Shown in pieces: positions 1 through 64,000 of a stretch of DNA of 64,000 bases (within the stretch, counting starts at the first letter, position 1; each line of letters opens with the position of its first letter). The DNA lies in the IMG/VR virus record IMGVR_UViG_3300021964_000012, positions 248,001 through 312,000 of that record; one strand, written 5' to 3'. The notes under the pieces are model-generated. The model did not search any database. It saw only the letters and a program-made list of their open reading frames with translations, and was not told the DNA's origin. The translations under genes were made by a program, and so were the position numbers.

Positions 1-121
1 TGGTACCGTCAATATCAAAAATCCAAGTATGTCCTAGGTTTTTGCTTAGTTCAAACGGAAACACCTCTGCTACCTTACTAGTAGGATAGTTTGCTCTGTC
101 GTAATCAAAATCTTCTATCAT
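1..121 (-). CDS. HAD-family phosphatase, 5' part only (runs off the window edge)
   Basis: Not in the ORF track. Manual translation from ATG at 121 gives MIEDFDYDRANYPTSKVAEVFPFELSKNLGHTWIFDIDGT, ending in HAD motif I (DxDGT). ATGA overlap with the stop of the 506-aa gene. Confidence 0.75.
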   Translation of the reverse strand, partial: MIEDFDYDRANYPTSKVAEVFPFELSKNLGHTWIFDIDGT

Positions 122-1638
122 AATATTTTTTTTATTCCTCTATTAAGCCAAAAAAGTCCATTATAAAAACTGCCAATAATACTGTCAATATCATCTTTGG
201 CATATCCACTTAGTGAAAGCCATATCAGTCCATGTAGTAAATCTATACTAGGCATATCAGACATCAATTCTTCAAATACGTCTTGAGCAATTCTAGCAGT
301 ATCTGGTTCACCCATGAGTATTTCGCAAGTGTCATTGTCAATATGCAATTTGAATTTTCGCTGATTGAATGTATCATAGCCACCAACTGCACTGTAGTAT
401 ACTTTTGCAAAATCGTATAGTGGATCACCGTATATTCCAGGTTTATAAAAACTTCCGCGAGGATCAATAAACCATGCTTTGAGATTCTTATCAATTATGG
501 TATTGCTAAATGTAGGGTCACCATGTATAGGTGTGAATGTATCTGTTTGAAGAGCTGCATCAATTTTATCCCACCATGTATTGTAGCGAGGATGAAATAA
601 GTTGTAACATTTTACACCGTTGACTGTGAAACTTTCTCGGTCAAAATTTGGAATAATCTGTTGAACACTCTTTACTCTGTTTTGTGTTTTTGATATATAC
701 ACGTTTGTAATTGCTTGCTCATTTGCAACTCGCTCACTTCTACTGTGTAAATCATCTAGAGTATAAATGATATCACTTAAAATACTGCGTTGTTCTCTCG
801 GTGTCAGGTCGTCCAGTTCCCAAATGTGTTTGCCATTGATACGTTGCATGGTAAAAGGATCTGTGCTAACTACGTCGGGTATGCGAATAAATCCAAGGTC
901 CTGTGCATCTTTGTACCAAATAATTTCATGTTCAATTAAATGTTTATAGTTTGGATCAATTGCTTGTTTCACTACTGTTTTGTCGAGTATATCAACTTGA
1001 TTGAAAAATCTGCTAAGTCCAATTCGACTGTTGTTTTCTTCTATACTGGCGAAATCACCAAGTTCTTCAAGTTCAGTTGCAACCACTGTGTCGTATTCAA
1101 GAATATTCTTACTAAACCATTTCACAAATTCACCACTTGCTGGAGGAATGGTAAACTGTCTGCGTTGAAAAAAGTAGAATATTCCTGGAACTCCAGTTAC
1201 TTCACTAGTGATTTCTTGTAAACCAGTTTCTTGGTAACTCCACCTACAGGTAAAAGCATCTGTAAGATACACAAGAGGTCGATCCGCATGGTCTGGAAAC
1301 GCAGGAAGTTCTTTGATAATAAGATCACTCCACGTAAGAAGTACAGGATCATCTTCAGGTACAAGTTTAAGTGCAATATCAATGCCACTACAAGTTCCTT
1401 TTTGATCTGTTTTAATCAGTTTATACTCGACTTGTGGAGTGTCAACTTGCAAGTAGTTTTCCAATTGGTCATATAGGTAGTCACCAATAATAATAAACCT
1501 TGCAGACGGAAATTTATCAAACAGATGATATAACAACGGTTTACCATGCACACTGACCAAGCACTTGGGTTTGTTCCATGTATGATGTCTTAATCGGCTG
1601 CCTCTGCCGCCAGCTTGTACTATTACTGTTAGTGTCAT
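118..1638 (-). CDS. Nucleotidyltransferase (GlmU/LicC-like) fused to an APH/choline-kinase-like domain
   Basis: N-terminal VIVQAGGRGSRL...KPKCL NTP-transferase signature; C-terminal HGDPTFSN (Brenner motif) and WFIDPRG...GDPLYDFAK kinase motifs. Confidence 0.8.
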   Translation of the reverse strand: MTLTVIVQAGGRGSRLRHHTWNKPKCLVSVHGKPLLYHLFDKFPSARFIIIGDYLYDQLENYLQVDTPQVEYKLIKTDQKGTCSGIDIALKLVPEDDPVLLTWSDLIIKELPAFPDHADRPLVYLTDAFTCRWSYQETGLQEITSEVTGVPGIFYFFQRRQFTIPPASGEFVKWFSKNILEYDTVVATELEELGDFASIEENNSRIGLSRFFNQVDILDKTVVKQAIDPNYKHLIEHEIIWYKDAQDLGFIRIPDVVSTDPFTMQRINGKHIWELDDLTPREQRSILSDIIYTLDDLHSRSERVANEQAITNVYISKTQNRVKSVQQIIPNFDRESFTVNGVKCYNLFHPRYNTWWDKIDAALQTDTFTPIHGDPTFSNTIIDKNLKAWFIDPRGSFYKPGIYGDPLYDFAKVYYSAVGGYDTFNQRKFKLHIDNDTCEILMGEPDTARIAQDVFEELMSDMPSIDLLHGLIWLSLSGYAKDDIDSIIGSFYNGLFWLNRGIKKIL

Positions 1639-2372
1639 AGTTGAACAATTCTATCTGGTAATGGTATATCCCATAGCTTTCTTTTACGCCAGTAGTATAA
1701 GCCATTTGGCATAGCAGGATAATTGTTATACACGTGTTGAAAACTAAGATCACTAAACACAAAACTCTCCAGTTTCCATTTGCGTCTTGCTCTCATACAG
1801 TGAAACACACTGTCAATATTACGTGCAAAAAGATATTGTTCCATTTCATCTGATGTAACTTCTACAAGTTCACGCCAGTTAAGATTGGCTCTAAATAATG
1901 CTACTCCAAAGGTCCATGCATCACATGGTTTGCTATCACCTTTACGTACTTGAGTGCTATAAAAATCTAAACTAAAACCATCTAGATTGTTCTCAACCAA
2001 GTACTGCTCTGCACGGTGTAATTTTTCATTGACAATCTCAAAGTTGTGTGTTAGAAACAGAGTATCATCAGCATCGATCATCCAAAACAAATCTGCATCT
2101 TTGCTCTGCTCAAATCCAGTTAAATTTGCAGTTGCCATGTTGCGTTTTGAACTTTTAAGTTGTTGCACATAAGTTACTAAACTTCTGTCGCTTTCAATTA
2201 GCTCAGCAGCTGGATAATCATAAGCAAAACAATTGTGTAGTTTTTCTGAGAGTGCTTTGTTGTCGCATAAAACAAAAGTTTTGTAGTTTTTAAATGTTTC
2301 CAACCAGAATCTTAAACACAAAAGTGTATGAGGAACATCTCTATCAATTTTTAAAAAAACATTTGTTTTCAT
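1635..2372 (-). CDS. Putative GT-A-fold glycosyltransferase-like protein
   Basis: Hydrophobic strand followed by DxD (FWMIDADD); coupled to neighbours in a sugar-modification-like operon. Confidence 0.45.
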   Translation of the reverse strand: MKTNVFLKIDRDVPHTLLCLRFWLETFKNYKTFVLCDNKALSEKLHNCFAYDYPAAELIESDRSLVTYVQQLKSSKRNMATANLTGFEQSKDADLFWMIDADDTLFLTHNFEIVNEKLHRAEQYLVENNLDGFSLDFYSTQVRKGDSKPCDAWTFGVALFRANLNWRELVEVTSDEMEQYLFARNIDSVFHCMRARRKWKLESFVFSDLSFQHVYNNYPAMPNGLYYWRKRKLWDIPLPDRIVQL

Positions 2373-2725
2373 TAGGATTTAGATCCAATGGTCCTTCTTT
2401 GTATATCATCATGATTAAACTCGGCCCAGTATAATTCAAATGCAACACCATCTTCTATACCTTCGAACTGATGTATCTTGCCTGGCTTAACTTGTGTAAA
2501 ATCTCCAGGACCTAGTATTGTTTCATCAACCAACCCTTGTTGTTCACCATCTTGCCATACTCTTACAATCATTTTTCCAGACTCAACAAAAAAACCATTC
2601 CATTTAAATCTGTGTTCATGCTCACTGCATTTAAAACCTGCTTTGTATTCAATGCGATGAAACTCTAATACTCCGTTTGCGTGTATCAATTCTGTAGAAC
2701 CCCATATTTTGCCTGCTTTCATCAA
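2372..2725 (-). CDS. Cupin-domain protein (mannose-6-phosphate isomerase-like fold)
   Basis: CSEHEHRFKWNGFFVESG and PGDFTQVKPGKIHQF cupin motifs. Confidence 0.75.
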   Translation of the reverse strand: MMKAGKIWGSTELIHANGVLEFHRIEYKAGFKCSEHEHRFKWNGFFVESGKMIVRVWQDGEQQGLVDETILGPGDFTQVKPGKIHQFEGIEDGVAFELYWAEFNHDDIQRRTIGSKS

Positions 2726-3483
2726 TGATTCTCCATTATTGTAAGATTTTTATCTATCCATGGTAGTACTAAATCTCTTTGTCGTAGATGACCAAATTTG
2801 GTAATACTTTGAACTACACATTCAGGAAGTAATTGTGTATCTTCTGCAATGCTATATAAGTTTGTTTTGTCTGGATCCATTGGTTCAATATTGCTTCGAT
2901 ACACGAGTATGTGTATCCAAGGATCGTTGATTTCCTTTCTGAAAAATCCAGATCTACAATCCCAACCGTTTACACTCAACATATAGATCAACATAGGCAA
3001 TGTAAAATTATATTTGTGATCCATTCTGGCATGGAACTCTTGCTTGTTGTATTCTATATTGGTTGTTTGCGGTACTGATAAAACCAACATCGAATCTGTA
3101 GTTGCAATGTGCCACCAATTTTTTAATGTCATGTATGGATTGGTTTGATACTGTAGTACATCATATGCCCATAAAATATCAAAATTTTTTTTTGGTCGTG
3201 TGATAGAGTTCACATTTTCTCTTTGAAAAGCAATATTATTGTGCTTGACGTTTAGTTTGTCGAGGTCATTTACAATTGTACACTTGATATTAAGTGGCAA
3301 CTTTTGCTTATCTCTAGTGACTGCGTTTGCCCACCATTGTATATCCAGTGCTTCTGGATCACTTCCAATGCCAACAACAGTTCCAACACTTTCCATGAAG
3401 TCGTCGTATTCATATAGATATTTGATAATATTTTCATAGCAGTGATTAAATTTTTCTTCGGAACTTGAAAAACTACTGTTCAT
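2722..3483 (-). CDS. Class I SAM-dependent methyltransferase-like protein
   Basis: VVGIGS (degenerate motif I), FDILWAYDVLQY..NPY..L..W...LVLSVP pattern typical of type-11 methyltransferases. Confidence 0.55.
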   Translation of the reverse strand: MNSSFSSSEEKFNHCYENIIKYLYEYDDFMESVGTVVGIGSDPEALDIQWWANAVTRDKQKLPLNIKCTIVNDLDKLNVKHNNIAFQRENVNSITRPKKNFDILWAYDVLQYQTNPYMTLKNWWHIATTDSMLVLSVPQTTNIEYNKQEFHARMDHKYNFTLPMLIYMLSVNGWDCRSGFFRKEINDPWIHILVYRSNIEPMDPDKTNLYSIAEDTQLLPECVVQSITKFGHLRQRDLVLPWIDKNLTIMENH

Positions 3484-3485
3484 TG

Positions 3486-3944
3486 TTATACCTGTACATC
3501 TTCCATTCCGGCAGTTCTAAGACGTACAATATGCCCTAGTTGCCATTGTTTAGTATCTAAGCCTTTCATTATGCCAAGATACTTATTACGCAGTAGAGCA
3601 ACCTCGTTAATTAATGTTTCGAAGTCAATTACTTCGTCTTCGCCATCAACGTATTTTTCTGCATCACGACTGGTAAGTGCTCTTGCATATCCTTCCAAAT
3701 ATTTTTGAAAGTGTTTGCGTCTTATCTGCCTAAGTTTAATGTTTAGAAAGTTTAGTACTGCTTCAATTTCTTGCAGTTGATTGAACCGATGTTCAGTGAG
3801 TCCTGGCAATGCTTTAATATTTTTTTCAACAAGTCCGCCTACTCTACATTCACTCTTGGCTATTTCCAACTCATGCTCATAATAAGTGAGAAACCCAGGA
3901 ATCTCTGAAAGGTTGTTTACAATTTTATTATAATATTGGCTCAC
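3486..3944 (-). CDS. uvsY: UvsY-like recombination mediator
   Basis: Helical 152-aa protein with LTSRDAEKYVDGE and C-terminal KGLDTKQWQLGHIVRLR; near uvsX. Confidence 0.75.
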   Translation of the reverse strand: MSQYYNKIVNNLSEIPGFLTYYEHELEIAKSECRVGGLVEKNIKALPGLTEHRFNQLQEIEAVLNFLNIKLRQIRRKHFQKYLEGYARALTSRDAEKYVDGEDEVIDFETLINEVALLRNKYLGIMKGLDTKQWQLGHIVRLRTAGMEDVQV

Positions 3945-4480
3945 TTAGTGGCATCCATTAACCATTGATTATAAAGTATTGTAGCACAATCATCTAACTG
4001 TGTCAACTCCTTTAACTTTTCTAAAACATTTCCTTCAACTATATCAGCCAATTCAATAATTTTATACGCAGATGGTTTGATCATGTTACTAAAATCCATT
4101 ATTAGTTGAGCATATTCTTCAATGGTTTTTGCGCCACATGCTTTACTCATTCTCTCCCAAACTGTATCACTGTGTAGTTTGCGAAACCTTGTTGCTGCCC
4201 ACATTGAAGTTTTCAAATCACTGCACACAATACCTAAATAAGAATGCTTATTTTGTATGTGGTAATCAGCGTCATGACTAGGCAAACTAAGCCAATACCT
4301 GCTTGCATTAGCAATATAAGCATCTTTTTCTGCATCATTGTCAAATACAAAACTACGTTTTAGTTTTGCTCTTTCCTTAAGGATAACACATCTGTTTGAT
4401 TTTATACTAACACCTTTTGAATCAATCAGTCCGGTAACAATGTCTCCACAACATCCTCCCATGTACAGTACAATGTCCAT
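3941..4480 (-). CDS. Hypothetical protein
   Basis: 179-aa ORF coupled to both neighbours; N-terminal strand plus YMGGCCGD loop, family not recognised. Confidence 0.6.
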   Translation of the reverse strand: MDIVLYMGGCCGDIVTGLIDSKGVSIKSNRCVILKERAKLKRSFVFDNDAEKDAYIANASRYWLSLPSHDADYHIQNKHSYLGIVCSDLKTSMWAATRFRKLHSDTVWERMSKACGAKTIEEYAQLIMDFSNMIKPSAYKIIELADIVEGNVLEKLKELTQLDDCATILYNQWLMDATK

Positions 4481-5187
4481 TAAAATTTCTTTTCGAACAT
4501 AAATTTTATGTTTCCATTGGTTGTGTCTGGATTTTCTAATATATCATATGAACCGTCGGGTTGTTTGTTTTTTTCTACAAATTGAATATCATGCCATAAT
4601 AAATCTAAACCAATTTTTTTACAAGCAAATCCAAAGTCATAAAAATAATCATAGTGATTAACACTTAGTCTATTCCAACAAGGTATTTGTGTATCTCTAA
4701 AGCTATAGAAAAATTTACAGCCTGGTTTCATTGCTCGTTTGTATTCAATAAAGTAAGACTGTAAACAAGGTATGTCTAAATCGTTTGGATACAAAGTTGC
4801 CCATAAGTCTGATCTATTGTTCATCACAACAAAATTGTTAAATTTGTCAGGATAAAGGTTACCAATATCACTTCTATCATTTACAATAACAGCATTAGGA
4901 TAAAATGTTTTTACCACTGGATGTGTTTCTATTACAGTTAGGTCTGATACAATGTCTTCAACATAATAGCCTGCACTTCCAAAATAACATGTAGGTCCAG
5001 GTTGCAGGTTTTCAATTATGTGTTTGTCATACTCGTCGATATAAACTTTTGTTGAACTTTTACGACTTTTAAGCCAAAATTCATGCTTCAATCGACCGAT
5101 TCGGTAACGTATATAATTGTGTTTGTTACTTAATGTGTTATCAGTATGGGCCATTTCATAATCAGAAAAATTTTCAATCAACTTCAT
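4480..5187 (-). CDS. Hypothetical protein, possibly a degenerate methyltransferase fold
   Basis: 235 aa; CYFGSAG and AMKPGCKFFYSF resemble class I methyltransferase motifs I and III. Confidence 0.5.
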   Translation of the reverse strand: MKLIENFSDYEMAHTDNTLSNKHNYIRYRIGRLKHEFWLKSRKSSTKVYIDEYDKHIIENLQPGPTCYFGSAGYYVEDIVSDLTVIETHPVVKTFYPNAVIVNDRSDIGNLYPDKFNNFVVMNNRSDLWATLYPNDLDIPCLQSYFIEYKRAMKPGCKFFYSFRDTQIPCWNRLSVNHYDYFYDFGFACKKIGLDLLWHDIQFVEKNKQPDGSYDILENPDTTNGNIKFMFEKKF

Positions 5188-5708
5188 TTAATCTTCCTAA
5201 TGTAAAAATGTCGGTCTGGACAACTCCAGGTAAAGTGTTTACCAAGATCTATATAATCTCGACTCATATCAACTATTACACAATTTTGTAACTCATGTTG
5301 TAACCAATATGTAATTGCTTGTTGAAAATCTTCAGGTACATTATAATGTAGTCTTTGATTGTTGATGTTTAAATAATGCCTGTTTAAACAAAAATATAGA
5401 TGGCTGCAATTATTCAGCCAATTTTGTATTTGTTCAATGATACCTGTTAAAGGGTATCTTCCATATCCTTGATGAGTAACTAATATCAAATCACTGTCAG
5501 TGATATTATCAACTGTTGGAATATCTAAATCAAGTAAAACTTCTTCTATATGATATACTCTACAAAAACCATTAAGTTTTACAAAATCTTCTATTTGTTG
5601 TAATCGACGCAATTTGTATTTGCCATCATAAAATCTATCTTGAATTCGTTTAAAATTTTTAGCCCATTTATAAAGATTATTAGAATTTACTATCTCAATA
5701 TTCTTCAT
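5184..5708 (-). CDS. Hypothetical protein
   Basis: 174-aa AT-rich ORF, ATGA-type overlap with the next gene. Confidence 0.6.
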   Translation of the reverse strand: MKNIEIVNSNNLYKWAKNFKRIQDRFYDGKYKLRRLQQIEDFVKLNGFCRVYHIEEVLLDLDIPTVDNITDSDLILVTHQGYGRYPLTGIIEQIQNWLNNCSHLYFCLNRHYLNINNQRLHYNVPEDFQQAITYWLQHELQNCVIVDMSRDYIDLGKHFTWSCPDRHFYIRKIK

Positions 5709-5717
5709 CTTACTGTC

Positions 5718-5996
5718 TTAATAATCATCATAGTTAAATTCGCCATCGTCGTTATACTGATTTAACAGTTCATCTTCTTCCTCTTCTTCAAAATCATCTT
5801 CTTCTGCTTCTCCAAGATAATTAGCAACAGCAAGTTTTATCGCACCATCAAATTTAAATGCTTCTCTTAATTCTTCAGCACTATGTTGTCCTATTAAAGC
5901 TTCAACAACATGATCAGCAGCTTCTCTAATGTCATCTGTATCGTGAATAAATTGGCGTGTTTGTTTCCATACCAAAGCGGCTATTTCTAATGACAA
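5718..5996 (-). CDS. Small acidic hypothetical protein (TTG start)
   Basis: 92 aa, D/E-rich C-terminus; TAGGAG Shine-Dalgarno upstream of TTG. Confidence 0.7.
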   Translation of the reverse strand: MSLEIAALVWKQTRQFIHDTDDIREAADHVVEALIGQHSAEELREAFKFDGAIKLAVANYLGEAEEDDFEEEEEDELLNQYNDDGEFNYDDY

Positions 5997-6028
5997 TTTT
6001 TGTCTCCTATTCTGTTTGTTCAGTCTAC

Positions 6029-7468
6029 TTATAATATACTAGTTAGCTCTTTATACGTCTGTTTGAAATCTTGTTGTCTTATTTTATCAGTGACAGTCAA
6101 AAAGTTAATCATATCTGTAGTATCTATTGGCATACTTGAACTATTCATTAATGCTATAATTGGTTCTATTATCTTTTGAAATTCATTATCCTGAATGTTC
6201 AATAATTTATCAGTTATATATTGCTTTTGCGTTTTGTTAAACAATAAAATGTTTAGACGTTTAGGATAATGCAACACGTTAAACAATACTGGTAGTCCTT
6301 GGTCTCTACAGAACTTAAATAATGTGTATGTGTCGAGTATATTAAGTGTTGTTATTGTACTCCATACATTCAAATTTAGAACTGTGTCTGTTGATTTTTT
6401 ATATTTTTCAATTGTATCTACTATTGTTTTCCAACTCACTCCATATCTTTCATACTCAAACTTTTTCCCTGTGTTATCTATGCTAAAACTTAACTCAACT
6501 TCTTTGAAATGACTCCATAACGGCATTAAATTTGATGCAAATGTTGTAGCATTGGTATTGTAATGTAGCGATATATAACTGCTTCTTTGTTTGTTTACAA
6601 AGTATTGTAGCAGGGTAGAGTGTGTCTTGTCAAGTAAAGGTTCGCCTCCTGAAAAATTTAGGTGCAATAAATCACTAGTAATGTGTTCAAGATCTTTCCA
6701 AATTTTTGAACCGTTGACATCAGTCCATTCATTCTTCAGCAGTTCTACCGATGAAAACTGCGGATAGGATTCTTTATGTTGAGAGACTTCATTTGCCCAT
6801 TTACTACTAAGGGCAGGTCCACACATTCGACATTTTAGATTGCATGTTTTGTTAATTTTAATATCTAAACCAATTAGGTTACGACTTTTTGTATTGTTGT
6901 AGTCTATATCAAAAATTTTATCTCTGTAAACAAATGCATCATTCTGTCTCTGACTTTTAGCACCGTGTTCTTCATTTTTCCAACAACTTGCACAAGCTGT
7001 TGGTTTCTTGCCTTCTAAGAACTGTTGTCTCAAATCAGTAAAATCTATATCCTTAACCGATACTGTTTTAACATTTGGATAGTTATCTTCTTTATACCTA
7101 CAACAAGGAGCTAAATTACCTTCATTTCTAATTTCTAGCATTATCCATGGATTTACACAGATGGTTTCTGGAATATCAAAATTTGTAGGATTTACAACAG
7201 TTTCATTGCCTTCATATTCAATATGCACAAAACATTCATCAATATCAAGATGATTTAAGATACGGTTAAGATAGTTATAAAACGGCTTTGTGTTGATGGC
7301 AGGGACCGAATCCACAAACACTATGCGTTGGTTAGGTTCGTAGTATTCTCTCTTGTATTTTACAAGTTCGCGGTACAGTTGATTTATGGGTTGTTCTAGA
7401 AAATATTTTACTTTTTCTATATATAAAACGTCAAACTGAGATAAATTGTCATTCTGTTGGTTGCTCAT
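6029..7468 (-). CDS. Radical SAM protein with N-terminal SPASM/Twitch-like Fe-S region
   Basis: CNLKCRMC (CxxxCxxC) and FSGGEPLL; upstream CVNPW...GNLAPCC...CASCW. Confidence 0.85.
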   Translation of the reverse strand: MSNQQNDNLSQFDVLYIEKVKYFLEQPINQLYRELVKYKREYYEPNQRIVFVDSVPAINTKPFYNYLNRILNHLDIDECFVHIEYEGNETVVNPTNFDIPETICVNPWIMLEIRNEGNLAPCCRYKEDNYPNVKTVSVKDIDFTDLRQQFLEGKKPTACASCWKNEEHGAKSQRQNDAFVYRDKIFDIDYNNTKSRNLIGLDIKINKTCNLKCRMCGPALSSKWANEVSQHKESYPQFSSVELLKNEWTDVNGSKIWKDLEHITSDLLHLNFSGGEPLLDKTHSTLLQYFVNKQRSSYISLHYNTNATTFASNLMPLWSHFKEVELSFSIDNTGKKFEYERYGVSWKTIVDTIEKYKKSTDTVLNLNVWSTITTLNILDTYTLFKFCRDQGLPVLFNVLHYPKRLNILLFNKTQKQYITDKLLNIQDNEFQKIIEPIIALMNSSSMPIDTTDMINFLTVTDKIRQQDFKQTYKELTSIL

Positions 7469-8531
7469 CTAATTCTTCTACTACTACTTCTTCAGGAATA
7501 CTTAGCTCTTGTTCCATTTTGTTGAAGTCTAGCATAACCTTGTCTAAGCAACCATCTTCGTTGCGTTCCCAAGCCTTACGGAACTGTAGTATCTCTTGAT
7601 TGTCGCTAGTTAGGAAACGTAATCTGTTTCCTTGCTTGGTTAACAAGCCTGTTGCTTCTGCTAAATCTACAAGTCCGCTATATGGATTCATACCTGTTTC
7701 ATATGGAATCTTAACTTGTACTGATTCAAATGGTTTTGCATATCTAGTTTTCATAACCTTACATGCGGCACGTATACCTTTAACTTGTGATATCTTGTTG
7801 CCATCTTCGTCTTCTTTTAGTTTTAGTTTACGCATTGCAACAACAATACTTGATGCATAGATAAAGCCCTGCCCACCACTAATTTTATCATCAGGGTCAA
7901 ACATATCCTGTGATGCATAGGTATGATTGGTACATACCATACCAACGTTGTAACTACCAAACATGTTTACAGTATTTCTTACGAGTGCAGTTAGTGCTTT
8001 TGGTTTTCTACCCAAGTCACCTTTTAAATCTCCACTATCAAACTGGTTAATATCTGTTGGTGTTAGCAACATACCTAAACTGTCAATCACAAACAATACC
8101 TTAGGACGTTCTCCATCTGGCAATGCCTTATAGTCTTTCATAAATGTACTAACTGTTTTTGCTACATCGTCGATCATGCTCATGCTAAGTTTTAATAACT
8201 TGCTTTCATCTGTGTCTACACCAAGTGCATGTAACCACGATTCATCAAGTGCATTCTCACTATCAATTAAAACAACAAAAATACCTTGAGCTTGTGCGGC
8301 TTTGACAATATTTCCACTTGCAAAATAACTTTTACCTGCACCAGACTCTCCTGCAAATACTGTAACTTTTCCTAGTGGAACACCTTTGTGGAAATCGCCA
8401 CTTATCAAATAGTTAAGTGCATAGTTGCCTGTTGAAATCCAGTCTGTTGGGTCGTTAAAGCCAATAGACAATCCGTCAATGCTTTTTGTAATATCCTTAC
8501 GAAACTTGCTTACATCAAATGGTTTACCCAA
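7449..8531 (-). CDS. uvsX: UvsX RecA-like recombinase (TTG start)
   Basis: Walker A GESGAGKS, VIDSLG Walker B, SGGQGFIYASS; GGAGAAG Shine-Dalgarno. Confidence 0.93.
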   Translation of the reverse strand: MGKPFDVSKFRKDITKSIDGLSIGFNDPTDWISTGNYALNYLISGDFHKGVPLGKVTVFAGESGAGKSYFASGNIVKAAQAQGIFVVLIDSENALDESWLHALGVDTDESKLLKLSMSMIDDVAKTVSTFMKDYKALPDGERPKVLFVIDSLGMLLTPTDINQFDSGDLKGDLGRKPKALTALVRNTVNMFGSYNVGMVCTNHTYASQDMFDPDDKISGGQGFIYASSIVVAMRKLKLKEDEDGNKISQVKGIRAACKVMKTRYAKPFESVQVKIPYETGMNPYSGLVDLAEATGLLTKQGNRLRFLTSDNQEILQFRKAWERNEDGCLDKVMLDFNKMEQELSIPEEVVVEELDEQPTE

Positions 8532-8553
8532 TGTCTTCTCCTATCTAAAATTT

Positions 8554-8586
8554 TACTTATTGTAACATGAAAAAGAATGAGGGCAA
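8554..8586 (-). promoter_or_regulatory. Tandem sigma70-like and late promoters for uvsX
   Basis: TTGCCC-N16-TACAAT with extended TGn (8586..8559) overlapping ATAAGTA (8560..8554). Confidence 0.5.
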
Positions 8587-8611
8587 GGAGAAAGGAAAAA
8601 ACCTTGCCCTC
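8570..8611 (-). terminator. Probable intrinsic terminator after gp32
   Basis: 10-bp perfect stem GAGGGCAAGG/CCTTGCCCTC, 13-nt pyrimidine loop, followed by ATTCTTTTT. Confidence 0.6.
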
Positions 8612-8619
8612 CTTTGCCG

Positions 8620-9651
8620 TTAAGATGAAGACTGTCTGCTACGAATCATAGCAAGTATATCTTCGGCTTTCTGTCCACTACCAGAAGGGGAAGCTGGTGT
8701 TTGGACTGGTGCAGTTGGAGTTGCACCCATCTCTTCAGGTGTAGCAACCGGAGCAGGAGCCACTGTTTCTGCTACCGGGGTTGGTGCTGGTGCACTAACC
8801 TCTACAGGTTGTACTGTTGCTGATGCAGCCGCCGCCATTGCTGGAGCTGTTGCTGATCCTTCAGGCTTTTGCATACCTGCTGGACGAAAGTATGACCCCC
8901 AACGATCAATATCATATGCCTGGCCATCTACTGATGCTTCAAACATTTCTTTCATCACTTTTAGTTCTTCTTCACCTGGACGTTTAGGTAGGAAGTCACC
9001 TAAATTATATAAACCTTGTGAGTCAATAGCAGTGGCTTCTGCTTCAGTTAATGCAGTTTCTTTCCTTGCCCATTTACTTGTGCTATAGTCAGCATAACCA
9101 CCTTTAGAAGTTTTGCTTACTCTAAAGTCTAAACCTCTTGCATAATCTGTAGGTAGTTCCTCTAATTCAGGATCCATCAATGCACTTTTAATAATTTGGA
9201 ATATCTGTGGTCCAATTATGAAACGTCTGATAGACTTATCTGACTTGTCATCTGCTATAGGATTTTCTCTTACAAATCCTTGCATAATATAACTACGTTT
9301 CTTCCAGTACTTACGACCCATGTCTTCTAGTGATTTATCTTTAAACCAAGGACGTACTTCTGTTAGGATTGGACAAGTATCGCCCCACATTTCAACACAA
9401 GGAACCTGTACTTGAACACTCTTACTGTCCATCTGTCCTTTAATTCCATTGAATGGGAGTTTGATCATTGCACGTTCAATCCAAAAGAACGTGTTGGAAT
9501 TGTCTGCATCAGGAAGGAAACGTAGAGTTGCACTATCGCCTTCGTTCATATTCCAATGTGGGTAAATTGCGTTATCGCCGCCGCTTGTTTGGTTGCCTTG
9601 CTTGTTATCTGCCGCTGCAAGGCGAGCTCTTATTTCTGCTAATGAAGCCAT
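8620..9651 (-). CDS. gp32: Single-stranded DNA-binding protein, T4 gp32-like
   Basis: ATLRFLP, KYWKKRSY, GPQIFQII, DYARGLDFRVSKTSKGGYADYSTSKW core; Ala/Pro-rich linker and short C-terminal tail; next to uvsX. Confidence 0.9.
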   Translation of the reverse strand: MASLAEIRARLAAADNKQGNQTSGGDNAIYPHWNMNEGDSATLRFLPDADNSNTFFWIERAMIKLPFNGIKGQMDSKSVQVQVPCVEMWGDTCPILTEVRPWFKDKSLEDMGRKYWKKRSYIMQGFVRENPIADDKSDKSIRRFIIGPQIFQIIKSALMDPELEELPTDYARGLDFRVSKTSKGGYADYSTSKWARKETALTEAEATAIDSQGLYNLGDFLPKRPGEEELKVMKEMFEASVDGQAYDIDRWGSYFRPAGMQKPEGSATAPAMAAAASATVQPVEVSAPAPTPVAETVAPAPVATPEEMGATPTAPVQTPASPSGSGQKAEDILAMIRSRQSSS

Positions 9652-9671
9652 TTTCTTCTCCTATTGCCTAC

Positions 9672-9753
9672 GAGTAGCAACTACTACTCTATCATTTGCC
9701 TGTTTATGTTTGTCAACAAATAATGCAACTACATTACTTGCACTTTTATTTAG
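9672..9753 (-). promoter_or_regulatory. gp32 leader: late promoter CTAAATA plus two hairpins with identical TAGTTG loops
   Basis: CTAAATA at 9753..9747; CAAGTAATG-TAGTTG-CATTATTTG (9740..9717) and GAGTAG-TAGTTG-CTACTC (9689..9672). Confidence 0.5.
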
Positions 9754-9806
9754 CACAGTAATATCTAAAGGTGAGTTTTTATCTGTGAAAAAGTTAAACA
9801 TGACTA

Positions 9807-9834
9807 ATAATAGCACATGCACAGGAATAGTCAA
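9807..9834 (-). promoter_or_regulatory. sigma70-like early promoter for gp32
   Basis: TTGACT-N16-TATTAT with extended TGn. Confidence 0.65.
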
Positions 9835-9852
9835 AGATTTTGGTTGAGTTTG

Positions 9853-11982
9853 TTAACCTTTTGCGAGGTAAAGAATTCTTTCAAGCATTGGATCACGTTC
9901 TGCTTTGAGTGCTTCTTTGCCAGTGTCGATATCTTGTATTTCTGTCGTCACATGCTTCTTTTCAACAACCTGTCCACTAAGCCTACGCATATCTGACATT
10001 TGAGCATCTTCTATTATACCACCTAATGCTTTGATTCCTTTTTCGGCGAATTGTATAACCTCAGCTGGTTCTGCGTCGACTAAATCTCTGGCCATTTTAT
10101 ACACGTCTAATGTTACATCGTCGGCATTTGCATGCATGTCCTTAAAGTAGTCGCCCATTTCATCTAAGATATGATCATTGTCGGTAAAGTCATTTGTAGA
10201 CGCTTGGTCGTATAAGTGATTAAGGTCGCTAATCAATTCTCTTTTAAGTTCATCTGCACTCATGTAGTCGGTATCGTCTTCAGTCATGTCTTCGGAATCC
10301 AAATCGTCCTGGGCCATCATGTCAACTGGTTTTTCGTTGTCAGTTCCATCTTGGTCGTTTGGATTGACAAAACTGTCCATGCCCTCATATTGAGGTGCAA
10401 CTCTATCCATATAGTCAATCCGTACCCATTCAGCCAGATCATATTCTTCATGTAGTGCATCATAGTCTTCTTCAGCAACTGGTGTACCGTCGGTATACTT
10501 TATGCCATCTTCAAGAACAAAAATTAAATCATCAAAGTCCTGCATATCATATTCGATAGTGTCTTGGTCTATTTCTTTGCCTTTGAAAATAATTTTATCG
10601 CTGTAGCCTTCTTCAATGTCTGAACCACCAGCAGTTTTCACTACATCTTGTCCGCCCATGCCCATTTCTAAACTGCGTTGCTTGCCTGCGGCTGCATTGG
10701 CCTGTCCTTGTTCATATCCACTTGCTGGTTCTTCTTGTGTAGGTGATTCACTTACGTTAACATCTATGTCAACACCAAGTTCCTGAGCACGTGCCTTTAC
10801 TAATTCTCTACAATCTGCATCTGGATCTTTGTCTGCTAGTTCACCAATGTCATCAAACAAACTGTCATCGCCAATCAAGTCATAAAGTTGTTCTGAAGCA
10901 TACTCGCCATCAGGTCCACATGGTAGAGGCTTTGACATAAGCTCTTGTAGCCTTGCCATGTCTTCTGCAGTTTCTGGCAATGCCCATGTACCTTCCATTA
11001 TTTGGTCGGTCCAGTTTTCAAATTGGTTTGCTTCTTTCATTGTGCTTTCCTTTATTTTTGCTAGTATAGGCAATGCTTCTTCGATACGGCTATCAACTGC
11101 ACTGTTTACAAATACTTCTCTTACACTTTCGATTGTTTCGTCTAATTCTGTTGCTACTGCTGGATCATATGTGGCAAATATTTCTTTGTATCCACGTTTG
11201 CCAATCATCTTCTTGGCTTTGCGTTTTAGATCTGCATAATGCTTTACTGCATCTTCTACTATGCCCAATGCTTGTTCGTTTTGTGCAAATGCATTACTGC
11301 GACTTGCTCTTACAAACTTTCCTAGTGTTTTTATTTCATTTATGGTTTCGCTAATGTACTGTCCAAATGCATCATATGGTGTACCGCCTTCGCTTACGTG
11401 ACGTGCCATTGCTTTAGCACCAGCAATACTTTCAAAAGGCATGCGAAATCTTTCACCTTGTGCATTTTCAACAAATAGTGCCGCAATGTTTCTGAAGCGT
11501 TGCTCACCTTCACCAATAGCTCGTGAATGTTGTATCACTACTTTTGCTTTGCCTGGCTGGTTGCTATAGCTCTTGCTTTTACCTTGAGCTTTCCATGCTT
11601 CCATAATAAGGCTTTCGCTTATGTCTGCCATGCTGGCCATTTGATACTTCAGTTTGTTCATGTTGTTCAAACTGAATGTAAGCAGGTTGCGTTTTGCAGT
11701 TTGTCTAAGCATTGCAAGAAAATCATACCAGTCACCTTTATCGCCAGGATCCATACCTTTGCCTAAGTTGTCACCATAGTAGACTTCTAAGTCATTGTCT
11801 CCATTTATTAATACTACAACTGTTCCGTATTCATTTCCGTTAACAGAAAAATTGAAACTAAACAAATCCGCTTCTCTCGGATTTACTGTAGGTTTACCCA
11901 TTGAATCCAAGCTCTTAGGATCTAAGTCTCTAGTAACTAACAAATCATAAATTTGTTGTGATGCTGTGTTTTCTTGTGCCAT
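9853..11982 (-). CDS. Large acidic protein, probable internal head/core protein
   Basis: 709 aa, D/E-rich C-terminal half, late motif 5 nt before ATG, directly downstream of terminase. Confidence 0.55.
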   Translation of the reverse strand: MAQENTASQQIYDLLVTRDLDPKSLDSMGKPTVNPREADLFSFNFSVNGNEYGTVVVLINGDNDLEVYYGDNLGKGMDPGDKGDWYDFLAMLRQTAKRNLLTFSLNNMNKLKYQMASMADISESLIMEAWKAQGKSKSYSNQPGKAKVVIQHSRAIGEGEQRFRNIAALFVENAQGERFRMPFESIAGAKAMARHVSEGGTPYDAFGQYISETINEIKTLGKFVRASRSNAFAQNEQALGIVEDAVKHYADLKRKAKKMIGKRGYKEIFATYDPAVATELDETIESVREVFVNSAVDSRIEEALPILAKIKESTMKEANQFENWTDQIMEGTWALPETAEDMARLQELMSKPLPCGPDGEYASEQLYDLIGDDSLFDDIGELADKDPDADCRELVKARAQELGVDIDVNVSESPTQEEPASGYEQGQANAAAGKQRSLEMGMGGQDVVKTAGGSDIEEGYSDKIIFKGKEIDQDTIEYDMQDFDDLIFVLEDGIKYTDGTPVAEEDYDALHEEYDLAEWVRIDYMDRVAPQYEGMDSFVNPNDQDGTDNEKPVDMMAQDDLDSEDMTEDDTDYMSADELKRELISDLNHLYDQASTNDFTDNDHILDEMGDYFKDMHANADDVTLDVYKMARDLVDAEPAEVIQFAEKGIKALGGIIEDAQMSDMRRLSGQVVEKKHVTTEIQDIDTGKEALKAERDPMLERILYLAKG

Positions 11983-11987
11983 GTACG

Positions 11988-11994
11988 TATTTAT
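11988..11994 (-). promoter_or_regulatory. Late promoter ATAAATA, 5 nt before ATG
   Basis: T4 gp55-type TATAAATA-like motif overlapping the terL stop codon. Confidence 0.6.
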
Positions 11995-13571
11995 TAAAAC
12001 ATTGCCACAAACGGCATAGGTTCTAATGTTTCCTCGCTAAAATCTGTAAGGTGTGAATCAAGTTCTTTGTGATAACTTGTAAGAACCTGGAGCATACGAA
12101 TCGCCAGAAGCGTACTCATCACTAAATCATCAGTCTCGCCAGGCTTGCCAGCATAACTTGTACCGTGAGCAACAAAGTTCTTCAATTCTCCAATCAAACT
12201 AGGAGAGCTTATTGTCATCTTGTTTGTTTCAACCAGTGTTTTTAACTTGGCACAGGCTGCAATTTTACTTTTGTTTGTGGTATTAAAACCTTTACGATAT
12301 CTTCTTCCGCTTGCACTTACTACACTGCTGTCGCTGAGAAAGTATCCTTCAATGTTTTGTTCTCCGTACTGTTCGATGCACAACAAAGCGGCCTCGCCTA
12401 TTGTATTGTTTTCAACACTATAATAAACGCTTTGTGGCTCTTGCACAGTAGAATTTATTTCTTTGACTATTTCAACCATAATTCTAATTTGTTCTGTGAT
12501 TGGCGTTCTGTTGTGTCTCCATTCTGCAACTTGTGTAGTTGAGTTTGCTTCGTAAACTTGTATAGCACTAGGGTCTCCGCCTGTACCAAGACTAGGATCT
12601 AGTGCAACTACATATATTTTACCTTTCTGCGGACGTTTATACCAACGTACCTGTCCAGTTTTGTATAATGGTTCAAGTAAACCTTCCAGATCAATTAATT
12701 TTGTCGGAGATATAAGTGTTTCGTCTGATATAATAAATTCACAGTCCATCTCTCGTCGAAAACGTTCAATCCCAAGTATGTTACGTTGTTCAGTTGCCCA
12801 ATCTTCGTCTCTGTCAGGATGCTCTCGCCAGTATGCTCTATATGCCTTAAAACCATTGATGCCAAGTTCTTTAGTATTTCCAAATTCGTCTTCAGTTTTA
12901 TTAGCACCTTTCCATATAAATGCAAATTGATCCTCATCACTGTTTGGAGTACTGGTAATAATCGCACCACCACCTGTTGACAATGTAGGCGATATACTAG
13001 TCCAAAATTCTCTGGCGATAGTTGGTCTTACAAATGCAAACTCATCGCAATATAACAAGGTTATACTCATACCTCGTCCTGTGTTTTCAGTTGTGGTTTG
13101 TGCTACTATTCTACTTCCATTATCAAATTCTATTGAGCCCTTGTTATAACTGGTTACACCTGCACGTATATGATCAGGACATGCTTCATAGCTGTATCTT
13201 ACACGTTGCATGATTTCTTGGGCACCTGCATATTTGTGTGCCGCAACCAATATTGTACTATCAGGTTTGAACATTGCATACCATAAGAGATATCCAGCCG
13301 CACTTGTGCTTTTACCAGTTTGTCTAGGCATCATTGATATGCTGAATCTATAGTTGTGATATGTGCTTATTAAACGTTCTTGAAACTCCCAGGGATCGTA
13401 CTGCAACTTTCCTTGTACAGGATGTTGAATAAAGAAAAAGTTACGCATAAAGTACTCTGGGCCAGTTTCTGGATCAGCACAACGCATAAACTCGTCTAGT
13501 TGTTGTTCAGTGAATTCTTGTTTTTTATAAGGAGTTTTTACTAATACCCCATCTTCTTGTCTTGCTACCAT
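11994..13571 (-). CDS. gp17: Terminase large subunit, T4 gp17-like
   Basis: MPRQTGKS Walker A, LLYCDEFAFV Walker B, ITSTPN motif, nuclease acidic residues ALDPSLG and TDDLVMS. Confidence 0.95.
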   Translation of the reverse strand: MVARQEDGVLVKTPYKKQEFTEQQLDEFMRCADPETGPEYFMRNFFFIQHPVQGKLQYDPWEFQERLISTYHNYRFSISMMPRQTGKSTSAAGYLLWYAMFKPDSTILVAAHKYAGAQEIMQRVRYSYEACPDHIRAGVTSYNKGSIEFDNGSRIVAQTTTENTGRGMSITLLYCDEFAFVRPTIAREFWTSISPTLSTGGGAIITSTPNSDEDQFAFIWKGANKTEDEFGNTKELGINGFKAYRAYWREHPDRDEDWATEQRNILGIERFRREMDCEFIISDETLISPTKLIDLEGLLEPLYKTGQVRWYKRPQKGKIYVVALDPSLGTGGDPSAIQVYEANSTTQVAEWRHNRTPITEQIRIMVEIVKEINSTVQEPQSVYYSVENNTIGEAALLCIEQYGEQNIEGYFLSDSSVVSASGRRYRKGFNTTNKSKIAACAKLKTLVETNKMTISSPSLIGELKNFVAHGTSYAGKPGETDDLVMSTLLAIRMLQVLTSYHKELDSHLTDFSEETLEPMPFVAMF

Positions 13572-13576
13572 ACTAG

Positions 13577-13583
13577 TACTTAT
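13577..13583 (-). promoter_or_regulatory. Late promoter ATAAGTA, 5 nt before the terL ATG
   Basis: Same 5-nt spacing as four other sites. Confidence 0.55.
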
Positions 13584-14782
13584 AGTGCTCGGGCAATCTC
13601 AGGCCACAGTTTTTCAAACTGTCCTTTTTGATCAGGATGCCATTCTGTTTCTAATTTTTCTGTAAATTCAATAAATTCTTTACTGCGTGTAAGATTATCT
13701 GGCGGCAAAAGTTCTTTTATACCATGAGAAGTAGCTTCACCTGTATTACCTTTTATAAGTTGTTGTTCGATTCCAGATAAAAAGTCCAATTCACGATTTG
13801 TAGAAGGTCTGTTTGATCCAACATGTAGTTTTCGGTATCTATGTATTTCGTCAATTGCCAATTGTCTTATTTGGTCGTTGTGTTGACTAGGGTCAAGGTG
13901 ATCGCCCCATACAACCTGCCAAGTAATAGATAAGTTATGTTTAAGTGCATATTCTTTTAGTTCGCAAACTTTTGTGCAGTTGTATATATTATAAACTGCA
14001 TGTATTCCTCCGCCATGTGAAGAGTTTTTTATTTTGTTTGCAACAGTGGTAATATTTTTGTCCATTTGTTTCCAAGAACTACCCCACCTGACGTATTCAA
14101 ATCTTTCTCCGATGTTATCGAAACTCATACTCCAACTGACATTATCTCTTGCAAGTAACTTTTTTGGTACTGGAAATCGATCAAAATCTACAGTGCAATT
14201 TGTTATTAGTGTCACTTGGACGTCTGAAGGCAAGATATCTAAAAGTCTATCATTTTCCTTCATCATTAACGGTTCACCGCCTACCATTGCGACTTCTCTT
14301 ACAAAATCTTTGTGTTTGCTGATATAATCAATTACTTGTTGCTCTTGCTTGTTGATTGTATGACTATTACCTTGTCCGATTATACTTGCCCATTTAGTAC
14401 TAAAAACTGAACTACAATAGGTACATGCTAAATTGCAAGTATTATTCCAGCGTACATCAATCAATGCGGGTTTGTGTTCATCAAGACTGGCATTTGCAAC
14501 ATCAAAATCTTCGCTTACATTGTTGTGCCAATGTCTTTCGCTTTCGCCTGTAATGTTTTCTCGGCGTATACAACCGTCGCAGTATTTTTCGTGCAATACT
14601 CCGTTACGTATTGACTTTTTTATTTCTTTAAGAGTATCGCTTTGTAAAATTGATTCAATTGATCCATCATCATGCTTTCCTAGCATGTTTGGATTAGCGG
14701 CACAACAGGTTTTTATTTGTCCTTCAAAATTTAAATGCAGACTACGCCATGGGGCTGCACAATACTTTTTCTCTTGTTCCAT
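13580..14782 (-). CDS. Radical SAM protein with N-terminal SPASM/Twitch-like region
   Basis: CNLACTYC and VGGEPLM; N-terminal CAAPW...GQIKTCC...CDGC. Confidence 0.85.
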   Translation of the reverse strand: MEQEKKYCAAPWRSLHLNFEGQIKTCCAANPNMLGKHDDGSIESILQSDTLKEIKKSIRNGVLHEKYCDGCIRRENITGESERHWHNNVSEDFDVANASLDEHKPALIDVRWNNTCNLACTYCSSVFSTKWASIIGQGNSHTINKQEQQVIDYISKHKDFVREVAMVGGEPLMMKENDRLLDILPSDVQVTLITNCTVDFDRFPVPKKLLARDNVSWSMSFDNIGERFEYVRWGSSWKQMDKNITTVANKIKNSSHGGGIHAVYNIYNCTKVCELKEYALKHNLSITWQVVWGDHLDPSQHNDQIRQLAIDEIHRYRKLHVGSNRPSTNRELDFLSGIEQQLIKGNTGEATSHGIKELLPPDNLTRSKEFIEFTEKLETEWHPDQKGQFEKLWPEIARAL

Positions 14783-14787
14783 ACCAT

Positions 14788-14794
14788 TACTTAT
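14788..14794 (-). promoter_or_regulatory. Late promoter ATAAGTA, 5 nt before ATG
   Basis: Overlaps the stop of the 45-aa ORF. Confidence 0.55.
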
Positions 14795-14928
14795 ATGGAC
14801 TTTGGAGAACGGTTTTTTATTTTGTTATTTGATTTTGGTTGTAGATACTCAGCTGGTAAAGGAGCAACCTTGGGTGTTGGCTTTGGTTTTGGTTTTTCAA
14901 GTCCGCCAAAATTTATGCCTGTAATCAT
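14791..14928 (-). CDS. Unannotated 45-aa Lys/Pro-rich peptide
   Basis: MITGINFGGLEKPKPKPTPKVAPLPAEYLQPKSNNKIKNRSPKSI; ATGA overlap with the SNase stop; fills the gap up to the radical SAM gene. Confidence 0.55.
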   Translation of the reverse strand: MITGINFGGLEKPKPKPTPKVAPLPAEYLQPKSNNKIKNRSPKSI

Positions 14929-15365
14929 GTTACTACGCCATCTTCAAGCAACTTAACTCGATTGGCTAGGTGTGCTTTTTGTACGTCTTCTTTGTTCTGT
15001 CCATGATAAGGTACTGCGTGTCCTTCGCTTACAAGAATTTCAGTAAGCATACGCCATGTATCTGTAGCACCGTCGTACACACTAAAGTCGCCTAAGATAC
15101 GTCCAAACTTGCCTTTCATATCTTCGCCGTTTTTGTTTATTTGTGTTTTGAGAACGCAGGTTTTCCCTAGTAGTTGTTTTACTCTTGCTTTGGCGGCAAG
15201 CCCAAACTTTTTTTCTTCTTTGTCTCTTGTTCTTGATTCTGGTGTGTCTATGCCCATTATACGAACACGCTCATCTGATAGCACTATGCCAAATCCTAAG
15301 TCGATATCTACATCAACTGTGTCACCATCTACAACTTTTATTACTGTTGCTCTATACTCATACAT
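14925..15365 (-). CDS. Staphylococcal nuclease (SNase/thermonuclease)-like protein
   Basis: VVDGDTV, RVRIMGIDTPE, GKFGRILG catalytic motifs; no signal peptide. Confidence 0.85.
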   Translation of the reverse strand: MYEYRATVIKVVDGDTVDVDIDLGFGIVLSDERVRIMGIDTPESRTRDKEEKKFGLAAKARVKQLLGKTCVLKTQINKNGEDMKGKFGRILGDFSVYDGATDTWRMLTEILVSEGHAVPYHGQNKEDVQKAHLANRVKLLEDGVVT

Positions 15366-15371
15366 ATTATG

Positions 15372-15393
15372 CTCCTGTTATAGGAGTATTTAT
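15372..15393 (-). promoter_or_regulatory. Late promoter with an SD-sequestering mini-hairpin
   Basis: ATAAATA-CTCCT-ATAAC-AGGAG-CATAAT-ATG; CTCCT can pair with the AGGAG Shine-Dalgarno. Confidence 0.5.
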
Positions 15394-15399
15394 TAAGTA

Positions 15400-16230
15400 T
15401 TATAAATCCCACTTGTTAGCAAAGTATGTTTCAAGACCAGATATTTCGCTTGCTGTCAGAGTTCTACTATAAAAAACCAGTTCAGCAACAAATCCTGTAA
15501 ACTGATTTCCAAGTTCTTCTTGATAATCACTGCCAACAATAAAACTGTTACAGATGCCGCCAAATGCAGAAGGTACTGGATCAGTATAGGTAAGTGGAAC
15601 ATCACTTTCATCTAGTCTAAATTTCAATCGGTCAGAATCAGTTGCGCCGGTGCCATCAAAAATGATTGATTGTATATGATAGCTGCTGTCTGTTCCAACA
15701 GGTGTAGTTGGTGTAGCACTCATTGCACCTACTTGGCCAGTCATCATGTACAATTCATATTCATTGGCTGCATTTTTACCGTAGCCCATATCACCACAGT
15801 CGGATTGTGCTTGTGTTTCAATAACTCCGCTACTACCGTTGCTAAATCTACTAACAATAAACATACTAGCACCAGTGAGATTTTGTAACCATGTTGCTGG
15901 ATTACTGCTACACGCATCCGAGCCATCAAATTCCAATGCACCAAGGCTGTTAAGTTGATTAGTTCTGTAGTTTGGTCTTCCTCCTGGGCCGCCAACAACA
16001 GGGTTCAAGTTGTGTGCATACGCCGAAAGGTCGTTCCATTGTGTTATACCGTCGCCATCACTGGGATTTGTAGGCTGAAAGTATTCATTGGTTGCAGCAT
16101 CATACCAAATTTCAAGCACCAATGGAGCGTCAGGAACAATATCTCCAGGATTTGGTTCAGCTGGTGCTCCAGGTGAGTATGAGTTGTTAAGCACTCCTAG
16201 GCCCCGGGACTTAAAGACCCGATTAACCAT
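15400..16230 (-). CDS. Putative virion protein with LamG/concanavalin-like beta-sandwich
   Basis: WYDA...WNDLS...LEFDG...GFVAELVFYSRTLT..E...L..KW pattern. Confidence 0.6.
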   Translation of the reverse strand: MVNRVFKSRGLGVLNNSYSPGAPAEPNPGDIVPDAPLVLEIWYDAATNEYFQPTNPSDGDGITQWNDLSAYAHNLNPVVGGPGGRPNYRTNQLNSLGALEFDGSDACSSNPATWLQNLTGASMFIVSRFSNGSSGVIETQAQSDCGDMGYGKNAANEYELYMMTGQVGAMSATPTTPVGTDSSYHIQSIIFDGTGATDSDRLKFRLDESDVPLTYTDPVPSAFGGICNSFIVGSDYQEELGNQFTGFVAELVFYSRTLTASEISGLETYFANKWDL

Positions 16231-16529
16231 TAGATTGCTCCAAGTTCTGTGATGCTTACTCTGCCTGCGGCTGTAACTTGTAAAAATGCTACAAGATATG
16301 TTGGTTCAACAACCAAAAATTCAACACTGCCTGCTGGCATCATTAGGCTGTTTGATGTAGCAGTTGGCGATGTGCCAATTTCAATATAGGTATCTTGATT
16401 GACTGCAATGCGTATAATGTTTGTTGTGGATTGTAATGCACCACTTTGTTGGCTGGCTCCACTGGATGTAAATCCTTGCGTGGTAGCTGGATAGTATGCG
16501 CCTTTTCTAAATGTAAGTGCTGATGCCAT
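16230..16529 (-). CDS. Small beta-rich putative virion protein
   Basis: 99 aa Ser/Thr-rich; ATAAATA at 16551..16545 upstream. Confidence 0.6.
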   Translation of the reverse strand: MASALTFRKGAYYPATTQGFTSSGASQQSGALQSTTNIIRIAVNQDTYIEIGTSPTATSNSLMMPAGSVEFLVVEPTYLVAFLQVTAAGRVSITELGAI

Positions 16530-16557
16530 TTTTTCCCCTCAACGTATTTATGGTGAA

Positions 16558-17427
16558 TTATGGATTGATGTAGGTGTTATCTATAATGATAAGATTGAAC
16601 GTACTACTACAATCGTTTCCTGAACTACTTGTGAAAGCACGAACTTCTATGTCAGTTTTTTCTGTAAACTTCAACGGTACAATATAGTTTTTGCTGTATT
16701 GACTTCCTGCACTGGTAACAATGTCTTTGCTGTTAAAAGCACCCCCAAATGGTCTACACACAAGTAAAGCAGTAGTATCAGCATTTTGTCCACCAGCGCC
16801 AATGGTCCATTGTGTAATATAGGCTGTATATCCTGCCGGTACTGTGTATATTGCCATGAAAGTCTGTCCAAGACTGGCTCCGCCACCTGTGCCTACTTTT
16901 AGTATCTGAGCAAGGAGTGTGCCGCCACCTCCGCTTGCACTACGCACACTGATAGTACCTGCGGCTTGTCCACCACTGCCTACACTGGTAACAATTACAC
17001 GGAACACTCTGATAAATGTTGTGTTGCTTGCACCATCATCAATGTCGATGGTTTCTGTGGCTAGTGCATAGTTTTCATCAAGTCCTTGTACTTCAACTTG
17101 TCTGGCGCCTGTGCCTGCAGGTGTATCGTTGCCGTCACTGCTGGTTACATAAACACTACTTGAACTTGTAAGGTAGGTGTATACATTGCTCCCATCCCAG
17201 ATGGTTTCGATATTGCCACTTAGTGTGTCGTTTCGTCCAAACTTTTCAATGTAGCTAACACCGTCTACAGCACCATTGGATATGTTTATACCCCAACTGT
17301 AGAGGTCTCCTGATGTACGCACAATGGGTTGTCCCGAAGCATTGTAGTCCATTGCCTTGACCAGGTTCTCGGTGTTTGGTTCGTAGCTGTGAACGTAGTT
17401 TGTGCTGTTTGGATTATAATTTGCCAT
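16558..17427 (-). CDS. Putative virion structural protein
   Basis: 289 aa Gly/Ser/Thr-rich beta protein within a late cluster. Confidence 0.55.
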   Translation of the reverse strand: MANYNPNSTNYVHSYEPNTENLVKAMDYNASGQPIVRTSGDLYSWGINISNGAVDGVSYIEKFGRNDTLSGNIETIWDGSNVYTYLTSSSSVYVTSSDGNDTPAGTGARQVEVQGLDENYALATETIDIDDGASNTTFIRVFRVIVTSVGSGGQAAGTISVRSASGGGGTLLAQILKVGTGGGASLGQTFMAIYTVPAGYTAYITQWTIGAGGQNADTTALLVCRPFGGAFNSKDIVTSAGSQYSKNYIVPLKFTEKTDIEVRAFTSSSGNDCSSTFNLIIIDNTYINP

Positions 17428-17433
17428 TATCTA

Positions 17434-18324
17434 TCAAAGTCCGTAGGCCGATTTGGTGCTGTTAAAGTTATTTGCAACTTCTTGTGCAGTTAGTGCATCA
17501 CTATATACTCTAATTTCGCCCATGTTGCCATTATAGTAAGTACCGTCGCCCATGTTAGTTATTGTACCAGCACCGAATAATAGATACTGTGTTGTTTCAC
17601 CATCATCGTGTGGAGAATCATATGTTACATTTGCACTTGCAACCTCTGCGCCATTGATATAACCTTTTAGTGTAGTACCATTATAGGTAATAACCATGTG
17701 ATACCATGTGTTATAATTCAATGCTGATCCGGTATCTTTTGTGATGCCTGTGCCATTCCAAAGTCCAAAGTTGGGCACAGGATTTACCGCACCAACAAAT
17801 TCTAAAGCACTGAAATGATAAGACACACCTGGTGTAGCGGTACTTGAGACTTGCATTACTACTCCAGCAGCAGTAGGATATACCCATACACCTGCACTGA
17901 ACGTGTCTGGATTTCCTATATCACTGTATAAGTTTGCTGATCGTATGTAATCGTTGACTCCATCAAGTGTAAATATTCCATTATCTACATCGACGGTTGC
18001 TCCTACAAGAGTACCATTATTTCCTTCGCCACTTTGATCAACTATAGCACCACCGCTAAGTTCTCTGTTAGGTTTATAATAAGTAACTAGTCCGCTCTCA
18101 GTATACTGTGGCGTCAACCATGGTCGTCCAAGCTCACTCTGATTTTGTTTTATTCTATCTGCTTGATTATTATTATCTACTGCATAGACTGCTGGTAGTA
18201 ATTCTAAATTATATTGATCTGATCTAGTAGGTTGTGTTGCGGCTCTGTTTATCACTGCAAGATCCAATTTGGCAATCTGTCTATCTCTTTTCCACTCCAG
18301 TGTAGATATACCATTAGCTGCCAT
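17434..18324 (-). CDS. LamG/concanavalin-A-like domain protein
   Basis: FTLDGVNDY, WYHMVITYNGTTLKGYING, GNMGEIRVYSDALTAQEV. Confidence 0.75.
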   Translation of the reverse strand: MAANGISTLEWKRDRQIAKLDLAVINRAATQPTRSDQYNLELLPAVYAVDNNNQADRIKQNQSELGRPWLTPQYTESGLVTYYKPNRELSGGAIVDQSGEGNNGTLVGATVDVDNGIFTLDGVNDYIRSANLYSDIGNPDTFSAGVWVYPTAAGVVMQVSSTATPGVSYHFSALEFVGAVNPVPNFGLWNGTGITKDTGSALNYNTWYHMVITYNGTTLKGYINGAEVASANVTYDSPHDDGETTQYLLFGAGTITNMGDGTYYNGNMGEIRVYSDALTAQEVANNFNSTKSAYGL

Positions 18325-18695
18325 TACCTAGGATAACCTTTAAATGCAACCACTGGACTTTTTGTATTCACTGCTGGAAGTTCACTGCTGCCTTTTTGTG
18401 CAGTTCTTTTTTTAGCTGTCAATCCAATTGATTTGAAAGCGTTCTGTGCTAGTTTTTCTTCTTCGTCTGTGTAGGTTCCTACATACCCATCACCAGCCAA
18501 CCATGAAGCGTTGTCCATTTCATGTTCAGCATTTCCGTCTTTGTCCATTGAAGCCATTGCAAGACTGGCACGATACAGATCGTAGTATCCGTTGTTTTTT
18601 AAACTTCCTGGGGAGGCTTTTTCAACATGATGAGGTATTTTTCCTTGTTTTAGGCTAGTTCCTCTGCGTTCAGTGATAAATTCGTAGCTACGCAT
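18324..18695 (-). CDS. Hypothetical protein with capsid-targeting-like N-terminus
   Basis: Starts MRSYEFITE (compare T4 IPIII MKTYQEFIAE). Confidence 0.55.
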   Translation of the reverse strand: MRSYEFITERRGTSLKQGKIPHHVEKASPGSLKNNGYYDLYRASLAMASMDKDGNAEHEMDNASWLAGDGYVGTYTDEEEKLAQNAFKSIGLTAKKRTAQKGSSELPAVNTKSPVVAFKGYPR

Positions 18696-18702
18696 AATTT
18701 CA

Positions 18703-19923
18703 TTACCATTTGCGACAGGACCAATAACGTGCTTTCGTCTTTGGTCCTGGATTATCGCAGTTGTGCCTAGCTCTAAAACTCTTACGTGCTTTAGGATTGT
18801 TTTTTCTTATACGCATTGATTTGCCCTTGACGCTGGTTCCGCCGTGACCAAAGTTCACTTTTTTCACATTACCTGTTTTTGGATCTTTCACATATACTTT
18901 AAACTTTTTGACATCACCTTGCATAGGCTTATTAAGTTCAACTTTACGTCCTTGATATTCTGCTTCTGCTATATCTGCTTCAACTACACGCTTCAAACTT
19001 CTAATAGTGTCGTTAACCATTGCACTGATATCGCTTGATCCTATCTCGTCATCGTCATCGCCATGGAATTCAGCAGTATCTCTAATTGCTTGTGTAATTT
19101 GCTCGATACCATACTGTCTAACCATGTCTGAGAACTCAGGATGATTCATAATCCTGCGTGTAATCATTGCTTCTACATCTTCAACATCTTCGATGAGTTT
19201 TTCAGTTTGTTCAACTGCTTCTGTAAGTTTGCGTGTGTAATATTCAGCACTTGATGGTATGCCCATACGTTTGTAAAGATCTGCTTGCTCTTCGAACATT
19301 TTTATATCGCTTGCAAGTTTTTGTATTTGTTTACAATTACAATGTGGACACTTCGCACCACAAGTACAGTCCATTACCTTAACACCACAACAAGCATCAG
19401 GACAGTATATTTTACCATCTTTAATACGTTCTAGTAGTGTGCCTTCATTTGTAATAGCACGATACTGGCTTTTACTGCTTTCCTTTACTCTAGCTTCTGC
19501 AATTCTAAAACCATCATGTGTAATGCCAGTTTTATTTGTTAGATAGTCTGCAATAAATTCTTCTGTATCTTCATCGTCTAGTCCAACTGGAACAGGAACT
19601 GTCATAGTTGTACTTAAATCACTTACATCATCTTCAGCGTCCCATTTGATATTAGTTACTTTAACTATGCCTTCGTCTAGTTCTTCTGAAGGTGGATCAA
19701 TAACTCCATCTGTGTCGTCACCCACATAGTTACAGTCTTCTAGTATACCATACGCATATTCATCTAAATGTAGTGTAATACTATCATCACTGTGTTCAAC
19801 TACAGGAAAGTCTATAGCAATTTCGTCATCAAAATCTTCTCTAACAACAACTTCAAGCACATCACCTGTAATAGGAAATGCAACTGCTCTTTCACTTTCT
19901 GGTATGTACTTTTTTAAACTCAT
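18703..19923 (-). CDS. Acidic multidomain protein with Cys-rich insert and basic C-terminal domain (DUF6321-like, from memory)
   Basis: CPDACCGVKVMDCTCGAKCPHCNC; C-terminal KKFKVYVKDPKTGNVKKVNFG...SFRARHNC...YWSCRKW. Confidence 0.6.
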   Translation of the reverse strand: MSLKKYIPESERAVAFPITGDVLEVVVREDFDDEIAIDFPVVEHSDDSITLHLDEYAYGILEDCNYVGDDTDGVIDPPSEELDEGIVKVTNIKWDAEDDVSDLSTTMTVPVPVGLDDEDTEEFIADYLTNKTGITHDGFRIAEARVKESSKSQYRAITNEGTLLERIKDGKIYCPDACCGVKVMDCTCGAKCPHCNCKQIQKLASDIKMFEEQADLYKRMGIPSSAEYYTRKLTEAVEQTEKLIEDVEDVEAMITRRIMNHPEFSDMVRQYGIEQITQAIRDTAEFHGDDDDEIGSSDISAMVNDTIRSLKRVVEADIAEAEYQGRKVELNKPMQGDVKKFKVYVKDPKTGNVKKVNFGHGGTSVKGKSMRIRKNNPKARKSFRARHNCDNPGPKTKARYWSCRKW

Positions 19924-21341
19924 TACTTTGCCTTGTATTCTTGATATAGTTTCATTAGATGATCTTCGCTGACTTCATTAAGCTCTGACTCACCAAGCAC
20001 TGACATTGGGTTGTCTCCACCAGCAACTTTTGGATATGCCATTTTCTTTGGTCCGTTAAGTCCACCAGCAATGTCCTGTGTCATATACTCAGTATCCATT
20101 GTGTTTTCATCATCTGCACCATTGGCAAATTCTTGATCTTCTGCTACGTCAACTTGCACTTCACCGTATCCTGGTTGTGCCATGCCCATTCCTGCTAATT
20201 TAAGCAATTGAGCTAGTTTGGCTGCTTCTTCGCCGCTTGCATTAATATTAATACTTGGCTCTGCGTTTGTTCCAGCATTTACGCTTATGCTCATGTCTTC
20301 ATTCAATTGTGTTGCACGTTTTACAATCTCGTTGCTTTCGTATACACTTGCGTTTTGATATAAAGGCTTACCTGCGCCTTCTGAAGTTGCAACTGAACCA
20401 GATGAAGTGGTTTCTTCTACTTTTTCTTCTGATTCTTTTTTGAGATCTGGATATCCAGTTCCGCCGCACTCAGAACATTCTTTACCGTCTTCGTCCTTGC
20501 CGTCTTCGCATTGATCACATACTTTACTTCCAGTGCCTTCATCCATTTTACTGCACTTTGAAGCCATAAGTTTAATTTTATCCTGATCGCAGTCACTGTA
20601 CTTTTCACAAATTTCAGCTTCTGTCATGCCTTTGTCAACACACGCTTTCATTTCTTTCATAGATGGCATACCATCATGTTCTGCTTCTTCGATGGCTTCG
20701 TTTTTCTTGTCACCTTTAACAGGATAGGTTTTGCCATCAACTTCAAAACTGTCTTTGCCAGCTTTTATTGCTTTGTCTCTTTCACCTGAAAATTCATTGC
20801 CTTCTTCTACGTCTGCTTCATCAAGTGGATTTTCTGCCATTATCTTTGCGGCTACGTCTTGTGGTGTGCCTAAGGCTTCTTCAATCTCTTGTACAGGAAG
20901 ACCAGCTAGTTCTGCTAAACGTGCCATTACACCTTGTCTGGCTGCATCTTTCAGTGTACCCGAGTTTTCGTGCATTCCATCTTTGTCATGCTTCTCATCA
21001 TACTCGATATCTTTGGTAACGTCTTTACCATCTTTACCAGCATGCTTCATACCATCGTACTTTGCATCATGTGCAACTTCACGTCCGGCTTTTTCGGCAC
21101 GATCATCTCTTTCAACATCAGACTCTTTTTCAAACATCTTGTTGTCTTTTTTCTTCTCTGGTAAACCATCAGGACTTTGTTTGTCGCTAAATGGAGTATA
21201 GTCTGCTTGTTTGTTAAGTTTTGTTTTCTTCATAAGGTCCTCTAGACCTTTTTTCATCATAGCCTGATTGTCTTCTTTATATATCTCAGGTGCATTTGCT
21301 ACCTTGTTTAGTTTGGCTAGTGTGTCGTAAATATTGTCCAT
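19923..21341 (-). CDS. Highly acidic putative internal head protein (start revised to ATG 21341, 472 aa)
   Basis: AAGGA SD before MDNIY; many LxE/IxE sites; CxxC..CxxCGGTG motif; RLAELAGL and LLKLAGM motifs. Confidence 0.6.
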   Translation of the reverse strand: MDNIYDTLAKLNKVANAPEIYKEDNQAMMKKGLEDLMKKTKLNKQADYTPFSDKQSPDGLPEKKKDNKMFEKESDVERDDRAEKAGREVAHDAKYDGMKHAGKDGKDVTKDIEYDEKHDKDGMHENSGTLKDAARQGVMARLAELAGLPVQEIEEALGTPQDVAAKIMAENPLDEADVEEGNEFSGERDKAIKAGKDSFEVDGKTYPVKGDKKNEAIEEAEHDGMPSMKEMKACVDKGMTEAEICEKYSDCDQDKIKLMASKCSKMDEGTGSKVCDQCEDGKDEDGKECSECGGTGYPDLKKESEEKVEETTSSGSVATSEGAGKPLYQNASVYESNEIVKRATQLNEDMSISVNAGTNAEPSININASGEEAAKLAQLLKLAGMGMAQPGYGEVQVDVAEDQEFANGADDENTMDTEYMTQDIAGGLNGPKKMAYPKVAGGDNPMSVLGESELNEVSEDHLMKLYQEYKAK

Positions 21342-21354
21342 TATAGGTTCCTTT

Positions 21355-22008
21355 TTATTTTTTGTTTTTACCCGGAGGGCCGTCTTTGCGATTCTCCGGA
21401 GCCGAACTACCATTGGAGGCTTTTACGACCGGAATCTTGTTAGTACCCATAATAGGACTATCTACACTATTAGGAGTATCTGTGTTGAATTTTGCTGGAG
21501 GAGTTGTACCACCTGCTATTGTAAAATCACTTGAGTATTCGTTGCCAACTACTTCTCTTTTATACGGATCAGCGGCATAGTATTCACTTGCTTTTTTGCT
21601 CTCTGAACTTTCTGGTTGTTCACCTTCTTCAGTACCAAGCACTGGATCAGGTTGCTCTTCATAACCTTTACGCTCTTCTTCTACACTATCAGCATACGCT
21701 TGTGATTGTATGATGATATGATTTGGATTCATTCCGAGAAGTTCAGCCATCTGTGTTATCTGTGGCGGTGTTGCTGGATAGTTAAAAGTCACATCCATAA
21801 ATGTAATACTATCATTTTCAGCTTCTGGAAAGTCTGGTAAGGTTTTTTGTATTGGAGTACTCTTTGGTTCTGTCATACTTACAACATCAAACTGTTGGAG
21901 TTTTTCTTCCAAAGCATTAATTAGTTCTGCATCAACATCACCAAGTATTTTGATTCTATAATCAAATGTTTGACGTGTTTCTACAAGGTATTGTGCAAAT
22001 GATTTCAT
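21355..22008 (-). CDS. Hypothetical head-associated protein
   Basis: Starts MKSFAQYLVE (capsid-targeting-like); CTAAATA at 22035..22029 and AAGGA SD. Confidence 0.6.
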   Translation of the reverse strand: MKSFAQYLVETRQTFDYRIKILGDVDAELINALEEKLQQFDVVSMTEPKSTPIQKTLPDFPEAENDSITFMDVTFNYPATPPQITQMAELLGMNPNHIIIQSQAYADSVEEERKGYEEQPDPVLGTEEGEQPESSESKKASEYYAADPYKREVVGNEYSSDFTIAGGTTPPAKFNTDTPNSVDSPIMGTNKIPVVKASNGSSAPENRKDGPPGKNKK

Positions 22009-22046
22009 CTTATTTTCCTTCTATGCAGTATTTAGCAGAATAGAGC

Positions 22047-22541
22047 TTATTTCTCTTCTTTGTCTTTGTTTAACAACCTATCTAGTAGTGCATTCCTATC
22101 TAATACAACACCAGTTCCTGTGGCAATCTCTTCATTGTTAGATATTGCTTTTTGGTCCAGGTTTGCTTTTTTAAGTTGTAAATCCACCATTTTTAGTTTT
22201 TTGTTTAATTTAGCAGTTTTAGCAGTTATAGCGTGTCCGAGCATGGTACTTGCTACTCCAAAAATATCACTTGCCCATCTGCTGTCGACGTTCATTCCAA
22301 GATCCATGAGATCATCAAAACCTTTGGTTGCTTTGTCTGCAAGTTCGTCCATTTCTGTATCGCTTGCTTCCAATCCACGCACTTGAGGAAGTGCCGCTTG
22401 CACTTTATCAAGCTCACTGAGTGTATTTTGCATGATTGGGTTATTTTCTGGAGTTGGTTCAGGCACGTTGTCTGGCACTACTTCTTCAGTAAGCCCTTCA
22501 TCAGTCGGCAAATCAAATAGTTCTTCTAGTTTCTTGGTCAT
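22047..22541 (-). CDS. Possible terminase small subunit (gp16-like)
   Basis: 164-aa helical coiled-coil protein with acidic N-terminus and C-terminal VLDRNALLDRLL, resembling T4-like gp16 architecture; weak. Confidence 0.4.
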   Translation of the reverse strand: MTKKLEELFDLPTDEGLTEEVVPDNVPEPTPENNPIMQNTLSELDKVQAALPQVRGLEASDTEMDELADKATKGFDDLMDLGMNVDSRWASDIFGVASTMLGHAITAKTAKLNKKLKMVDLQLKKANLDQKAISNNEEIATGTGVVLDRNALLDRLLNKDKEEK

Positions 22542-22677
22542 GTGCTTCCTTCAAACATTCTGGACATACGCAATCATGTAACTCTGTGCTAATTGGTACC
22601 AACGGTTCGATCATACACCAACAGGTGTAGTTTGGATCGCAAGTAAATCTAGTGTTACACAGTTCGCAAGTCTTCAT
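22513..22677 (-). CDS. Unannotated 54-aa cysteine-rich CWC-family protein
   Basis: MKTCELCNTRFTCDPNYTCWCMIEPLVPISTELHDCVCPECLKEAHDQETRRTI: CxxC, C, CWC, CxCPxC pattern of Cys_rich_CWC. Confidence 0.7.
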   Translation of the reverse strand: MKTCELCNTRFTCDPNYTCWCMIEPLVPISTELHDCVCPECLKEAHDQETRRTI

Positions 22678-22682
22678 TTTAC

Positions 22683-23123
22683 TTATTTTCGTTTTCCACC
22701 TTGACGGAAAATGTCATCCTCTGTAATCACTCTAAATATCAAACCGTTACGCTGACACCATTTCTGTGCGGCTGCCCACTTTGCATAATTTATGGCCACA
22801 ATTGCACGATCTCGATTGCTTGCTTTACTTTCTAGCACGCTTTGTTTTTTTGGTTTTATTTCGATTAGTTCAGTAACAACCTTATTATGTTTGTTTCTGT
22901 ATTGTATTAAAAAGTCAGGAATATATCTTGTTTTTTTTCCAGTCAATGGATTTATATAAGGAATTACTAGACTTTCACTAGACCATGATATAATATGATC
23001 GTTACTATCACAAAAACGCATAAACGCAAGTTCCCATCCACTTCTATACTTGGGCACACCTTTTCCTGCATATTTTTGAGGATTTAGAACTACGTAAGGT
23101 CCTTGTTGGAACTTGTTAGCCAT
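22683..23123 (-). CDS. gp4: Head completion nuclease, T4 gp4-like (TnsA-like PD-(D/E)xK)
   Basis: YRSGWE..FM..CD, WSSE, RYIPDF, IEIKPKKQ, KWAAA.KWC. Confidence 0.9.
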   Translation of the reverse strand: MANKFQQGPYVVLNPQKYAGKGVPKYRSGWELAFMRFCDSNDHIISWSSESLVIPYINPLTGKKTRYIPDFLIQYRNKHNKVVTELIEIKPKKQSVLESKASNRDRAIVAINYAKWAAAQKWCQRNGLIFRVITEDDIFRQGGKRK

Positions 23124-23130
23124 AGTTCAC

Positions 23131-23490
23131 CTATATTAAGATATTGCGTGCAGTATACTGATTTGGAGTAGAAATTGAAGTTATACCAAGTAAAGTAGTG
23201 TTACTGCGTTGGTTATTTAGATAATAGGCAAGAGTAGCAGTAATTTGTATAGTATTTTGGTTACGGAGCTGATTTAGGATATTTTCAACTGACTCACCAT
23301 TATCTTCACTGATTTGAAATACACTGAGTGTAAAATTTTCTGCTTGATCTTTACTTGCAAAAATACTTGCAAAAAAACTATACACAGTATCATATTGATT
23401 TTGATCAATTACAAGTTCACGCTGGTAAAAATCATCAAATGCTCTAACAGTTGGATCAGTTCCTGGATTTGGATAGTTGATTGTTGCCAT
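23131..23490 (-). CDS. Hypothetical structural protein (start revised to ATG 23490)
   Basis: GAGG SD before MATINYP; removes the overlap with the 412-aa gene. Confidence 0.6.
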   Translation of the reverse strand: MATINYPNPGTDPTVRAFDDFYQRELVIDQNQYDTVYSFFASIFASKDQAENFTLSVFQISEDNGESVENILNQLRNQNTIQITATLAYYLNNQRSNTTLLGITSISTPNQYTARNILI

Positions 23491-23491
23491 A

Positions 23492-24730
23492 CTAGCCTCT
23501 TTGATTTGGATTTTTACCAACTTGATTAGGAACTGTTATTGGTCCGTTTAAGTTGGTAGGATTCTGATTTGTCCCAGTATTAGCAGGTTTAAGTGTTGCG
23601 GCTTGTTCATTAACGGGTGTGAACCTAGCCTGTTTTGGAAAGAACCCACTGCCTCTAGCTGCACCTGGTAAATCTTCTTTTATAACATTTCTAGCGATAT
23701 TTGTCGATTCAGTTTTGAACATTTCATTGAGATCTCTGCCTTTGAAGGTTTGATAAGCAGTGCCACCTTTTTGAATTGCTCCAACAACACCTGCAAGATT
23801 TCCGGCACTTAAATCTGTAATAATTCCTGCACCTGCATCAATTAGTCCACTTTGTCCAAATATTGTAGCAGTAGCACCAGGACGAGCCAATGGTGATTTT
23901 GTTGTATCATAGTTTGCATTATTGCCAAAACTTGGAATAGCATCATCTGGTGAACTACCATTGATTGCGCCATGATAGTATTTGACTGTTTCATATTCAA
24001 AAGTGAACGTATTTTGCATGATGCCGCCACCCTCGGTGTAGTTGTAGGTATCATGTTCAAATGCACTGATAATAGGATTTACAAGCACATAGGCTGCAAA
24101 CTGATGATCGTTAAATCCAAATATTGTTATATCTCGAAAGAATGCTGGCTTACCACCTCTAGTATCAGTAGGACCATCCATATAACTTTCGCCAATATAG
24201 CCCCAATCGTTTATTTCTCTATCCTGAGTATAAATGTCTCTGAATCCATATGGGTATGCGGCTCCTGGATCTACACCACTGGCATTTTGTCCTAAACTGC
24301 CATTTGTCACTGCCGCATCAAGGTATTTTTGACTTGCATCCTTGTAATAGTATGCGTAATAATTGTACCATAGCTCTCTTGCAAGATCGCTGGTATCGTC
24401 ATGCATGACACATGTAATTGGGTCGTACTCTATTTGTGTTTGGACTTTACGTTTTCTATTGTACTGATTCATAGTGTCAACAGAAAATTTATAAGCAGGA
24501 AGTTTTACTTCTTTTACCAGTAAACTGAGATTTGCAACATCTTGTGCTTGAAACACTGCCTGTAGTTGCGGAATTAAAAATGAATTTATGTTGAAGACTA
24601 CATGAAATAAAAACTTTCGACGTGGAGAAAGCGCCGAGTTATTACTGCGAAATGTTTTACTCGCATGTGTATAATCTCTTAAAAAGTCGTTTCCAAAAAA
24701 TCCTTTGAGTACATCGTCACCAAAAGCCAT
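23492..24730 (-). CDS. Tail-tube-fold protein (gp19/gp48/gp54-like tube initiator)
   Basis: VKEVKLPAYKFSVDTMNQYNRKR..QTQIEYDPITCVMHDD tube-like motif; directly after the tube gene. Confidence 0.6.
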   Translation of the reverse strand: MAFGDDVLKGFFGNDFLRDYTHASKTFRSNNSALSPRRKFLFHVVFNINSFLIPQLQAVFQAQDVANLSLLVKEVKLPAYKFSVDTMNQYNRKRKVQTQIEYDPITCVMHDDTSDLARELWYNYYAYYYKDASQKYLDAAVTNGSLGQNASGVDPGAAYPYGFRDIYTQDREINDWGYIGESYMDGPTDTRGGKPAFFRDITIFGFNDHQFAAYVLVNPIISAFEHDTYNYTEGGGIMQNTFTFEYETVKYYHGAINGSSPDDAIPSFGNNANYDTTKSPLARPGATATIFGQSGLIDAGAGIITDLSAGNLAGVVGAIQKGGTAYQTFKGRDLNEMFKTESTNIARNVIKEDLPGAARGSGFFPKQARFTPVNEQAATLKPANTGTNQNPTNLNGPITVPNQVGKNPNQRG

Positions 24731-24750
24731 AAGTTACTCCTCTAACTTAA

Positions 24751-25368
24751 TTAGCCAGTTACAACGTCACCCAGTGTTCTTCCTACTGTAGATCCAATTC
24801 CTGTTCCAAGTGGTGTCTGTACTGCGTTGTCATAACGTAATGAGCATTCAATTGTTACAGGATCGTTTGATGCATAGTCTAAGTCACCATAGTTAGCACT
24901 TACTAAAAAGCAACCATATAGTTCCCATGTTTCAAGTACGTTAGGTGTGCTTGTTCCGTTACCACCATCTAGTACTTCACAACGTGTAACAAACTTATAG
25001 TCAATACCTGAACTTGCACTTGCTTGTTCTAGTGTATCCATTTGCTTTTGAATTTGCTCACCAACTAATCTACTAACATTTCCACCAGCATCATCTCTGA
25101 ATGTTGCTGATACAGCGTCCCATGTTTGACGTCCAGCAAGATAAATTCTACTGTTGTAAATTGGTACTTCAATTTCTTCAAAGTTTATAGTAGGTCTAGT
25201 AAAAGTCATTACCTGTTTGGTAAGTTCTGTTCTAGGTGTAGACACTCCCATGTTTTCAAATACCACCCGGTAGCGATATTTTAGTTTTGGCATTAACAGT
25301 CCTTGAGTTGGACTGGATTGGTCTGACGCCAATGGTACTGTCATTCTTGTTAGCGATGATACGGCCAT
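24751..25368 (-). CDS. gp19: Tail tube protein, gp19-like
   Basis: RPTINFEEIEVP..YLAGRQTW, WELYGCFL..YGDLDY..VTIECSLRYD; follows the sheath. Confidence 0.85.
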   Translation of the reverse strand: MAVSSLTRMTVPLASDQSSPTQGLLMPKLKYRYRVVFENMGVSTPRTELTKQVMTFTRPTINFEEIEVPIYNSRIYLAGRQTWDAVSATFRDDAGGNVSRLVGEQIQKQMDTLEQASASSGIDYKFVTRCEVLDGGNGTSTPNVLETWELYGCFLVSANYGDLDYASNDPVTIECSLRYDNAVQTPLGTGIGSTVGRTLGDVVTG

Positions 25369-25393
25369 TTTATAATTCTCCTTATTATAATTT

Positions 25394-25400
25394 TATTTAT
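25394..25400 (-). promoter_or_regulatory. Late promoter ATAAATA for tail tube
   Basis: Lies between the terminator and the AAGGAG SD. Confidence 0.6.
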
Positions 25401-25414
25401 CTATTTTTGACCAC

Positions 25415-25441
25415 AAAAAAATGGAGCCGAAGCTCCATTTT
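25415..25441 (-). terminator. Intrinsic terminator after tail sheath
   Basis: AAAATGGAGC-TTCG-GCTCCATTTTTTT; C(UUCG)G tetraloop as in T4 terminators. Confidence 0.85.
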
Positions 25442-25457
25442 GTATTTTTTCTTGTTC

Positions 25458-28400
25458 TTACGTTACCGCAGCCGAGCTTGCTACGTTACCAGCTGCAATT
25501 TCGCCTGTGTTCTTAATTCTTACAGGTATGAAGATAAATTCAACTGCTTTAACTGGCTCGATAGCAACATCAACATATAATTCGTTGGCGTCTATTCTAG
25601 CTGGTGTGTTGTTAGAAGTATCACAAACTACCAAATAGTCATATATACCACGTTTTGCTACTAAATCAATCATCAAGCTCTCAATTGCATTTTTGATTTC
25701 ATCTCTTGTGGTGGTATCGTTTGGCTCAAAAACAAAGTTCTTACCAATTGTTTCTAGTCTACCTCTGATAAATGCTACAAGTCTTGCAACGTTTATTCTA
25801 TCAAGTGAACTACCAGTAAATGTTGTTTTGTTACCATAGTTAAGTATACCTGATCCAGGAATAAAAGTAATTGGATTTATACTGTTTTCATATAGTGTAT
25901 CTCTCAAACCTTGTCTTACCGCAGTTTGAACAAACTCACCTGTTTGAGCATTTACATATCCAATTTGACTTGCATTATCAACAGTACCACGTCGTGTACC
26001 TGCAGGTGCTAACCAAGGAAATGCTACATCGTCTGAACGTATCACAGTTCTCAGTATCATGTGTGTTGCTGGTGCAACAACTGTTTGTCCAGATAAGTCT
26101 GTAGTTTGACAACTTGGATAAAACACACCAAAATATGGATCAGCAGTAGTCAGTCCATCACCATTGGCATTTGTTGCCCAATTAGTGATAGCAGTTCCTG
26201 TGTCTTCTAAACGCATAGGTGTATCACTTAGAACAAATCCAGTATTGTTACGCTCATTGTTTAGTGCTACAAGGTTGTTTGCTAATTCTTCATAGTTTGG
26301 AGCACATAATAGATTAAAGATCTTTTGCTCTTCACGTAATTCTTGTGCGCCATCAACACTTGCTTTTAATGCTTGTACAACAAGTGCTCTCACTGCTTTT
26401 CTACCTGCAAACATAGCACCATTTGATTGTAAGCCACTTGCTGTTACCCAAGCGTCTTTCACAGTTGGTAATGCACCATATGTAGAAAATGGAAAGTCCG
26501 AAGAATTAAAATAATCTACTTGAAAGCTCTTAACATTAAATCCACTACGTCTTGTGTTGTATAACAACATGCCAGTTGGATAAAGTGTAGGATTTGGTTT
26601 ATCAAGATCTACATAGTTACTGGTTAGTAGAGATTCAATTGTTGGAAGATCATCTGTTATAGGATCTGTAGTGCCATTTCCAGCCCAACGTGCATCTGCA
26701 AAAAGCACACCATTTTGTCCAGTTTGATCTGAGTTATCAATTAATACCCATTGATCAACTGAATCAACACTTTGCCATCTATAAATTAAAGGCCAGTTAT
26801 CGAGATCAGCCGTTGAAATCCATAAGTCACCATATACCAATGCAGTATCGTCACTTTGTTTTGTTGGAGCAGTTGAACTTATAATTGGACCAGCTGGTGA
26901 AGTTGTACTTAGGTCAAAACCTCTAGCATCGCTAGTAACATTTTGATAGCCTTTCCAAGTTCCACCATCCTGTATCATTATATCTACTGGATTAGTATCA
27001 CTGTAATACCAATATGTTCCATCTGCTGGATCAATGCTTGGTGCAGTTGAACTAGCAGTATATCTTGGTGTAAGTCCAAATCCTAATGGAATCCAGTTAC
27101 TTAGGATTACATTATTATCGCTACCTGTTCTAACTTGACCTGTGGTAACCGATGTGCTGATTCCTGCATCTGCAACTGGTGTACCACTTATGTCTTTAAG
27201 CACAATTACACCACCTTCGGTGTGTTCAATTTGAACTGCACCTGTGGACAACACTCTTGCAGTTGTGTTTGCTACATCAGCGGCAGTAAATGCAGTAACA
27301 AAGTCGGTTGCACTTGTTCCACCTAATGTTGCAGTAACCGCAGTAGTAAGAGTATCACTATTTTTAGCACTTGCTTGAATTGTAAATGTTTCAAGATTGG
27401 TAAATGTCGGAGTTGTTGTTGTTCCAGTAACAAGAGTTGCTCCTGTAGTGTAACGACTAAAAAACTTTGCCTCAAATATATCTTGTTCAGCTCTGTCATA
27501 CTGTGTATATAAAGAACCTGTTACAATATTTGTTCCACCGCCTGCTGGATCTAATGCTTTTAATGCACTCTGATCATTTGCATAAATTGGGTTGTTAATT
27601 GTTGTGAATGAGTCTGTTGCTGCTGCATACTCTTTAATAACATAGTTTGCACCAAGATTCACATTGTTTGTTTTAAACCAAATTGAACCTGTTGGATGAG
27701 GCTCTGTGTCAAAGCTCTGCCATTGCGGGTTGCTGTAGTTTGGTCCAAAATGCACAACTGGTGCATAATAAGGCTTATCACCTCTTGAAGTACTTGTTGC
27801 AATTCCAACTTCAGTCAACAATGTTGAGTTGTTTCCATCGTCTATCATTGCAATACCATTGCCATCGTCAGTAGAACCATCATTGGCTGCAGTACTGTCT
27901 GCATATATTTCTAATTTGTTATCAGAACTTACAATAGCAGATATACCTGTTATTGAAGCAGTGTTTATGTCACTTGCAAGTGATGTTAATGTTGTTCCTG
28001 ATGCAGTAATAGTTGTATCATTGATTACCATGCTATTACCAGCAGTTATTGTTGGATTAGTAGCAGTACCAATTACTGTTGGCCAGGAATTTTTCCAACT
28101 ATCACTTCCAACAAGCACCCATGAATTAGCAGTAACACTAGCGGCACTATTTCCTGGAGACTTAAAGTACAATGGATTGTTTGAATTTGTTGTGTTTATT
28201 GCATAATCACCGATACTACCAATTGAATCAAGTGGTACACCAGCTGATGTACCGCCGACTAAATCTGCTACATTTGTTATTACAGTTGGCACTTTGTTTG
28301 TAAAAACATTTGTAGTTGACGACCATTCAAAAGCACCATATGCACTTACACCTGTATCAAACCAATATGCACCATCTGCTGGATCGCCAGTAGGTCTTGT

Positions 28401-28769
28401 TGTAGTAGCAGTAAGTTGACTTAGATCAATGTCTGCTCTTTGTACATAAGCTCTGTTGCTGATACCAAGTGCTGAATAAGCAGCCAATAAACCGTATTCG
28501 TTTAGTTCGTAGCCATTTATACTTGTTCCTGCGGCTGTGCTATAAAAGAATGGAGTACCAAATGTTGCTGATAAATCTCTTTGTGATGTAATCAAGTATG
28601 GTTTATTTGCATTTGCTGCGGTTGTTCCTGCAGCTACTCCTACGCCTGCTCCACTTACTTTATTTTGAGCAGTTGCTATCAAAATAAAAGGGACTGAATT
28701 CGTTGCGGCTGGTAGATAGTTACTTTCATCTATTATAGTGACTTCTACGCCTGGTGATGTTAGTGCCAT
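25458..28769 (-). CDS. gp18: Tail sheath protein, gp18-like, with a large central insertion (1103 aa)
   Basis: N-terminal LTSPGVEVTIIDES; C-terminal WLAPAG..RG, LYENSINPI, RINVARL, FVFEPND, IEPVKAVEFIFI. Confidence 0.92.
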   Translation of the reverse strand: MALTSPGVEVTIIDESNYLPAATNSVPFILIATAQNKVSGAGVGVAAGTTAANANKPYLITSQRDLSATFGTPFFYSTAAGTSINGYELNEYGLLAAYSALGISNRAYVQRADIDLSQLTATTTRPTGDPADGAYWFDTGVSAYGAFEWSSTTNVFTNKVPTVITNVADLVGGTSAGVPLDSIGSIGDYAINTTNSNNPLYFKSPGNSAASVTANSWVLVGSDSWKNSWPTVIGTATNPTITAGNSMVINDTTITASGTTLTSLASDINTASITGISAIVSSDNKLEIYADSTAANDGSTDDGNGIAMIDDGNNSTLLTEVGIATSTSRGDKPYYAPVVHFGPNYSNPQWQSFDTEPHPTGSIWFKTNNVNLGANYVIKEYAAATDSFTTINNPIYANDQSALKALDPAGGGTNIVTGSLYTQYDRAEQDIFEAKFFSRYTTGATLVTGTTTTPTFTNLETFTIQASAKNSDTLTTAVTATLGGTSATDFVTAFTAADVANTTARVLSTGAVQIEHTEGGVIVLKDISGTPVADAGISTSVTTGQVRTGSDNNVILSNWIPLGFGLTPRYTASSTAPSIDPADGTYWYYSDTNPVDIMIQDGGTWKGYQNVTSDARGFDLSTTSPAGPIISSTAPTKQSDDTALVYGDLWISTADLDNWPLIYRWQSVDSVDQWVLIDNSDQTGQNGVLFADARWAGNGTTDPITDDLPTIESLLTSNYVDLDKPNPTLYPTGMLLYNTRRSGFNVKSFQVDYFNSSDFPFSTYGALPTVKDAWVTASGLQSNGAMFAGRKAVRALVVQALKASVDGAQELREEQKIFNLLCAPNYEELANNLVALNNERNNTGFVLSDTPMRLEDTGTAITNWATNANGDGLTTADPYFGVFYPSCQTTDLSGQTVVAPATHMILRTVIRSDDVAFPWLAPAGTRRGTVDNASQIGYVNAQTGEFVQTAVRQGLRDTLYENSINPITFIPGSGILNYGNKTTFTGSSLDRINVARLVAFIRGRLETIGKNFVFEPNDTTTRDEIKNAIESLMIDLVAKRGIYDYLVVCDTSNNTPARIDANELYVDVAIEPVKAVEFIFIPVRIKNTGEIAAGNVASSAAVT

Positions 28770-28805
28770 GTTTTCACTTCCTCTGTGTTAAAATCTTCTT
28801 ACTGA

Positions 28806-28872
28806 TATTTATAAGAATATCAATTTTCTTGCCTGATATACTGCCCTTTGCAAAGGTTTACATTGCTAAATA
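28806..28872. promoter_or_regulatory. Divergent late promoters with a central 12-bp palindrome
   Basis: ATAAATA on minus (28812..28806) for the sheath; CTAAATA on plus (28866..28872) 5 nt before ATG 28878; CCTTTGCAAAGG at 28845..28856. Confidence 0.55.
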
Positions 28873-28877
28873 CCCGT

Positions 28878-29222
28878 ATGAATAGACCTATTTGTAGTGC
28901 TTGTAACCGTCGATTAGTCGCAGTTAACTATATCAAAGAAAACAAAACGCACTATCGCACAAGATGTGACAGTTGTATTAGACGAAAAAGAAAGGCTCAG
29001 CCAATAACTCCTCGTTGGATGAGAAATGGTTTTAAGAAAAAAACAAATTGCGATAGATGTGGCTTCTATGCAAAAAGCGGAGCACAGATTTTGGTATTTC
29101 ATATGGATGGAGATTTGAATAACTGTGACTTAACAAATCTAAGGAATGTCTGTTTAAACTGTAGTGTTGAGATTACAAAACTAGAACTACCTTGGCGTAT
29201 TGGAGATTTGGTCGAGGACTAG
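28878..29222 (+). CDS. Zn-binding HNH-like protein (start revised to ATG 28878)
   Basis: CSAC...CDSC; CDRCGF...FHMDGDLNN...NL..VCLNC; last His of HNH replaced. Confidence 0.65.
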   Translation: MNRPICSACNRRLVAVNYIKENKTHYRTRCDSCIRRKRKAQPITPRWMRNGFKKKTNCDRCGFYAKSGAQILVFHMDGDLNNCDLTNLRNVCLNCSVEITKLELPWRIGDLVED

Positions 29223-29810
29223 ACTTTTTAAATCATCTACGGTACTATCATTGTGTAAGATAGTATCAAATCTAGTATTCACATCAATCCATTTGTACTC
29301 ACTTTCGTGTACATCAATACCACTCATTAGATTGCTTGTTTTAGGATTATTATTATCAAAAATAGCTCTGGCAAACCACTCAGGATCTTTGCCTCTTTTT
29401 ACTTGCCAAATTTTGCCGCCAAGTTTGCGTATCATATTTTGCTCGTTACGAAAACGCACATCAGGCACTATATAATCTCCTGGATGGTCTATCAAATATT
29501 TTTTTAAAAGACTTACCCATACGCCATTGTAAAACCCGTCTCGCATACATTCAGTACCAAATTCTTGTAGCACTATACGAGGTGTAATTGTTCTGCCTGT
29601 TTCAGCAGTCCAAAATTCGTCTGCTTGTTCACGCCACTGACGACTTTCTTCGGTATCGCCTTCCAGCATTGCTCTATCCCAGCCAAAGATAGTGGCTACA
29701 CCATCTTTTAGTTTATCAGCAAAACTAATTTTTTTGTATCCTTGCTCTACCAGTATATCAGCAACTGTTCCTTTGCCAGAACCAATTAATCCGCATATTC
29801 CTATTATCAT
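29187..29810 (-). CDS. gp1: Deoxynucleoside monophosphate kinase, T4 gp1-like
   Basis: GICGLIGSGKGTVA P-loop, SFADKLK, PRIVLQEFGTE, VPDVRFRNE, HESE. Confidence 0.9.
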   Translation of the reverse strand: MIIGICGLIGSGKGTVADILVEQGYKKISFADKLKDGVATIFGWDRAMLEGDTEESRQWREQADEFWTAETGRTITPRIVLQEFGTECMRDGFYNGVWVSLLKKYLIDHPGDYIVPDVRFRNEQNMIRKLGGKIWQVKRGKDPEWFARAIFDNNNPKTSNLMSGIDVHESEYKWIDVNTRFDTILHNDSTVDDLKSLVLDQISNTPR

Positions 29811-30328
29811 TTAAGTCCAGTAACTTTTAGATGTTTTATTGTTTGTTGTAGCAAATCTATTTGTCTTCTACAATCTTCGAGTGCATGATGACTTGCACGT
29901 GGCTTCGGCAAATCTGGGTACAAACTATATACAGTTCGTGCATCTCTGACATTCCAAAATTGCCACGGTATAGGCAAGCCTAATTGTTTCATTGCGTTTT
30001 CTAGTATAACCATATCAAATGTTGTACCATTTGCCCATGTGAGATTGCAGTGAAAACATATCTTGCTTAGTTCTTCTAATGCCTGTTTTAGTGGTATTCT
30101 ACCTTCTTCTGAGAATGCTTCATTTTGTGCTTCTTGTGGCTGAGTTGCCCACCATTCTACTGTGGCATCATCAACTTCTCTGTCAGGTTGACTGTCAACA
30201 TCAACTCTTGCATAGTAATCTTGTTTATGGTAACCTATACTGAAAGGATCAAAGGTTTGTGCGGCTATTGTAAGAATACAAGCATCTGGACCTGTACCTA
30301 CAGTTTCTATATCAATCATAATATCCAT
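29807..30328 (-). CDS. DEDDh 3'-5' exonuclease (Rv2179c-like)
   Basis: IMIDIETVG, WANGTTFDMVIL, RDART, HHALEDC. Confidence 0.85.
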   Translation of the reverse strand: MDIMIDIETVGTGPDACILTIAAQTFDPFSIGYHKQDYYARVDVDSQPDREVDDATVEWWATQPQEAQNEAFSEEGRIPLKQALEELSKICFHCNLTWANGTTFDMVILENAMKQLGLPIPWQFWNVRDARTVYSLYPDLPKPRASHHALEDCRRQIDLLQQTIKHLKVTGLK

Positions 30329-30334
30329 ACTATC

Positions 30335-30362
30335 ATTATAACAGTGAATGAAACTATGTCAA
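30335..30362 (-). promoter_or_regulatory. Consensus sigma70 promoter giving a leaderless mRNA
   Basis: TTGACA-N16-TATAAT with extended TGn; 6 nt to ATG 30328, no SD. Confidence 0.75.
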
Positions 30363-30363
30363 C

Positions 30364-30759
30364 CTATTTTCTTGGTTTTACTGTTTTCTTTGTACCTACT
30401 GTGCCTTTAAGACTCGTTTTTGGCGGTTTGTATGCTTTTTGTACTTTTCCACCTGATGATACTGTTTGCTTACGTATTTTATTAAGCATACCTAACAGTT
30501 TACTTGCTGGATTTACACGTTTTGTTTTTTTGGCTTTGCGAGCAGCCTGTTTGCTTTTGGTTTTACGAGTCACTTTCATTTGTGCTCGGCGCTTTTGATC
30601 TATTGGTGCATCGCAATCTTTGGCATTGCCAACAACCCGTCCACGTCTTGCACCACTGGTACAACGCCATTTGGTTTTGAGCTTGTTGCCTTTTCGTGAG
30701 AACACCATTTCGTGCTCATTGACAATCTCAGGTTTGGAAACAAACTCCTCAACACGCAT
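30364..30759 (-). CDS. Basic hypothetical protein (start revised to ATG 30759)
   Basis: TAATG overlap with the gp13 stop; starts MRVEEFVSK; K/R-rich. Confidence 0.6.
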   Translation of the reverse strand: MRVEEFVSKPEIVNEHEMVFSRKGNKLKTKWRCTSGARRGRVVGNAKDCDAPIDQKRRAQMKVTRKTKSKQAARKAKKTKRVNPASKLLGMLNKIRKQTVSSGGKVQKAYKPPKTSLKGTVGTKKTVKPRK

Positions 30760-31532
30760 TAGCCAATTACCCAAGTAAGTGGTTGCGATCCATCAACATA
30801 GTTTTTAAGTTCTTCAATCTTGGCATCCATAATAGCAGAACCTTCTGCTTTCATCTGTGCACCGTTCAAAGCAGTACCACCTTGCGGGCCTGCAATAGTA
30901 GCAAACTTTTCTCTAGCTTCTCCAATAATCAGTTTACAGTTTCCAATCATGTAGTCTTTTATCCACTGTGATGTAGAAAAGTCAGTTAATAGTTGTACCT
31001 CAGGACGTAGATTATAGCACCAAAGCAGAACTGTTTCTCCTGAACCTTTTATGTCACGCATTAGTGTAATTTGTTTTGTTGCACTATTGAAATTGTAATT
31101 TAAAAAACCACCAAACATTTTTGCAGTTAGTTCTACATACTGACTATAAAAATCATAGGTAGCAAGACCACCCATCTGATTGCCATTAAGTAAATAGGTG
31201 TTTAGTGCCGCCGAACTAAAAGGTTCAAATGCTGATCCTTCTCCGCCATTGCTAAATCCAATTGTACGTCGAAACACCTGCCTAACGGTCATGATTTCGC
31301 TTGGCAATGTGTATATGTTTGTGTCTTCTCTAAGAGTGAGAAAATTATAACTTTCTTCAAATGCATTTTCTGCCCTTTGTCGATAGACACCAATAGCTCT
31401 TTGATAAGCACTTTCATAATGACTTGCATCAAGTTCAGTATCAATTATGCCTTCGCCTAATTGTAACTTGATGTAATCAAATACTTCTTGCTTTTTTGTT
31501 TCTAATGTTTGATCAAGTGTTTCAGTTGCCAT
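30759..31532 (-). CDS. gp13: Neck protein, gp13-like
   Basis: YIKLQLG..IDTELD, WIKDYMIG..K..GEAREKF, GPQGGTALNG..MKAEG. Confidence 0.8.
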   Translation of the reverse strand: MATETLDQTLETKKQEVFDYIKLQLGEGIIDTELDASHYESAYQRAIGVYRQRAENAFEESYNFLTLREDTNIYTLPSEIMTVRQVFRRTIGFSNGGEGSAFEPFSSAALNTYLLNGNQMGGLATYDFYSQYVELTAKMFGGFLNYNFNSATKQITLMRDIKGSGETVLLWCYNLRPEVQLLTDFSTSQWIKDYMIGNCKLIIGEAREKFATIAGPQGGTALNGAQMKAEGSAIMDAKIEELKNYVDGSQPLTWVIG

Positions 31533-31557
31533 AATACCATCCTATGACAGTATTTAT
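31533..31557 (-). promoter_or_regulatory. Late promoter overlapping an RBS-sequestering hairpin (gp13)
   Basis: ATAAATA overlaps the 5' arm of AATACTGTC-ATAG-GATGGTATT, which ends next to the ATG. Confidence 0.6.
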
Positions 31558-31562
31558 GCGGA

Positions 31563-32825
31563 TCACCAGGCCTTTAGTATAACCACATGCTCGTTGCCTC
31601 TACCATTGTATTTTATTTCAGTGGCTTTTATATTGGCAAATTGTTTTCTGTTGTTAGGTTTTCCAGCATTCATAAGTTCTTTTAATTGTTCTGCTGGTTT
31701 ACGCAGTGTTTTTTGTACACTTTTGTTTGGATCAAAACCAATCACACTATTGCTTTTAATGCTGTAGGTCTTGATTGTTTCGTCAGCAATGACATATATT
31801 AGTTTACGTGTTTTAGTATTGTAAAGCCATGCTTCAGAACCGTGAACTAATTTTTCTGGCGAAACACTAGTCAGTTCAAGCTCATCAAAACGTCTAAGAT
31901 ACTTGAACTTACGTACTAATTGTGCAGGTGTTTTTTGTTTGGCAACTCTAGGAGCTCTATCTGCTTTTTTAACCTGTACATAACTTGCACAGTCAGCAAC
32001 TGCACGTTCTAAAAACTTTTGCATTGCACGTATCTGTAACTTGCCTAAATGGCTATATCCTTCTTCTAGTTGTGCTATCATATCAAGTTCTTGTTCTGAC
32101 ATTTTAGCCTGTTCTTTTTTACTAGGCGGGTTCATAAGTTCATTGATTTCACTAAGTTGTGCTTTGAGTGGATCAGCAATAATATCTATTGTTTGCGGCG
32201 GACATCCTTCATCACGTAACAATTTCATAAGACTGTACTTATCAGGATCCTTACAGTCGTTTGCCATAAACTGATCAACCAGTTCATGCACTGCACCTTC
32301 GATATCCATTGTTTTATCACGCATGTTTTCTTGTATGGTTTTGCGTTCGACTTTTGGTTTTGTATTATCTACAACAAGTTTTGGTACAGGTGGTGTACGT
32401 TCTAGGGCTTGTGCAATAGTTTTTTTAACATAATCGCTAGTAGGATGTACATCACCAATTGTGCCTGGCAGTGTTTGCCAGTATGAGTCGTGCTCAGGAT
32501 GTACGTCTGGCATACCTTGACGTAAACATCTTGCATAGATACTTGCATATACCATTCCATTGTGTCCATGACGTTTCATAGTAGCAATATCTTCTTTGCT
32601 GTAGTTGTTTTCTTTCATCCATGCTAACAGGTCTGGAAACAGTTCAACAGGCTTACGTTCTTGGTAATACCAATCAACTGAAACCATCTTGTGCTTATGG
32701 TAGGCTTGTCCGCTCATTTGCAATGCAGTTGACCAATCAGGGTCTAATGCTTTACTTCGTTGTTTTCTTACTACCGGCTTTTTCTTACGAGTGCCTGGCT
32801 TCATTAAACTTTTGCCTTTTGCCAT
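31563..32825 (-). CDS. Early hypothetical protein (420 aa)
   Basis: Basic N-terminus; C-terminal WLYNTKTRKL...GFD..S.QKTLRKP; sigma70-like promoter and GGAG SD upstream. Confidence 0.7.
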   Translation of the reverse strand: MAKGKSLMKPGTRKKKPVVRKQRSKALDPDWSTALQMSGQAYHKHKMVSVDWYYQERKPVELFPDLLAWMKENNYSKEDIATMKRHGHNGMVYASIYARCLRQGMPDVHPEHDSYWQTLPGTIGDVHPTSDYVKKTIAQALERTPPVPKLVVDNTKPKVERKTIQENMRDKTMDIEGAVHELVDQFMANDCKDPDKYSLMKLLRDEGCPPQTIDIIADPLKAQLSEINELMNPPSKKEQAKMSEQELDMIAQLEEGYSHLGKLQIRAMQKFLERAVADCASYVQVKKADRAPRVAKQKTPAQLVRKFKYLRRFDELELTSVSPEKLVHGSEAWLYNTKTRKLIYVIADETIKTYSIKSNSVIGFDPNKSVQKTLRKPAEQLKELMNAGKPNNRKQFANIKATEIKYNGRGNEHVVILKAW

Positions 32826-32856
32826 CGAATTCTCCTAAAGTTCTAACTGTTTACAG

Positions 32857-32884
32857 AGTATAACATGTATGTAGTTAGTGTCAA
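32857..32884 (-). promoter_or_regulatory. sigma70-like early promoter (leftward)
   Basis: TTGACA-N16-TATACT with extended TGn. Confidence 0.7.
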
Positions 32885-32917
32885 CCACGATTATTTTATT
32901 CTTTTCAAATAAAAAGG

Positions 32918-32945
32918 TTGACTTATACTGTGACTGTGTTATTAT
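32918..32945 (+). promoter_or_regulatory. sigma70-like early promoter (rightward)
   Basis: TTGACT-N16-TATTAT with extended TGn and an upstream A-tract. Confidence 0.7.
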
Positions 32946-32975
32946 GTATGTACAGTTAGAAAAAAGGAACAGTAT

Positions 32976-33203
32976 ATGAAGAAGAAAATACAAATTATTG
33001 GAATAGTAAAAGAAGATAGTGTTAATGTAGAATACGAAACTGGCAAGCACGATAGTATTAGTAGTGCAGAAGCTGAATTGCTTACTATGATGGACTACAC
33101 AAAATCAGGTCCGTTTCCGGTTAATAATATCAAACTGGTAAAAACTATATACAACTTTGTAGAATGCTATGAAGATGAATTTAAGGATTGGAAGTATGCT
33201 TAA
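32976..33203 (+). CDS. Small early hypothetical protein
   Basis: 75 aa, AAGGA SD. Confidence 0.65.
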   Translation: MKKKIQIIGIVKEDSVNVEYETGKHDSISSAEAELLTMMDYTKSGPFPVNNIKLVKTIYNFVECYEDEFKDWKYA

Positions 33204-33357
33204 TGAAACATTACAACTATACGAACGTCGTATAGACAACTGCTGGCAAGCCGCAGAATTTTGTGCTGATGGCACATGGGGTAGAGAATATTGGACTCAG
33301 AATGCAATGTATCTTCTTCGACAACTAAACCGTGAACTTAATGGAGAAAACAAATGA
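33196..33357 (+). CDS. Small early hypothetical protein (start probably ATG 33196)
   Basis: MLNETLQLYERRIDNCWQAAEFC...; overlaps both neighbours by a few nt. Confidence 0.55.
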   Translation: MLNETLQLYERRIDNCWQAAEFCADGTWGREYWTQNAMYLLRQLNRELNGENK

Positions 33358-33575
33358 AATTTATGTTGATTTCAATGATGTTAGCAAACCCAATGGTATA
33401 TGCTAACGAAAAAACCTGTAATGTTGCCGCTGATGCACTAAAAAATGTCGATATAGAAGCAGTGTGTATTCCAGCAGGAGAACAAGCAAAAAATCCAGGC
33501 GATGCAATGCTAGAAGGTTTTATGAAGCTTATTGATCAAATGGAAAAAATGCATAATCAAAGTATGTCAAAATGA
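33354..33575 (+). CDS. Small protein with signal-peptide-like N-terminus
   Basis: MKFMLISMMLANPMVYA then two Cys; GGAG SD; ATGA overlap. Confidence 0.6.
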   Translation: MKFMLISMMLANPMVYANEKTCNVAADALKNVDIEAVCIPAGEQAKNPGDAMLEGFMKLIDQMEKMHNQSMSK

Positions 33576-33868
33576 ATGCTACTTTACTAGGATTACAATT
33601 TGATACCAGCAAGTATCATAAAGGCATACAACTTGTATTAGACTTTAAGGATTATGAGTTGAGTGTTGTACAACATGACGGAAGTTATGGTGGCACTCAA
33701 GGTTTGTTTGAAATTATGGTAAGTGATGAAAATGGAGGAGTTGAACTTCCTGGTATCACAGAGCCAGGCGATACTGTTAAAGGCTGGTTGACTTTAGAAG
33801 ATGTTAGTTCTATATGCAAGAAGATGACTTCAATCACTGGCAACGATCCAGTGAAGGTTGCTATCTAG
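33572..33868 (+). CDS. Small early phage hypothetical protein
   Basis: YELSVV..SYGG..GLFEIMV...VKGWLT..DV motif common in lytic phage early genes. Confidence 0.65.
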   Translation: MNATLLGLQFDTSKYHKGIQLVLDFKDYELSVVQHDGSYGGTQGLFEIMVSDENGGVELPGITEPGDTVKGWLTLEDVSSICKKMTSITGNDPVKVAI

Positions 33869-33872
33869 GACC

Positions 33873-33900
33873 ATAAATACAGTAATAAGGATTACTGTAT
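33873..33900 (+). promoter_or_regulatory. Late promoter overlapping an RBS-sequestering hairpin (gp14)
   Basis: ATAAATA 33873..33879; perfect 10-bp stem ATACAGTAAT-AAGG-ATTACTGTAT covering the SD and the AT of ATG. Confidence 0.7.
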
Positions 33901-35257
33901 GCCCAGATTAAGTTTATATCGCCCAAATCGACAAAACGATTACAAGTTTATTGACCGCACTGTTATGGAAATGTATCAAGTTGGCGGTGTTGACATGTTT
34001 GTACACAAGTATCTCGGTCCTCAAGTTACTGGTGATGACAGTTCAAGTGTCAGCGGTGGCACACAGGATGCAACACAACCAGCCTATAGTACCGAATCAC
34101 CTTTGTTCATTGAAGATTTATTTTTGCTGGAAAACAGAGATCGCAAGTACGATGACGATGTTTATCAAATGCGAGGTGTTTACAATTCACAGGACATAGA
34201 TTTTGATCTAAGTCAATTTGGATTGTTTTTAAACAACGATACACTGTTTATTACTTTCCATTATAACTTTATGATAGATACAATTGGTCGTAAACTTATG
34301 AGTGGAGATGTACTTGAATTACCAAATCTTAAAGACTATAACCCTCTTGATAGTAGTATTGCTCGAGCTATACCTAAATACTATGTAATACAAGACGCGG
34401 CGTTTGCAAGTGAAGGATTTTCGCAAACATGGTTGCCGCATTTATGGCGTGTCAAAGCTACACCACTGGTAAGTGCTCAAGAATACAACGACATACTTAA
34501 AAAACCATTTGCAGAAAAAAATATTTGGGATAATGGAAATTATTATCCAAAAGGCAGTACTGTTTTAAGTGGTGATACCTATTACAAAGCAATCAAAGAC
34601 GTAGACCCTGGTGTTGAAATCACCGATACTACGCATTGGGAAGAATTTGAACCCACAAGCGAACGTGACACATTTGGCACAGTACAAAAAGACCTAGAGC
34701 TTAATGATGCTATTTTACAACAGGCAGAATATGAGGTTCCACTCAGTGGTTACGACTCTGTAAAATTTTACATTGTTCCAACAAACGAAGACGGTTCACC
34801 AGCAGATCCAAACAGTTACACTGTTGATAATAATGGTATTACAGTTGATACAACAAATGTAGATGTTGATGGACAACCACAATCTCCAAGAGCAAACGGT
34901 TACACACTGGGTTATCTAACCGGCGATGGCTTAGCACCAAATGGATTACCAGTTACACCAGGTATTAGTTTTCCAAGCAACCCACAAGAAGGCGACTTTG
35001 CACTACGATTAGACTATTATCCAAACAGACTTTTTCGCTATAGTGGTACACGATGGATTAAGTACGAGGACGATGTGAGAACCAACTTGACACCAGGCGA
35101 TATTACAAAGACAGTTACAGGATACGGAAACGTAACTTCACAAACACAAAGAAGTAGTTTTGTAAACAACACAAACCAAACTGCTACTGAAGATCGTGGT
35201 AATATTCCAGAGCGTCAACCATTGAGTAAGTTGCTTAAACCACAGGCTGATAACTAA
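33899..35257 (+). CDS. gp14: Neck protein, gp14-like, with insertions
   Basis: MPRLSLY...YQVGG..MFVHKY, FLENRDRKYD, DLSQFGLFL, GRKLMSGDVLELP; precedes gp15. Confidence 0.7.
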   Translation: MPRLSLYRPNRQNDYKFIDRTVMEMYQVGGVDMFVHKYLGPQVTGDDSSSVSGGTQDATQPAYSTESPLFIEDLFLLENRDRKYDDDVYQMRGVYNSQDIDFDLSQFGLFLNNDTLFITFHYNFMIDTIGRKLMSGDVLELPNLKDYNPLDSSIARAIPKYYVIQDAAFASEGFSQTWLPHLWRVKATPLVSAQEYNDILKKPFAEKNIWDNGNYYPKGSTVLSGDTYYKAIKDVDPGVEITDTTHWEEFEPTSERDTFGTVQKDLELNDAILQQAEYEVPLSGYDSVKFYIVPTNEDGSPADPNSYTVDNNGITVDTTNVDVDGQPQSPRANGYTLGYLTGDGLAPNGLPVTPGISFPSNPQEGDFALRLDYYPNRLFRYSGTRWIKYEDDVRTNLTPGDITKTVTGYGNVTSQTQRSSFVNNTNQTATEDRGNIPERQPLSKLLKPQADN

Positions 35258-36663
35258 TGCAACAATTTTTTTATGACGAACAGATACGTCGATTTCTACT
35301 GCAAGTTACCAGGGTATTTTCAAACTTTCAAGTAGAATACGGTTATGAAACCGACAATCCTCAAAAGAAAGCTCTGTATAGAGTTCCGGTTCGTTACGGT
35401 GATGCAACAAGACAAGCTCAAACAATCATACAACAGAACAGTGCCAACAGTTTACCCAGCACACCTCTTATGACATTCCATGTAACAAACCTAAATTATG
35501 CAAGAGATAGAATACAGGAACCATATTTTGTTGAAAAACAAAATGTAAGACAACGTTATTGGGATACAGAAAGTGAATCCTATGAAACAACACAAGGAAC
35601 AGCTTTTACAATAGAAAAGCTGATGCCGGTTCCTTATGATTTGGAAATCAATGTTGATATATGGACATCAAATACCAATCAAAAATTACAAATACTTGAA
35701 CAAATATTAACACTTTTTAATCCAGGGTTAGAAATTCAAAGCACAGATAACTTTATAGACTGGACAAGTTTAAGTGTTATGTATCTCGAACAGGTTACAT
35801 GGAGTTCAAGAAATATACCTCAAGGAACTGACGATCCAATTGATATTGCAACATTGCGTTTTGTGATGCCTATATGGATAAGTCCGCCGGCAAAAGTTAA
35901 AAAACTTGGAGTTGTTGAAAAGATTATTGCTAGTGTATACGACGGTTCTGGTGATATGAATGAAGCAATATATGATAGTGATTTATTGCTAGGCACAAGA
36001 CAAAAATTTACACCTTTTAATTATCAAACTCTTTTGCTTGGAAACAAACTACAGGTACTTGAACCCCAAGCAGTTGTGACTAACAATAGCGGAGTGCAAG
36101 TGCCAAGTGCTCCTCCAAGCAATCTACTTTGGCATACTGTAATTGATCTATATGGAAGCCTAAGAGCTGGTATAAGTCAAATTAGATTAGACAATCCATA
36201 TGATGATACACAGATTATTGGTACAGTAGCATATGATCCTAGTGATGATAGATTTTTATTGTTTACTGTGGATACAGACACTATTCCACAAAACACACTT
36301 GATCCTATAAATGCCATAGTAAACCCACAGGCAAAAGGCCCTGATACAACAAACGGTCTACCAGCGGCATCAGAAGGACAAAGGTATTTGTTTATAAATG
36401 ATACTGGAAGCGATAGTGCAGAAGATCCTGGTTTTGCCGAAGCATGGCGTGGTACTGATGGATCAACTTTGATTGCAAATACAAACGATATTGTAGAATA
36501 TGATGGCGTACGTTGGAATATTGCATTTGACTCAAGCAACGAAAGCAATTTACAATATGTAACAAACCTTACAACCAGTGTGCAATACAGATGGGCAGAC
36601 AATCAGTGGCTAAAAAGCTATGAAGGACTTTATCCTGAAGGCGAATGGAGCATTGTGCTTTGA
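35257..36663 (+). CDS. gp15: Tail terminator/sheath stabiliser, gp15-like, with C-terminal extension
   Basis: FFYDEQIRRF, VPVRYG, MPVPYDL, QILEQILTLFNP. Confidence 0.8.
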   Translation: MQQFFYDEQIRRFLLQVTRVFSNFQVEYGYETDNPQKKALYRVPVRYGDATRQAQTIIQQNSANSLPSTPLMTFHVTNLNYARDRIQEPYFVEKQNVRQRYWDTESESYETTQGTAFTIEKLMPVPYDLEINVDIWTSNTNQKLQILEQILTLFNPGLEIQSTDNFIDWTSLSVMYLEQVTWSSRNIPQGTDDPIDIATLRFVMPIWISPPAKVKKLGVVEKIIASVYDGSGDMNEAIYDSDLLLGTRQKFTPFNYQTLLLGNKLQVLEPQAVVTNNSGVQVPSAPPSNLLWHTVIDLYGSLRAGISQIRLDNPYDDTQIIGTVAYDPSDDRFLLFTVDTDTIPQNTLDPINAIVNPQAKGPDTTNGLPAASEGQRYLFINDTGSDSAEDPGFAEAWRGTDGSTLIANTNDIVEYDGVRWNIAFDSSNESNLQYVTNLTTSVQYRWADNQWLKSYEGLYPEGEWSIVL

Positions 36664-37103
36664 TAAACGCAGTCGGAGTTTGGTTTTACAGTATTAAAAC
36701 AAATCGATATCTTTATCTACTAAGAAATGACAGTAAGAATCCTGGTTGCTGGGGCCTTCCAGGTGGTAAGGTCGATAACGGAGAGAATTTGCAAGAAGCA
36801 ATGACACGTGAATGCACAGAAGAAATTGGACTATGGCCTGATACAATTAAACTGGTTCCAATTGAAAAATTTACCAGCATTGACAATAAATTTTCTTACC
36901 ATACATTTCTTTGTTTAATAAAAGAAGAATTTACCCCAATATTAAACAGTGAACATCATGGATATTCCTGGATTAAATCAGGAGTTTATCCTAAACCGTT
37001 ACATCCTGGTCTATGGACTACAATTAACTTTCAAGAAATACTTGATAAAATTGAGAGCATTAAACAGTTTCAAATATCACAAAATGAAACAAATTCTCCG
37101 TAG
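36645..37103 (+). CDS. Nudix hydrolase
   Basis: WGLPGGKVDNGENLQEAMTRECTEEIG Nudix box; LNSEHHGYSW. Confidence 0.9.
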   Translation: MEHCALINAVGVWFYSIKTNRYLYLLRNDSKNPGCWGLPGGKVDNGENLQEAMTRECTEEIGLWPDTIKLVPIEKFTSIDNKFSYHTFLCLIKEEFTPILNSEHHGYSWIKSGVYPKPLHPGLWTTINFQEILDKIESIKQFQISQNETNSP

Positions 37104-37759
37104 GTCCAGGTATCAAAATTAATATTTTGTTTCCACACATTGCTCGGTGGAATGTTGTCTGAAACAAATACAAATTTTACATCACGGTACTGACTCATAA
37201 CTTGATTCATCTGGTTAACCAATTGTTCATCAAATTCACCAACACTATTACGTGCATCAGCACCTAATAGAAAAACTTCTTTGTGTCCGTCAAAACACGC
37301 TAGCCACGTAGCAACTGTGAGACTACGTCCTCTTGTTCCATATGGAACTAGATAGAACTCACCAGCGTTAGAAATACAATTTCTTGCATTGCTATACACA
37401 CTTACTTTTTTTTGATAACCTGTTTCTAATAACTCATTGAGTTTTTCTTGATCAAATTCTACATAAAAATCGCATTGCATTTCTTGCCAACAACCTTGAG
37501 AACCATAACTTTGTAATCTCTTACGACCAAGGTGCCATCCGGCATGTCGTTCAATGTTGTTTTTTAAATTAAACTTCCCGTGAAGTTTTGTTGTATATCG
37601 GCTGTCTCCGTTGCCGATTACTGCGGCTCTTCCAGAAATATGTTGATTTTCAATTGGATTATCAATCCATTCACGTTCTTGATGTTTTTTACCATTTTTA
37701 ATAGTGTTACTAACAATAACAAATTCGCCATCATAGTCAGTACGATATCTTTGTAACAT
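37070..37759 (-). CDS. CstII/Maf (DUF115)-fold glycosyltransferase-like protein, divergent copy
   Basis: AAVIGNGDSR; ATWLACFDGHKEVFLLGAD; paralog of 52664..53251. Confidence 0.55.
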   Translation of the reverse strand: MLQRYRTDYDGEFVIVSNTIKNGKKHQEREWIDNPIENQHISGRAAVIGNGDSRYTTKLHGKFNLKNNIERHAGWHLGRKRLQSYGSQGCWQEMQCDFYVEFDQEKLNELLETGYQKKVSVYSNARNCISNAGEFYLVPYGTRGRSLTVATWLACFDGHKEVFLLGADARNSVGEFDEQLVNQMNQVMSQYRDVKFVFVSDNIPPSNVWKQNINFDTWTYGEFVSFCDI

Positions 37760-40497
37760 TATAATCTTCCTACTAGAACTTCTATCACACCTGGACCATC
37801 ATTGTCTTTGTTTTCAATTGCTTTACCGATTACACTACCAGTTGGTGGATTATGAATATCTTTGTATGCTTGTGCATGTCCAGGTTCGTCACTGCTGATC
37901 AACATATCGCCTTTGCGTACGGTTCCAACAACCTTGCATGGTACTCGTCCAATAAGTGCTACACTGATACCATCTAAATCATTGTTCATCAAGTAGGCAG
38001 GATCAGTTGAAACTACACCTGCAATTGCAGTGCTTCTAGACCTACGAGTTTGTGTTACTTCGTATTCGCCTCCAAGTTCAACAACAGTTCCAGGCTCATA
38101 ATCTTGATCACTGGTATATTTTTCTGCCAGGTCAGCATACCTTGCTTGTGTGGCGGTTGCAGTTATCACGCCAGCACTAAAATTGCCCGAACTATCTCTA
38201 GCAACAATGGTGCTAGCTGTATTAGCACTAGTGGCATTACTGGTAATGGTAACACTACCACTAGCACCACCACCTGAAAGTCCTGTTCCACTTACCGCAA
38301 CGTTGGTAATATCACCTACATTAGTGGTATAACCAGCACCATTAGTTAGCTGATTGTTGTTTGTTGGTATATCACTGGTAAGTGCAATAGTACCAGTAGA
38401 GGTTGGTAGTGTTAGTGTTCCGGTATTACTGATTGTGCTAATAACTGGACTGGTAAGTGTTTTATTTGTAAGTGTTTGTGAACCAGTTAGCGTTGCAACT
38501 GTACTGTCAATTGACAAGGTATGTGCAACACCTTCACCTGTGGTTGCTCCACTTGATGATATACCAGTACCGCCAGTAATTGTTCCAACATAGTTGCCTG
38601 TTGTATCTGTACCTAGTGCAACTGAGTTTGCAGCAATAGTAGTTGTAATGCTCGCAGTATCACCTGCACTAGTAAAGGTAGCACTACCAGTAACATCACC
38701 GCTTAGTTGTACGGTCACTGCACTGCTTAATCCACCAGCAGTGCCTGTGGTGTTTTGATTGAGTGTTGCTACACGTGCCGCCGCTACAGTGCCTGTTGAA
38801 ATATTTGATCCATTTAAGGCTGTTAAACTTGCACCACTACCACTAAATGCCGCTGATGTTAACAAACCAGTGCTTGGATTGTACGTTAATCCACTGTCTT
38901 GTTTTACCGCAGTTAAATCACCAGTTGTGGTACTTGCAAAATATAATAAGAAATTGGTATTTGTACTGGTATCTGAACTTACTGTTGCACCGCCTCCGCT
39001 TGCATCAGCAAAACTAAGAGTTCCTGCACCATCAGTAACAAGAACTTGATCAGCAGTACCGTCTGAGGTTGGAAACTTATAGGCATTGTTAAATGTGATA
39101 GCACCACTGTCGTTGCCGTCAATCTTAAACTGTCCGTTATTGCCTGCAGGATCTGCACCTGTGCCATCAGTATCAACAGCAACCGAAAACTGTGTTCTAG
39201 CAGCATTATTTGTATTATCAAAAGCAAACGATCCACCTGTAACCAGTGATGTACCATTGTAATATTCGTGGTTACTTCTAAATAGATAATCACCCGAGTT
39301 GACTGCAAGTGGTGATGCTACTGTGCCTCTGTATCTTCTTGTTCTTATATCTGGAGCGTCAGCACTGTTGTTGTACTGTTCCATACGAATCTGTGCTGTT
39401 TGAGCATCCTCACCTGTCATGTGTAGTGTTACTTCAGGAGATGTTTGATTGATACCAACATAATTACTTGCTGTATCAATGGTTAAAATATCGGTTCCTT
39501 CGATACTTGTATTGTCTGATCCTACAATGAGAATTTCGTTGGCAGTACCAAGTGTAAGCCCAGTAACACCATCCAGCAGGTTAAGTTCAGTGGCTGTTGC
39601 TGTAACTGCCGTACCGCCGATGTAAAGATTCCCAGCATCAACACGCAAATCGTTTGTGACTGTAACATCTTGATTGGTTGCGTCAACAGTAATAGCGGTA
39701 CCATTTTGACCATTAGCAGCAATTTTCAAATCATTTGTAGAAAAAATACGGAAGTTGTCACTGCCATCATTATCAAATGCACCTACATTTGTCATACGCA
39801 AACCAGTGCCACTTTGATCAATTCTTAGTTCGTCAACGCCAGATATGTTACCGCTGGTAAATGATACTGTACCGTCTGTCATAGTACCAAATGTACCAAT
39901 CCCAGCAGTGGTTATGTTGCCGCCTGTGACGTTCCCTGTAGCAGTTACACTCGTAAGTGATGGAGTTAAACTTGGTGTAATTGTAAGTGTGTCTGTTGAT
40001 GCGTTGGTTGTTAGGGCAAGATTTGTACCAGCTACAATAGTAATTGTATCGCCTATAGCATCAGCAACAATACTATCTTCACCGCTTACTGCAACTGTGC
40101 CATAGGCTGCATTACCATTGCGAACAAAAGTCAGTGCAGTTGTGCCAATTGTGATTGGATCATCTGTGGTTAGTTTCCATTGAGTATCAGCATAGGTAGT
40201 ACCTTCGGTGATCATAATGATCATCCCTGCACTAACTTCTCCAGTGGTATCAGCATCCAATGATCGTGCCCAAGTTCCGTTTGATCCTGCACCAACTGTG
40301 GTTACATAGTATATTCCGTTTTCGCTTCCTGTGGATTGACCTGTGACTAGTATTCTATCACGCAGTGCAAGACTTACACCATCTACTGTAGCAGGTGCAC
40401 CTCCACTCAATGTAATGTTTGAAGTGGTTACTGCTCTAGCGGTTTGCTTGTAGTCTATGTCTTGAAGCTGGTGAGCTCTAGGCCGAGTTAATCCCAT
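37759..40497 (-). CDS. Tail fibre/appendage protein with C-terminal intramolecular chaperone (Peptidase G2-like)
   Basis: N-terminal DGV...DRILV.GQ..ENGIY..W.R module; Thr/Gly-rich; C-terminal YADLAEKY...GVVSTDPAYLMN...GRVPCKV...GKAIE. Confidence 0.8.
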   Translation of the reverse strand: MGLTRPRAHQLQDIDYKQTARAVTTSNITLSGGAPATVDGVSLALRDRILVTGQSTGSENGIYYVTTVGAGSNGTWARSLDADTTGEVSAGMIIMITEGTTYADTQWKLTTDDPITIGTTALTFVRNGNAAYGTVAVSGEDSIVADAIGDTITIVAGTNLALTTNASTDTLTITPSLTPSLTSVTATGNVTGGNITTAGIGTFGTMTDGTVSFTSGNISGVDELRIDQSGTGLRMTNVGAFDNDGSDNFRIFSTNDLKIAANGQNGTAITVDATNQDVTVTNDLRVDAGNLYIGGTAVTATATELNLLDGVTGLTLGTANEILIVGSDNTSIEGTDILTIDTASNYVGINQTSPEVTLHMTGEDAQTAQIRMEQYNNSADAPDIRTRRYRGTVASPLAVNSGDYLFRSNHEYYNGTSLVTGGSFAFDNTNNAARTQFSVAVDTDGTGADPAGNNGQFKIDGNDSGAITFNNAYKFPTSDGTADQVLVTDGAGTLSFADASGGGATVSSDTSTNTNFLLYFASTTTGDLTAVKQDSGLTYNPSTGLLTSAAFSGSGASLTALNGSNISTGTVAAARVATLNQNTTGTAGGLSSAVTVQLSGDVTGSATFTSAGDTASITTTIAANSVALGTDTTGNYVGTITGGTGISSSGATTGEGVAHTLSIDSTVATLTGSQTLTNKTLTSPVISTISNTGTLTLPTSTGTIALTSDIPTNNNQLTNGAGYTTNVGDITNVAVSGTGLSGGGASGSVTITSNATSANTASTIVARDSSGNFSAGVITATATQARYADLAEKYTSDQDYEPGTVVELGGEYEVTQTRRSRSTAIAGVVSTDPAYLMNNDLDGISVALIGRVPCKVVGTVRKGDMLISSDEPGHAQAYKDIHNPPTGSVIGKAIENKDNDGPGVIEVLVGRL

Positions 40498-40518
40498 GGT
40501 CTGTCCTTATCTTTGCAG

Positions 40519-40567
40519 TATTTATCTGGATTTTTGATCAAAAAAATAGCACCCAAAGGTGCTATTT
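40519..40567 (-). terminator. Terminator plus late promoter cassette, copy 1
   Basis: AAATAGCACC-TTTG-GGTGCTATTTTTTT (40567..40540) then ATAAATA (40525..40519). Confidence 0.8.
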
Positions 40568-40586
40568 CTAATTTGTTGTTTATGAA

Positions 40587-43500
40587 TTACATCATCATTG
40601 CTAGTACTTCAATAACTGCTTCTCCGCCTGCGTTGGATTCGATTGCTTTACCAATTACTGTACCAATTGCTGGACTGTTGTTAGCCATTGCTCGACCGTT
40701 ACCTGCACTTACCATTAAGTCACCTGCGTTAACAACACCTGTTACTTTACATGGTACTCTACCAGATATTGCTAGTGCAACACCTTCTTGATCCTTATTC
40801 ATCAAGTAGGCTGGATCTGTAGAAACAATACCTGCTACTGCATGATGGTTTGCTTGATTGCATGCGGCAAGTTTACCTTCACCTGCAAAGTGTACAACTG
40901 TGCCTGCTTCAATGTCGCCGTCTGCGGCATACATCTCAGCCAAGTCAGCGTATCGTGCTTGTGTAGCTGTTGCAGTTATTACACCAGCACTGAAATTTCC
41001 ACTACCATCTCTAAACACAATAGTTGAACCAGTGTTTGCGTTTGTAGCATTTGATGTTACAGTAAATGTTCCACCTTCACTGTTTACGCTACCACTTATA
41101 CCACTACCACTTGTAGCACCTTGTTGTACATAGTTTCCAGTTGTATCAGTGCTTAGAGCAACTGAGTTGGCTGCAATAGTTGCTGTTAATGTGGCATCGC
41201 CTAAGTTAGTAAGTGTTGCACTACCTGTCAAGTCTCCAGCTAATGTGATTGTTGGATCTGATGTTGCAGTAGTAGTAATACTTGCTGTATCACCTGCACT
41301 TGTAAATGTTGCACTTCCTGTAACTGCACCAGTCAACGATACTGTTACTGCACTTGATAAACCACCAGCAGTACCTGTTGTGTTTTGGTTAAGTGTTGCC
41401 ACTCTAGCCGCTGCAATTGTTCCTGAGCTTATGTTTGATCCATTAAGTGAGGTTAAACTTGCACCACTACCACTAAACGTTGTGGCTGCTAATACACCTG
41501 TACTACTATTAAAGGTTAAGTTGGAACCTGACTTAGCTCCAAGATCTCCAGTGGCTGCAGTTGCAAATAATGGAAAACAAGTTGTATCACTGCTTTCATC
41601 TGCTACTGTTATTGTTGTTGCAATTGTGGCTGTACCAGTTGTGTCTTGGTTCAGTGTTGCAACTCTAGCTGCTGCAATTGTTCCTGTTGTGACTTGCGAT
41701 CCATTAAGTGCTGTTAATGCAGATCCATCTCCACTAAAGGCTGCACTTGTAAGCGTTCCACTACTTGGATTGTATATCAATCCACTGTCTTGTTTAACAG
41801 CAGTCAATGCACCAGTTGTGGTACTTGCAAAGTATAACAAGAAGTCAGTATCTGTGCTTGTATCTGCACTTACAGTTGCTCCTGCAGCCGCAAAGCTCAA
41901 TGTTCCTGCACCGTCACTTACTAGAGCGTATCCACTTACACCAGCATCTGCTGACGGAAGTGTCCAAACTAGATCACTTGAGACTGTTGTTGGAGCCTGG
42001 AAACCTACATAGTTACTTGCGTCGCCGTCTAGGAATCTTACATCGCCTGTTGTGGCAAAATCACCTGCTACGTTAGCACCAGTTGATATTACAGTTAATG
42101 ACTGTGTACCACCCGAAGTAAGTCTTACATCACCATTGGTTCCTGAAAAGTCTACCGAACTGGTTCCGTTAACAATACTGTCACCAGCAATTTCAACGTT
42201 GGCGTCGATCACACCTGGTGTAGTACCGTCTGGACCAAAAAATCCAACTGCATTTCCGCCTGTGTTTTTAATAACAACGTTACCAAGTGTAATTGTGCTA
42301 CCTGTAAGGTAGAGATCGTTCCAACGCTCTGTTGAACTTCCCAAGTCATAGGTTGCGTTAGCAGTTGGTATAATGTTACCTTTTATTGCAACATCACCGC
42401 CATCTTGAGTGGTCACACTTGAAGTAGTATCATCTGATTCAAGTGCTAAGATTGTTGAAGTGGTTGTGATTTCTCTTACTTCAATTGTATCACCTGCAAG
42501 AGGTGCTTCAGTAAATGTTAGTGTTGTTCCACTTACAGCATATGCAGTTGTTGGTTCTTGTACCACACCGTTTATGCTTACAATACAACTTGCAGTTGTT
42601 TGAGTACTACCTAGTGTAAATGCTGTTGTGCTGTTATCACCTGAGAATGTTTCACTTGCAATAACTGTAAAGTCACTACCAGCAGTTGTCCAACTATCTG
42701 AATCATAGAATTCAAATTGATCAAGTGTGGAATTGAAACGTATCATACCAGTAACACCTGTTGGACGTTGTGCAGTTGTACCAACTGGAATCATCTGTGA
42801 ATCAGTTGAGTCAACTTTAAATGTTACACCTGTCGTAGTAGTTGCACTACCAACAACAATTGTGTCTGTACCAGCATCAATTGTTAGTAGGTTTGCATTT
42901 GAACTACCTTCAACAATAAAGTCTACATCTTGTGCATCTTGGTTAACAGTTATTGCAGTACCTGCTGATGTAATATCATCTGTTGCAATTGTTATGTTAC
43001 CAGTTTTAAGATTTGCACCAGTTACATCGCCTGTGGCATCTACTGCACCAGCTGTAGTAATGTTACCGCCTGCAACATTACCTGTAGCAGTAATAGTTGT
43101 ACCAGCTGTAATCCCATTTGTTATATCAGCATTGTCTGCAGCTACTTGACCAGCAGTGGTTAGATTGCCACCTGCAACATTACCTGTTGCAGTTATTGTT
43201 GAGCCTGAACTAATAAGTCCAGTAGCTTCCATTGCACCACCTGTTGTGATGTTTCCACCACTTACGTTACCAGTTGCAGTTATTGTTGTACTTGCCGTAA
43301 TAGCACCTGTAACAGCCGCAGTTGATCCGTCAAATGTAAAGTTTCCACTATCTTCAATTGCACCAGCAGTACCTGCTAATACAACACGACCACTTGTCAG
43401 ATCACTTACAACAGCACTTGCTAATGTAGCTTCGCCTGTGGTATTAATAGTGGCACTGTCCATAGCGTTTGCAGTTGTTAAGTTACCACCACTTACATTA

Positions 43501-46469
43501 CCTGTTGCAGTAATAGTTGTACCAGCTGTAATGCCATTTGTTATATCAGCATTGTCTGCGGCTACTTGTCCAGCAGTTGTTAAGTTACCACCTACAACAT
43601 TACCTGTTGCAGTAATAGTTGTACCAGCTGTAATGCCATTTGTTATATCAGCATTGTCTGCAGCCACTTGTCCAGCAGTGGTTAAGTTACCACCAGCTAC
43701 GTTTCCTGTTGCAGTAATAGTTGTACTTGCAGTTATTGCACCTGTGACCGCGGCAGTTGAACCGTCAAATGTAAAGTTTCCACTGTCTTCGATAGCACCA
43801 CTTGTCCCTGCTAGTACAACACGACCTGCGGTCAAGTCACTTACTATTGCACTTGCTAGAGTTGCTTCACCAGTGGTGTTGATAGTAGCACTGTCCATAG
43901 CATTAGCAGTGGTTAGGTTGCCACCAGTTACGTTACCAGTTGCAGTGATAGTTGATCCTGAACTAATTAATCCAGTTGCAACTACTGCACCACCTGTGTT
44001 TAGGTTACCGCCGGTTACATTACCAGTTACAACTGCAACACCCGAAAAGTTTGAACTTACACCGTCTACGTTTCCTGTGACTGTTAAGCTATCACCGTTG
44101 GCAACACCAATATTTGGTGTGGTTAGGTTAGCACTTGTCTTCACAACAACTGCATCACCAACTATAGCAGTGGTTACATCATCAACGTTAACACTTAATG
44201 TGTCACCAGTTTTGGTTAAACCATCACCAGCAGTAATACCTCCAGCACCTGAGAACTGTGTAAAGTTAATTTCAGTTGTGCCCATAGTTACCGGAGCATT
44301 TGTTGTACAAACAAAACCTGCATCAGCGTTAGTAGAACCTTCTTCAATAAATGTGAAACCTCCTGGAATTTCTCCACTTGGTGAACCTTGATCAAAATCA
44401 GTTGCTCTTGTTAATACGAAAGGATTTGAACCATCACCTACTGTGGTTACAACATAGATACCATTTTGTAAAGCAGCAGCTTGGTTTTGAACAAGCACTC
44501 TTTCGTCAGCAACAAGTGTTACGCCATCTATTGCGGCCAATGCTCCATTTGCGTCAGCAGTTAATGTAGCACCAACACCTGATGTACCATTATCGTATGT
44601 CACTGCCGGTAATGCACCTGTTGTTGCAGCCACACATGATCCTTTAATATCAAGACCTTCAGCAACTGAATCAACATATGATTTATTGGCAGCATCGCCA
44701 TCAGCAGTTGGAGTAGCAAGTTGAATAATTTTTGCGTTACTTGCATCAATAGAACCAGTTCCGTTTGGATCAAGTATAATATTTTGATTTGTACCTGTTG
44801 ATTGTATTGTTGGGTTAGCACCTTGGAATGTTGCTGAAGTAATGGTTAAACCTGAGATGTCACCGCTTGCATCAATGTCGCCACCAGTGGTTAAGTTGCC
44901 ACCTGATACATTTCCAGTTGCAGTTACAATACCACCTGTGTTTATGTTTCCACCAGTTACGTTACCAGTTGCAGTTAGTGTTGTACTAAATGAACCTGAT
45001 GTAGCACCTGTAATTGCACCTGAGTTGATACTTGCAGTACCATCTGTTAGAGTTCCACCTGTAACAGTTCCACTAAACGTTCCTGATGTAGCACCAGTAA
45101 TAGCACCTGAGTTAATACTTGCAGTACCATCAGTTAATGTACCGCCTGTAATTGTGCCTGACCCTGTGATATTGGTTGCACCTGTGATTGCTCCACTGCT
45201 TATACTTGCAGTGCCATCAGTAAGTGTGCCACCAGTAACTGTTCCACTGAATGTTCCTGATGTAGCACCAGTAATAGCACCAGAACTGATTGTAGCAGTT
45301 CCGTCTGTTAACGATCCACCTTCTACTGCACCACTGAATGTAGCGGCAACACCACTTGTTATTGAACCATCATCAATTGTTAATACGCCATCAGTGATTG
45401 CACCAGCAGTAACTATGTTTCCACCTGTAATATTTCCTGTAGCAGTAATACTTGCGGCTTGAAATGTACCTGCGGTGATTAAGTTACCACCTGTAATATT
45501 TCCTGTTGCCACAACCTGGCCAGCTGTAGTTAAGTTGCCACCACTTACGTTACCTGTTGCAACAATAGTAGTTCCGGCTGTTATGCCATTTGTAGCGTCT
45601 AGGTTATCTGCCTGTACTTGACCGCTAGTTGTTACATTACCACCACTTACGTTTCCAGTAGCAGTTATAGTTGTTCCGGCAGTAATGCCATTTGTAGCAT
45701 CTACGTTATCAGCTTGTACCTGTCCAGCAGTTGTAACATTGCCTCCTGAAACATTACCTGTTGCAACAATAGTGGTTCCGGCTGTAATTCCGTTAGTAGC
45801 ATCAACATTGTCTGCTTGTACCTGGCCAGCAGTGGTTACATTTCCACCAGCTACGTTTCCAGTTGCAGTGATTGTAGTTCCGGCTGTTATGCCATTTGTT
45901 ATATCAGCATTGTCACCAGCAACTTGACCTGCAGTAGTCAAGTTCCCACCACTTACGTTACCAGTTGCAGTTACAGTTGTACCAGCAGTGATTGATGTGC
46001 CAGCTTCAATTGTGCTTGAAGCATTCAATGCTGTTGTTACGTTACCTGATGGTGCTAAGTCGACCATTGTGATATCAGCAACTCTTGCATCTGCATAACT
46101 TGATAGTGTGATAGTGTTGGCACTGCCATCTGCTGATGTAAATCCAGCAGCAAATTGGTCGTTTGCCTCATCCCATATCCATGCTATGTTTGTATCATCT
46201 CCACGTTCTCCTACAAATCCTATGTCAACTGCTGCAGAGCCAGTTTGATCTTTTGCTAGTAGAAGTATTGGATCTTCAATGATTGTGTTGACTGTATCAA
46301 GTGTTGTACTTGTACCGTTAACTGTTAAGTTTCCTGTGATAGTAAGGTTACTACCATAGTTTAAGTTATTTGCTAACTTGCCAGCTGAAATACTATTATC
46401 TTGTAATTTCGAACTAGCTACAATGGTAGCGTCTGTAATTTGGTTGTTTGCAATTCTGGTTAATGCCAT
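40587..46469 (-). CDS. Very long tail fibre protein (1960 aa) with C-terminal intramolecular chaperone
   Basis: TATGNV.GGNL repeats; DGV...ERVLV.NQ...NGIYVV module; GTTAQRP..GMIRFN module; YADLAEMY C-terminal domain. Confidence 0.85.
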   Translation of the reverse strand: MALTRIANNQITDATIVASSKLQDNSISAGKLANNLNYGSNLTITGNLTVNGTSTTLDTVNTIIEDPILLLAKDQTGSAAVDIGFVGERGDDTNIAWIWDEANDQFAAGFTSADGSANTITLSSYADARVADITMVDLAPSGNVTTALNASSTIEAGTSITAGTTVTATGNVSGGNLTTAGQVAGDNADITNGITAGTTITATGNVAGGNVTTAGQVQADNVDATNGITAGTTIVATGNVSGGNVTTAGQVQADNVDATNGITAGTTITATGNVSGGNVTTSGQVQADNLDATNGITAGTTIVATGNVSGGNLTTAGQVVATGNITGGNLITAGTFQAASITATGNITGGNIVTAGAITDGVLTIDDGSITSGVAATFSGAVEGGSLTDGTATISSGAITGATSGTFSGTVTGGTLTDGTASISSGAITGATNITGSGTITGGTLTDGTASINSGAITGATSGTFSGTVTGGTLTDGTASINSGAITGATSGSFSTTLTATGNVTGGNINTGGIVTATGNVSGGNLTTGGDIDASGDISGLTITSATFQGANPTIQSTGTNQNIILDPNGTGSIDASNAKIIQLATPTADGDAANKSYVDSVAEGLDIKGSCVAATTGALPAVTYDNGTSGVGATLTADANGALAAIDGVTLVADERVLVQNQAAALQNGIYVVTTVGDGSNPFVLTRATDFDQGSPSGEIPGGFTFIEEGSTNADAGFVCTTNAPVTMGTTEINFTQFSGAGGITAGDGLTKTGDTLSVNVDDVTTAIVGDAVVVKTSANLTTPNIGVANGDSLTVTGNVDGVSSNFSGVAVVTGNVTGGNLNTGGAVVATGLISSGSTITATGNVTGGNLTTANAMDSATINTTGEATLASAIVSDLTAGRVVLAGTSGAIEDSGNFTFDGSTAAVTGAITASTTITATGNVAGGNLTTAGQVAADNADITNGITAGTTITATGNVVGGNLTTAGQVAADNADITNGITAGTTITATGNVSGGNLTTANAMDSATINTTGEATLASAVVSDLTSGRVVLAGTAGAIEDSGNFTFDGSTAAVTGAITASTTITATGNVSGGNITTGGAMEATGLISSGSTITATGNVAGGNLTTAGQVAADNADITNGITAGTTITATGNVAGGNITTAGAVDATGDVTGANLKTGNITIATDDITSAGTAITVNQDAQDVDFIVEGSSNANLLTIDAGTDTIVVGSATTTTGVTFKVDSTDSQMIPVGTTAQRPTGVTGMIRFNSTLDQFEFYDSDSWTTAGSDFTVIASETFSGDNSTTAFTLGSTQTTASCIVSINGVVQEPTTAYAVSGTTLTFTEAPLAGDTIEVREITTTSTILALESDDTTSSVTTQDGGDVAIKGNIIPTANATYDLGSSTERWNDLYLTGSTITLGNVVIKNTGGNAVGFFGPDGTTPGVIDANVEIAGDSIVNGTSSVDFSGTNGDVRLTSGGTQSLTVISTGANVAGDFATTGDVRFLDGDASNYVGFQAPTTVSSDLVWTLPSADAGVSGYALVSDGAGTLSFAAAGATVSADTSTDTDFLLYFASTTTGALTAVKQDSGLIYNPSSGTLTSAAFSGDGSALTALNGSQVTTGTIAAARVATLNQDTTGTATIATTITVADESSDTTCFPLFATAATGDLGAKSGSNLTFNSSTGVLAATTFSGSGASLTSLNGSNISSGTIAAARVATLNQNTTGTAGGLSSAVTVSLTGAVTGSATFTSAGDTASITTTATSDPTITLAGDLTGSATLTNLGDATLTATIAANSVALSTDTTGNYVQQGATSGSGISGSVNSEGGTFTVTSNATNANTGSTIVFRDGSGNFSAGVITATATQARYADLAEMYAADGDIEAGTVVHFAGEGKLAACNQANHHAVAGIVSTDPAYLMNKDQEGVALAISGRVPCKVTGVVNAGDLMVSAGNGRAMANNSPAIGTVIGKAIESNAGGEAVIEVLAMMM
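43030..43945 (-). repeat. In-frame coding repeats in the long fibre (approx. 34-aa units and a duplicated approx. 110-aa block)
   Basis: TATGNV.GGNLTTAGQVAADNADITNGITAGTTI repeated; NAMDSATINTTGEATLASA..SDLT.GRVVLAGT.GAIEDSGNFTFDG twice. Boundaries approximate. Confidence 0.85.
44990..45330 (-). repeat. In-frame DGTASI.SGAITGATSG.FSGTVTGGTLT repeats
   Basis: Four to five imperfect copies in the protein; boundaries approximate. Confidence 0.8.
45540..45975 (-). repeat. In-frame tandem approx. 34-aa (102-nt) repeats
   Basis: ATGNV.GGN.TT.GQV..DN.D.TNGITAGTTI about four times; boundaries approximate. Confidence 0.8.
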
Positions 46470-46530
46470 TTTGTACTGTATCCTTTACTTCAGAAACCCG
46501 TTAGAAGTTTTAATCAATCTCTTATGATAA

Positions 46531-46537
46531 TATTTAT
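46531..46537 (-). promoter_or_regulatory. Late promoter ATAAATA for the long fibre
   Basis: Intergenic motif upstream of an AAGGA SD. Confidence 0.55.
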
Positions 46538-46589
46538 CTAGGGGTGCGATTTTCAACAACCGTGGTTTACAGTGCTTTTATAATAGATT

Positions 46590-47861
46590 TTAGGTGGCAG
46601 AAATTGTACCATCAAAGCGTACTTGTTGCCAGTTTGAACCGTTGTATACGGCCAAACAAGGTGCCCCTCCATTACCATTACTAACATAAATTATCTGTCC
46701 AGCAGACGTATTTGTAAGTGCATTTGCTTCAGTTACAGTGTACGTTGGTAGTTGTAGACTATGAATAGTTGAGAACTGTGCAATTCCGTTGGTGTCTACT
46801 GTAATAGAATTACCCGTTCCGTTTGTAATAGAAGTCACAGTTGTGGTTGCAGTAATCTGCCTTACTTCAATAGCATCTCCACTTGCCGGTGCTTCAGTAA
46901 AAGTAAGTGTTGTACCACTTACAGAATAAGCAGTTGTAGGTGCTTGAACTGTACCATTTATGCTTACAATAACACTTGCAGTGGTTGCACTGGTGCTTAA
47001 TGTAAATGCAACAGTGCTATTGTCTCCTGAGAAGGTCTGACTAGTAATTGTTGTTGTATCTTGGCCAACAGTTTCCCATCCTGTGCCATTGTAGACTTCA
47101 ACAGCAGTTTCTGAGGTGTTAAAACGTAAATCACCAGTAGATGGAGATACAGGACGTTGTGCAGTATTACCAACTGCAATCTGCAGTGCAGTTGTTGTGT
47201 CAATGTTAACAGTTCCGTTTCCGGTGACTTCTAATACTATATCGCTTCCTGCATTACTAGTACCAACTGTTGTATCTGTAACAGTCAAATTTCCAATTGT
47301 TGATCCACCACCTACACCAAAAGGCCCAATGTATCTTGCTCCAACAATGTAAATTGACTTGCCTGTAACACCTGTTCCTATTTGACTAGGAATATTATCG
47401 CCATTAAAGTTTAGTACACCTGCTTGATAATCAAAAAACCATCCATCTTCATTTCCACTACCTGCTTGGAATAACTGTGTACCTGTGCTCTGTGGGCTGG
47501 CTGCACCAGCATCATCTACATAAACTTTAACCAAATAGGTTGATCCAAATTCAGTCGGAATCCAATCTGTTAAATTGGTTTTCCAGGTTTGGTTATCCGG
47601 AGCAGTTAGATCCTCGGTGGTTTCCACTGTAGCACTACCTCCAGCGGCATCTTGGTATATTTCAACAATACTGCTAGAAGAACTTGGTTTAACACCTGGT
47701 ATTGATGCTGAGCTCTGCCATACTTTGTCTGCCCGCATTAATAATGGAGATGCAATACTCTCGTTGAATGCTTCCTTGTTGGCAGGAGGTGCAGTTTTTG
47801 CAACTCCAAAACCAAGTTTTTTCCATAAAAAGTCTACTTTAGTGCTATCTGCTAGTGCCAT
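46590..47861 (-). CDS. Putative tail/baseplate-associated structural protein
   Basis: 423 aa; shares GNTAQRP..GDLRFN and FSGDNST.AFTL...QAPTTAY.VSGTTLTFTEAP modules with the long fibre. Confidence 0.7.
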   Translation of the reverse strand: MALADSTKVDFLWKKLGFGVAKTAPPANKEAFNESIASPLLMRADKVWQSSASIPGVKPSSSSSIVEIYQDAAGGSATVETTEDLTAPDNQTWKTNLTDWIPTEFGSTYLVKVYVDDAGAASPQSTGTQLFQAGSGNEDGWFFDYQAGVLNFNGDNIPSQIGTGVTGKSIYIVGARYIGPFGVGGGSTIGNLTVTDTTVGTSNAGSDIVLEVTGNGTVNIDTTTALQIAVGNTAQRPVSPSTGDLRFNTSETAVEVYNGTGWETVGQDTTTITSQTFSGDNSTVAFTLSTSATTASVIVSINGTVQAPTTAYSVSGTTLTFTEAPASGDAIEVRQITATTTVTSITNGTGNSITVDTNGIAQFSTIHSLQLPTYTVTEANALTNTSAGQIIYVSNGNGGAPCLAVYNGSNWQQVRFDGTISAT

Positions 47862-50800
47862 TAGCTTGCTACTCCTACACTAACACTGGTTAGTGTTTCG
47901 CCACTTGCTAGTGCTATACGCACAAGTATGTTGTTTCCTGTAGCGTTTGAACTGTTTGCACTTCCTAGTGTCATGGTATAGGCTGCATTTATACTTGTGC
48001 CTGTTGGAATTACATCAGCACCAGTTAAGGCACATCCGTTACTGCCATTACCACCGTTGCCTGTATCAGCACCAGGCACACCAGAACCAGCATATTGAAT
48101 TGTTCCATCAACCCATCCATTTATTGTACTAGCACTATCAATTGCAGTGCCTGGAGAGGCAATCCACAATCCAGTTATTCCAGTACTACTGTTCAAACTG
48201 ATGTCAAAGTTAGCAACAGTTGCCCTTCTAAAGGCAAAAGTAAAATATTGTGTTCCAGATCTACCTGTGTTCAAATCAGGACCTGCTGGCAGATAACCAC
48301 TGCTTAAATCAGTAGTAAAATGACTAAGAGTACCCCAACGCACAACTGCTTCACTTGTACCAGCAATGGTTTCCGCTCCAGTCCACACATTTCCTGTATA
48401 CCAATCTTGATCTGCAAAGGTTGGATTGTCGGCAGCACTTCCTAATCCTTCAATTCTCAAACCATCGTCATCGTACACACTTCCAAGAGAATCACTGACT
48501 GGTATGTTTCCTTCGTCAAATCCTGACAAACTAGCACTATAAATCTGTATGTACTTGTCTGTCACATTAACAATTGAACTAGATCCATTAACATTAAACA
48601 TCTGACTGTCTAGATAGCCGACTGCTCTTGCACTGCCATTTATACTAAGTGTGATGTTTCCTAATTGTTGCGGAGATGCTACTCCAACATCAGCATCAAC
48701 TATGCCAGCAGTAACAAAACTTGGAGTACCGTCGATATCACCATAGGTTTTGGTTTGAGTTCCAATAATACTACCAGTGGTGCTTTCTGCTAAGGTACCA
48801 GTTGTAAATTGTATTGGTTGAGTTGTGTTTCTATATGTTTGTCCTGTGAGATTCGATACTTCTAAACCTGTAATAGTAACTGCCGGAGAGCCTGTATTGT
48901 AATATGGAACTCCTGAAATATATCTATAGGTTCCTGCAGTTTGTTCTGCAATAGTTGCGTTTCCTTGCACAACTGTCGGAACGTCTGTCATGTCATCTTT
49001 AACAAAGTCTACTAGATTAGTATCACCAGCAGTTGTATGACTAAGTTTTGCATCGTTATAACCTACACTTATACCGCTTAGAGCACGTTGCCAACGTGCA
49101 TCAAAAACTTTTGCAAATCCTGTTGGATAGGTACTTGCACTTATTTCATCGTGTGCATCACCATCGTTTACAACTATAAGATCTGTATAGGTACCTGCAG
49201 CATCTCCGTCTGGAGTAAAAGTTACATTACCAGCTTCACTGCCGTTGAACACTGCTGATAAATTTCCTGAAATAGCAGTATTAGCATCAGTAATATTGTT
49301 TGTGTTGATTGTTGTAGTTGTGGTATATCTAGTGACACTACTACCTGCGGAAACTATGTTTCCGCCACTGTTATCAGTTGCATTAGCTGCCAATAATGGA
49401 CTTGTGCCTTGGCTTGCGTCTTGCAAACTAAGAGTCTTTCCGCTTAGTGCAGTTGGTGCAGTCGGGTTTGCATTAATTGTAATATAATTTGTTTTTGTTT
49501 CTGTATCTGTTTGTGCAATACTTACAGGAGTTCCTGATGATGTAAGAACAACTGTAAAACTACTAACAGTTCCATAACTGTTTGTAATATTTGCGGCTCC
49601 TGGTGTTCCTGCACCACTTGTGATGTTTCCTGTGGTATTACCATCACCAAATGTAAAATTTGTTGTTGTAACGTTCTGACTTGTATTTTGAAATGTAACT
49701 AGACCTCTGTCAGTTGTGGACAAGCCTGTTCTATAATCTGTGAACAAATATCCATCTTGTGCAGTATCACCTGTTTTATCACTGGTAATCACTGTTGTTC
49801 CAGTAAAAATACTGCGTATATCTGGTTCAACTGTAATTGTTATATTTCCAGCATTAAAAGGACTGTTGGTGCTTCCGTTTTCTGTGGCTAGTTGTACTTC
49901 AAAAGTTTGTGCAGTTCCGCTTGATTGGTTTCCGCTGTCTAATGCAAAAGTATGATTGATTGGTGTACCAGGGTTACCCGCAACACCAGTTTGAATATTT
50001 ACAGCATTAACGTTTCCGTCACCCCAGGTCCAACGATATTTTTGTTGTGAGCCAAATACTGCGGTTGTTCCCGGATCTGTTGCAGTACTGTTTGTAAATT
50101 GTACTACACCACCTGATGTAGCTTCTTCATTAACCACTGTTGTTACGTTAGCACTTGACAATGAAGTATGATCACTGAAAACGTCTACAACACCTGGCGA
50201 GCTATACACAGTAACTGGACTAGGCCCAGCAGTATTTGATGTTCCTGCTAACACAATTGAATACTGTGCATCTCCACCTGCGTTGGTATAGGTATTGGTA
50301 AGTGTTGTCCACCCAAGACTTGGATTAACATTTGCGGCACCGTCACCCCAATCCAGTTCGTAACTAGAAGTAACATTGGTAGATGTGTTGGTAATTTCAG
50401 CGGCAGTTCCGCTATCTATAGTGCTATCAGTTATTGTAAAACTTGGTGCAGGCGTAGGTGTGTAAAGTGTTATATAATTTGTACGAGTCTTTGAATCAAC
50501 AGATCCTTTTGCACCTAAACTTACATTGCCTTCGTAGGTTCCATCTGGATTGAAAGCAGTAAAAGTTACAGTAAATTGTCCACCATCTGTGTTAGCATAG
50601 GTATTTGTTGGATTTTGTGATGTACTGGTGTTGCCGTCTCCAAAATCCCAAAGATATGAGGTCGCATTTCCAATAAATGTTCCAGTGAAATCAACGTCCA
50701 TTGGACTAGGACCAGCCAATGGTGTTCCTGTGAAATCTGCTTGTCCAACAAAGGTGCCGTTAGCAATATTTAAACTAACTTGATTTAGATCATCTAATCC

Positions 50801-51247
50801 ATCAGTGACAACTGTGTTTGCTGTCCAGCCATCGTAGGCAACATTTGATGTTAGGTCACCATCTGTTGGCGTACCAATTTGTATAGTATTACCAAGCAGA
50901 GCATCTACGTTTGCACTATCAACCCAACTTAATGATCCTGAACCATCTGTTGATAGTATTTGTCCTGATGTGCCTCCAGTTAATATAACTGCACTGTTTG
51001 CACCAAGATTAACATTACTTCCACTGAGATCTAGATTACCTTCAGCACTGATAGCATTTCCTGCAATCGAAATATTTGCAATATTACTGCTTCCAGCTAC
51101 GTCTAGTGTAACTGTTGGTGTATTACTACCTATACCAACTCGATTGTTAGTAACATCCACAAAGAAAGTGTTTGTGTCAATGGCTAGGTTAGCAGTTCTT
51201 TCTAAATTATCTGCGAGTGCTTTACCAGAGACTCTTGCAATTGCCAT
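47861..51247 (-). CDS. PKD/Ig-like repeat structural protein (1128 aa)
   Basis: WDFGDGN, LDWGDGA, WTWGDGN, FTFGDGN: four PKD-type signatures; ATAAATA at 51279..51273. Confidence 0.8.
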   Translation of the reverse strand: MAIARVSGKALADNLERTANLAIDTNTFFVDVTNNRVGIGSNTPTVTLDVAGSSNIANISIAGNAISAEGNLDLSGSNVNLGANSAVILTGGTSGQILSTDGSGSLSWVDSANVDALLGNTIQIGTPTDGDLTSNVAYDGWTANTVVTDGLDDLNQVSLNIANGTFVGQADFTGTPLAGPSPMDVDFTGTFIGNATSYLWDFGDGNTSTSQNPTNTYANTDGGQFTVTFTAFNPDGTYEGNVSLGAKGSVDSKTRTNYITLYTPTPAPSFTITDSTIDSGTAAEITNTSTNVTSSYELDWGDGAANVNPSLGWTTLTNTYTNAGGDAQYSIVLAGTSNTAGPSPVTVYSSPGVVDVFSDHTSLSSANVTTVVNEEATSGGVVQFTNSTATDPGTTAVFGSQQKYRWTWGDGNVNAVNIQTGVAGNPGTPINHTFALDSGNQSSGTAQTFEVQLATENGSTNSPFNAGNITITVEPDIRSIFTGTTVITSDKTGDTAQDGYLFTDYRTGLSTTDRGLVTFQNTSQNVTTTNFTFGDGNTTGNITSGAGTPGAANITNSYGTVSSFTVVLTSSGTPVSIAQTDTETKTNYITINANPTAPTALSGKTLSLQDASQGTSPLLAANATDNSGGNIVSAGSSVTRYTTTTTINTNNITDANTAISGNLSAVFNGSEAGNVTFTPDGDAAGTYTDLIVVNDGDAHDEISASTYPTGFAKVFDARWQRALSGISVGYNDAKLSHTTAGDTNLVDFVKDDMTDVPTVVQGNATIAEQTAGTYRYISGVPYYNTGSPAVTITGLEVSNLTGQTYRNTTQPIQFTTGTLAESTTGSIIGTQTKTYGDIDGTPSFVTAGIVDADVGVASPQQLGNITLSINGSARAVGYLDSQMFNVNGSSSIVNVTDKYIQIYSASLSGFDEGNIPVSDSLGSVYDDDGLRIEGLGSAADNPTFADQDWYTGNVWTGAETIAGTSEAVVRWGTLSHFTTDLSSGYLPAGPDLNTGRSGTQYFTFAFRRATVANFDISLNSSTGITGLWIASPGTAIDSASTINGWVDGTIQYAGSGVPGADTGNGGNGSNGCALTGADVIPTGTSINAAYTMTLGSANSSNATGNNILVRIALASGETLTSVSVGVAS

Positions 51248-51286
51248 CTATTAATTTCCTTAAACTTTGCAGTATTTATCGCACTG

Positions 51287-51700
51287 TTAAGGTGTGTTGC
51301 CGAGTCCGTGAATTACGTTGATTGGTTCATTAAGTAAAGGAGCTTCTGTAAAAGTAATGTCATTTCCGCCACCGGTAATGCTGTAGGTAGATGGTTGTTG
51401 ATATATATTTGAAATGAACACAATAGCTTGATCAGCGGCACTTACACTTGTGCTGAGAGTAAATGAAAGTGTACTATTATCACCTGTAAAGTTATCAACA
51501 GTAATATCAGCTTCACCACTTTTTGCAACTTGTTGAAACACAGTGCCGTCAAAATATTCCATACTTCCTGTACTGGTATTATATCTAAATACTCCAAATA
51601 CAGGATCATTTGGTCGCTCGGCAGTAGCACCAAAAGGAATTCTGATGCTAGAGGAACCTGAAGGGATTTCTCTATTTTTTAGAAAAACTCCGGTTGCCAT
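51287..51700 (-). CDS. Small structural protein
   Basis: Consists almost entirely of the GATAERP..GVFRYN and FTGDNST..FTL..TFTEAP modules. Confidence 0.7.
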   Translation of the reverse strand: MATGVFLKNREIPSGSSSIRIPFGATAERPNDPVFGVFRYNTSTGSMEYFDGTVFQQVAKSGEADITVDNFTGDNSTLSFTLSTSVSAADQAIVFISNIYQQPSTYSITGGGNDITFTEAPLLNEPINVIHGLGNTP

Positions 51701-51701
51701 A

Positions 51702-52016
51702 TTAGATACTCGTAAATGAAGTTACAGAATTTACTCCACTTGCAACGTTTGCAGTAACTTGTACAGTATCTCCGTTTTCGAGTAAAAGTTTTTCTCCACC
51801 CGAGTACAATTGATAAGAATCAGTTGCTGCAATGTCTAGAGTCTTTGCTACTAAGTTTATGTTACCAACACTGTCGCCACTTGGAACGATGTGTATATCG
51901 ACGTTTACTGCGGCTGCGGTTGCATTTGTTAATGCAAGATAGGTAATTGCAGTATTATTGGTACTTGTATATACTGTTGTTGCACTGTTACTAACGTTTG
52001 CGGTTTGTATTGCCAT
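51702..52016 (-). CDS. Small beta-rich structural protein
   Basis: 104 aa; LLLENGDTVQV motif; AAGGA SD. Confidence 0.65.
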   Translation of the reverse strand: MAIQTANVSNSATTVYTSTNNTAITYLALTNATAAAVNVDIHIVPSGDSVGNINLVAKTLDIAATDSYQLYSGGEKLLLENGDTVQVTANVASGVNSVTSFTSI

Positions 52017-52025
52017 TTTAGTTCC

Positions 52026-52667
52026 TTAAAATATAATTCCAAAAACAATTGCTTTGCTTTTGCTTACTAGTTCATCTGCAGTTGATCCATCTACAAAATA
52101 AACACCTGTTCCGCCACTGCCTGCTACGTTTCCGTAAAGTACGGTAGTATTTGCAACTGAACCAGGAGTTGCAGTGTCTGCTAATTGTAAACCTGCAGTA
52201 AGATTAACGTTTCCTGCAATATTTAATTGATTGGTATCAGTAAATGTTAAATTTGCACTTGCACCAAAGTTTCCTTCATTGTTGAATTGTACTTGTGTGT
52301 TTGCTCCTGCAACACTTCCTGCTGCAGCAGTTCCAATTTCATCCCACGTACCTGTTTCACCAGTTTCGCTAGTGCTGGTACTTAATTCCCATTTGTTATC
52401 TGTTGTATTATATCTAATACCTGCAAAAGTTGATGCAGTTTTATGAGTAAGTAAACCTGCATTACTAGCATATGTTGCGGTATTACTACTATTAGTTACA
52501 ATAAACGGATCTTTAACATCAAGTACTTCAGTGTTAATATAGGTTATATTTCCACTTACAACTAGGTTTCCATCAACTTCCATCGTATTGGTATTGATGT
52601 ACACCCTATCTGCAGTGTTTATGGTTTCAATGTAGTAATCGCCGTCGATTCTTTTTTTAGTATTCAT
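52026..52667 (-). CDS. Putative fibre-associated structural protein
   Basis: 213 aa, beta-repeat composition, AGSVAGANTQVQFNNEG motif. Confidence 0.65.
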   Translation of the reverse strand: MNTKKRIDGDYYIETINTADRVYINTNTMEVDGNLVVSGNITYINTEVLDVKDPFIVTNSSNTATYASNAGLLTHKTASTFAGIRYNTTDNKWELSTSTSETGETGTWDEIGTAAAGSVAGANTQVQFNNEGNFGASANLTFTDTNQLNIAGNVNLTAGLQLADTATPGSVANTTVLYGNVAGSGGTGVYFVDGSTADELVSKSKAIVFGIIF

Positions 52668-53251
52668 AATGGACCTCTACGTGTATTTACCATTTCAAGA
52701 AACTTGTCCATTGACTGAATATTCATATTAGGCAAACTGTTAAATTGTTTTACAAAAGCACTTTCGGGTCCTTCAATTCTTGTAAAATTTACATTATCAA
52801 ATTCTTTTGCAAGTTCTAGCAGTTGCCTTACCCAGTTTCCCGAAAATGTAGGAGGCTCTAGTTGTTTTTTGTAAAATTCTGTGTCTACATACACATTGTT
52901 AAACATACCATTGGTTGTTCCAAGATCAAATCCTACTAGAAATATTTCAGTATGACCATCAAGACATGCAAGTGCAGTTGCATTTGGACCGCTACTATAT
53001 CCTTTGTATTTGTTTTGTAAAGGTTGAGCACCTAAACCTGGAATTGGTTTTCGTGTATGAAATCGATACTGTTTTGAATAACCACTGTTTTGTATTGCTT
53101 CAGCAATTGGTCTATCAGTGGCAACTAAACAATCAGGAACAAATGTACGGTACAATGCATTGCAACCATAGATTTTTCCTTGAGACTTCAAAACGTTAAG
53201 ATCAACAACAAGTCGACTTTTACCATTTCCAATTATAAATGCAGTACTCAT
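52664..53251 (-). CDS. CstII/Maf (DUF115)-fold glycosyltransferase-like protein
   Basis: AFIIGNGKSR..D...YGCNALY..PD.LVATD and SSG..A..LA...GH.EIFLVGFD align by eye with Campylobacter CstII IIAGNGPS...FRCNQFY and TSG...GYKEIYLSGID. Confidence 0.65.
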   Translation of the reverse strand: MSTAFIIGNGKSRLVVDLNVLKSQGKIYGCNALYRTFVPDCLVATDRPIAEAIQNSGYSKQYRFHTRKPIPGLGAQPLQNKYKGYSSGPNATALACLDGHTEIFLVGFDLGTTNGMFNNVYVDTEFYKKQLEPPTFSGNWVRQLLELAKEFDNVNFTRIEGPESAFVKQFNSLPNMNIQSMDKFLEMVNTRRGPL

Positions 53252-53288
53252 AAAAAACCCTCACTGTACTTAATACAGTAAGGGTTTT
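53252..53288 (-). terminator. Terminator-like hairpin containing a late promoter and the SD of the next gene
   Basis: 15-bp stem AAAACCCTTACTGTA-TTAAG-TACAGTGAGGGTTTT then TT-ATG; TAAGTA spans the loop. Confidence 0.65.
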
Positions 53289-53307
53289 GGTAGTTAAAAA
53301 GTATCTA

Positions 53308-54000
53308 TTAACCTAATGAGGCGTTCTCAACTTGTACTAGATCCATGGTTGCAGGAGAAGCAGAACTACCTGATCCACCAACAGCAACTGTGTCATCTAG
53401 AATGTTAAAAAAGTTAATCAATCTTACATTACCACTGAAGTCCACTGAACGTCTACCGCCCATTAGTCTTTCAATACGTACTGCACTTGAACCTTCGTCT
53501 GTGTATGTTATAGTCATACTACCTGTTGATAAAGCAGCATCAGCTTCGTTTGCAAGTGTACAAATTCCACACTCAGCAGCCGTACCTGAAGTACCGGCAC
53601 CAGCGGCTGCAGTTACAGTAAAAATATGTCCTGCGGCAATTGTTCCTTTACCTGCACCCATTGCTTCCCAGTCGGTATCACCAACTGAAACCACTCTTAG
53701 TACACTGCCAACCACTGCATTTGCAGGGTCAATAGCGGCAGCATCTAATCTTGATACTTGGTACTTTCTTGCACCTTTTTGCTTGATTATAAAACCATCA
53801 CCTTCGGTTGTTACACTTCCACCAGTTGGTCGAATACGACATGTCATTACTGGAAATGTGTAGTCACTGGTGTTAGGATTTCCACCTACTGCACCATAGA
53901 ATAATTCACCAGAAGGTGTTCTTGCGGCACTGTCGTCTCCTGGATTGTTAAAACCAGCATCCTGTGTATCAGATATTTTTATTTTAAGAGGTCTACCCAT
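53308..54000 (-). CDS. Putative capsid-associated (decoration/vertex) protein
   Basis: Directly downstream of gp23 with its own late promoter and AAGGAG SD; function inferred from position only. Confidence 0.5.
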   Translation of the reverse strand: MGRPLKIKISDTQDAGFNNPGDDSAARTPSGELFYGAVGGNPNTSDYTFPVMTCRIRPTGGSVTTEGDGFIIKQKGARKYQVSRLDAAAIDPANAVVGSVLRVVSVGDTDWEAMGAGKGTIAAGHIFTVTAAAGAGTSGTAAECGICTLANEADAALSTGSMTITYTDEGSSAVRIERLMGGRRSVDFSGNVRLINFFNILDDTVAVGGSGSSASPATMDLVQVENASLG

Positions 54001-54078
54001 TTGTTTTCTCCTTTCAAAAAGTTGGCGTTCTAGGCCTACGCGGTTTTGTCCGCATAAAACACTTAATTGTGTTAATAG

Positions 54079-54119
54079 TATTTATGGTCAAAAAAATAGC
54101 ACCCAAAGGTGCTATTTTT
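54079..54119 (-). terminator. Terminator plus late promoter cassette, copy 2 (after gp23)
   Basis: 30 nt (54088..54117) identical to 40538..40567; ATAAATA at 54085..54079. Confidence 0.85.
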
Positions 54120-54139
54120 AATAAAGTTTTCAGTGTATA

Positions 54140-55342
54140 TTATGAGAATGATAAGTTCTGAACTGCAATCTCACCTACATAGTCACCGGCATTTCCAAAT
54201 GAACTTGCAGTGTTTGATAACTCGATATATCCATATCTAGTCATAAAACTTACTACTGGCTCAAATGATGTCGGATCTAGTACAACACCTGAACTCATTA
54301 GCGGTACGTATGGGCAGTAGAAAGCTGGAGCGTCTGTTTCAGATGCACCTTTGTATCCTACTAATACTGCTTGAGTGTCAGCTGCATATGAATCACAGAA
54401 TACTCTCATTGTACCGTTTAATGTACCTACAAACTTTGTGTTTGTTGGTGCTTCAAAAGTACCTTCTGTAGTTCTAGCAAATGCTGAAGTTGTAGCTGAT
54501 TGTAACACTGTTAATGAAGCTGGAGAAACAACTGCATAGTTACCTGCACCACGTCTTGTACGTTGTGCAATTAAGTTAGCTGTTCTGTTGATCAATACTG
54601 CTAAAGCGGCATGCTCATCACCAACGAAAGTAGCAGTACCTGATACTGCAGCCTGGTTGTATGTGAACTCAGTTGCGGCTAATGTACGTAGAGATAATAG
54701 AATCTCTTGATCGATTTCTGCAGTAATCTCTTGAGCTAATGCTGCCATGATTTCTGCTTCTACGTCGATACCGTGCATTGCTTGTGCATCTTGAGCTGCT
54801 TCAAAAGTCCAACGTGCTTGTAACTTACGTGTCTTTGCTTCTACAGCTTGCTTTAAGATTTGAACAGAAATATTTCTTCCGCCTAATCCTTCCATAGCTG
54901 CTGTTGCACTTCCACCGTAACCAGTTGCGGCTGATGCTGCACCAGTTCCGTTAGCACCTGAATATGCAGTTGCAATTTTGAATGGTGATAATGCTTCATC
55001 GCCAGCTGCTGTTGGAGTAGCGGCTGCTGAAGTATCTGCCATTGCTGTTGCATAACGTACTCTTAGTGTATGGATTTGACCAACTGGTCCAGTCATAGGC
55101 TGAACACCAACTAATTCGTTGGCTATAACAGTTGGCATAACACGTCTGATAACAGGCAAAATAACTCTGTTAAGAGTTGCAATGTTACCTGATGCAGTTG
55201 AACCCGCAGTTGCGTTTTCATTTAAGTGTTTGCGAGTGTTTTCTAATATAACACCCATTGTTGAGCGACGAGCACCTTGTAATCCTTCTAGGAGGGCTTC
55301 TTTGGTCTCACCCCAACGGCTTTCTAGTAGTTCTTGTGACAT
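54140..55342 (-). CDS. gp23: Major capsid protein, T4 gp23-like
   Basis: GVQPMTGPVGQIHTLR, VEAKTRKLQARWTFEAAQD, EIDQEI, AFYCPYVPL, FMTRYG. Confidence 0.97.
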   Translation of the reverse strand: MSQELLESRWGETKEALLEGLQGARRSTMGVILENTRKHLNENATAGSTASGNIATLNRVILPVIRRVMPTVIANELVGVQPMTGPVGQIHTLRVRYATAMADTSAAATPTAAGDEALSPFKIATAYSGANGTGAASAATGYGGSATAAMEGLGGRNISVQILKQAVEAKTRKLQARWTFEAAQDAQAMHGIDVEAEIMAALAQEITAEIDQEILLSLRTLAATEFTYNQAAVSGTATFVGDEHAALAVLINRTANLIAQRTRRGAGNYAVVSPASLTVLQSATTSAFARTTEGTFEAPTNTKFVGTLNGTMRVFCDSYAADTQAVLVGYKGASETDAPAFYCPYVPLMSSGVVLDPTSFEPVVSFMTRYGYIELSNTASSFGNAGDYVGEIAVQNLSFS

Positions 55343-55361
55343 TAAATGTCTCCTTTTTTAG

Positions 55362-56444
55362 TTAAAGCCCTGCTAGGCGTTTCAAGGCAATGACGTTTGA
55401 ATCGTCATCTGCTTTATCGACAACCTTTGCAGTTTTATTACCAGTTTGTTCAGTTAAACTTGCAGCCTTTTTAGTTGCTTTGGTTTCGCTCAACACTGCT
55501 GGCAAATATTTTTCAAAAGCGTTCTTCAATCGAGATGTCTGAACGTTTTCAAGTAAGTTAGTCATAATTTCTCTCTTCTCATCATTGAGAGGAGATAGAA
55601 GCTCGTCCAATGTAGCATCACGCTCATTGGCTTCTTTTATAACTTTGATTTCGTTATTTTTGCTTTCAACAAGTGCTTTCGCCTTGTCTTTAACAGCAAT
55701 GGCTTCTGCCAACTGTTTATCTTTTTCTACAATAGTTGCATTAAGTTTACGTACTTCTTCATTTTCATTTAAATGTGTAGCACCAAACTCAGTTGCATAT
55801 GCTTCGAAGATTCGACGACCAAAATTGTTCTCACGAGCAATTTTAATGTCTTCTTTAAGTTGACCCATTTCAGCCTTAAGATGCGTAGATACAGTTGAAG
55901 CCATCTTCTTAGCAGATTCTTTTATGAACTTGCTCTTTAGATTATCAAGTTTATTGCGTGCTTGTGAAACAAGTCTTACTTTAGTTTCCACTAAGTCTTT
56001 CTTGTCAGCAGCAAATTCTTTGATTTCTTCAGCTAAAGCACCAACAACAAATTTTTCTAATTTTTCAAAACCTGTTTTTGATACCTTACGATCTGTGCGT
56101 AGTTCTTTTAACTCTTCTGAAAGTTGTTTAACTAAAAAGCCGTTAAACTTATCAGCATTTTCTTTCATCTTGTTATGAAACTTAACACGATCTTCAGCTA
56201 ATGCTTTCTTCTCTTCGTTAAGAGCTGATATTTCATTAGCTAAGCCTTCTGTAACCATTTTATCTAGGGCTTCTACCATCACAGTTTTGTCATGCTCATA
56301 GCGTTGTGCAAACTCCTCACGAAGTTCAGCACGCACTGTCTCTTTGGCCTCGACCATTTTTGCTTCCCATTGTTCAGCAATAGCAGTACGAGTGTCCTCA
56401 TTGACGAGATCGCTATCTAATAGTGGTTTAATAGCATCTAACAT
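55362..56444 (-). CDS. gp22: Prohead core scaffold, gp22-like
   Basis: Coiled-coil 360-aa protein between protease and capsid genes; ends ALKRLAGL. Confidence 0.85.
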   Translation of the reverse strand: MLDAIKPLLDSDLVNEDTRTAIAEQWEAKMVEAKETVRAELREEFAQRYEHDKTVMVEALDKMVTEGLANEISALNEEKKALAEDRVKFHNKMKENADKFNGFLVKQLSEELKELRTDRKVSKTGFEKLEKFVVGALAEEIKEFAADKKDLVETKVRLVSQARNKLDNLKSKFIKESAKKMASTVSTHLKAEMGQLKEDIKIARENNFGRRIFEAYATEFGATHLNENEEVRKLNATIVEKDKQLAEAIAVKDKAKALVESKNNEIKVIKEANERDATLDELLSPLNDEKREIMTNLLENVQTSRLKNAFEKYLPAVLSETKATKKAASLTEQTGNKTAKVVDKADDDSNVIALKRLAGL

Positions 56445-56453
56445 GCGATTCTC

Positions 56454-57080
56454 CTAAATTTTTAGGTCTCTGATAAGACGAGAAACTTCGTCTTTCAGGT
56501 ACTTTTGTATTTTGCCGTCTTTCCCAGACTCACGAGCCATTTCTAAAATGTGATGCCCATGTTTCATGTTCATCAGTCCTTCATAAATTGCTTTTGGATA
56601 AGCATTTGGAGCACTGGGTTGTGCGACCACGTCTACAGTGACTATTTCAAAGTCACTGACACGTCCGTTATGTGGATCAACGTTACCTGATCCACGACTC
56701 GAGACGCCCAATCTCACACCGGATTGCAACATTGTTTTAACTAGTTGCCCCATTGGAGTTGGGAGAATTTTTAGTTTTCCATAACCATTAGGTCCGTCCA
56801 TCCACATGCGTTCAATCATGTGACATACACGGTCTAAATTAATCTTAAGGTCATCTGGATGATCTACTTCGCCAAGAACGCTTGTTGTTTTAATTTGTTC
56901 ATTCAGTGTATCAACTGCTTCTGCAATTTGACTCACTGGATAGATACGTTCATTGGCATTTTTCACGTCACCTTGTATGCAGATGCCTTCCATATAGAGG
57001 TCCTTACCATCTTTGCCTTCAACAATGTTGATTTTTGCGGCTTCAAAAGTAAGTTCCTCTTTAAGGTATAGCTGTCCCAT
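56454..57080 (-). CDS. gp21: Prohead protease, gp21-like
   Basis: KNANERIYP, GEVDHP (catalytic His), GVSSRGSG (catalytic Ser). Confidence 0.93.
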   Translation of the reverse strand: MGQLYLKEELTFEAAKINIVEGKDGKDLYMEGICIQGDVKNANERIYPVSQIAEAVDTLNEQIKTTSVLGEVDHPDDLKINLDRVCHMIERMWMDGPNGYGKLKILPTPMGQLVKTMLQSGVRLGVSSRGSGNVDPHNGRVSDFEIVTVDVVAQPSAPNAYPKAIYEGLMNMKHGHHILEMARESGKDGKIQKYLKDEVSRLIRDLKI

Positions 57081-57101
57081 GTACGTGATTCCTAGTCTAG
57101 A

Positions 57102-58010
57102 TTAGTCTATAACACTTTTGGTGTTAACACCAGAAGCTTGTGATAATTCAGGCTTTGGAGCTGGTTTTACATCTGGCTTTGTAGTTCCATCCATGTCACC
57201 ATATTTTGGTGTTGAACGACCTGATGTGTTTCCATCTTTGATGTCGACTGGCTTTGCATCCATTCCTTTTTGACCTGAGTTAGCAGCTACTGGACTTTTA
57301 CTAGCTGGTGATGTTGTAACTGGCTTAGGAGCTGCAACTAATTCTACACCTTCTTCTAAACCTTCTACTTCAACATTAACATCGATTGGCTCGTCCATTT
57401 TGTCTTCCATGCCATCAATCTCGTCCTGCTCCATGTCAGTATCGCTATCAATGTCTGAAATCTCGTCTTGCTCGCCTTCAATGTCGTCTGTGTTATCGTC
57501 AACCTGTGCCATTAGCTCTTCGAATTCACCCATTAGTTCGTCTAATTTGTCTTCGATGTCTACTACACGGTCTTCTAATTCTTCTTCGCCGTCATCGTCA
57601 TCAACGTCTACGTCGATCATTTCGATTTCTTCTTCCTCATCTTCCATTCTGACGCCTTCTTCTTCGGCCTCAACTTCGTCAATGAGATCGTCAACCTGTG
57701 ATCCACCTAAATCTGTTTCATCAATCTTTTGATCGTTGTCATGTTCTGCGTCACGCTTGCCACGCTTTCCCATTTCGTCGTCTCTACGATCTTTCATTGA
57801 TTGTTTTTTGCCTGATTCAGCACCGTCTTTAGCACCTAAATGCTCATCTTCGCGGTCCTTGTAACCTTGCTTTTCTGTAATTTCTTCTTCTGACATAATG
57901 TCTTCGTATATGTCTTTTGACTTTTCCACAACAATCTCATGGAAAAGAGCTTTTGCATTTTTTTCATCATCGTTGATGACGAATTCAATAAGTTGCTCAA
58001 ATTTGTTCAT
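57102..58010 (-). CDS. Very acidic prohead core protein (gp67/gp68-like position)
   Basis: D/E-dominated; between portal and protease; GTAAGTA at 58052..58046. Confidence 0.65.
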   Translation of the reverse strand: MNKFEQLIEFVINDDEKNAKALFHEIVVEKSKDIYEDIMSEEEITEKQGYKDREDEHLGAKDGAESGKKQSMKDRRDDEMGKRGKRDAEHDNDQKIDETDLGGSQVDDLIDEVEAEEEGVRMEDEEEEIEMIDVDVDDDDGEEELEDRVVDIEDKLDELMGEFEELMAQVDDNTDDIEGEQDEISDIDSDTDMEQDEIDGMEDKMDEPIDVNVEVEGLEEGVELVAAPKPVTTSPASKSPVAANSGQKGMDAKPVDIKDGNTSGRSTPKYGDMDGTTKPDVKPAPKPELSQASGVNTKSVID

Positions 58011-58121
58011 TAAAATAATCCTTCTAAGTATTGGGCTCAGTATAGTACTTACAAGAAAATTAAAAAACTAGTAGTTTATAGGGGTAAAAGTGGTAGAAAA
58101 TGAATTATTTTCTGTGCTAAC

Positions 58122-58337
58122 CTACATCTGTGGTGGAGGTGGAGCAAATTGTGCTTGAATACGTTTGAGATCTTGCTTCTTCTCATAGTTTCTAAGATCG
58201 TACATTCTACGCAGTTTAGATATCTGCTTTAGTGTTAGTTTTGTTTTACGCAACTCGCCAAGTTCCGGAACAGAGTTATCGTCTTTCTGTTCTTGATATC
58301 CGTCTGCTGGTGCATCATAAAATTCAAATAGTTTCAT
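58122..58337 (-). CDS. Small head-associated protein
   Basis: 71 aa, starts MKLFEFY; ATAAATA (58349..58343) 5 nt before ATG. Confidence 0.65.
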   Translation of the reverse strand: MKLFEFYDAPADGYQEQKDDNSVPELGELRKTKLTLKQISKLRRMYDLRNYEKKQDLKRIQAQFAPPPPQM

Positions 58338-58345
58338 AATAGTAT

Positions 58346-60094
58346 TTATGCAGGAGGTTCTTCAGGAGCGGCTGGTGCAGCCATGTCAACATTTACATCA
58401 ACTTCTTCGCCACCTGCAGCTTCTTCACCAGCAACTGCATCTCCCATCTGTACATCACCTTCAAAGTCGCCAGGGCTTACACCTACTGTACGTAAATCAC
58501 TACCAGTTGGTTCAGTTTCAATTGGTTGTCCCGTTTCTTCTTCCCAATACTCAGTATTTTCTTGAAGTTCATCGTCGGTTAATCCAAGGTAGCGTTTCAG
58601 AAGAAAACGCTTGCTCATGTAGGGCAGTTGTTCCAATGCACTGAATGCTTGTATTCTAGTTGTGTCTAGTTCGGCCTGTCTATAGCTCGCAAAATTCTGT
58701 GGAGGTGCAAATGTAATGTTAAAAAGTCCACTGTCAATGTTGAACCCTCTCCAACGCATGAACATTTTGAATTCATCATCAAGTTTTTCAATTACCTGCT
58801 TTTGCAATCTTTCGCAGTATTGATTGAATCTGTATTCTTGTATGAGTGCAGTACCAACTCTACCGTCGTTCATTGGTCGATCTGAGTCATCTGGACCGGT
58901 TGGTAGATAACTGCTAGGAACACGCAAGCCTCTGCACATTTTGTTGTTAAAGTATTTTAAATCGTCAATCTGTCCAAGGTTTTCACCACCCGGCAGTGTT
59001 TCAACTTTTGATCCACGTCCTTCGGCAGTTTGAGGAAAGAAATAGTCTTCGTTTATGCTCAATGGATTGTAAGTTGTATCCATGGTTGTTGCTTGTTGAC
59101 CACCCTGTGGATTTGGGATACGTCTTTGATGTACTTCATTTTTCACACGTTCGACAAACTGCATGGCTAGATGTGATGGCATGTTTCCAACATCAATGTA
59201 AAATACACGTCTTTCAGGAGCACGTTGTACTCTGTATATAAGAATAGCATCTTCAAGCAATTCTTTTTGTTTGAACACTTTGAATATCATTTCCAGCACA
59301 CTCTGCGAGAAAGGCCAGAAAAAATCTAATCCTTCACTGAGTCCAAGATGCACTACATTTTTAGCATCAATTACGGTTTCATTTACTGTGTGTTCGAATC
59401 TGCTTTGTCCAGCAGGAGCATTTGGAATGGTATAGTTTGAACCACCCATGGCACTGCCACCAGTTCCAATTATTTCGCCTGAGTTTAATCCAGTGCCATA
59501 GTCGGTGGTTTTCTTTGGTGCAATACTGAGATTTTGAAAGTTTGGATTTATATCTCTAATCACATACTGCTCAGGACGTTTGCCTTCATTTTCATTAACA
59601 ATCACACGCACAACCTTGGTCATGTCAACCCAGTATAGTTCAAATGTTTCTGGATCACGCACAAACACTTGATCGCCGTACTTTATAGTGTTCCTAAAAA
59701 TACGAAACATACGCTGATCAAGTTTATTAAGTTTTGTCCACTGTTGTAGTTGTGTACGTATTATTTCAATTTCATTATTTGTTGGTTTATCAGTGTATTG
59801 CACTTCAAATGGAGTATTATTGCTTTCATTCTTTTGTGTTGCAAACTCTGCTATAATGTCCAAACAAGCATTGATTTCACTGTCAGTATCCATGTTTTCA
59901 TACTGATTGTAGCGTTCTATCCTGTTAGGATGACCAGAGTATACTTCTGGTAGATGACTTTGATAGTTTTTAAAACCAAACTGTCCGCCAGAACCACCAC
60001 TACCATAAGCAGGACCCCTTGCGTTTTGTCCACTTATAGGACTCAGTTGACCACCGGTGCTACCAACTGCTTTGAAGTATTTTTTCCAGGACAT
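58346..60094 (-). CDS. gp20: Portal protein, gp20-like
   Basis: LEDAILIYRVQRAPERRVFYIDVGNMP, EDYFFPQ..GRGSKVETLPGG, LRVPSSYL. Confidence 0.96.
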   Translation of the reverse strand: MSWKKYFKAVGSTGGQLSPISGQNARGPAYGSGGSGGQFGFKNYQSHLPEVYSGHPNRIERYNQYENMDTDSEINACLDIIAEFATQKNESNNTPFEVQYTDKPTNNEIEIIRTQLQQWTKLNKLDQRMFRIFRNTIKYGDQVFVRDPETFELYWVDMTKVVRVIVNENEGKRPEQYVIRDINPNFQNLSIAPKKTTDYGTGLNSGEIIGTGGSAMGGSNYTIPNAPAGQSRFEHTVNETVIDAKNVVHLGLSEGLDFFWPFSQSVLEMIFKVFKQKELLEDAILIYRVQRAPERRVFYIDVGNMPSHLAMQFVERVKNEVHQRRIPNPQGGQQATTMDTTYNPLSINEDYFFPQTAEGRGSKVETLPGGENLGQIDDLKYFNNKMCRGLRVPSSYLPTGPDDSDRPMNDGRVGTALIQEYRFNQYCERLQKQVIEKLDDEFKMFMRWRGFNIDSGLFNITFAPPQNFASYRQAELDTTRIQAFSALEQLPYMSKRFLLKRYLGLTDDELQENTEYWEEETGQPIETEPTGSDLRTVGVSPGDFEGDVQMGDAVAGEEAAGGEEVDVNVDMAAPAAPEEPPA

Positions 60095-60130
60095 ATAATT
60101 TCCATGTAAATCTTTGTTATGGAGTATTTA

Positions 60131-62653
60131 TCAGTTGTTGCGAGCGGCCTGTAATTGTTCGCCTTGTAATCTTGTGCCTTTGGTTGTTTGATCCAGCATG
60201 GCCTGTAGTACACCAAGAATTTTCTCGTTACTGCCGCCATCACCTTGCATCGTTTGCGTTTCTCCTGCAGCTGGACCACCTTCCATGTCTGTGAGTCCTT
60301 GGTTGCTAATAGATAATCCACCTGCGTCGCCGAGTTTTGGGCCAGCAACTGATCTAAGTTGACTTAGTGCATCAAATTGACCACCTGTAGCAGCACCTTG
60401 AGCACCAACTGTTACACCATCTCCCATGCCATAACTCATTGAAGAAACTCCGCCTTTGCTAGTGTAACTGCTTACATTTCCTTTGTCTATTCTTTGGCCA
60501 GCCATTTGACCATTTACATAATCTCTTTCGTAGTTTACACCGCCAACAGTTCCTTGCATGCTCATCGAAGTTGATGCATCTGCTGAACTGCTCATTTGCA
60601 CGCCGCCTATTCTTGGTCCTTTTCTATAGAGTTCGTTTCCTCTACTGTCCACTGTTACAACAGAACCATCGCCGAGTTTGACATCAAAGGTTCCTGGTAT
60701 TCTTCCTGGCACACCTGGACCAACCTGTCCTGGTATTACCACTCCACTGGTTTTTCCCATTTTCAGTAATTCTGGTCCTTGTTCACCAACCAAATAGGTT
60801 TTACCTGCTTCGGCTGCTCCACCTTCTGCAAAACTACCAGCAACTTTAGCTTTACTTTTATCACCGCCTGAAGAAAAGTATCCAGTTAACGCACCAATTA
60901 AAGCACCAATTCCTCCGCCAATTGCTGTTCCTATTCCAGGAGCTATCGCTGTACCTATAGCAGCACCGGCTAATCCCAGTGTGCCAGCGCCTTTTAATGC
61001 ATTTCCTGTACGATCAATAGTTTCGTCTTTTATTCCTGCGTCTTCTTGCATCTTTTTCATCAGACCAGGTATACCATCTTTAATCAGTGTATCCATGTAG
61101 CCAACCAGCGATGACATGGTTTTTAATTGTATTTCAGCAAACTTTTTCACTGCCTCACTGGCCAATGGTAAAGTTTTATCTAAGGCAAATTGATCAAGTG
61201 CAGTAGCGGTTTTAATCATGGCTTCTTGAGCACTTACAACGTTCTTGGTTAACGAGTCTTGTGTGTTTGCAAGTTTGTTTGTTTCGTCTGTTGCTTTTTT
61301 AGAAGCTGCACCAAGATCTTTTGTAAAGGTCAAGGCTTGAAGTGCTGGAATAAGATTTTCAAGTGAAGTTCCCATTTTACTAACTTGAGATGCAAATGCA
61401 TCGCCACCTAGTCCTTGGTAGAATGTTTTACCTTGTTCTTGTAGCATGCTCAGTGCAGTTGACGAATCAATGGCACCAGATTTTAACTGCGATATTACCT
61501 GTTGACCAACTGGTCCCATGACTTTTAAGAATTCTTGAGCAGCTGGTGTTCCGGCATTGCTTAGTGCATCAGCTAAACCATCACCAATTGCTTTTAAACC
61601 AGGTATACTGTTCAGTGTGGTAATTGTTTTAAGTGTAGCTTGAGCGGCATCTTTACCATTTTTACGCTCAATTTCACGTATTGATGCACCTTGTCTAGCA
61701 TCACGTTGGACTGCATCAATTTCTTTCTGAGATTCTTCAATGCTTTTTCCAGTAATCTTGGATAGCTCTTGTAGATTCTTCATGTACTCTCGAGAACCTT
61801 GAGCCAGTGCTTGTGTGTTCTGAACTTCGTTACGACCTTGTCTTTGTTGGAACTGAATATATTTTGCGGTTAGTTCGTTTTGTTGTTCAACACCTATACC
61901 GAGTGTGAGCAATTCTGACCTAAATGGTCTCATGGCTTTGGTTGTATCGCTTAATCCTTTAGCAGCTTCAGCACTTGTGCCAAATGCAAACGATAATGTT
62001 TCACCTTCTTTGGTTACTGTTTTTGCAAAACTATCAAAACTCAATCCAGCATTCACAGCCTGTTGACCAAGTCCACGCATTCCGTCAGCACCAAGAGCAC
62101 CAGTCTGTGCCGCAGTTCTAAAAGCACCAGTGATTCTATCTAGTTCAGCAGTAAATGTTTTACCAACTGCACTTACTATTTCACCAGCAGCTTCGCTTAG
62201 AGCCGCTATCATAGTACCTGCAGCCTTTCCTAGTCCTCCAATTAAAGGTATAGCTCCAATAGTTGCTGATACCAATCCGCCTGTGACTTTACCAGCCATT
62301 TTGATTGCACTACCAGCCATTTCAATAGACGGATTTAGACTGCGAAACGACTCTCTGTTGTCTCGCATAGCAGTTGAAGCAGCTTCTAGTGCTTGTGCAA
62401 CGCTTAAGGTTCCACCAATTGCTTTTGTTGTGGTACGCATCGCCTTAGTTGTTAGACTTTGGCGTTGTCCTTCTTGTTTCATGCCTTTGGCAGTTAAGCC
62501 TTGCTCTTCTTTGTCAAGTTTGTTGCCTGACTTTAAAAGTTTAGTATAGTCTTCGAGGCTTTTTTTAGCATCCTCCATGTCAGGGCCAGAGCGACCGCCA
62601 GCTCGTTGTAGCTGTTCTAATATTTGTTGCAGTAGCCGCTCTTGTTCGTCCAT
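60131..62653 (-). CDS. Tape measure protein
   Basis: 840 aa helical Ala/Gly/Gln-rich; Gly-rich hydrophobic segments; FAEGG...YLVGEQGPEL motif; divergent from the gp26-like gene. Confidence 0.8.
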   Translation of the reverse strand: MDEQERLLQQILEQLQRAGGRSGPDMEDAKKSLEDYTKLLKSGNKLDKEEQGLTAKGMKQEGQRQSLTTKAMRTTTKAIGGTLSVAQALEAASTAMRDNRESFRSLNPSIEMAGSAIKMAGKVTGGLVSATIGAIPLIGGLGKAAGTMIAALSEAAGEIVSAVGKTFTAELDRITGAFRTAAQTGALGADGMRGLGQQAVNAGLSFDSFAKTVTKEGETLSFAFGTSAEAAKGLSDTTKAMRPFRSELLTLGIGVEQQNELTAKYIQFQQRQGRNEVQNTQALAQGSREYMKNLQELSKITGKSIEESQKEIDAVQRDARQGASIREIERKNGKDAAQATLKTITTLNSIPGLKAIGDGLADALSNAGTPAAQEFLKVMGPVGQQVISQLKSGAIDSSTALSMLQEQGKTFYQGLGGDAFASQVSKMGTSLENLIPALQALTFTKDLGAASKKATDETNKLANTQDSLTKNVVSAQEAMIKTATALDQFALDKTLPLASEAVKKFAEIQLKTMSSLVGYMDTLIKDGIPGLMKKMQEDAGIKDETIDRTGNALKGAGTLGLAGAAIGTAIAPGIGTAIGGGIGALIGALTGYFSSGGDKSKAKVAGSFAEGGAAEAGKTYLVGEQGPELLKMGKTSGVVIPGQVGPGVPGRIPGTFDVKLGDGSVVTVDSRGNELYRKGPRIGGVQMSSSADASTSMSMQGTVGGVNYERDYVNGQMAGQRIDKGNVSSYTSKGGVSSMSYGMGDGVTVGAQGAATGGQFDALSQLRSVAGPKLGDAGGLSISNQGLTDMEGGPAAGETQTMQGDGGSNEKILGVLQAMLDQTTKGTRLQGEQLQAARNN

Positions 62654-62680
62654 TTAATTTTTTACCTGTTTTAAAGCCGT

Positions 62681-62706
62681 ATAAGTACACTTACAACTAT
62701 ATTTAT
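62681..62706. promoter_or_regulatory. Overlapping divergent late promoters (gp26-like and tape measure)
   Basis: ATAAGTA on plus at 62681..62687; ATAAATA on minus at 62706..62700. Confidence 0.55.
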
Positions 62707-62719
62707 GGTAGGAAAAAAC

Positions 62720-63622
62720 ATGGCAATACAACCAGGCGCCCCAATTCAACCAGTACAACCAGTGATACCAAAAACTGCACACGCACCATCAGGCAATCCA
62801 TTGGCTAAACACTTTAGACAACCATCGATCTATATAAAATTGCCCAGTGAAGGTGTATGGTATGATGAATCTATTATTACTATCCCCGAATCAGGCGAAG
62901 TACCTGTTTATCCAATGACTGCACTTGACGAAATCACTTATAGAACTGCTGATGCATTGTTCAATGGACAAGCAGTTACAGATGTTATCAAAAGTTGCAT
63001 ACCTGCATTTAAAGATCCCGCACGAATCAGCACGTTGGATCTTGATACTGTGCTTATAGCAATTAGATTGGCAACTTTTGGTCATGAAATGGAATTTACC
63101 AGCAAGTGTCCAGAATGCGAAGAATCAAATGATCTTGCACTTGATCTTAGACAAATTATGGAAAAGGTTAAAAAACCTGACTTTGGATCACCGCTGTCAT
63201 TTGGTGATATTGAAATACATTTCAAACCGTTGACCTACAAAGAACAAAACGACAACAACATGGCACAGTTTGAAGATCAAAAAACCATGGAAAGCCTTCC
63301 AAATATGGAAATGTCTGAAGAAGAAAAACTCAAGATACTGCAAAAAGCATTTGGAAACATCAGCAAACTTACACTTGTTGCACTTGCAGACAGTATCAGC
63401 ATGATACAATCAGGCGATGATGTTGTTGTTGATCGAACACACATAGCAGAATATTTGGAAAATTGTCCATCACAACAGTTTGAAAAGATTAGAGAGAAGA
63501 TTGCTTCAATCAGAGAAAGTGGAGAAATGGATCCACTGCACATAGTGTGCAACGATTGCAAACACGAATATACCACACCATTTACAATGAATGTTGCAAA
63601 TTTTTTCGCATCAGGCTCTTAA
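62720..63622 (+). CDS. gp26: Baseplate hub assembly chaperone, T4 gp26-like (300 aa from ATG 62720)
   Basis: IYIKLPSEG, VYPMTALDE, DLDTVLIAIRLATFG..M..CPEC; TAGGA SD before MAIQPG. Confidence 0.8.
   Translation: MAIQPGAPIQPVQPVIPKTAHAPSGNPLAKHFRQPSIYIKLPSEGVWYDESIITIPESGEVPVYPMTALDEITYRTADALFNGQAVTDVIKSCIPAFKDPARISTLDLDTVLIAIRLATFGHEMEFTSKCPECEESNDLALDLRQIMEKVKKPDFGSPLSFGDIEIHFKPLTYKEQNDNNMAQFEDQKTMESLPNMEMSEEEKLKILQKAFGNISKLTLVALADSISMIQSGDDVVVDRTHIAEYLENCPSQQFEKIREKIASIRESGEMDPLHIVCNDCKHEYTTPFTMNVANFFASGS
63601..63607 (+). other. Candidate -1 ribosomal frameshift slippery site T TTT TTC
   Basis: X XXY YYZ heptamer in the gp26 frame (AAT TTT TTC); the -1 frame stays open to 63837. Confidence 0.7.
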
Positions 63623-63837
63623 CGTCCACGTCTGAAGAGATTGAAAAAATCATTGACGACATGGACAAAGAAGTTAAGAGCCTTAAAGAAAGCATGCTTA
63701 GAAGCGTTTGGTACATGCGAGGTGGTGTTACATACACCGAAATCGTAAACATGAGCTACGATGAACGAGTATCAATCAACAAAATCATCGAAGACAACTT
63801 AGAAACTGCAAAGAAAACTGGAAGAGATTTTTGGTAA
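63607..63837 (+). CDS. gp51-like / tail assembly chaperone T-type domain, probably made as the -1 frameshift extension of gp26
   Basis: RIRLLTSTSEEIEK...VWYMRGGVTYTEIVNMSYDER...; no SD before in-frame ATG 63661. Confidence 0.65.
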   Translation, partial: RIRLLTSTSEEIEKIIDDMDKEVKSLKESMLRSVWYMRGGVTYTEIVNMSYDERVSINKIIEDNLETAKKTGRDFW

Positions 63838-64000
63838 TCGATCAAGTGAAGGCTGATATTGAAGATTGGTTGATCAACTTTGTAGAAGTTCCTCATCCAG
63901 CACTAGGAAACTGGCCACCATGTCCGTTTGCTAGGCAGTCAAGACTGAGAAACAAGTACGATGTAAGACCAGGCGCAGATGTTGAACGTGATTTATTTTT
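63831..64000 (+). CDS. Hypothetical protein, 5' part only (DUF1415-like CPFA motif)
   Basis: From TTG 63831 with upstream GGAAG: (M)VIDQVKADIEDWLINFVEVPHPALGNWPPCPFARQSR..., open to the window end. Confidence 0.6.
   Translation, partial: MVIDQVKADIEDWLINFVEVPHPALGNWPPCPFARQSRLRNKYDVRPGADVERDLF

What the first reader, a model, noticed from the sequence alone, without database searches (positions are those of the whole stretch)
37070..53251. Two CstII/Maf-fold transferase-like genes bracket the Thr/Ser-rich fibre block: candidate phage-encoded virion glycosylation
Seen: 52664..53251 and 37070..37759 are paralogs (IGNGxSR ... A..LAC.DGH.E.FL.G.D), placed immediately before and after the fibre genes in the same late orientation. 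The 195-aa copy has a late-promoter motif and overlaps a structural gene. The fibres are extremely Thr/Ser-rich. Established: the GNGxS/CN/SG..G.D pattern marks GT42 sialyltransferases (CstII) and Maf flagellin nonulosonate transferases (DUF115); chloroviruses glycosylate their own virion proteins. Inference: these enzymes O-glycosylate tail fibres or act on host nonulosonate glycans, which could affect receptor binding or shielding.
Basis: partly seen in the sequence, partly recalled or inferred. Interest (0 to 1): 0.75.

Follow-up and report, generated by a model that had tools for sequence, protein, structure and literature searches.

The report
Maf/CstII-like paralogs flanking phage fibre genes
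A 328-kb marine T4-like phage carries two diverged copies of a small phage-specific protein with the fold of bacterial sialic-acid/flagellin sugar transferases, one before and one after its tail-fibre genes; the first looks like a working enzyme, the second has lost most of the donor-binding residues, and glycosylation of the virion remains plausible but unproven.

Summary
The two ORFs are real paralogs (28% identity, E 2e-10; profile-profile probability 99.3%). They bracket a late fibre operon on the minus strand, an arrangement kept in relatives down to 60%/45% identity.

The proteins belong to neither GT42 nor Maf proper. CstII His188, Tyr156 and Arg129 are not conserved, the Maf flanking domains are absent, and both ORFs fall below Pfam thresholds. 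They form a large phage-only family (1,426 clusters at 50% identity).

- **ORF-A** keeps every family-invariant motif.
- **ORF-B** has lost the CN and SSG motifs and the lid.

The claimed late promoter before ORF-A is instead a conserved terminator hairpin, and RNA contig depth drops there. The Thr-richness of the fibres comes from 34-residue repeats.

The phage lacks CMP-sugar genes. Family members in three other phages sit beside sugar-modifying genes. The fibre link is lineage-specific. The enzyme call is likely; the acceptor is unknown.

The parts
52664..53251 (-). ORF-A, 195 aa: single-domain Maf/GT42/DUF115-superfamily protein that keeps all family-invariant residues (G8 N9 G10 R13 C30 N31 G88 G107 D109 Y127; near-invariant S12 D46 N118 N119 Y121 N175)
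37070..37759 (-). ORF-B, 229 aa: diverged paralog with a 44-residue N-terminal beta extension. The CN and SSG motifs are not conserved and the lid with NNxY is deleted. The ATG shares one base with the stop of fib912 (TAATG)
53252..53288 (-). Terminator-like hairpin (stem CCCTTACTGTA / TACAGTGAGGG, loop TTAAG) plus T6, ending at the ORF-A ATG. The 3' arm contains the only Shine-Dalgarno-like GAGG
   Evidence: kept with compensatory changes in 22/22 relatives; RNA-library contig depth falls here
53302..53308 (-). ATAGATA, a one-mismatch look-alike of the late motif.
54079..54085 (-). ATAAATA late-promoter-like motif between gp23 and p230. The nearest upstream candidate promoter for p230 and, by read-through, ORF-A
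53308..54000 (-). p230, a Gly/Ala-rich ORF of unknown function. It lies directly upstream of ORF-A in 70 of 71 related loci
52026..52667 (-). p213, unknown function. Its start overlaps the ORF-A stop (ATGA), and it lies directly downstream in 67 of 68 related loci
51287..52016 (-). p104 and p137, small ORFs. p137 matches PHROGs annotated as tail fibre / baseplate wedge
47861..51247 (-). 1128-aa protein with a PKD domain, preceded by ATAAATA at 51273
46590..47861 (-). 423-aa fibre-like protein (T7 tail-fibre N-terminal domain hit)
40587..46469 (-). fib1960, a repeat-rich fibre protein (34-residue repeats), preceded by ATAAATA at 46531
37759..40497 (-). fib912, a tail-fibre protein and the last fibre gene, preceded by ATAAATA at 40519
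37762..38199 (-). C-terminal domain of about 146 aa in fib912, shared with fib1960 (40590-41021). Weak Peptidase_G2 intramolecular-chaperone signature. It directly precedes ORF-B in 60 of 63 related loci
36645..37103 (+). NUDIX hydrolase gene, convergent with ORF-B and overlapping its 3' end by 34 nt. It is the convergent neighbour in 80 of 80 related loci
54140..55342 (-). gp23-type major capsid protein, the anchor that identifies the phage as T4-like

Best explanation
ORF-A and ORF-B are paralogs of a large, phage-restricted family of minimal (about 190-240 aa), single-domain proteins. The family belongs to the Maf / GT42 (CstI/CstII) / DUF115 (MptE-like) / WaaZ superfamily.

ORF-A is most likely a soluble, active nucleotide-sugar-dependent glycosyltransferase. 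It is made late and at low level, by read-through of a conserved terminator after the strongly expressed p230 gene. By analogy with every characterised transferase of this fold, the likeliest donor is a CMP-activated 2-keto-3-deoxy acid sugar taken from the host pool: CMP-Kdo, which Gram-negative hosts make for LPS synthesis, or a nonulosonate. The reason is that the phage has no CMP-sugar genes of its own. The most likely acceptors are Ser/Thr of virion surface proteins encoded next to it (p213 to the fibres).

ORF-B has lost the donor-binding CN and SSG motifs and the lid. It is probably non-catalytic: an acceptor-binding, adaptor or assembly partner co-translated with the last fibre protein.

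What is shown: homology, fold, motif retention and loss, synteny, the conserved terminator, and low RNA-library depth.

What is inferred: enzymatic activity, the donor, the acceptor, and the role of ORF-B.

Rough sub-probabilities: ORF-A is a glycosyltransferase, about 0.55. ORF-B is catalytically impaired, about 0.7. Virion proteins are the acceptor, about 0.25.
For: - Paralogy.
- Sequence: the A4 profile hits only GT42 structures (E 1e-8), with GNGxS, CN, SSG and GxD aligned to CstII residues 8-12, 30-31, 131-133 and 152-154. One family member (P0246) passes the Pfam threshold for PF01973.
- Purifying selection on these motifs across 78 representatives of 28-55% identity.
- Motif loss in ORF-B.
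- Sugar context for family members elsewhere: L098 has DegT aminotransferase and carbamoyltransferase nearby; L095 has a 4,6-dehydratase/epimerase and a GT8; an HTVC008M paralog overlaps the start of a carbamoyltransferase gene.
- The phage's own genome carries three epimerase/dehydratases, DegT, a carbamoyltransferase and an FkbM methyltransferase.
- Maf enzymes can O-glycosylate Ser/Thr using CMP-Kdo from E. coli (bioRxiv 10.1101/2020.06.03.131540).
- Synteny: 70/71, 67/68, 60/63 and 80/80.
- Terminator and depth step.
Against: - No biochemical or proteomic evidence exists.
- CstII catalytic His188 and Tyr156/Arg129 have no conserved counterparts, and no His is invariant in the family.
- ORF-A and ORF-B themselves are below all Pfam thresholds.
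- The fold is shared with pyrophosphokinases (MptE, ThiPPK) and with the non-enzymatic regulator SteA.
- The phage has no CMP-sugar synthetase, NeuB or KdsA.
- Its own sugar genes are more than 200 kb from the window and make a different class of sugars.
- Family position is not fibre-linked in pelagiphages and other T4-likes.
- Fibre Thr-richness is structural.
- The ORF-A/ORF-B complex prediction gave no answer.
Confidence: 0.4

Rival explanations
1. Same chemistry, different target. ORF-A glycosylates a host envelope glycolipid or LPS core at the cytoplasmic face, as CstII and WaaZ do. This could mask receptors or alter the cell surface late in infection. Virion proteins would not be the target.
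For: The closest characterised single-domain relatives (CstI/II, the Pasteurella sialyltransferase 9c08, WaaZ) act on LOS/LPS cores. The Atlas lists bacterial MptE-like/WaaZ_KDO_III clusters among the nearest named neighbours. Family members in pelagiphages lie outside structural modules.
Against: In this lineage and several others the gene sits inside late head/fibre operons and is translationally coupled to neighbouring late ORFs. Late, low expression leaves little time to remodel the outer membrane. There is no membrane anchor or signal sequence evident in the model.
Confidence: 0.15
2. ORF-A is a nucleotide-dependent small-molecule pyrophosphokinase or kinase of the MptE / thiamine-pyrophosphokinase type, not a glycosyltransferase.
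Against: The best structural match is Maf over the whole model, whereas MptE and ThiPPK align only to residues 1-160. The deep profile finds GT42 chains only and not 8sd5 at E<=10. The genome has no DHPS or FolB. Gene neighbours in other phages are sugar-modifying enzymes, not pterin or thiamine genes.
Confidence: 0.12
3. Neither protein is an enzyme. Both are structural or assembly factors: fibre chaperones or minor virion components that merely retain a Rossmann-like fold.
For: ORF-B occupies the classic position of a fibre assembly/adhesin gene. It lies directly after the last fibre gene with a one-base overlap, in 60/63 loci, and has lost donor-binding motifs. A third, more degenerate paralog in the genome also directly follows, with overlap, an unknown 416-aa ORF. 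SteA, a non-enzymatic regulator, shares the fold.
Against: ORF-A keeps GNGxS, CN, SSG and GxD invariant across 78 diverse representatives, which is hard to explain without ligand binding. A conserved terminator and a sequestered ribosome-binding site point to low, enzyme-like dosage. The fibres already carry their own C-terminal chaperone-like domain.
Confidence: 0.1

Closest known systems
Maf flagellin nonulosonic-acid O-glycosyltransferases (central Maf_flag10/DUF115 domain, PDB 5mu5)
   Different: Maf proteins are about 600 aa, with flanking domains that bind flagellin, and they lie in flagellin/NulO loci. The phage proteins are the bare catalytic domain (195 / 229 aa), are below the PF01973 threshold, and have no NulO genes nearby.
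CAZy GT42 sialyltransferases CstI/CstII (1ro7, 2p2v) and Pasteurella 9c08
   Same: The only solved structures found by the family sequence profile (E 1e-8). The donor-site motifs GNGxS, CN, (T/S)SG and GxD are shared at equivalent positions. Both are single-domain with a flexible lid after GxD.
   Different: The general base His188, Tyr156 and Arg129 are not conserved, and Asp46 replaces Asn51 in the equivalent strand-end position (inferred). There is no PF06002 hit for the window proteins. GT42 acceptors are LOS glycans.
Archaeal MptE 6-hydroxymethyl-7,8-dihydropterin pyrophosphokinase (8sd5) and thiamine pyrophosphokinases
   Different: The alignment is shorter (110-146 residues), there is no profile hit in the PDB search, and the phage has no pterin or thiamine pathway context.
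Virion glycosylation in mycobacteriophages (Freeman et al. 2023, as cited in PMC12619734) and chloroviruses
   Same: Phage-encoded glycosyltransferase genes placed among structural genes, with virion proteins as acceptors. This is a precedent for the proposed biology.
   Different: Different glycosyltransferase families, hosts and sugars. In those systems glycans were shown by mass spectrometry; here nothing is shown.
Fibre assembly/adhesin genes that follow the distal fibre gene (T4 gp38, lambda Tfa)
   Same: ORF-B has the same position, immediately after the last fibre gene and translationally coupled.
   Different: The fold is unrelated. The comparison rests on my own knowledge of those phages and was not tested here.

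Membership tests
CAZy GT42 (CstI/CstII) | Modified GT-A / single Rossmann domain with lid | tested here: met
CAZy GT42 (CstI/CstII) | CMP-binding motifs GNGxS, CN, (T/S)SG, GxD | tested here: met
   ORF-A aligns to CstII residues 8-12, 30-31, 131-133 and 152-154 and these are invariant in the family. ORF-B fails: CN and SSG are not conserved and the GNG Asn is variable.
CAZy GT42 (CstI/CstII) | Catalytic base His188 and phosphate-binding Tyr156/Tyr162, Arg129 | tested here: not met
   In the HMM alignment His188 falls on Ser137, Tyr156 on Gly111 and Arg129 on Gly84. No His is invariant in the family. The alignment in the lid is uncertain; Tyr121/Tyr127 (six residues apart, like Tyr156/Tyr162) might substitute.
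CAZy GT42 (CstI/CstII) | Sequence membership (Pfam PF06002 CST-I) | tested here: not met
   No hit for either window protein. Only 3 of 78 family representatives give sub-threshold hits.
Maf flagellin glycosyltransferase | Central Maf_flag10/DUF115 catalytic domain | tested here: inconclusive
Maf flagellin glycosyltransferase | Flanking N- and C-terminal acceptor-binding domains (about 600 aa protein) | tested here: not met
   ORF-A is 195 aa and ORF-B 229 aa, each a single domain. 5mu5 aligns only over its residues about 265-518.
Maf flagellin glycosyltransferase | Catalytic acidic residues and Ser (MmMaf E324/D415; CbMaf D257, D272, S334) | tested here: inconclusive
   Family A keeps Asp46, Asp109 and Ser87. 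No residue-level superposition was available to equate them with the Maf residues named.
Maf flagellin glycosyltransferase | Genomic linkage to nonulosonate biosynthesis and activation genes | tested here: not met
   No NeuB (PF03102) or CMP-sugar synthetase (PF02348) in the 328-kb genome.
MptE-like pterin pyrophosphokinase | PF01973 above threshold plus pterin pathway context | tested here: not met
   Sub-threshold E 0.056. No DHPS or FolB in the genome. 8sd5 was not found by the family profile at E<=10.
Any glycosyltransferase | Sugar transfer from a nucleotide sugar to an acceptor | not testable with these tools
   Needs an enzyme assay or mass spectrometry.

The most novel reading that the evidence does not exclude
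A bipartite virion O-glycosylation system in abundant marine T4-like phages, including cultured pelagiphages. A minimal Maf-like enzyme (ORF-A) would use the host's CMP-Kdo or nonulosonate pool to decorate fibre or other virion surface proteins. Its catalytically dead paralogs (ORF-B, and a third copy elsewhere in the genome) would have been recruited as fibre-bound adaptors or lectin-like accessory proteins in the gene position that gp38-type adhesins occupy in T4.
Probability: 0.12. Interest if true: 0.75.

Novelty: new variant of a known kind. Interest (0 to 1): 0.45.

Why it matters
If ORF-A is active on virion proteins, acidic-sugar decoration of fibres would be a widespread trait of marine T4-like phages. 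The family has about 1,400 clusters at 50% identity and is present in pelagiphages. Such decoration bears on host recognition, particle stickiness and grazing or immune-like recognition in the ocean.

It would also define the smallest known Maf-type protein glycosyltransferase, which could be useful for glyco-engineering. It would give an example of an enzyme/pseudoenzyme paralog pair in a phage morphogenesis operon.

If ORF-A is not active on virion proteins, the family is still a large uncharacterised branch of the DUF115 superfamily, and a cultured model (HTVC008M, Mosig) is available for testing.

Tried and rejected
- Megablast of both regions against deposited phage genomes found no match. 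tblastn found ORF-A relatives only in Pelagibacter phages, and none for ORF-B.
- The T4 late consensus TATAAATA occurs once in the window, fewer than chance. The shorter ATAAATA is the recurring motif.
- The sigma-70 scan was at background level.
It was repeated with a closer set; all 20 hits were MAG contigs that share T4-like phage genes, so I read them as mis-binned phage DNA.
- The ORF-A + ORF-B complex prediction gave 'no answer', which is not evidence either way.
- p230, p213 and p104 have no Pfam, PHROG or useful Atlas match. The 416-aa ORF upstream of the third paralog has no match.
- The ORF-B profile alone against the PDB gave noise only.
- The idea that ORF-B is the fibre's folding chaperone was weakened. 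The fibres carry their own Peptidase_G2-like C-terminal domain.
- Thr-richness was rejected as a glycosylation signal because it comes from fibre repeats.
- A complete nonulosonate or Kdo pathway in the phage was rejected.
Full report
**Setting.** The window is positions 248,001-312,000 of a 328,292-bp IMG/VR virus record with direct terminal repeats. A gp23-type major capsid gene lies at 54140-55342. Portal, prohead-protease and scaffold homologs lie beside it in relatives. The record is therefore a T4-like jumbo phage. Related sequences come almost wholly from marine and salt-marsh metagenomes.

**The observation.**
- ORF-A is 52664..53251, minus strand, 195 aa. ORF-B is 37070..37759, minus strand, 229 aa. 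Both are open frames as described.
- They are homologous: BLASTP gives 28% identity, E 2e-10. Alignments of each protein's own relatives match with hhalign probability 99.3%, E 9.5e-21 over 164 columns.
- Between them, all on the minus strand, lie p213, p104, p137 (PHROG hits annotated tail fibre / baseplate), a 1128-aa PKD-domain protein, a 423-aa protein with a T7-fibre N-terminal domain, a 1960-aa repeat protein and a 912-aa tail-fibre protein.
- The ORF-A stop overlaps the p213 start (ATGA). The ORF-B start shares one base with the fib912 stop (TAATG). The ORF-B 3' end overlaps a convergent NUDIX gene by 34 nt.

**Conservation of the arrangement.**
- Among 80 IMG/VR loci with an ORF-A relative (52-100% identity), p230 lies directly upstream in 70 of 71 assessable cases. 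p213 lies directly downstream in 67 of 68.
- Among 80 loci with an ORF-B relative (45-98% identity), the convergent NUDIX gene follows in 80 of 80. In 60 of 63 a fibre gene ending in the same ~146-aa C-terminal domain directly precedes it.
- Ten contigs appear in both lists with the same order, 12-21 kb apart, down to 60%/45% identity.
- The bracket is therefore a stable feature of this lineage, though such lineages keep gene order in general.

**Sub-claims that did not hold.**
- *Late promoter.* The recurring late-type motif here is ATAAATA, with 13 copies on the minus strand, including sites before p230, the PKD protein, fib1960, fib912 and the portal gene. The T4 octamer TATAAATA occurs once.
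- Before ORF-A there is only ATAGATA. The ATG is preceded by an 11-bp hairpin and T6. In 22 of 22 relatives sampled, this hairpin and T-run are kept with compensatory stem changes, while ATAGATA is kept in 4.
- In four metatranscriptome runs the contig word depth is hundreds to thousands over gp23, about 30-190 over p230, and about 0-15 over ORF-A and p213. Depth of assembled contigs is a poor measure and relatives are mixed in. The step is nonetheless consistent with a terminator and low read-through expression.
- The only Shine-Dalgarno-like GAGG lies in the 3' arm of the stem.
- *Thr/Ser-richness.* The fibre proteins have 25-27% Ser+Thr. In fib1960 this comes from 34-residue repeats typical of fibre shafts. 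It is not a glycosylation signal.

**What the proteins are.**
- Neither protein reaches a Pfam threshold. ORF-A gives PF01973 'MptE-like' at E 0.056, PHROG 30607 (unknown) at 4.5e-28 and PHROG 4603 ('alpha-2,3-sialyltransferase') at 2.4e-5.
- The AlphaFold models are confident: pLDDT 87 for ORF-A and 79 for ORF-B.
- Foldseek against the PDB puts GT42 sialyltransferases, Maf and MptE on top. Swiss-Prot models add WaaZ Kdo transferases and plant sialyltransferase-like proteins.
- HMMER over 1.84 billion representatives found 1,426 clusters with E<=0.001, mostly 180-210 aa.
- A profile of 78 representatives (28-55% identity) hits only GT42 structures in the PDB (E 1e-8 to 7.5e-7), and neither 8sd5 nor 5mu5 at E<=10.
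- In that alignment GNGxS, CN, SSG and GxD fall on CstII residues 8-12, 30-31, 131-133 and 152-154.
- One 435-aa member passes the PF01973 threshold, so the family bridges to DUF115.
Homology alone still cannot exclude a kinase.

**Why it is not GT42 or Maf proper.**
- Family invariants are G8 N9 G10 R13 C30 N31 G88 G107 D109 Y127. Near-invariant are S12 Y34 L42 D46 A91 N118 N119 Y121 N175.
- CstII His188, Tyr156 and Arg129 align to non-conserved Ser137, Gly111 and Gly84. No His is invariant.
- The Maf flanking domains are absent.
- The region after GxD (residues 110-137) is poorly modelled yet strongly conserved, like the substrate-ordered lid of CstII (my knowledge).

**ORF-B is a degenerate copy.**
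- Its family keeps GxGxSR, an Asp equivalent to D46, and the A..LA.FDGH.E.FL.G.D stretch.
- The GNG Asn varies (N/S/H/C/A). CN is replaced by variable residues. SSG is gone.
- The window's 229-aa type has deleted the lid. The 240-aa members still carry it with an NNxY motif.
- ORF-B has a conserved 44-residue N-terminal beta extension. This extension also aligns to Maf, MptE and SteA.
- A third, still more degenerate paralog lies outside the window at genome 182,460-183,005. It scores hhalign probability 95.7%, keeps only GFD, overlaps the stop of an unknown 416-aa ORF and precedes a UvdE gene.

**Context bearing on function.**
- The genome has no CMP-sugar synthetase, NeuB, KdsA, DHPS or FolB.
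- It does encode three 4,6-dehydratase/epimerase-type enzymes, a DegT aminotransferase, a carbamoyltransferase, an FkbM methyltransferase and radical-SAM proteins, all far from the window.
- All 20 'genome' hits are MAG contigs sharing T4-like phage genes. I read these as mis-binned phage DNA, so the family appears phage-restricted.
- In these more distant phages the gene sits after gp23, after the portal gene, in replication regions, or near UvdE.
- In Pelagibacter phage Mosig it lies between a gp59-like gene and gp32.
- HTVC008M has three paralogs. One overlaps the start of a carbamoyltransferase gene, one lies by gp32, and one lies between uvsY and uvsW.
- Two further phages place it within a few genes of DegT plus carbamoyltransferase (L098), or of a dehydratase/epimerase plus GT8 (L095).
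- These three independent sugar-gene neighbourhoods favour a carbohydrate role. The varied positions show that the fibre link is lineage-specific.

**Mechanism proposed.**
- ORF-A is a low-abundance late glycosyltransferase. The likeliest donor is a host CMP-activated keto-acid sugar. Maf enzymes can put Kdo from the E. coli CMP-Kdo pool onto Ser/Thr of flagellin (bioRxiv 10.1101/2020.06.03.131540).
- The acceptor is unknown. Cytoplasmic virion proteins encoded nearby are the best guess. Host LPS core is the main alternative.
- ORF-B is probably non-catalytic and tied to the last fibre protein. A folding-chaperone role is less needed because both long fibres end in a domain with a weak Peptidase_G2 intramolecular-chaperone signature (5 of 18 members, best E 2e-6).
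- A predicted ORF-A/ORF-B complex gave no answer.

**Novelty and verdict.**
- Phage GT genes among structural genes and glycosylated virions are known in mycobacteriophages (Freeman et al. 2023, cited in PMC12619734).
- I found no paper on this family.
- It is a new variant within a known superfamily: minimal, phage-only, multi-copy, with enzyme-like and degenerate paralogs.
- The fold and paralogy claims stand. 'Two transferases glycosylating the fibres' is only partly supported.

Noticed in passing
window 53252-53288 (-): A hairpin plus T-run ends exactly at the ORF-A start codon. It is kept in 22 of 22 relatives with compensatory stem changes, and its 3' arm holds the only ribosome-binding-like GAGG. 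RNA-library contig depth falls about 10-100-fold across it. It looks like a conserved attenuating terminator after the p230 gene.
   Followed up: partly
window, minus strand: 11988, 15387, 16545, 25394, 28806, 31551, 40519, 46531, 51273, 54079, 58343, 60125, 62700: ATAAATA occurs 13 times on the minus strand and once on the plus strand, mostly just upstream of late structural genes. This is probably the phage's late-promoter core. The full T4 octamer TATAAATA occurs only once.
   Followed up: partly
window 37762-38199 and 40590-41021 (-): fib912 and fib1960 share a C-terminal domain of about 146 aa (motif ARYADLAE...GRVPCKV...) with a weak Peptidase_G2 intramolecular-chaperone signature. This suggests self-cleaving fibre maturation.
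   Followed up: partly
genome G000:C1:182460-183005 (-), outside the window (L207:1495-2040): A third, highly degenerate paralog of the family (181 aa; hhalign probability 95.7% to the family profile). It lacks GNG, CN and SSG, overlaps the stop of an unknown 416-aa ORF, and lies upstream of a UvdE endonuclease gene. A 325-aa family member in another contig also lies near UvdE (L210).
   Followed up: partly
genome G000:C1 about 26-32 kb, 37-49 kb and 94-97 kb, outside the window (L192, L193, L194): A set of sugar-modifying genes: three NAD-dependent 4,6-dehydratase/epimerases, a DegT aminotransferase, a NodU/CmcH-type carbamoyltransferase, an FkbM methyltransferase, radical-SAM/SPASM proteins and a weak GT1. 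The sugar product and its target are unknown.
   Followed up: partly
window 36645-37103 (+) versus 37070-37759 (-): The NUDIX hydrolase gene converges on ORF-B and overlaps its 3' end. The pairing is kept in 80 of 80 related loci, mostly with overlaps of 9-27 nt as measured from tblastn alignment ends. Beyond NUDIX lies a gene whose homologs in related contigs are annotated gp15-like.
   Followed up: partly
window 43471-43726, 44881-45281, 45514-45971: There are tandem DNA repeats of 102, 87 and 51 bp inside fib1960. The 102-bp units encode 34-residue repeats; other repeat units (87 and 51 bp) are also present. Relatives differ in fibre length (12-21 kb between ORF-A and ORF-B), which suggests repeat-driven fibre length variation.
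   Followed up: no
KC465899.1 (Pelagibacter phage HTVC008M) 752-1309, 4180-4983, 77489-78319: This cultured pelagiphage carries three paralogs of the family, all annotated hypothetical. The first overlaps the start of a putative carbamoyltransferase gene. This offers a tractable system for testing function.
   Followed up: partly

What the first reader, a model, noticed from the sequence alone, without database searches (positions are those of the whole stretch)
62720..63837. Candidate programmed -1 frameshift fusing T4-type gp26 to gp51: a lambda G/GT-like tail chaperone pair
Seen: the gp26-like ORF ends AAT TTT TTC GCA TCA GGC TCT TAA, so T-TTT-TTC (63601..63607) is a correctly phased X XXY YYZ heptamer four codons before the stop. 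The -1 frame is open to 63837 and encodes the whole gp51-like domain, and its in-frame ATG (63661) has no SD. Predicted products are 300 aa ending NFFASGS and 372 aa reading NFF-RIRLLTST. The pair sits head-to-head with the tape measure gene. Established: lambda G/GT, P2 E/E' and Mu use such a frameshift for tape-measure chaperones, while T4 gp26 and gp51 are treated as separate genes. Inference: in this clade gp26/gp51 is the G/GT system, tying T4 hub chaperones to the general tail assembly chaperone scheme. I cannot confirm from the sequence that this is unreported.
Basis: partly seen in the sequence, partly recalled or inferred. Interest (0 to 1): 0.85.

Follow-up and report, generated by a model that had tools for sequence, protein, structure and literature searches.

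The report
Conserved -1 recoding in gp26-type chaperone
This phage's tail chaperone gene carries a real, deeply conserved slip site that should yield a short (T4 gp26-like) and a long (T4 gp51-like) protein, but this arrangement was already described for T4-like phages in 2022, so this is a well-supported new example rather than a discovery.

Summary
ORF 62720..63622 (300 aa, Pfam PF12322, T4 gp26/gp51 family) carries a phased T TTT TTC at 63601-63607, four codons before its stop. The -1 frame then runs 76 codons to 63837.

The same phased heptamer and a conserved 58-77 aa -1 extension occur in every complete homologous locus I checked:
- 51 uncultured relatives of the window;
- 9 cultured jumbo phages (RaK2, Atu_ph07, Phosso and others);
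- 79 of 79 cyanophage-type loci plus Syn9;
- Aeromonas phage Aeh1.

The conserved peptide starts at the heptamer, often 18-36 codons before any possible start codon, so a separate small gene is not credible.

T4 gp26 and gp51 are paralogues, both full-length PF12322. The -1 extension matches only the C-terminal tail of gp51 (hhalign E 1e-5; 2e-7 for cyanophages). So the short product corresponds to gp26 and the long product to all of gp51.

This is not new. Citing papers attribute it to Vladimirov, Gautam and Davidson (Virology 2022), which I could not read. Ribosomal frameshifting versus transcriptional slippage is untested, and homology to lambda G/GT was not detectable. Interest is low to moderate; the practical value is correcting annotation.

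The parts
62720..63622 (+). Short-form gene: gp26-type baseplate-hub / tail assembly chaperone (TAC-N), 300 aa plus TAA stop
   Evidence: PF12322 T4_baseplate, E 1.1e-16, 61.7 bits against a 24.5 cutoff, residues 83-296. phrog_150 'baseplate hub', E 1.5e-22. AF2 model pLDDT 83.7; its best BFVD matches are gp26/gp51-like proteins.
62710..62713 (+). Shine-Dalgarno-like AGGA, 6 nt before ATG 62720
   Evidence: Read from the sequence.
63601..63607 (+). Phased slippery heptamer T TTT TTC (X XXY YYZ); the PF12322 domain ends on these codons (N294 F295 F296)
   Evidence: Identical and in phase in all 34 non-redundant relatives, with one T TTT TTT variant, in 79/79 cyanophage-type loci, and in Syn9 and Aeh1.
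63620..63622 (+). 0-frame stop codon TAA ending the short form (NFFASGS*)
   Evidence: In homologues the stop lies 2-13 codons after the heptamer.
63607..63837 (+). -1 frame extension: 76 codons (RIRLLTS...WYMRGG...NMSYDER...KKTGRDFW) plus TAA; equivalent to the C-terminal tail of T4 gp51
   Evidence: Alignment A1 of 28 extensions: R1, L4, L5, W35, R38, G39, Y43, E53 and R54 are at least 90% conserved. hhalign against T4-type gp51: probability 81.8%, E 1.1e-5, extension 38-74 to gp51 221-257.
63624..63666 (+). Possible downstream stem-loop (GUCCA...UGGAC), 16 nt after the heptamer; weak evidence and not positionally conserved outside the window's close relatives
   Evidence: MFE -12.2 kcal/mol against -4.8 +/- 2.4 for synonymous recodings, z -3.1. 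Across 34 loci mean z is -1.4; across 26 cyanophage loci mean z is -1.2.
60131..62653 (-). Divergent neighbour: 840-aa probable tape-measure protein (T4 gp29 analogue), the likely client of the chaperone
   Evidence: phrog_14121 E 1.4e-8; phrog_1538 'tail length tape measure protein' E 1.3e-3. The RaK2 orthologue in the same position is annotated as similar to a tape-measure protein.
58346..60094 (-). gp20-type portal gene; shows the T4-superfamily context and conserved synteny (portal, tape measure, then the divergent chaperone gene)
   Evidence: PF07230 Portal_T4, E 9.9e-105. The same order is seen in RaK2 and Phosso.

Best explanation
Gene 62720..63622 encodes the tail/baseplate-hub assembly chaperone of a T4-superfamily jumbo phage. 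It is decoded in two ways.

Most ribosomes read through T TTT TTC and stop at 63620, giving a 300-aa short form equivalent to T4 gp26 (TAC-N). A minority shift to the -1 frame on the heptamer: the P-site and A-site tRNA-Phe re-pair from UUU UUC to UUU UUU. They then read 76 more codons to 63837, giving a 372-aa long form equivalent to T4 gp51 (TAC-NC).

By analogy with lambda G/GT, the shared N-terminal domain would hold the tape-measure/hub complex, and the extra tail of the rarer long form would link it to other tail parts. Neither form is expected in the finished virion.

Shown here: the anatomy, the conservation, and the homology of both parts to gp26/gp51. Inferred: that the shift is ribosomal, its efficiency, and the binding partners.
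For: 1. Site conservation:
- The phased T TTT TTC is present in 51/51 intact uncultured loci at 28-100% aa identity, plus Atu_ph07, Phosso and RaK2. It is also in XaC1, Turkey3, CBB, BF, GAP32 and 7t3, cyanophage Syn9, 79/79 complete cyanophage-type loci and Aeh1.
- The flanking codons vary. The preceding codon is AAT, GAT, CAT, AGT, TCT or CGT, always NNT (34/34, against 63% T at comparable sites).
- The first Phe codon is TTT in 34/34 (background 69%). The second is TTC in 33/34 (background 31%).

2. The -1 frame:
- It is always open for 58-77 codons and is conserved as protein from the first codon after the heptamer (R-x-R-L-L).
- It is closed 3-39 codons upstream of the heptamer in all 55 loci tested.
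- The first possible start codon is often 18-36 codons downstream, sometimes beyond the WYMRGG motif.

3. Relation to T4:
- PF12322 ends exactly at the heptamer (residue 296).
- T4 gp26 (residues 1-206) and gp51 (residues 1-201) are both full-length PF12322, and gp51 has 48 extra residues.
- The extension matches that tail: hhalign E 1.1e-5 for the window's clade and E 2.4e-7 for cyanophages.

4. Downstream RNA is more structured than synonymous recodings: mean z -1.4 and -1.2, with clear hairpins starting 6-7 nt after the heptamer in several lineages.

5. Literature:
- T4 gp26 and gp51 are listed as hub assembly chaperones (PMC3004832).
- Poly-T -1 frameshift signals in 'TAC-N genes of T4-like phages', and separate short and long genes in some T4-like phages, are attributed to Vladimirov et al. 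2022.
Against: - There are no protein or RNA data for this phage, and I did not see any experimental demonstration in a relative.
- A one-U insertion by RNA polymerase on the T6 run would produce the same long protein. The phase of the run is partly forced by the conserved Phe-Phe dipeptide, and the C and G after the run are explained by the conserved Arg (CGN) of the long form. So the nucleotide conservation is not fully independent evidence for a ribosomal mechanism.
- The downstream RNA structure is not positionally conserved. It is absent in Syn9 and the RaK2 group.
- tRNA-Phe slipping from UUC to UUU moves from the stronger to the weaker pairing. From memory, the same occurs at the T7 gene 10 site G GUU UUC.
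[quoted passage not shown] I could not read it to see what it means for sites like this one.
Confidence: 0.72

Rival explanations
1. The two products are real, but the shift happens at transcription. RNA polymerase stutters on the T6 run and adds one U, so a fraction of mRNAs encode the long form in a single frame.
For: The site is a homopolymer run, and an extra U gives exactly the same NFF-RIR junction. The only variant seen lengthens the run to T7 (L062). Downstream structure is inconsistent among lineages. [quoted passage not shown]
Against: The run is exactly six T in 33 of 34 non-redundant relatives of the window and in all 79 cyanophage-type loci; the base before it is never T. From general knowledge, efficient bacterial transcriptional slippage usually needs about 8-9 or more identical bases, and selection for slippage would favour longer runs. 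The run is always in the X XXY YYZ phase. Several lineages have a hairpin at the 5-8 nt spacing typical of frameshift stimulators.
Confidence: 0.18
2. There is no recoding. The downstream frame is a separate small gene (a 'short gp51', as annotated in cyanophages, Phosso, CBB and others), translated from its own start such as ATG 63661.
For: GenBank records annotate it this way. Some lineages have an ATG one codon after the heptamer (Atu_ph07, Phosso, L043, L045, L049-51).
Against: There is no conserved start. The first ATG/GTG/TTG in the -1 frame lies 18-36 codons after the heptamer in many loci, inside or beyond conserved residues. The peptide is conserved from the first codon after the heptamer. 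No SD precedes ATG 63661. In T4 the homologous tail is covalently joined to a PF12322 domain. Synonymous positions of the heptamer are invariant.
Confidence: 0.04
3. Chance or artefact: an assembly indel in a homopolymer, or a fortuitous open frame.
For: Homopolymer runs are prone to sequencing errors. A single window cannot exclude this.
Against: The same two-frame layout occurs in more than 140 independently assembled loci and in finished isolate genomes from many laboratories. A 76-codon open -1 frame is unlikely at about 5% stops per codon.
Confidence: 0.01

Closest known systems
Tail assembly chaperone locus of T4-like phages (T4 gp26 and gp51; Vladimirov, Gautam, Davidson, Virology 2022;566:9-15)
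   Same: Same protein family (PF12322) for the shared domain. The same C-terminal tail defines the long form. There is a poly-T slip signal at the 3' end of the short gene, as citing papers describe for T4-like phages. The role is hub/tail assembly chaperone.
   Different: T4 itself has no slip site: gp26 ends KEFFELL*. It encodes the two forms as separate, divergently transcribed paralogous genes. The window's protein has about 80 extra N-terminal residues. It belongs to an uncultured marine jumbo-phage clade only 28-34% identical to its nearest cultured relatives. I could not check whether that clade was covered in the paper.
Lambda gpG/gpGT (also P2 E/E+E' and Mu) tail assembly chaperones with a conserved -1 frameshift (Xu, Hendrix, Duda, Mol Cell 2004)
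   Same: A short abundant form and a rare C-terminally extended form come from one locus by a -1 shift a few codons before the stop. The gene lies next to the tape-measure gene. The products are expected to be absent from virions.
   Different: No detectable sequence or fold similarity. The heptamer is T TTT TTC, not G GGA AAG. The gene is divergent from the tape-measure gene rather than directly upstream and co-directional. The protein is larger (300 aa) and has four conserved Cys.
T7 gene 10A/10B -1 frameshift (G GUU UUC)
   Same: A U-rich site with tRNA-Phe on UUC in the A site slipping to UUU, giving a minor C-terminally extended product. The comparison is made in PMC12846349.
   Different: T7 10A/10B is a capsid protein, not a chaperone, and its P-site codon differs. 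The T7 sequence is recalled from memory and was not tested here.
Vandenendeviridae/Andersonviridae TAC locus with an invariant GTTTTT motif (PMC12846349)
   Same: The same kind of argument and the same annotation problem: the downstream -1 frame is routinely annotated as a hypothetical protein, and there is a conserved T-rich motif at the 3' end of TAC-N.
   Different: Different phage families. I did not test whether their TAC-N is PF12322.

Membership tests
T4 gp26/gp51 baseplate-hub assembly chaperone family (Pfam PF12322 T4_baseplate) | PF12322 domain above the curated cutoff | tested here: met
   61.7 bits against a 24.5 cutoff, E 1.1e-16. All 22 members of A3 match. T4 gp26 and gp51 match at E 8.8e-64 and 3.9e-52.
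T4 gp26/gp51 baseplate-hub assembly chaperone family (Pfam PF12322 T4_baseplate) | Predicted fold shared with gp26/gp51-type proteins | tested here: met
   AF2 model pLDDT 83.7. 59 BFVD matches at E <= 0.001, the named ones mostly 'baseplate hub' or 'baseplate hub assembly' proteins; best TM 0.83-0.87.
T4 gp26/gp51 baseplate-hub assembly chaperone family (Pfam PF12322 T4_baseplate) | Long form carries the gp51-type C-terminal tail | tested here: met
   hhalign of the extension against gp51: probability 81.8%, E 1.1e-5, colinear with the gp51 C-terminus. Cyanophage extensions: 93.4%, E 2.4e-7. The direct comparison A1 against A4 is weak (E 0.004) but in the same register.
T4-like TAC locus with a poly-T -1 recoding signal (as attributed to Vladimirov et al. 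2022) | [quoted passage not shown] | tested here: met
   T TTT TTC at 63601-63607; conserved in all relatives.
T4-like TAC locus with a poly-T -1 recoding signal (as attributed to Vladimirov et al. 2022) | Uninterrupted, conserved -1 frame reachable only from the upstream gene | tested here: met
   The extension is 58-77 codons in all loci. The -1 frame is closed upstream. Start codons are absent or lie far downstream in many loci.
T4-like TAC locus with a poly-T -1 recoding signal (as attributed to Vladimirov et al. 2022) | Two protein isoforms actually made | not testable with these tools
   Needs proteomics or reporters.
Lambda G/GT-type tail assembly chaperones (Xu, Hendrix, Duda 2004) | -1 frameshift near the end of the first of two overlapping ORFs, giving short and long forms | tested here: met
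   Anatomy as above.
Lambda G/GT-type tail assembly chaperones (Xu, Hendrix, Duda 2004) | Position between the tail tube gene and the tape-measure gene, co-directional and immediately upstream of the tape-measure gene | tested here: not met
   The gene is adjacent to the probable tape-measure gene but divergently transcribed. RaK2 and Phosso are the same.
Lambda G/GT-type tail assembly chaperones (Xu, Hendrix, Duda 2004) | Sequence or fold homology to known TAC families | tested here: not met
   No Pfam TAC family at E <= 1 in any of 22 members. No PDB sequence match. No PDB fold match at E <= 0.001. More sensitive methods may differ; the 2022 paper reportedly makes this link by bioinformatics.
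Lambda G/GT-type tail assembly chaperones (Xu, Hendrix, Duda 2004) | Shared domain binds the tape measure, the extension binds the tube protein, and both are absent from virions | not testable with these tools
   The only support is the T4 literature: gp51 is required for assembly but absent from the particle (PMC3004832).
Programmed transcriptional slippage sites | Long homopolymer run (typically about 8-9 or more in bacteria; from general knowledge) | tested here: not met
   The run is exactly T6 in 33 of 34 relatives of the window and in all 79 cyanophage-type loci, and T7 once.

The most novel reading that the evidence does not exclude
The invariant T6 run might work wholly or partly by programmed transcriptional slippage of the phage-modified host RNA polymerase, not by ribosomal frameshifting. 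Under either mechanism, this single-gene recoding arrangement may be the ancestral state of the whole T4 superfamily. It is seen in jumbo RaK2/Atu_ph07-type phages, cyanophages and Aeh1. T4's separate genes 26 and 51 would then be a later hard-wiring of the two isoforms by duplication. I could not establish how much of this is already in the 2022 paper.
Probability: 0.15. Interest if true: 0.5.

Novelty: new member of a known kind. Interest (0 to 1): 0.3.

Why it matters
The biological point is already in the literature: T4-type hub chaperones follow the general two-isoform tail-chaperone scheme.

What this analysis adds is breadth:
- One heptamer, T TTT TTC, is kept in phase across jumbo phages, cyanophages and a Straboviridae member, at protein identities down to about 25%.
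- None of the 10 cultured-phage GenBank records I inspected that carry the site annotates the long form.
- Aeh1's 'missing' gp51 is explained by this recoding.

The locus is therefore a good natural test set for frameshift predictors, and a simple annotation fix for many phage genomes.

Tried and rejected
- blastn of the region against cultured phages found nothing.
- tblastn with the 76-aa extension found only Atu_ph07 and Phosso.
- Pfam and PHROGs give nothing useful for the extension. The Pfam label PF28602, seen precomputed on gp51 proteins, is not in the Pfam copy I could scan.
- Direct BLASTP of the window proteins against T4 gp51 was uninformative; profiles were needed.
- hhalign of the full short-form alignment against gp51 aligned only the N-terminal half (probability 60%).
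- PDB sequence and fold searches gave no relative, so the lambda-type TAC fold could not be tested.
- Whole-region dinucleotide-shuffle z-scores for downstream RNA were mixed. A synonymous-codon null gave a modest, non-universal signal, so I do not claim a conserved stimulatory structure.
- The T4 late-promoter consensus TATAAATA is not enriched: 1 match against 4.7 expected, and none near this gene.
- The key prior paper is not in the library. Citing papers gave only one-sentence summaries.

Full report
**Observation.**
- An ORF starts at ATG 62720, with AGGA six bases upstream.
- It ends ...GCA AAT TTT TTC GCA TCA GGC TCT TAA, with the stop at 63620-63622.
- With codons AAT at 63599, TTT at 63602 and TTC at 63605, T TTT TTC (63601-63607) is a phased X XXY YYZ heptamer four codons before the stop.
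- The -1 frame is open to the TAA at 63835-63837.
- The products would be 300 aa and 296 + 76 = 372 aa.
- ATG 63661 has no Shine-Dalgarno-like sequence.
- The gene is divergent from an 840-aa ORF (60131..62653, minus strand) that has weak tape-measure matches. A gp20-type portal gene lies next to that ORF.

**What the gene is.** The 300-aa product matches Pfam PF12322 (T4_baseplate; E 1.1e-16, residues 83-296) and phrog_150 'baseplate hub'.
- The nearest cultured relatives, at 28-34% identity, are jumbo phages: Phosso, Atu_ph07, XaC1, CBB, GAP32, BF, the RaK2 and 121Q groups, and PA5oct.
- An IMG/VR contig of 328 kb carries an identical gene (L005).
- The AlphaFold2 model is confident (pLDDT 83.7). 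It matches predicted structures of gp26/gp51-like hub proteins from many myoviruses but no solved structure.

**Conservation of the site.**
- In all 51 uncultured loci with an intact 3' end (28-100% identity) and in Atu_ph07, Phosso and RaK2, the gene ends with a phased T TTT TTC, with one T TTT TTT variant. The 0-frame stop lies 2-7 codons later.
- Six further cultured jumbo phages show the same, with the stop up to 13 codons later.
- Flanking codons vary while the heptamer does not. The preceding codon is AAT, GAT, CAT, AGT, TCT or CGT, always NNT (34/34, against 63% T at comparable two-fold sites).
- The first Phe is TTT in 34/34 (69% elsewhere). The second is TTC in 33/34 (31% elsewhere). 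The C and the following G are also explained by the conserved Arg (CGN) that opens the -1 peptide.

**The -1 frame is coding from the heptamer onward.**
- The extension is 70-77 aa in the window's clade and its cultured jumbo relatives.
- It is conserved from its first residue: R-x-R-L-L, then (D/E)EI, WYMRGG, NMS..ER and ETTKKT..PFF.
- The -1 frame is closed 3-39 codons upstream of the heptamer in all 55 loci tested.
- The first possible start codon is often 18, 29, 32 or 36 codons downstream, in some cases beyond WYMRGG.
- A separately initiated small protein therefore cannot account for the conserved N-terminal part.
- None of the 10 cultured-phage records I inspected that carry the site annotates a joined CDS. 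They call a short 'hypothetical protein', a short 'gp51-like' ORF (Syn9), or nothing.

**Relation to T4.**
- In T4, genes 26 and 51 are divergent neighbours.
- Both proteins match PF12322 end to end: gp26 residues 1-206 of 208 and gp51 residues 1-201 of 249. They are therefore paralogues, and gp51 has 48 extra C-terminal residues.
- In the window protein, PF12322 ends at residue 296, exactly on the heptamer.
- A profile of 28 extensions aligns with the C-terminal end of a profile of 20 T4-type gp51 proteins: probability 81.8%, E 1.1e-5, extension 38-74 to gp51 221-257.
- So the short product corresponds to gp26 and the frameshift product to the whole of gp51. This differs from 'gp26 fused to gp51'.
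- T4 gp26 ends KEFFELL* and has no slippery run.

**Breadth across the T4 superfamily.**
- Sullivan et al. 2010 (PMC3037559) noted that cyanophage and marine vibriophage 'gp51' is only about 20% of the T4 length. It lacks the first ~200 residues, and gp51 is 'missing only in Aeh1'.
- In cyanophage Syn9, the gp26-like gene ends TCT TTT TTC GGG TAG, with the phased heptamer at 7188-7194 of L069. The annotated 47-aa 'gp51-like' ORF lies inside the 65-codon -1 extension.
- Of 80 related IMG/VR loci, 79 complete ones have the phased heptamer exactly two codons before the stop and a 60-70 aa extension. The 80th is cut by the contig end.
- The cyanophage extensions match the gp51 tail at probability 93.4%, E 2.4e-7.
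- In Aeh1 (Straboviridae), gp26 ends GAT TTT TTC GAC TGA. A 58-codon gp51-tail-like extension fills an unannotated 167-nt gap.
- The single-gene recoding arrangement is thus widespread. The two-gene arrangement was seen here in T4 and in the close homologues of its gp51.

**Mechanism.**
- The heptamer allows both tRNA-Phe to re-pair in the -1 frame, and its phase is invariant.
- Against a synonymous-codon null, the 54 nt beginning 5 nt after the heptamer are more structured than expected. Mean z is -1.4 over 34 loci (14 below -1.64) and -1.2 over 26 cyanophage loci.
- Several lineages have a clear hairpin starting 6-7 nt after the heptamer (GCUUCU...AGAAGC in L045-L056). The window's own clade has a GUCCA...UGGAC stem 16 nt downstream (z -3.1).
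- The structure is not positionally conserved and is absent in Syn9 and the RaK2 group, so it is only suggestive.
- Transcriptional slippage adding one U would give the same protein and cannot be excluded. The run length of exactly six, never extended upstream, argues against it.

**Prior knowledge.**
- The T4 tail review lists gp26 and gp51 as hub assembly chaperones, and gp51 as required for assembly but absent from the particle (PMC3004832).
- Some GenBank records already name gp51 'tape measure protein assembly chaperone'.
[quoted passage not shown] The paper is not held.
- PMC12846349 cites it for poly-T -1 frameshift signals in 'TAC-N genes of T4-like phages'.
- The PRFect paper cites it for T4-like phages that carry one short gene and one longer fusion gene instead of frameshifting.

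**Comparison with lambda G/GT.**
- The genetic logic is the same.
- I found no sequence or fold similarity to lambda-type chaperones.
- The gene is divergent from the tape-measure gene rather than upstream of it.
- I file the locus under the T4-type chaperone family. It works like G/GT, but membership of the lambda family is not shown.

**Verdict.** The locus is a new member of a known kind, in an uncultured marine jumbo phage. Interest is 0.3. The value lies in the strength and breadth of the comparative evidence and in correcting annotation.

Noticed in passing
L150:2199-2377 (Aeromonas phage Aeh1, NC_005260): Sullivan et al. 2010 reported gp51 as missing only in Aeh1. It is present as a 58-codon -1 extension of gp26, after a phased T TTT TTC, in a 167-nt stretch with no annotated gene.
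   Followed up: yes
window 63107-63118 and 63548-63559 (C130, C133, C277, C280 of the 300-aa protein): Two CxxC pairs about 145 residues apart are at least 90% conserved in the family, and weak zinc-ribbon Pfam hits recur. T4-type gp51 has invariant C85, C88, C185 and C186. The chaperone domain probably binds zinc, which I have not seen discussed.
   Followed up: partly
window 63598-63604: A second phased heptamer, A AAT TTT, overlaps the main one wherever the preceding codons are GCA AAT, as in the window and many close relatives. It is not conserved in other clades, and tRNA-Asn re-pairing would be poor, so it is probably incidental.
   Followed up: partly
L003:4350-4713 (RaK2), L001:4332-4432 (Atu_ph07); records listed: Annotation problems in cultured jumbo phages. 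RaK2 has a 365-nt unannotated gap holding the extension, and Atu_ph07 calls only a 40-aa ORF. The gp26 homologue is labelled 'portal protein' in WPEC5 and 'Lead, cadmium, zinc and mercury transporting ATPase' in the Yersinia fHe-Yen9 phages.
   Followed up: partly
window 57102-58010 (-): A 302-aa extremely acidic Asp/Glu-rich ORF lies downstream of the portal gene, with a 71-aa ORF (58122-58337) between them. It could be a scaffold or internal head protein. Not analysed.
   Followed up: no
whole window: The T4 late-promoter consensus TATAAATA occurs once (28806-28813, minus strand) against 4.7 expected by chance, and not near the chaperone or tape-measure genes. Late transcription signals in this phage probably differ from T4.
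   Followed up: partly
window 61000-61150 (-), within the 840-aa ORF: The probable tape-measure protein has a long Gly/Ala/Ile-rich hydrophobic stretch (…GAGTLGLAGAAIGTAIAPGIGTAIGGGIGALIGALTGYF…) typical of tape-measure membrane-active segments. Coordinates are approximate.
   Followed up: no
L004:3803-3830 (-) (T4 gene 26 3' end): T4 gp26 ends FF-E-LL*. It thus keeps the first residues (x-LL) that belong only to the long form in frameshifting phages. This would fit descent from a frameshifting ancestor, but I did not test it.
   Followed up: no
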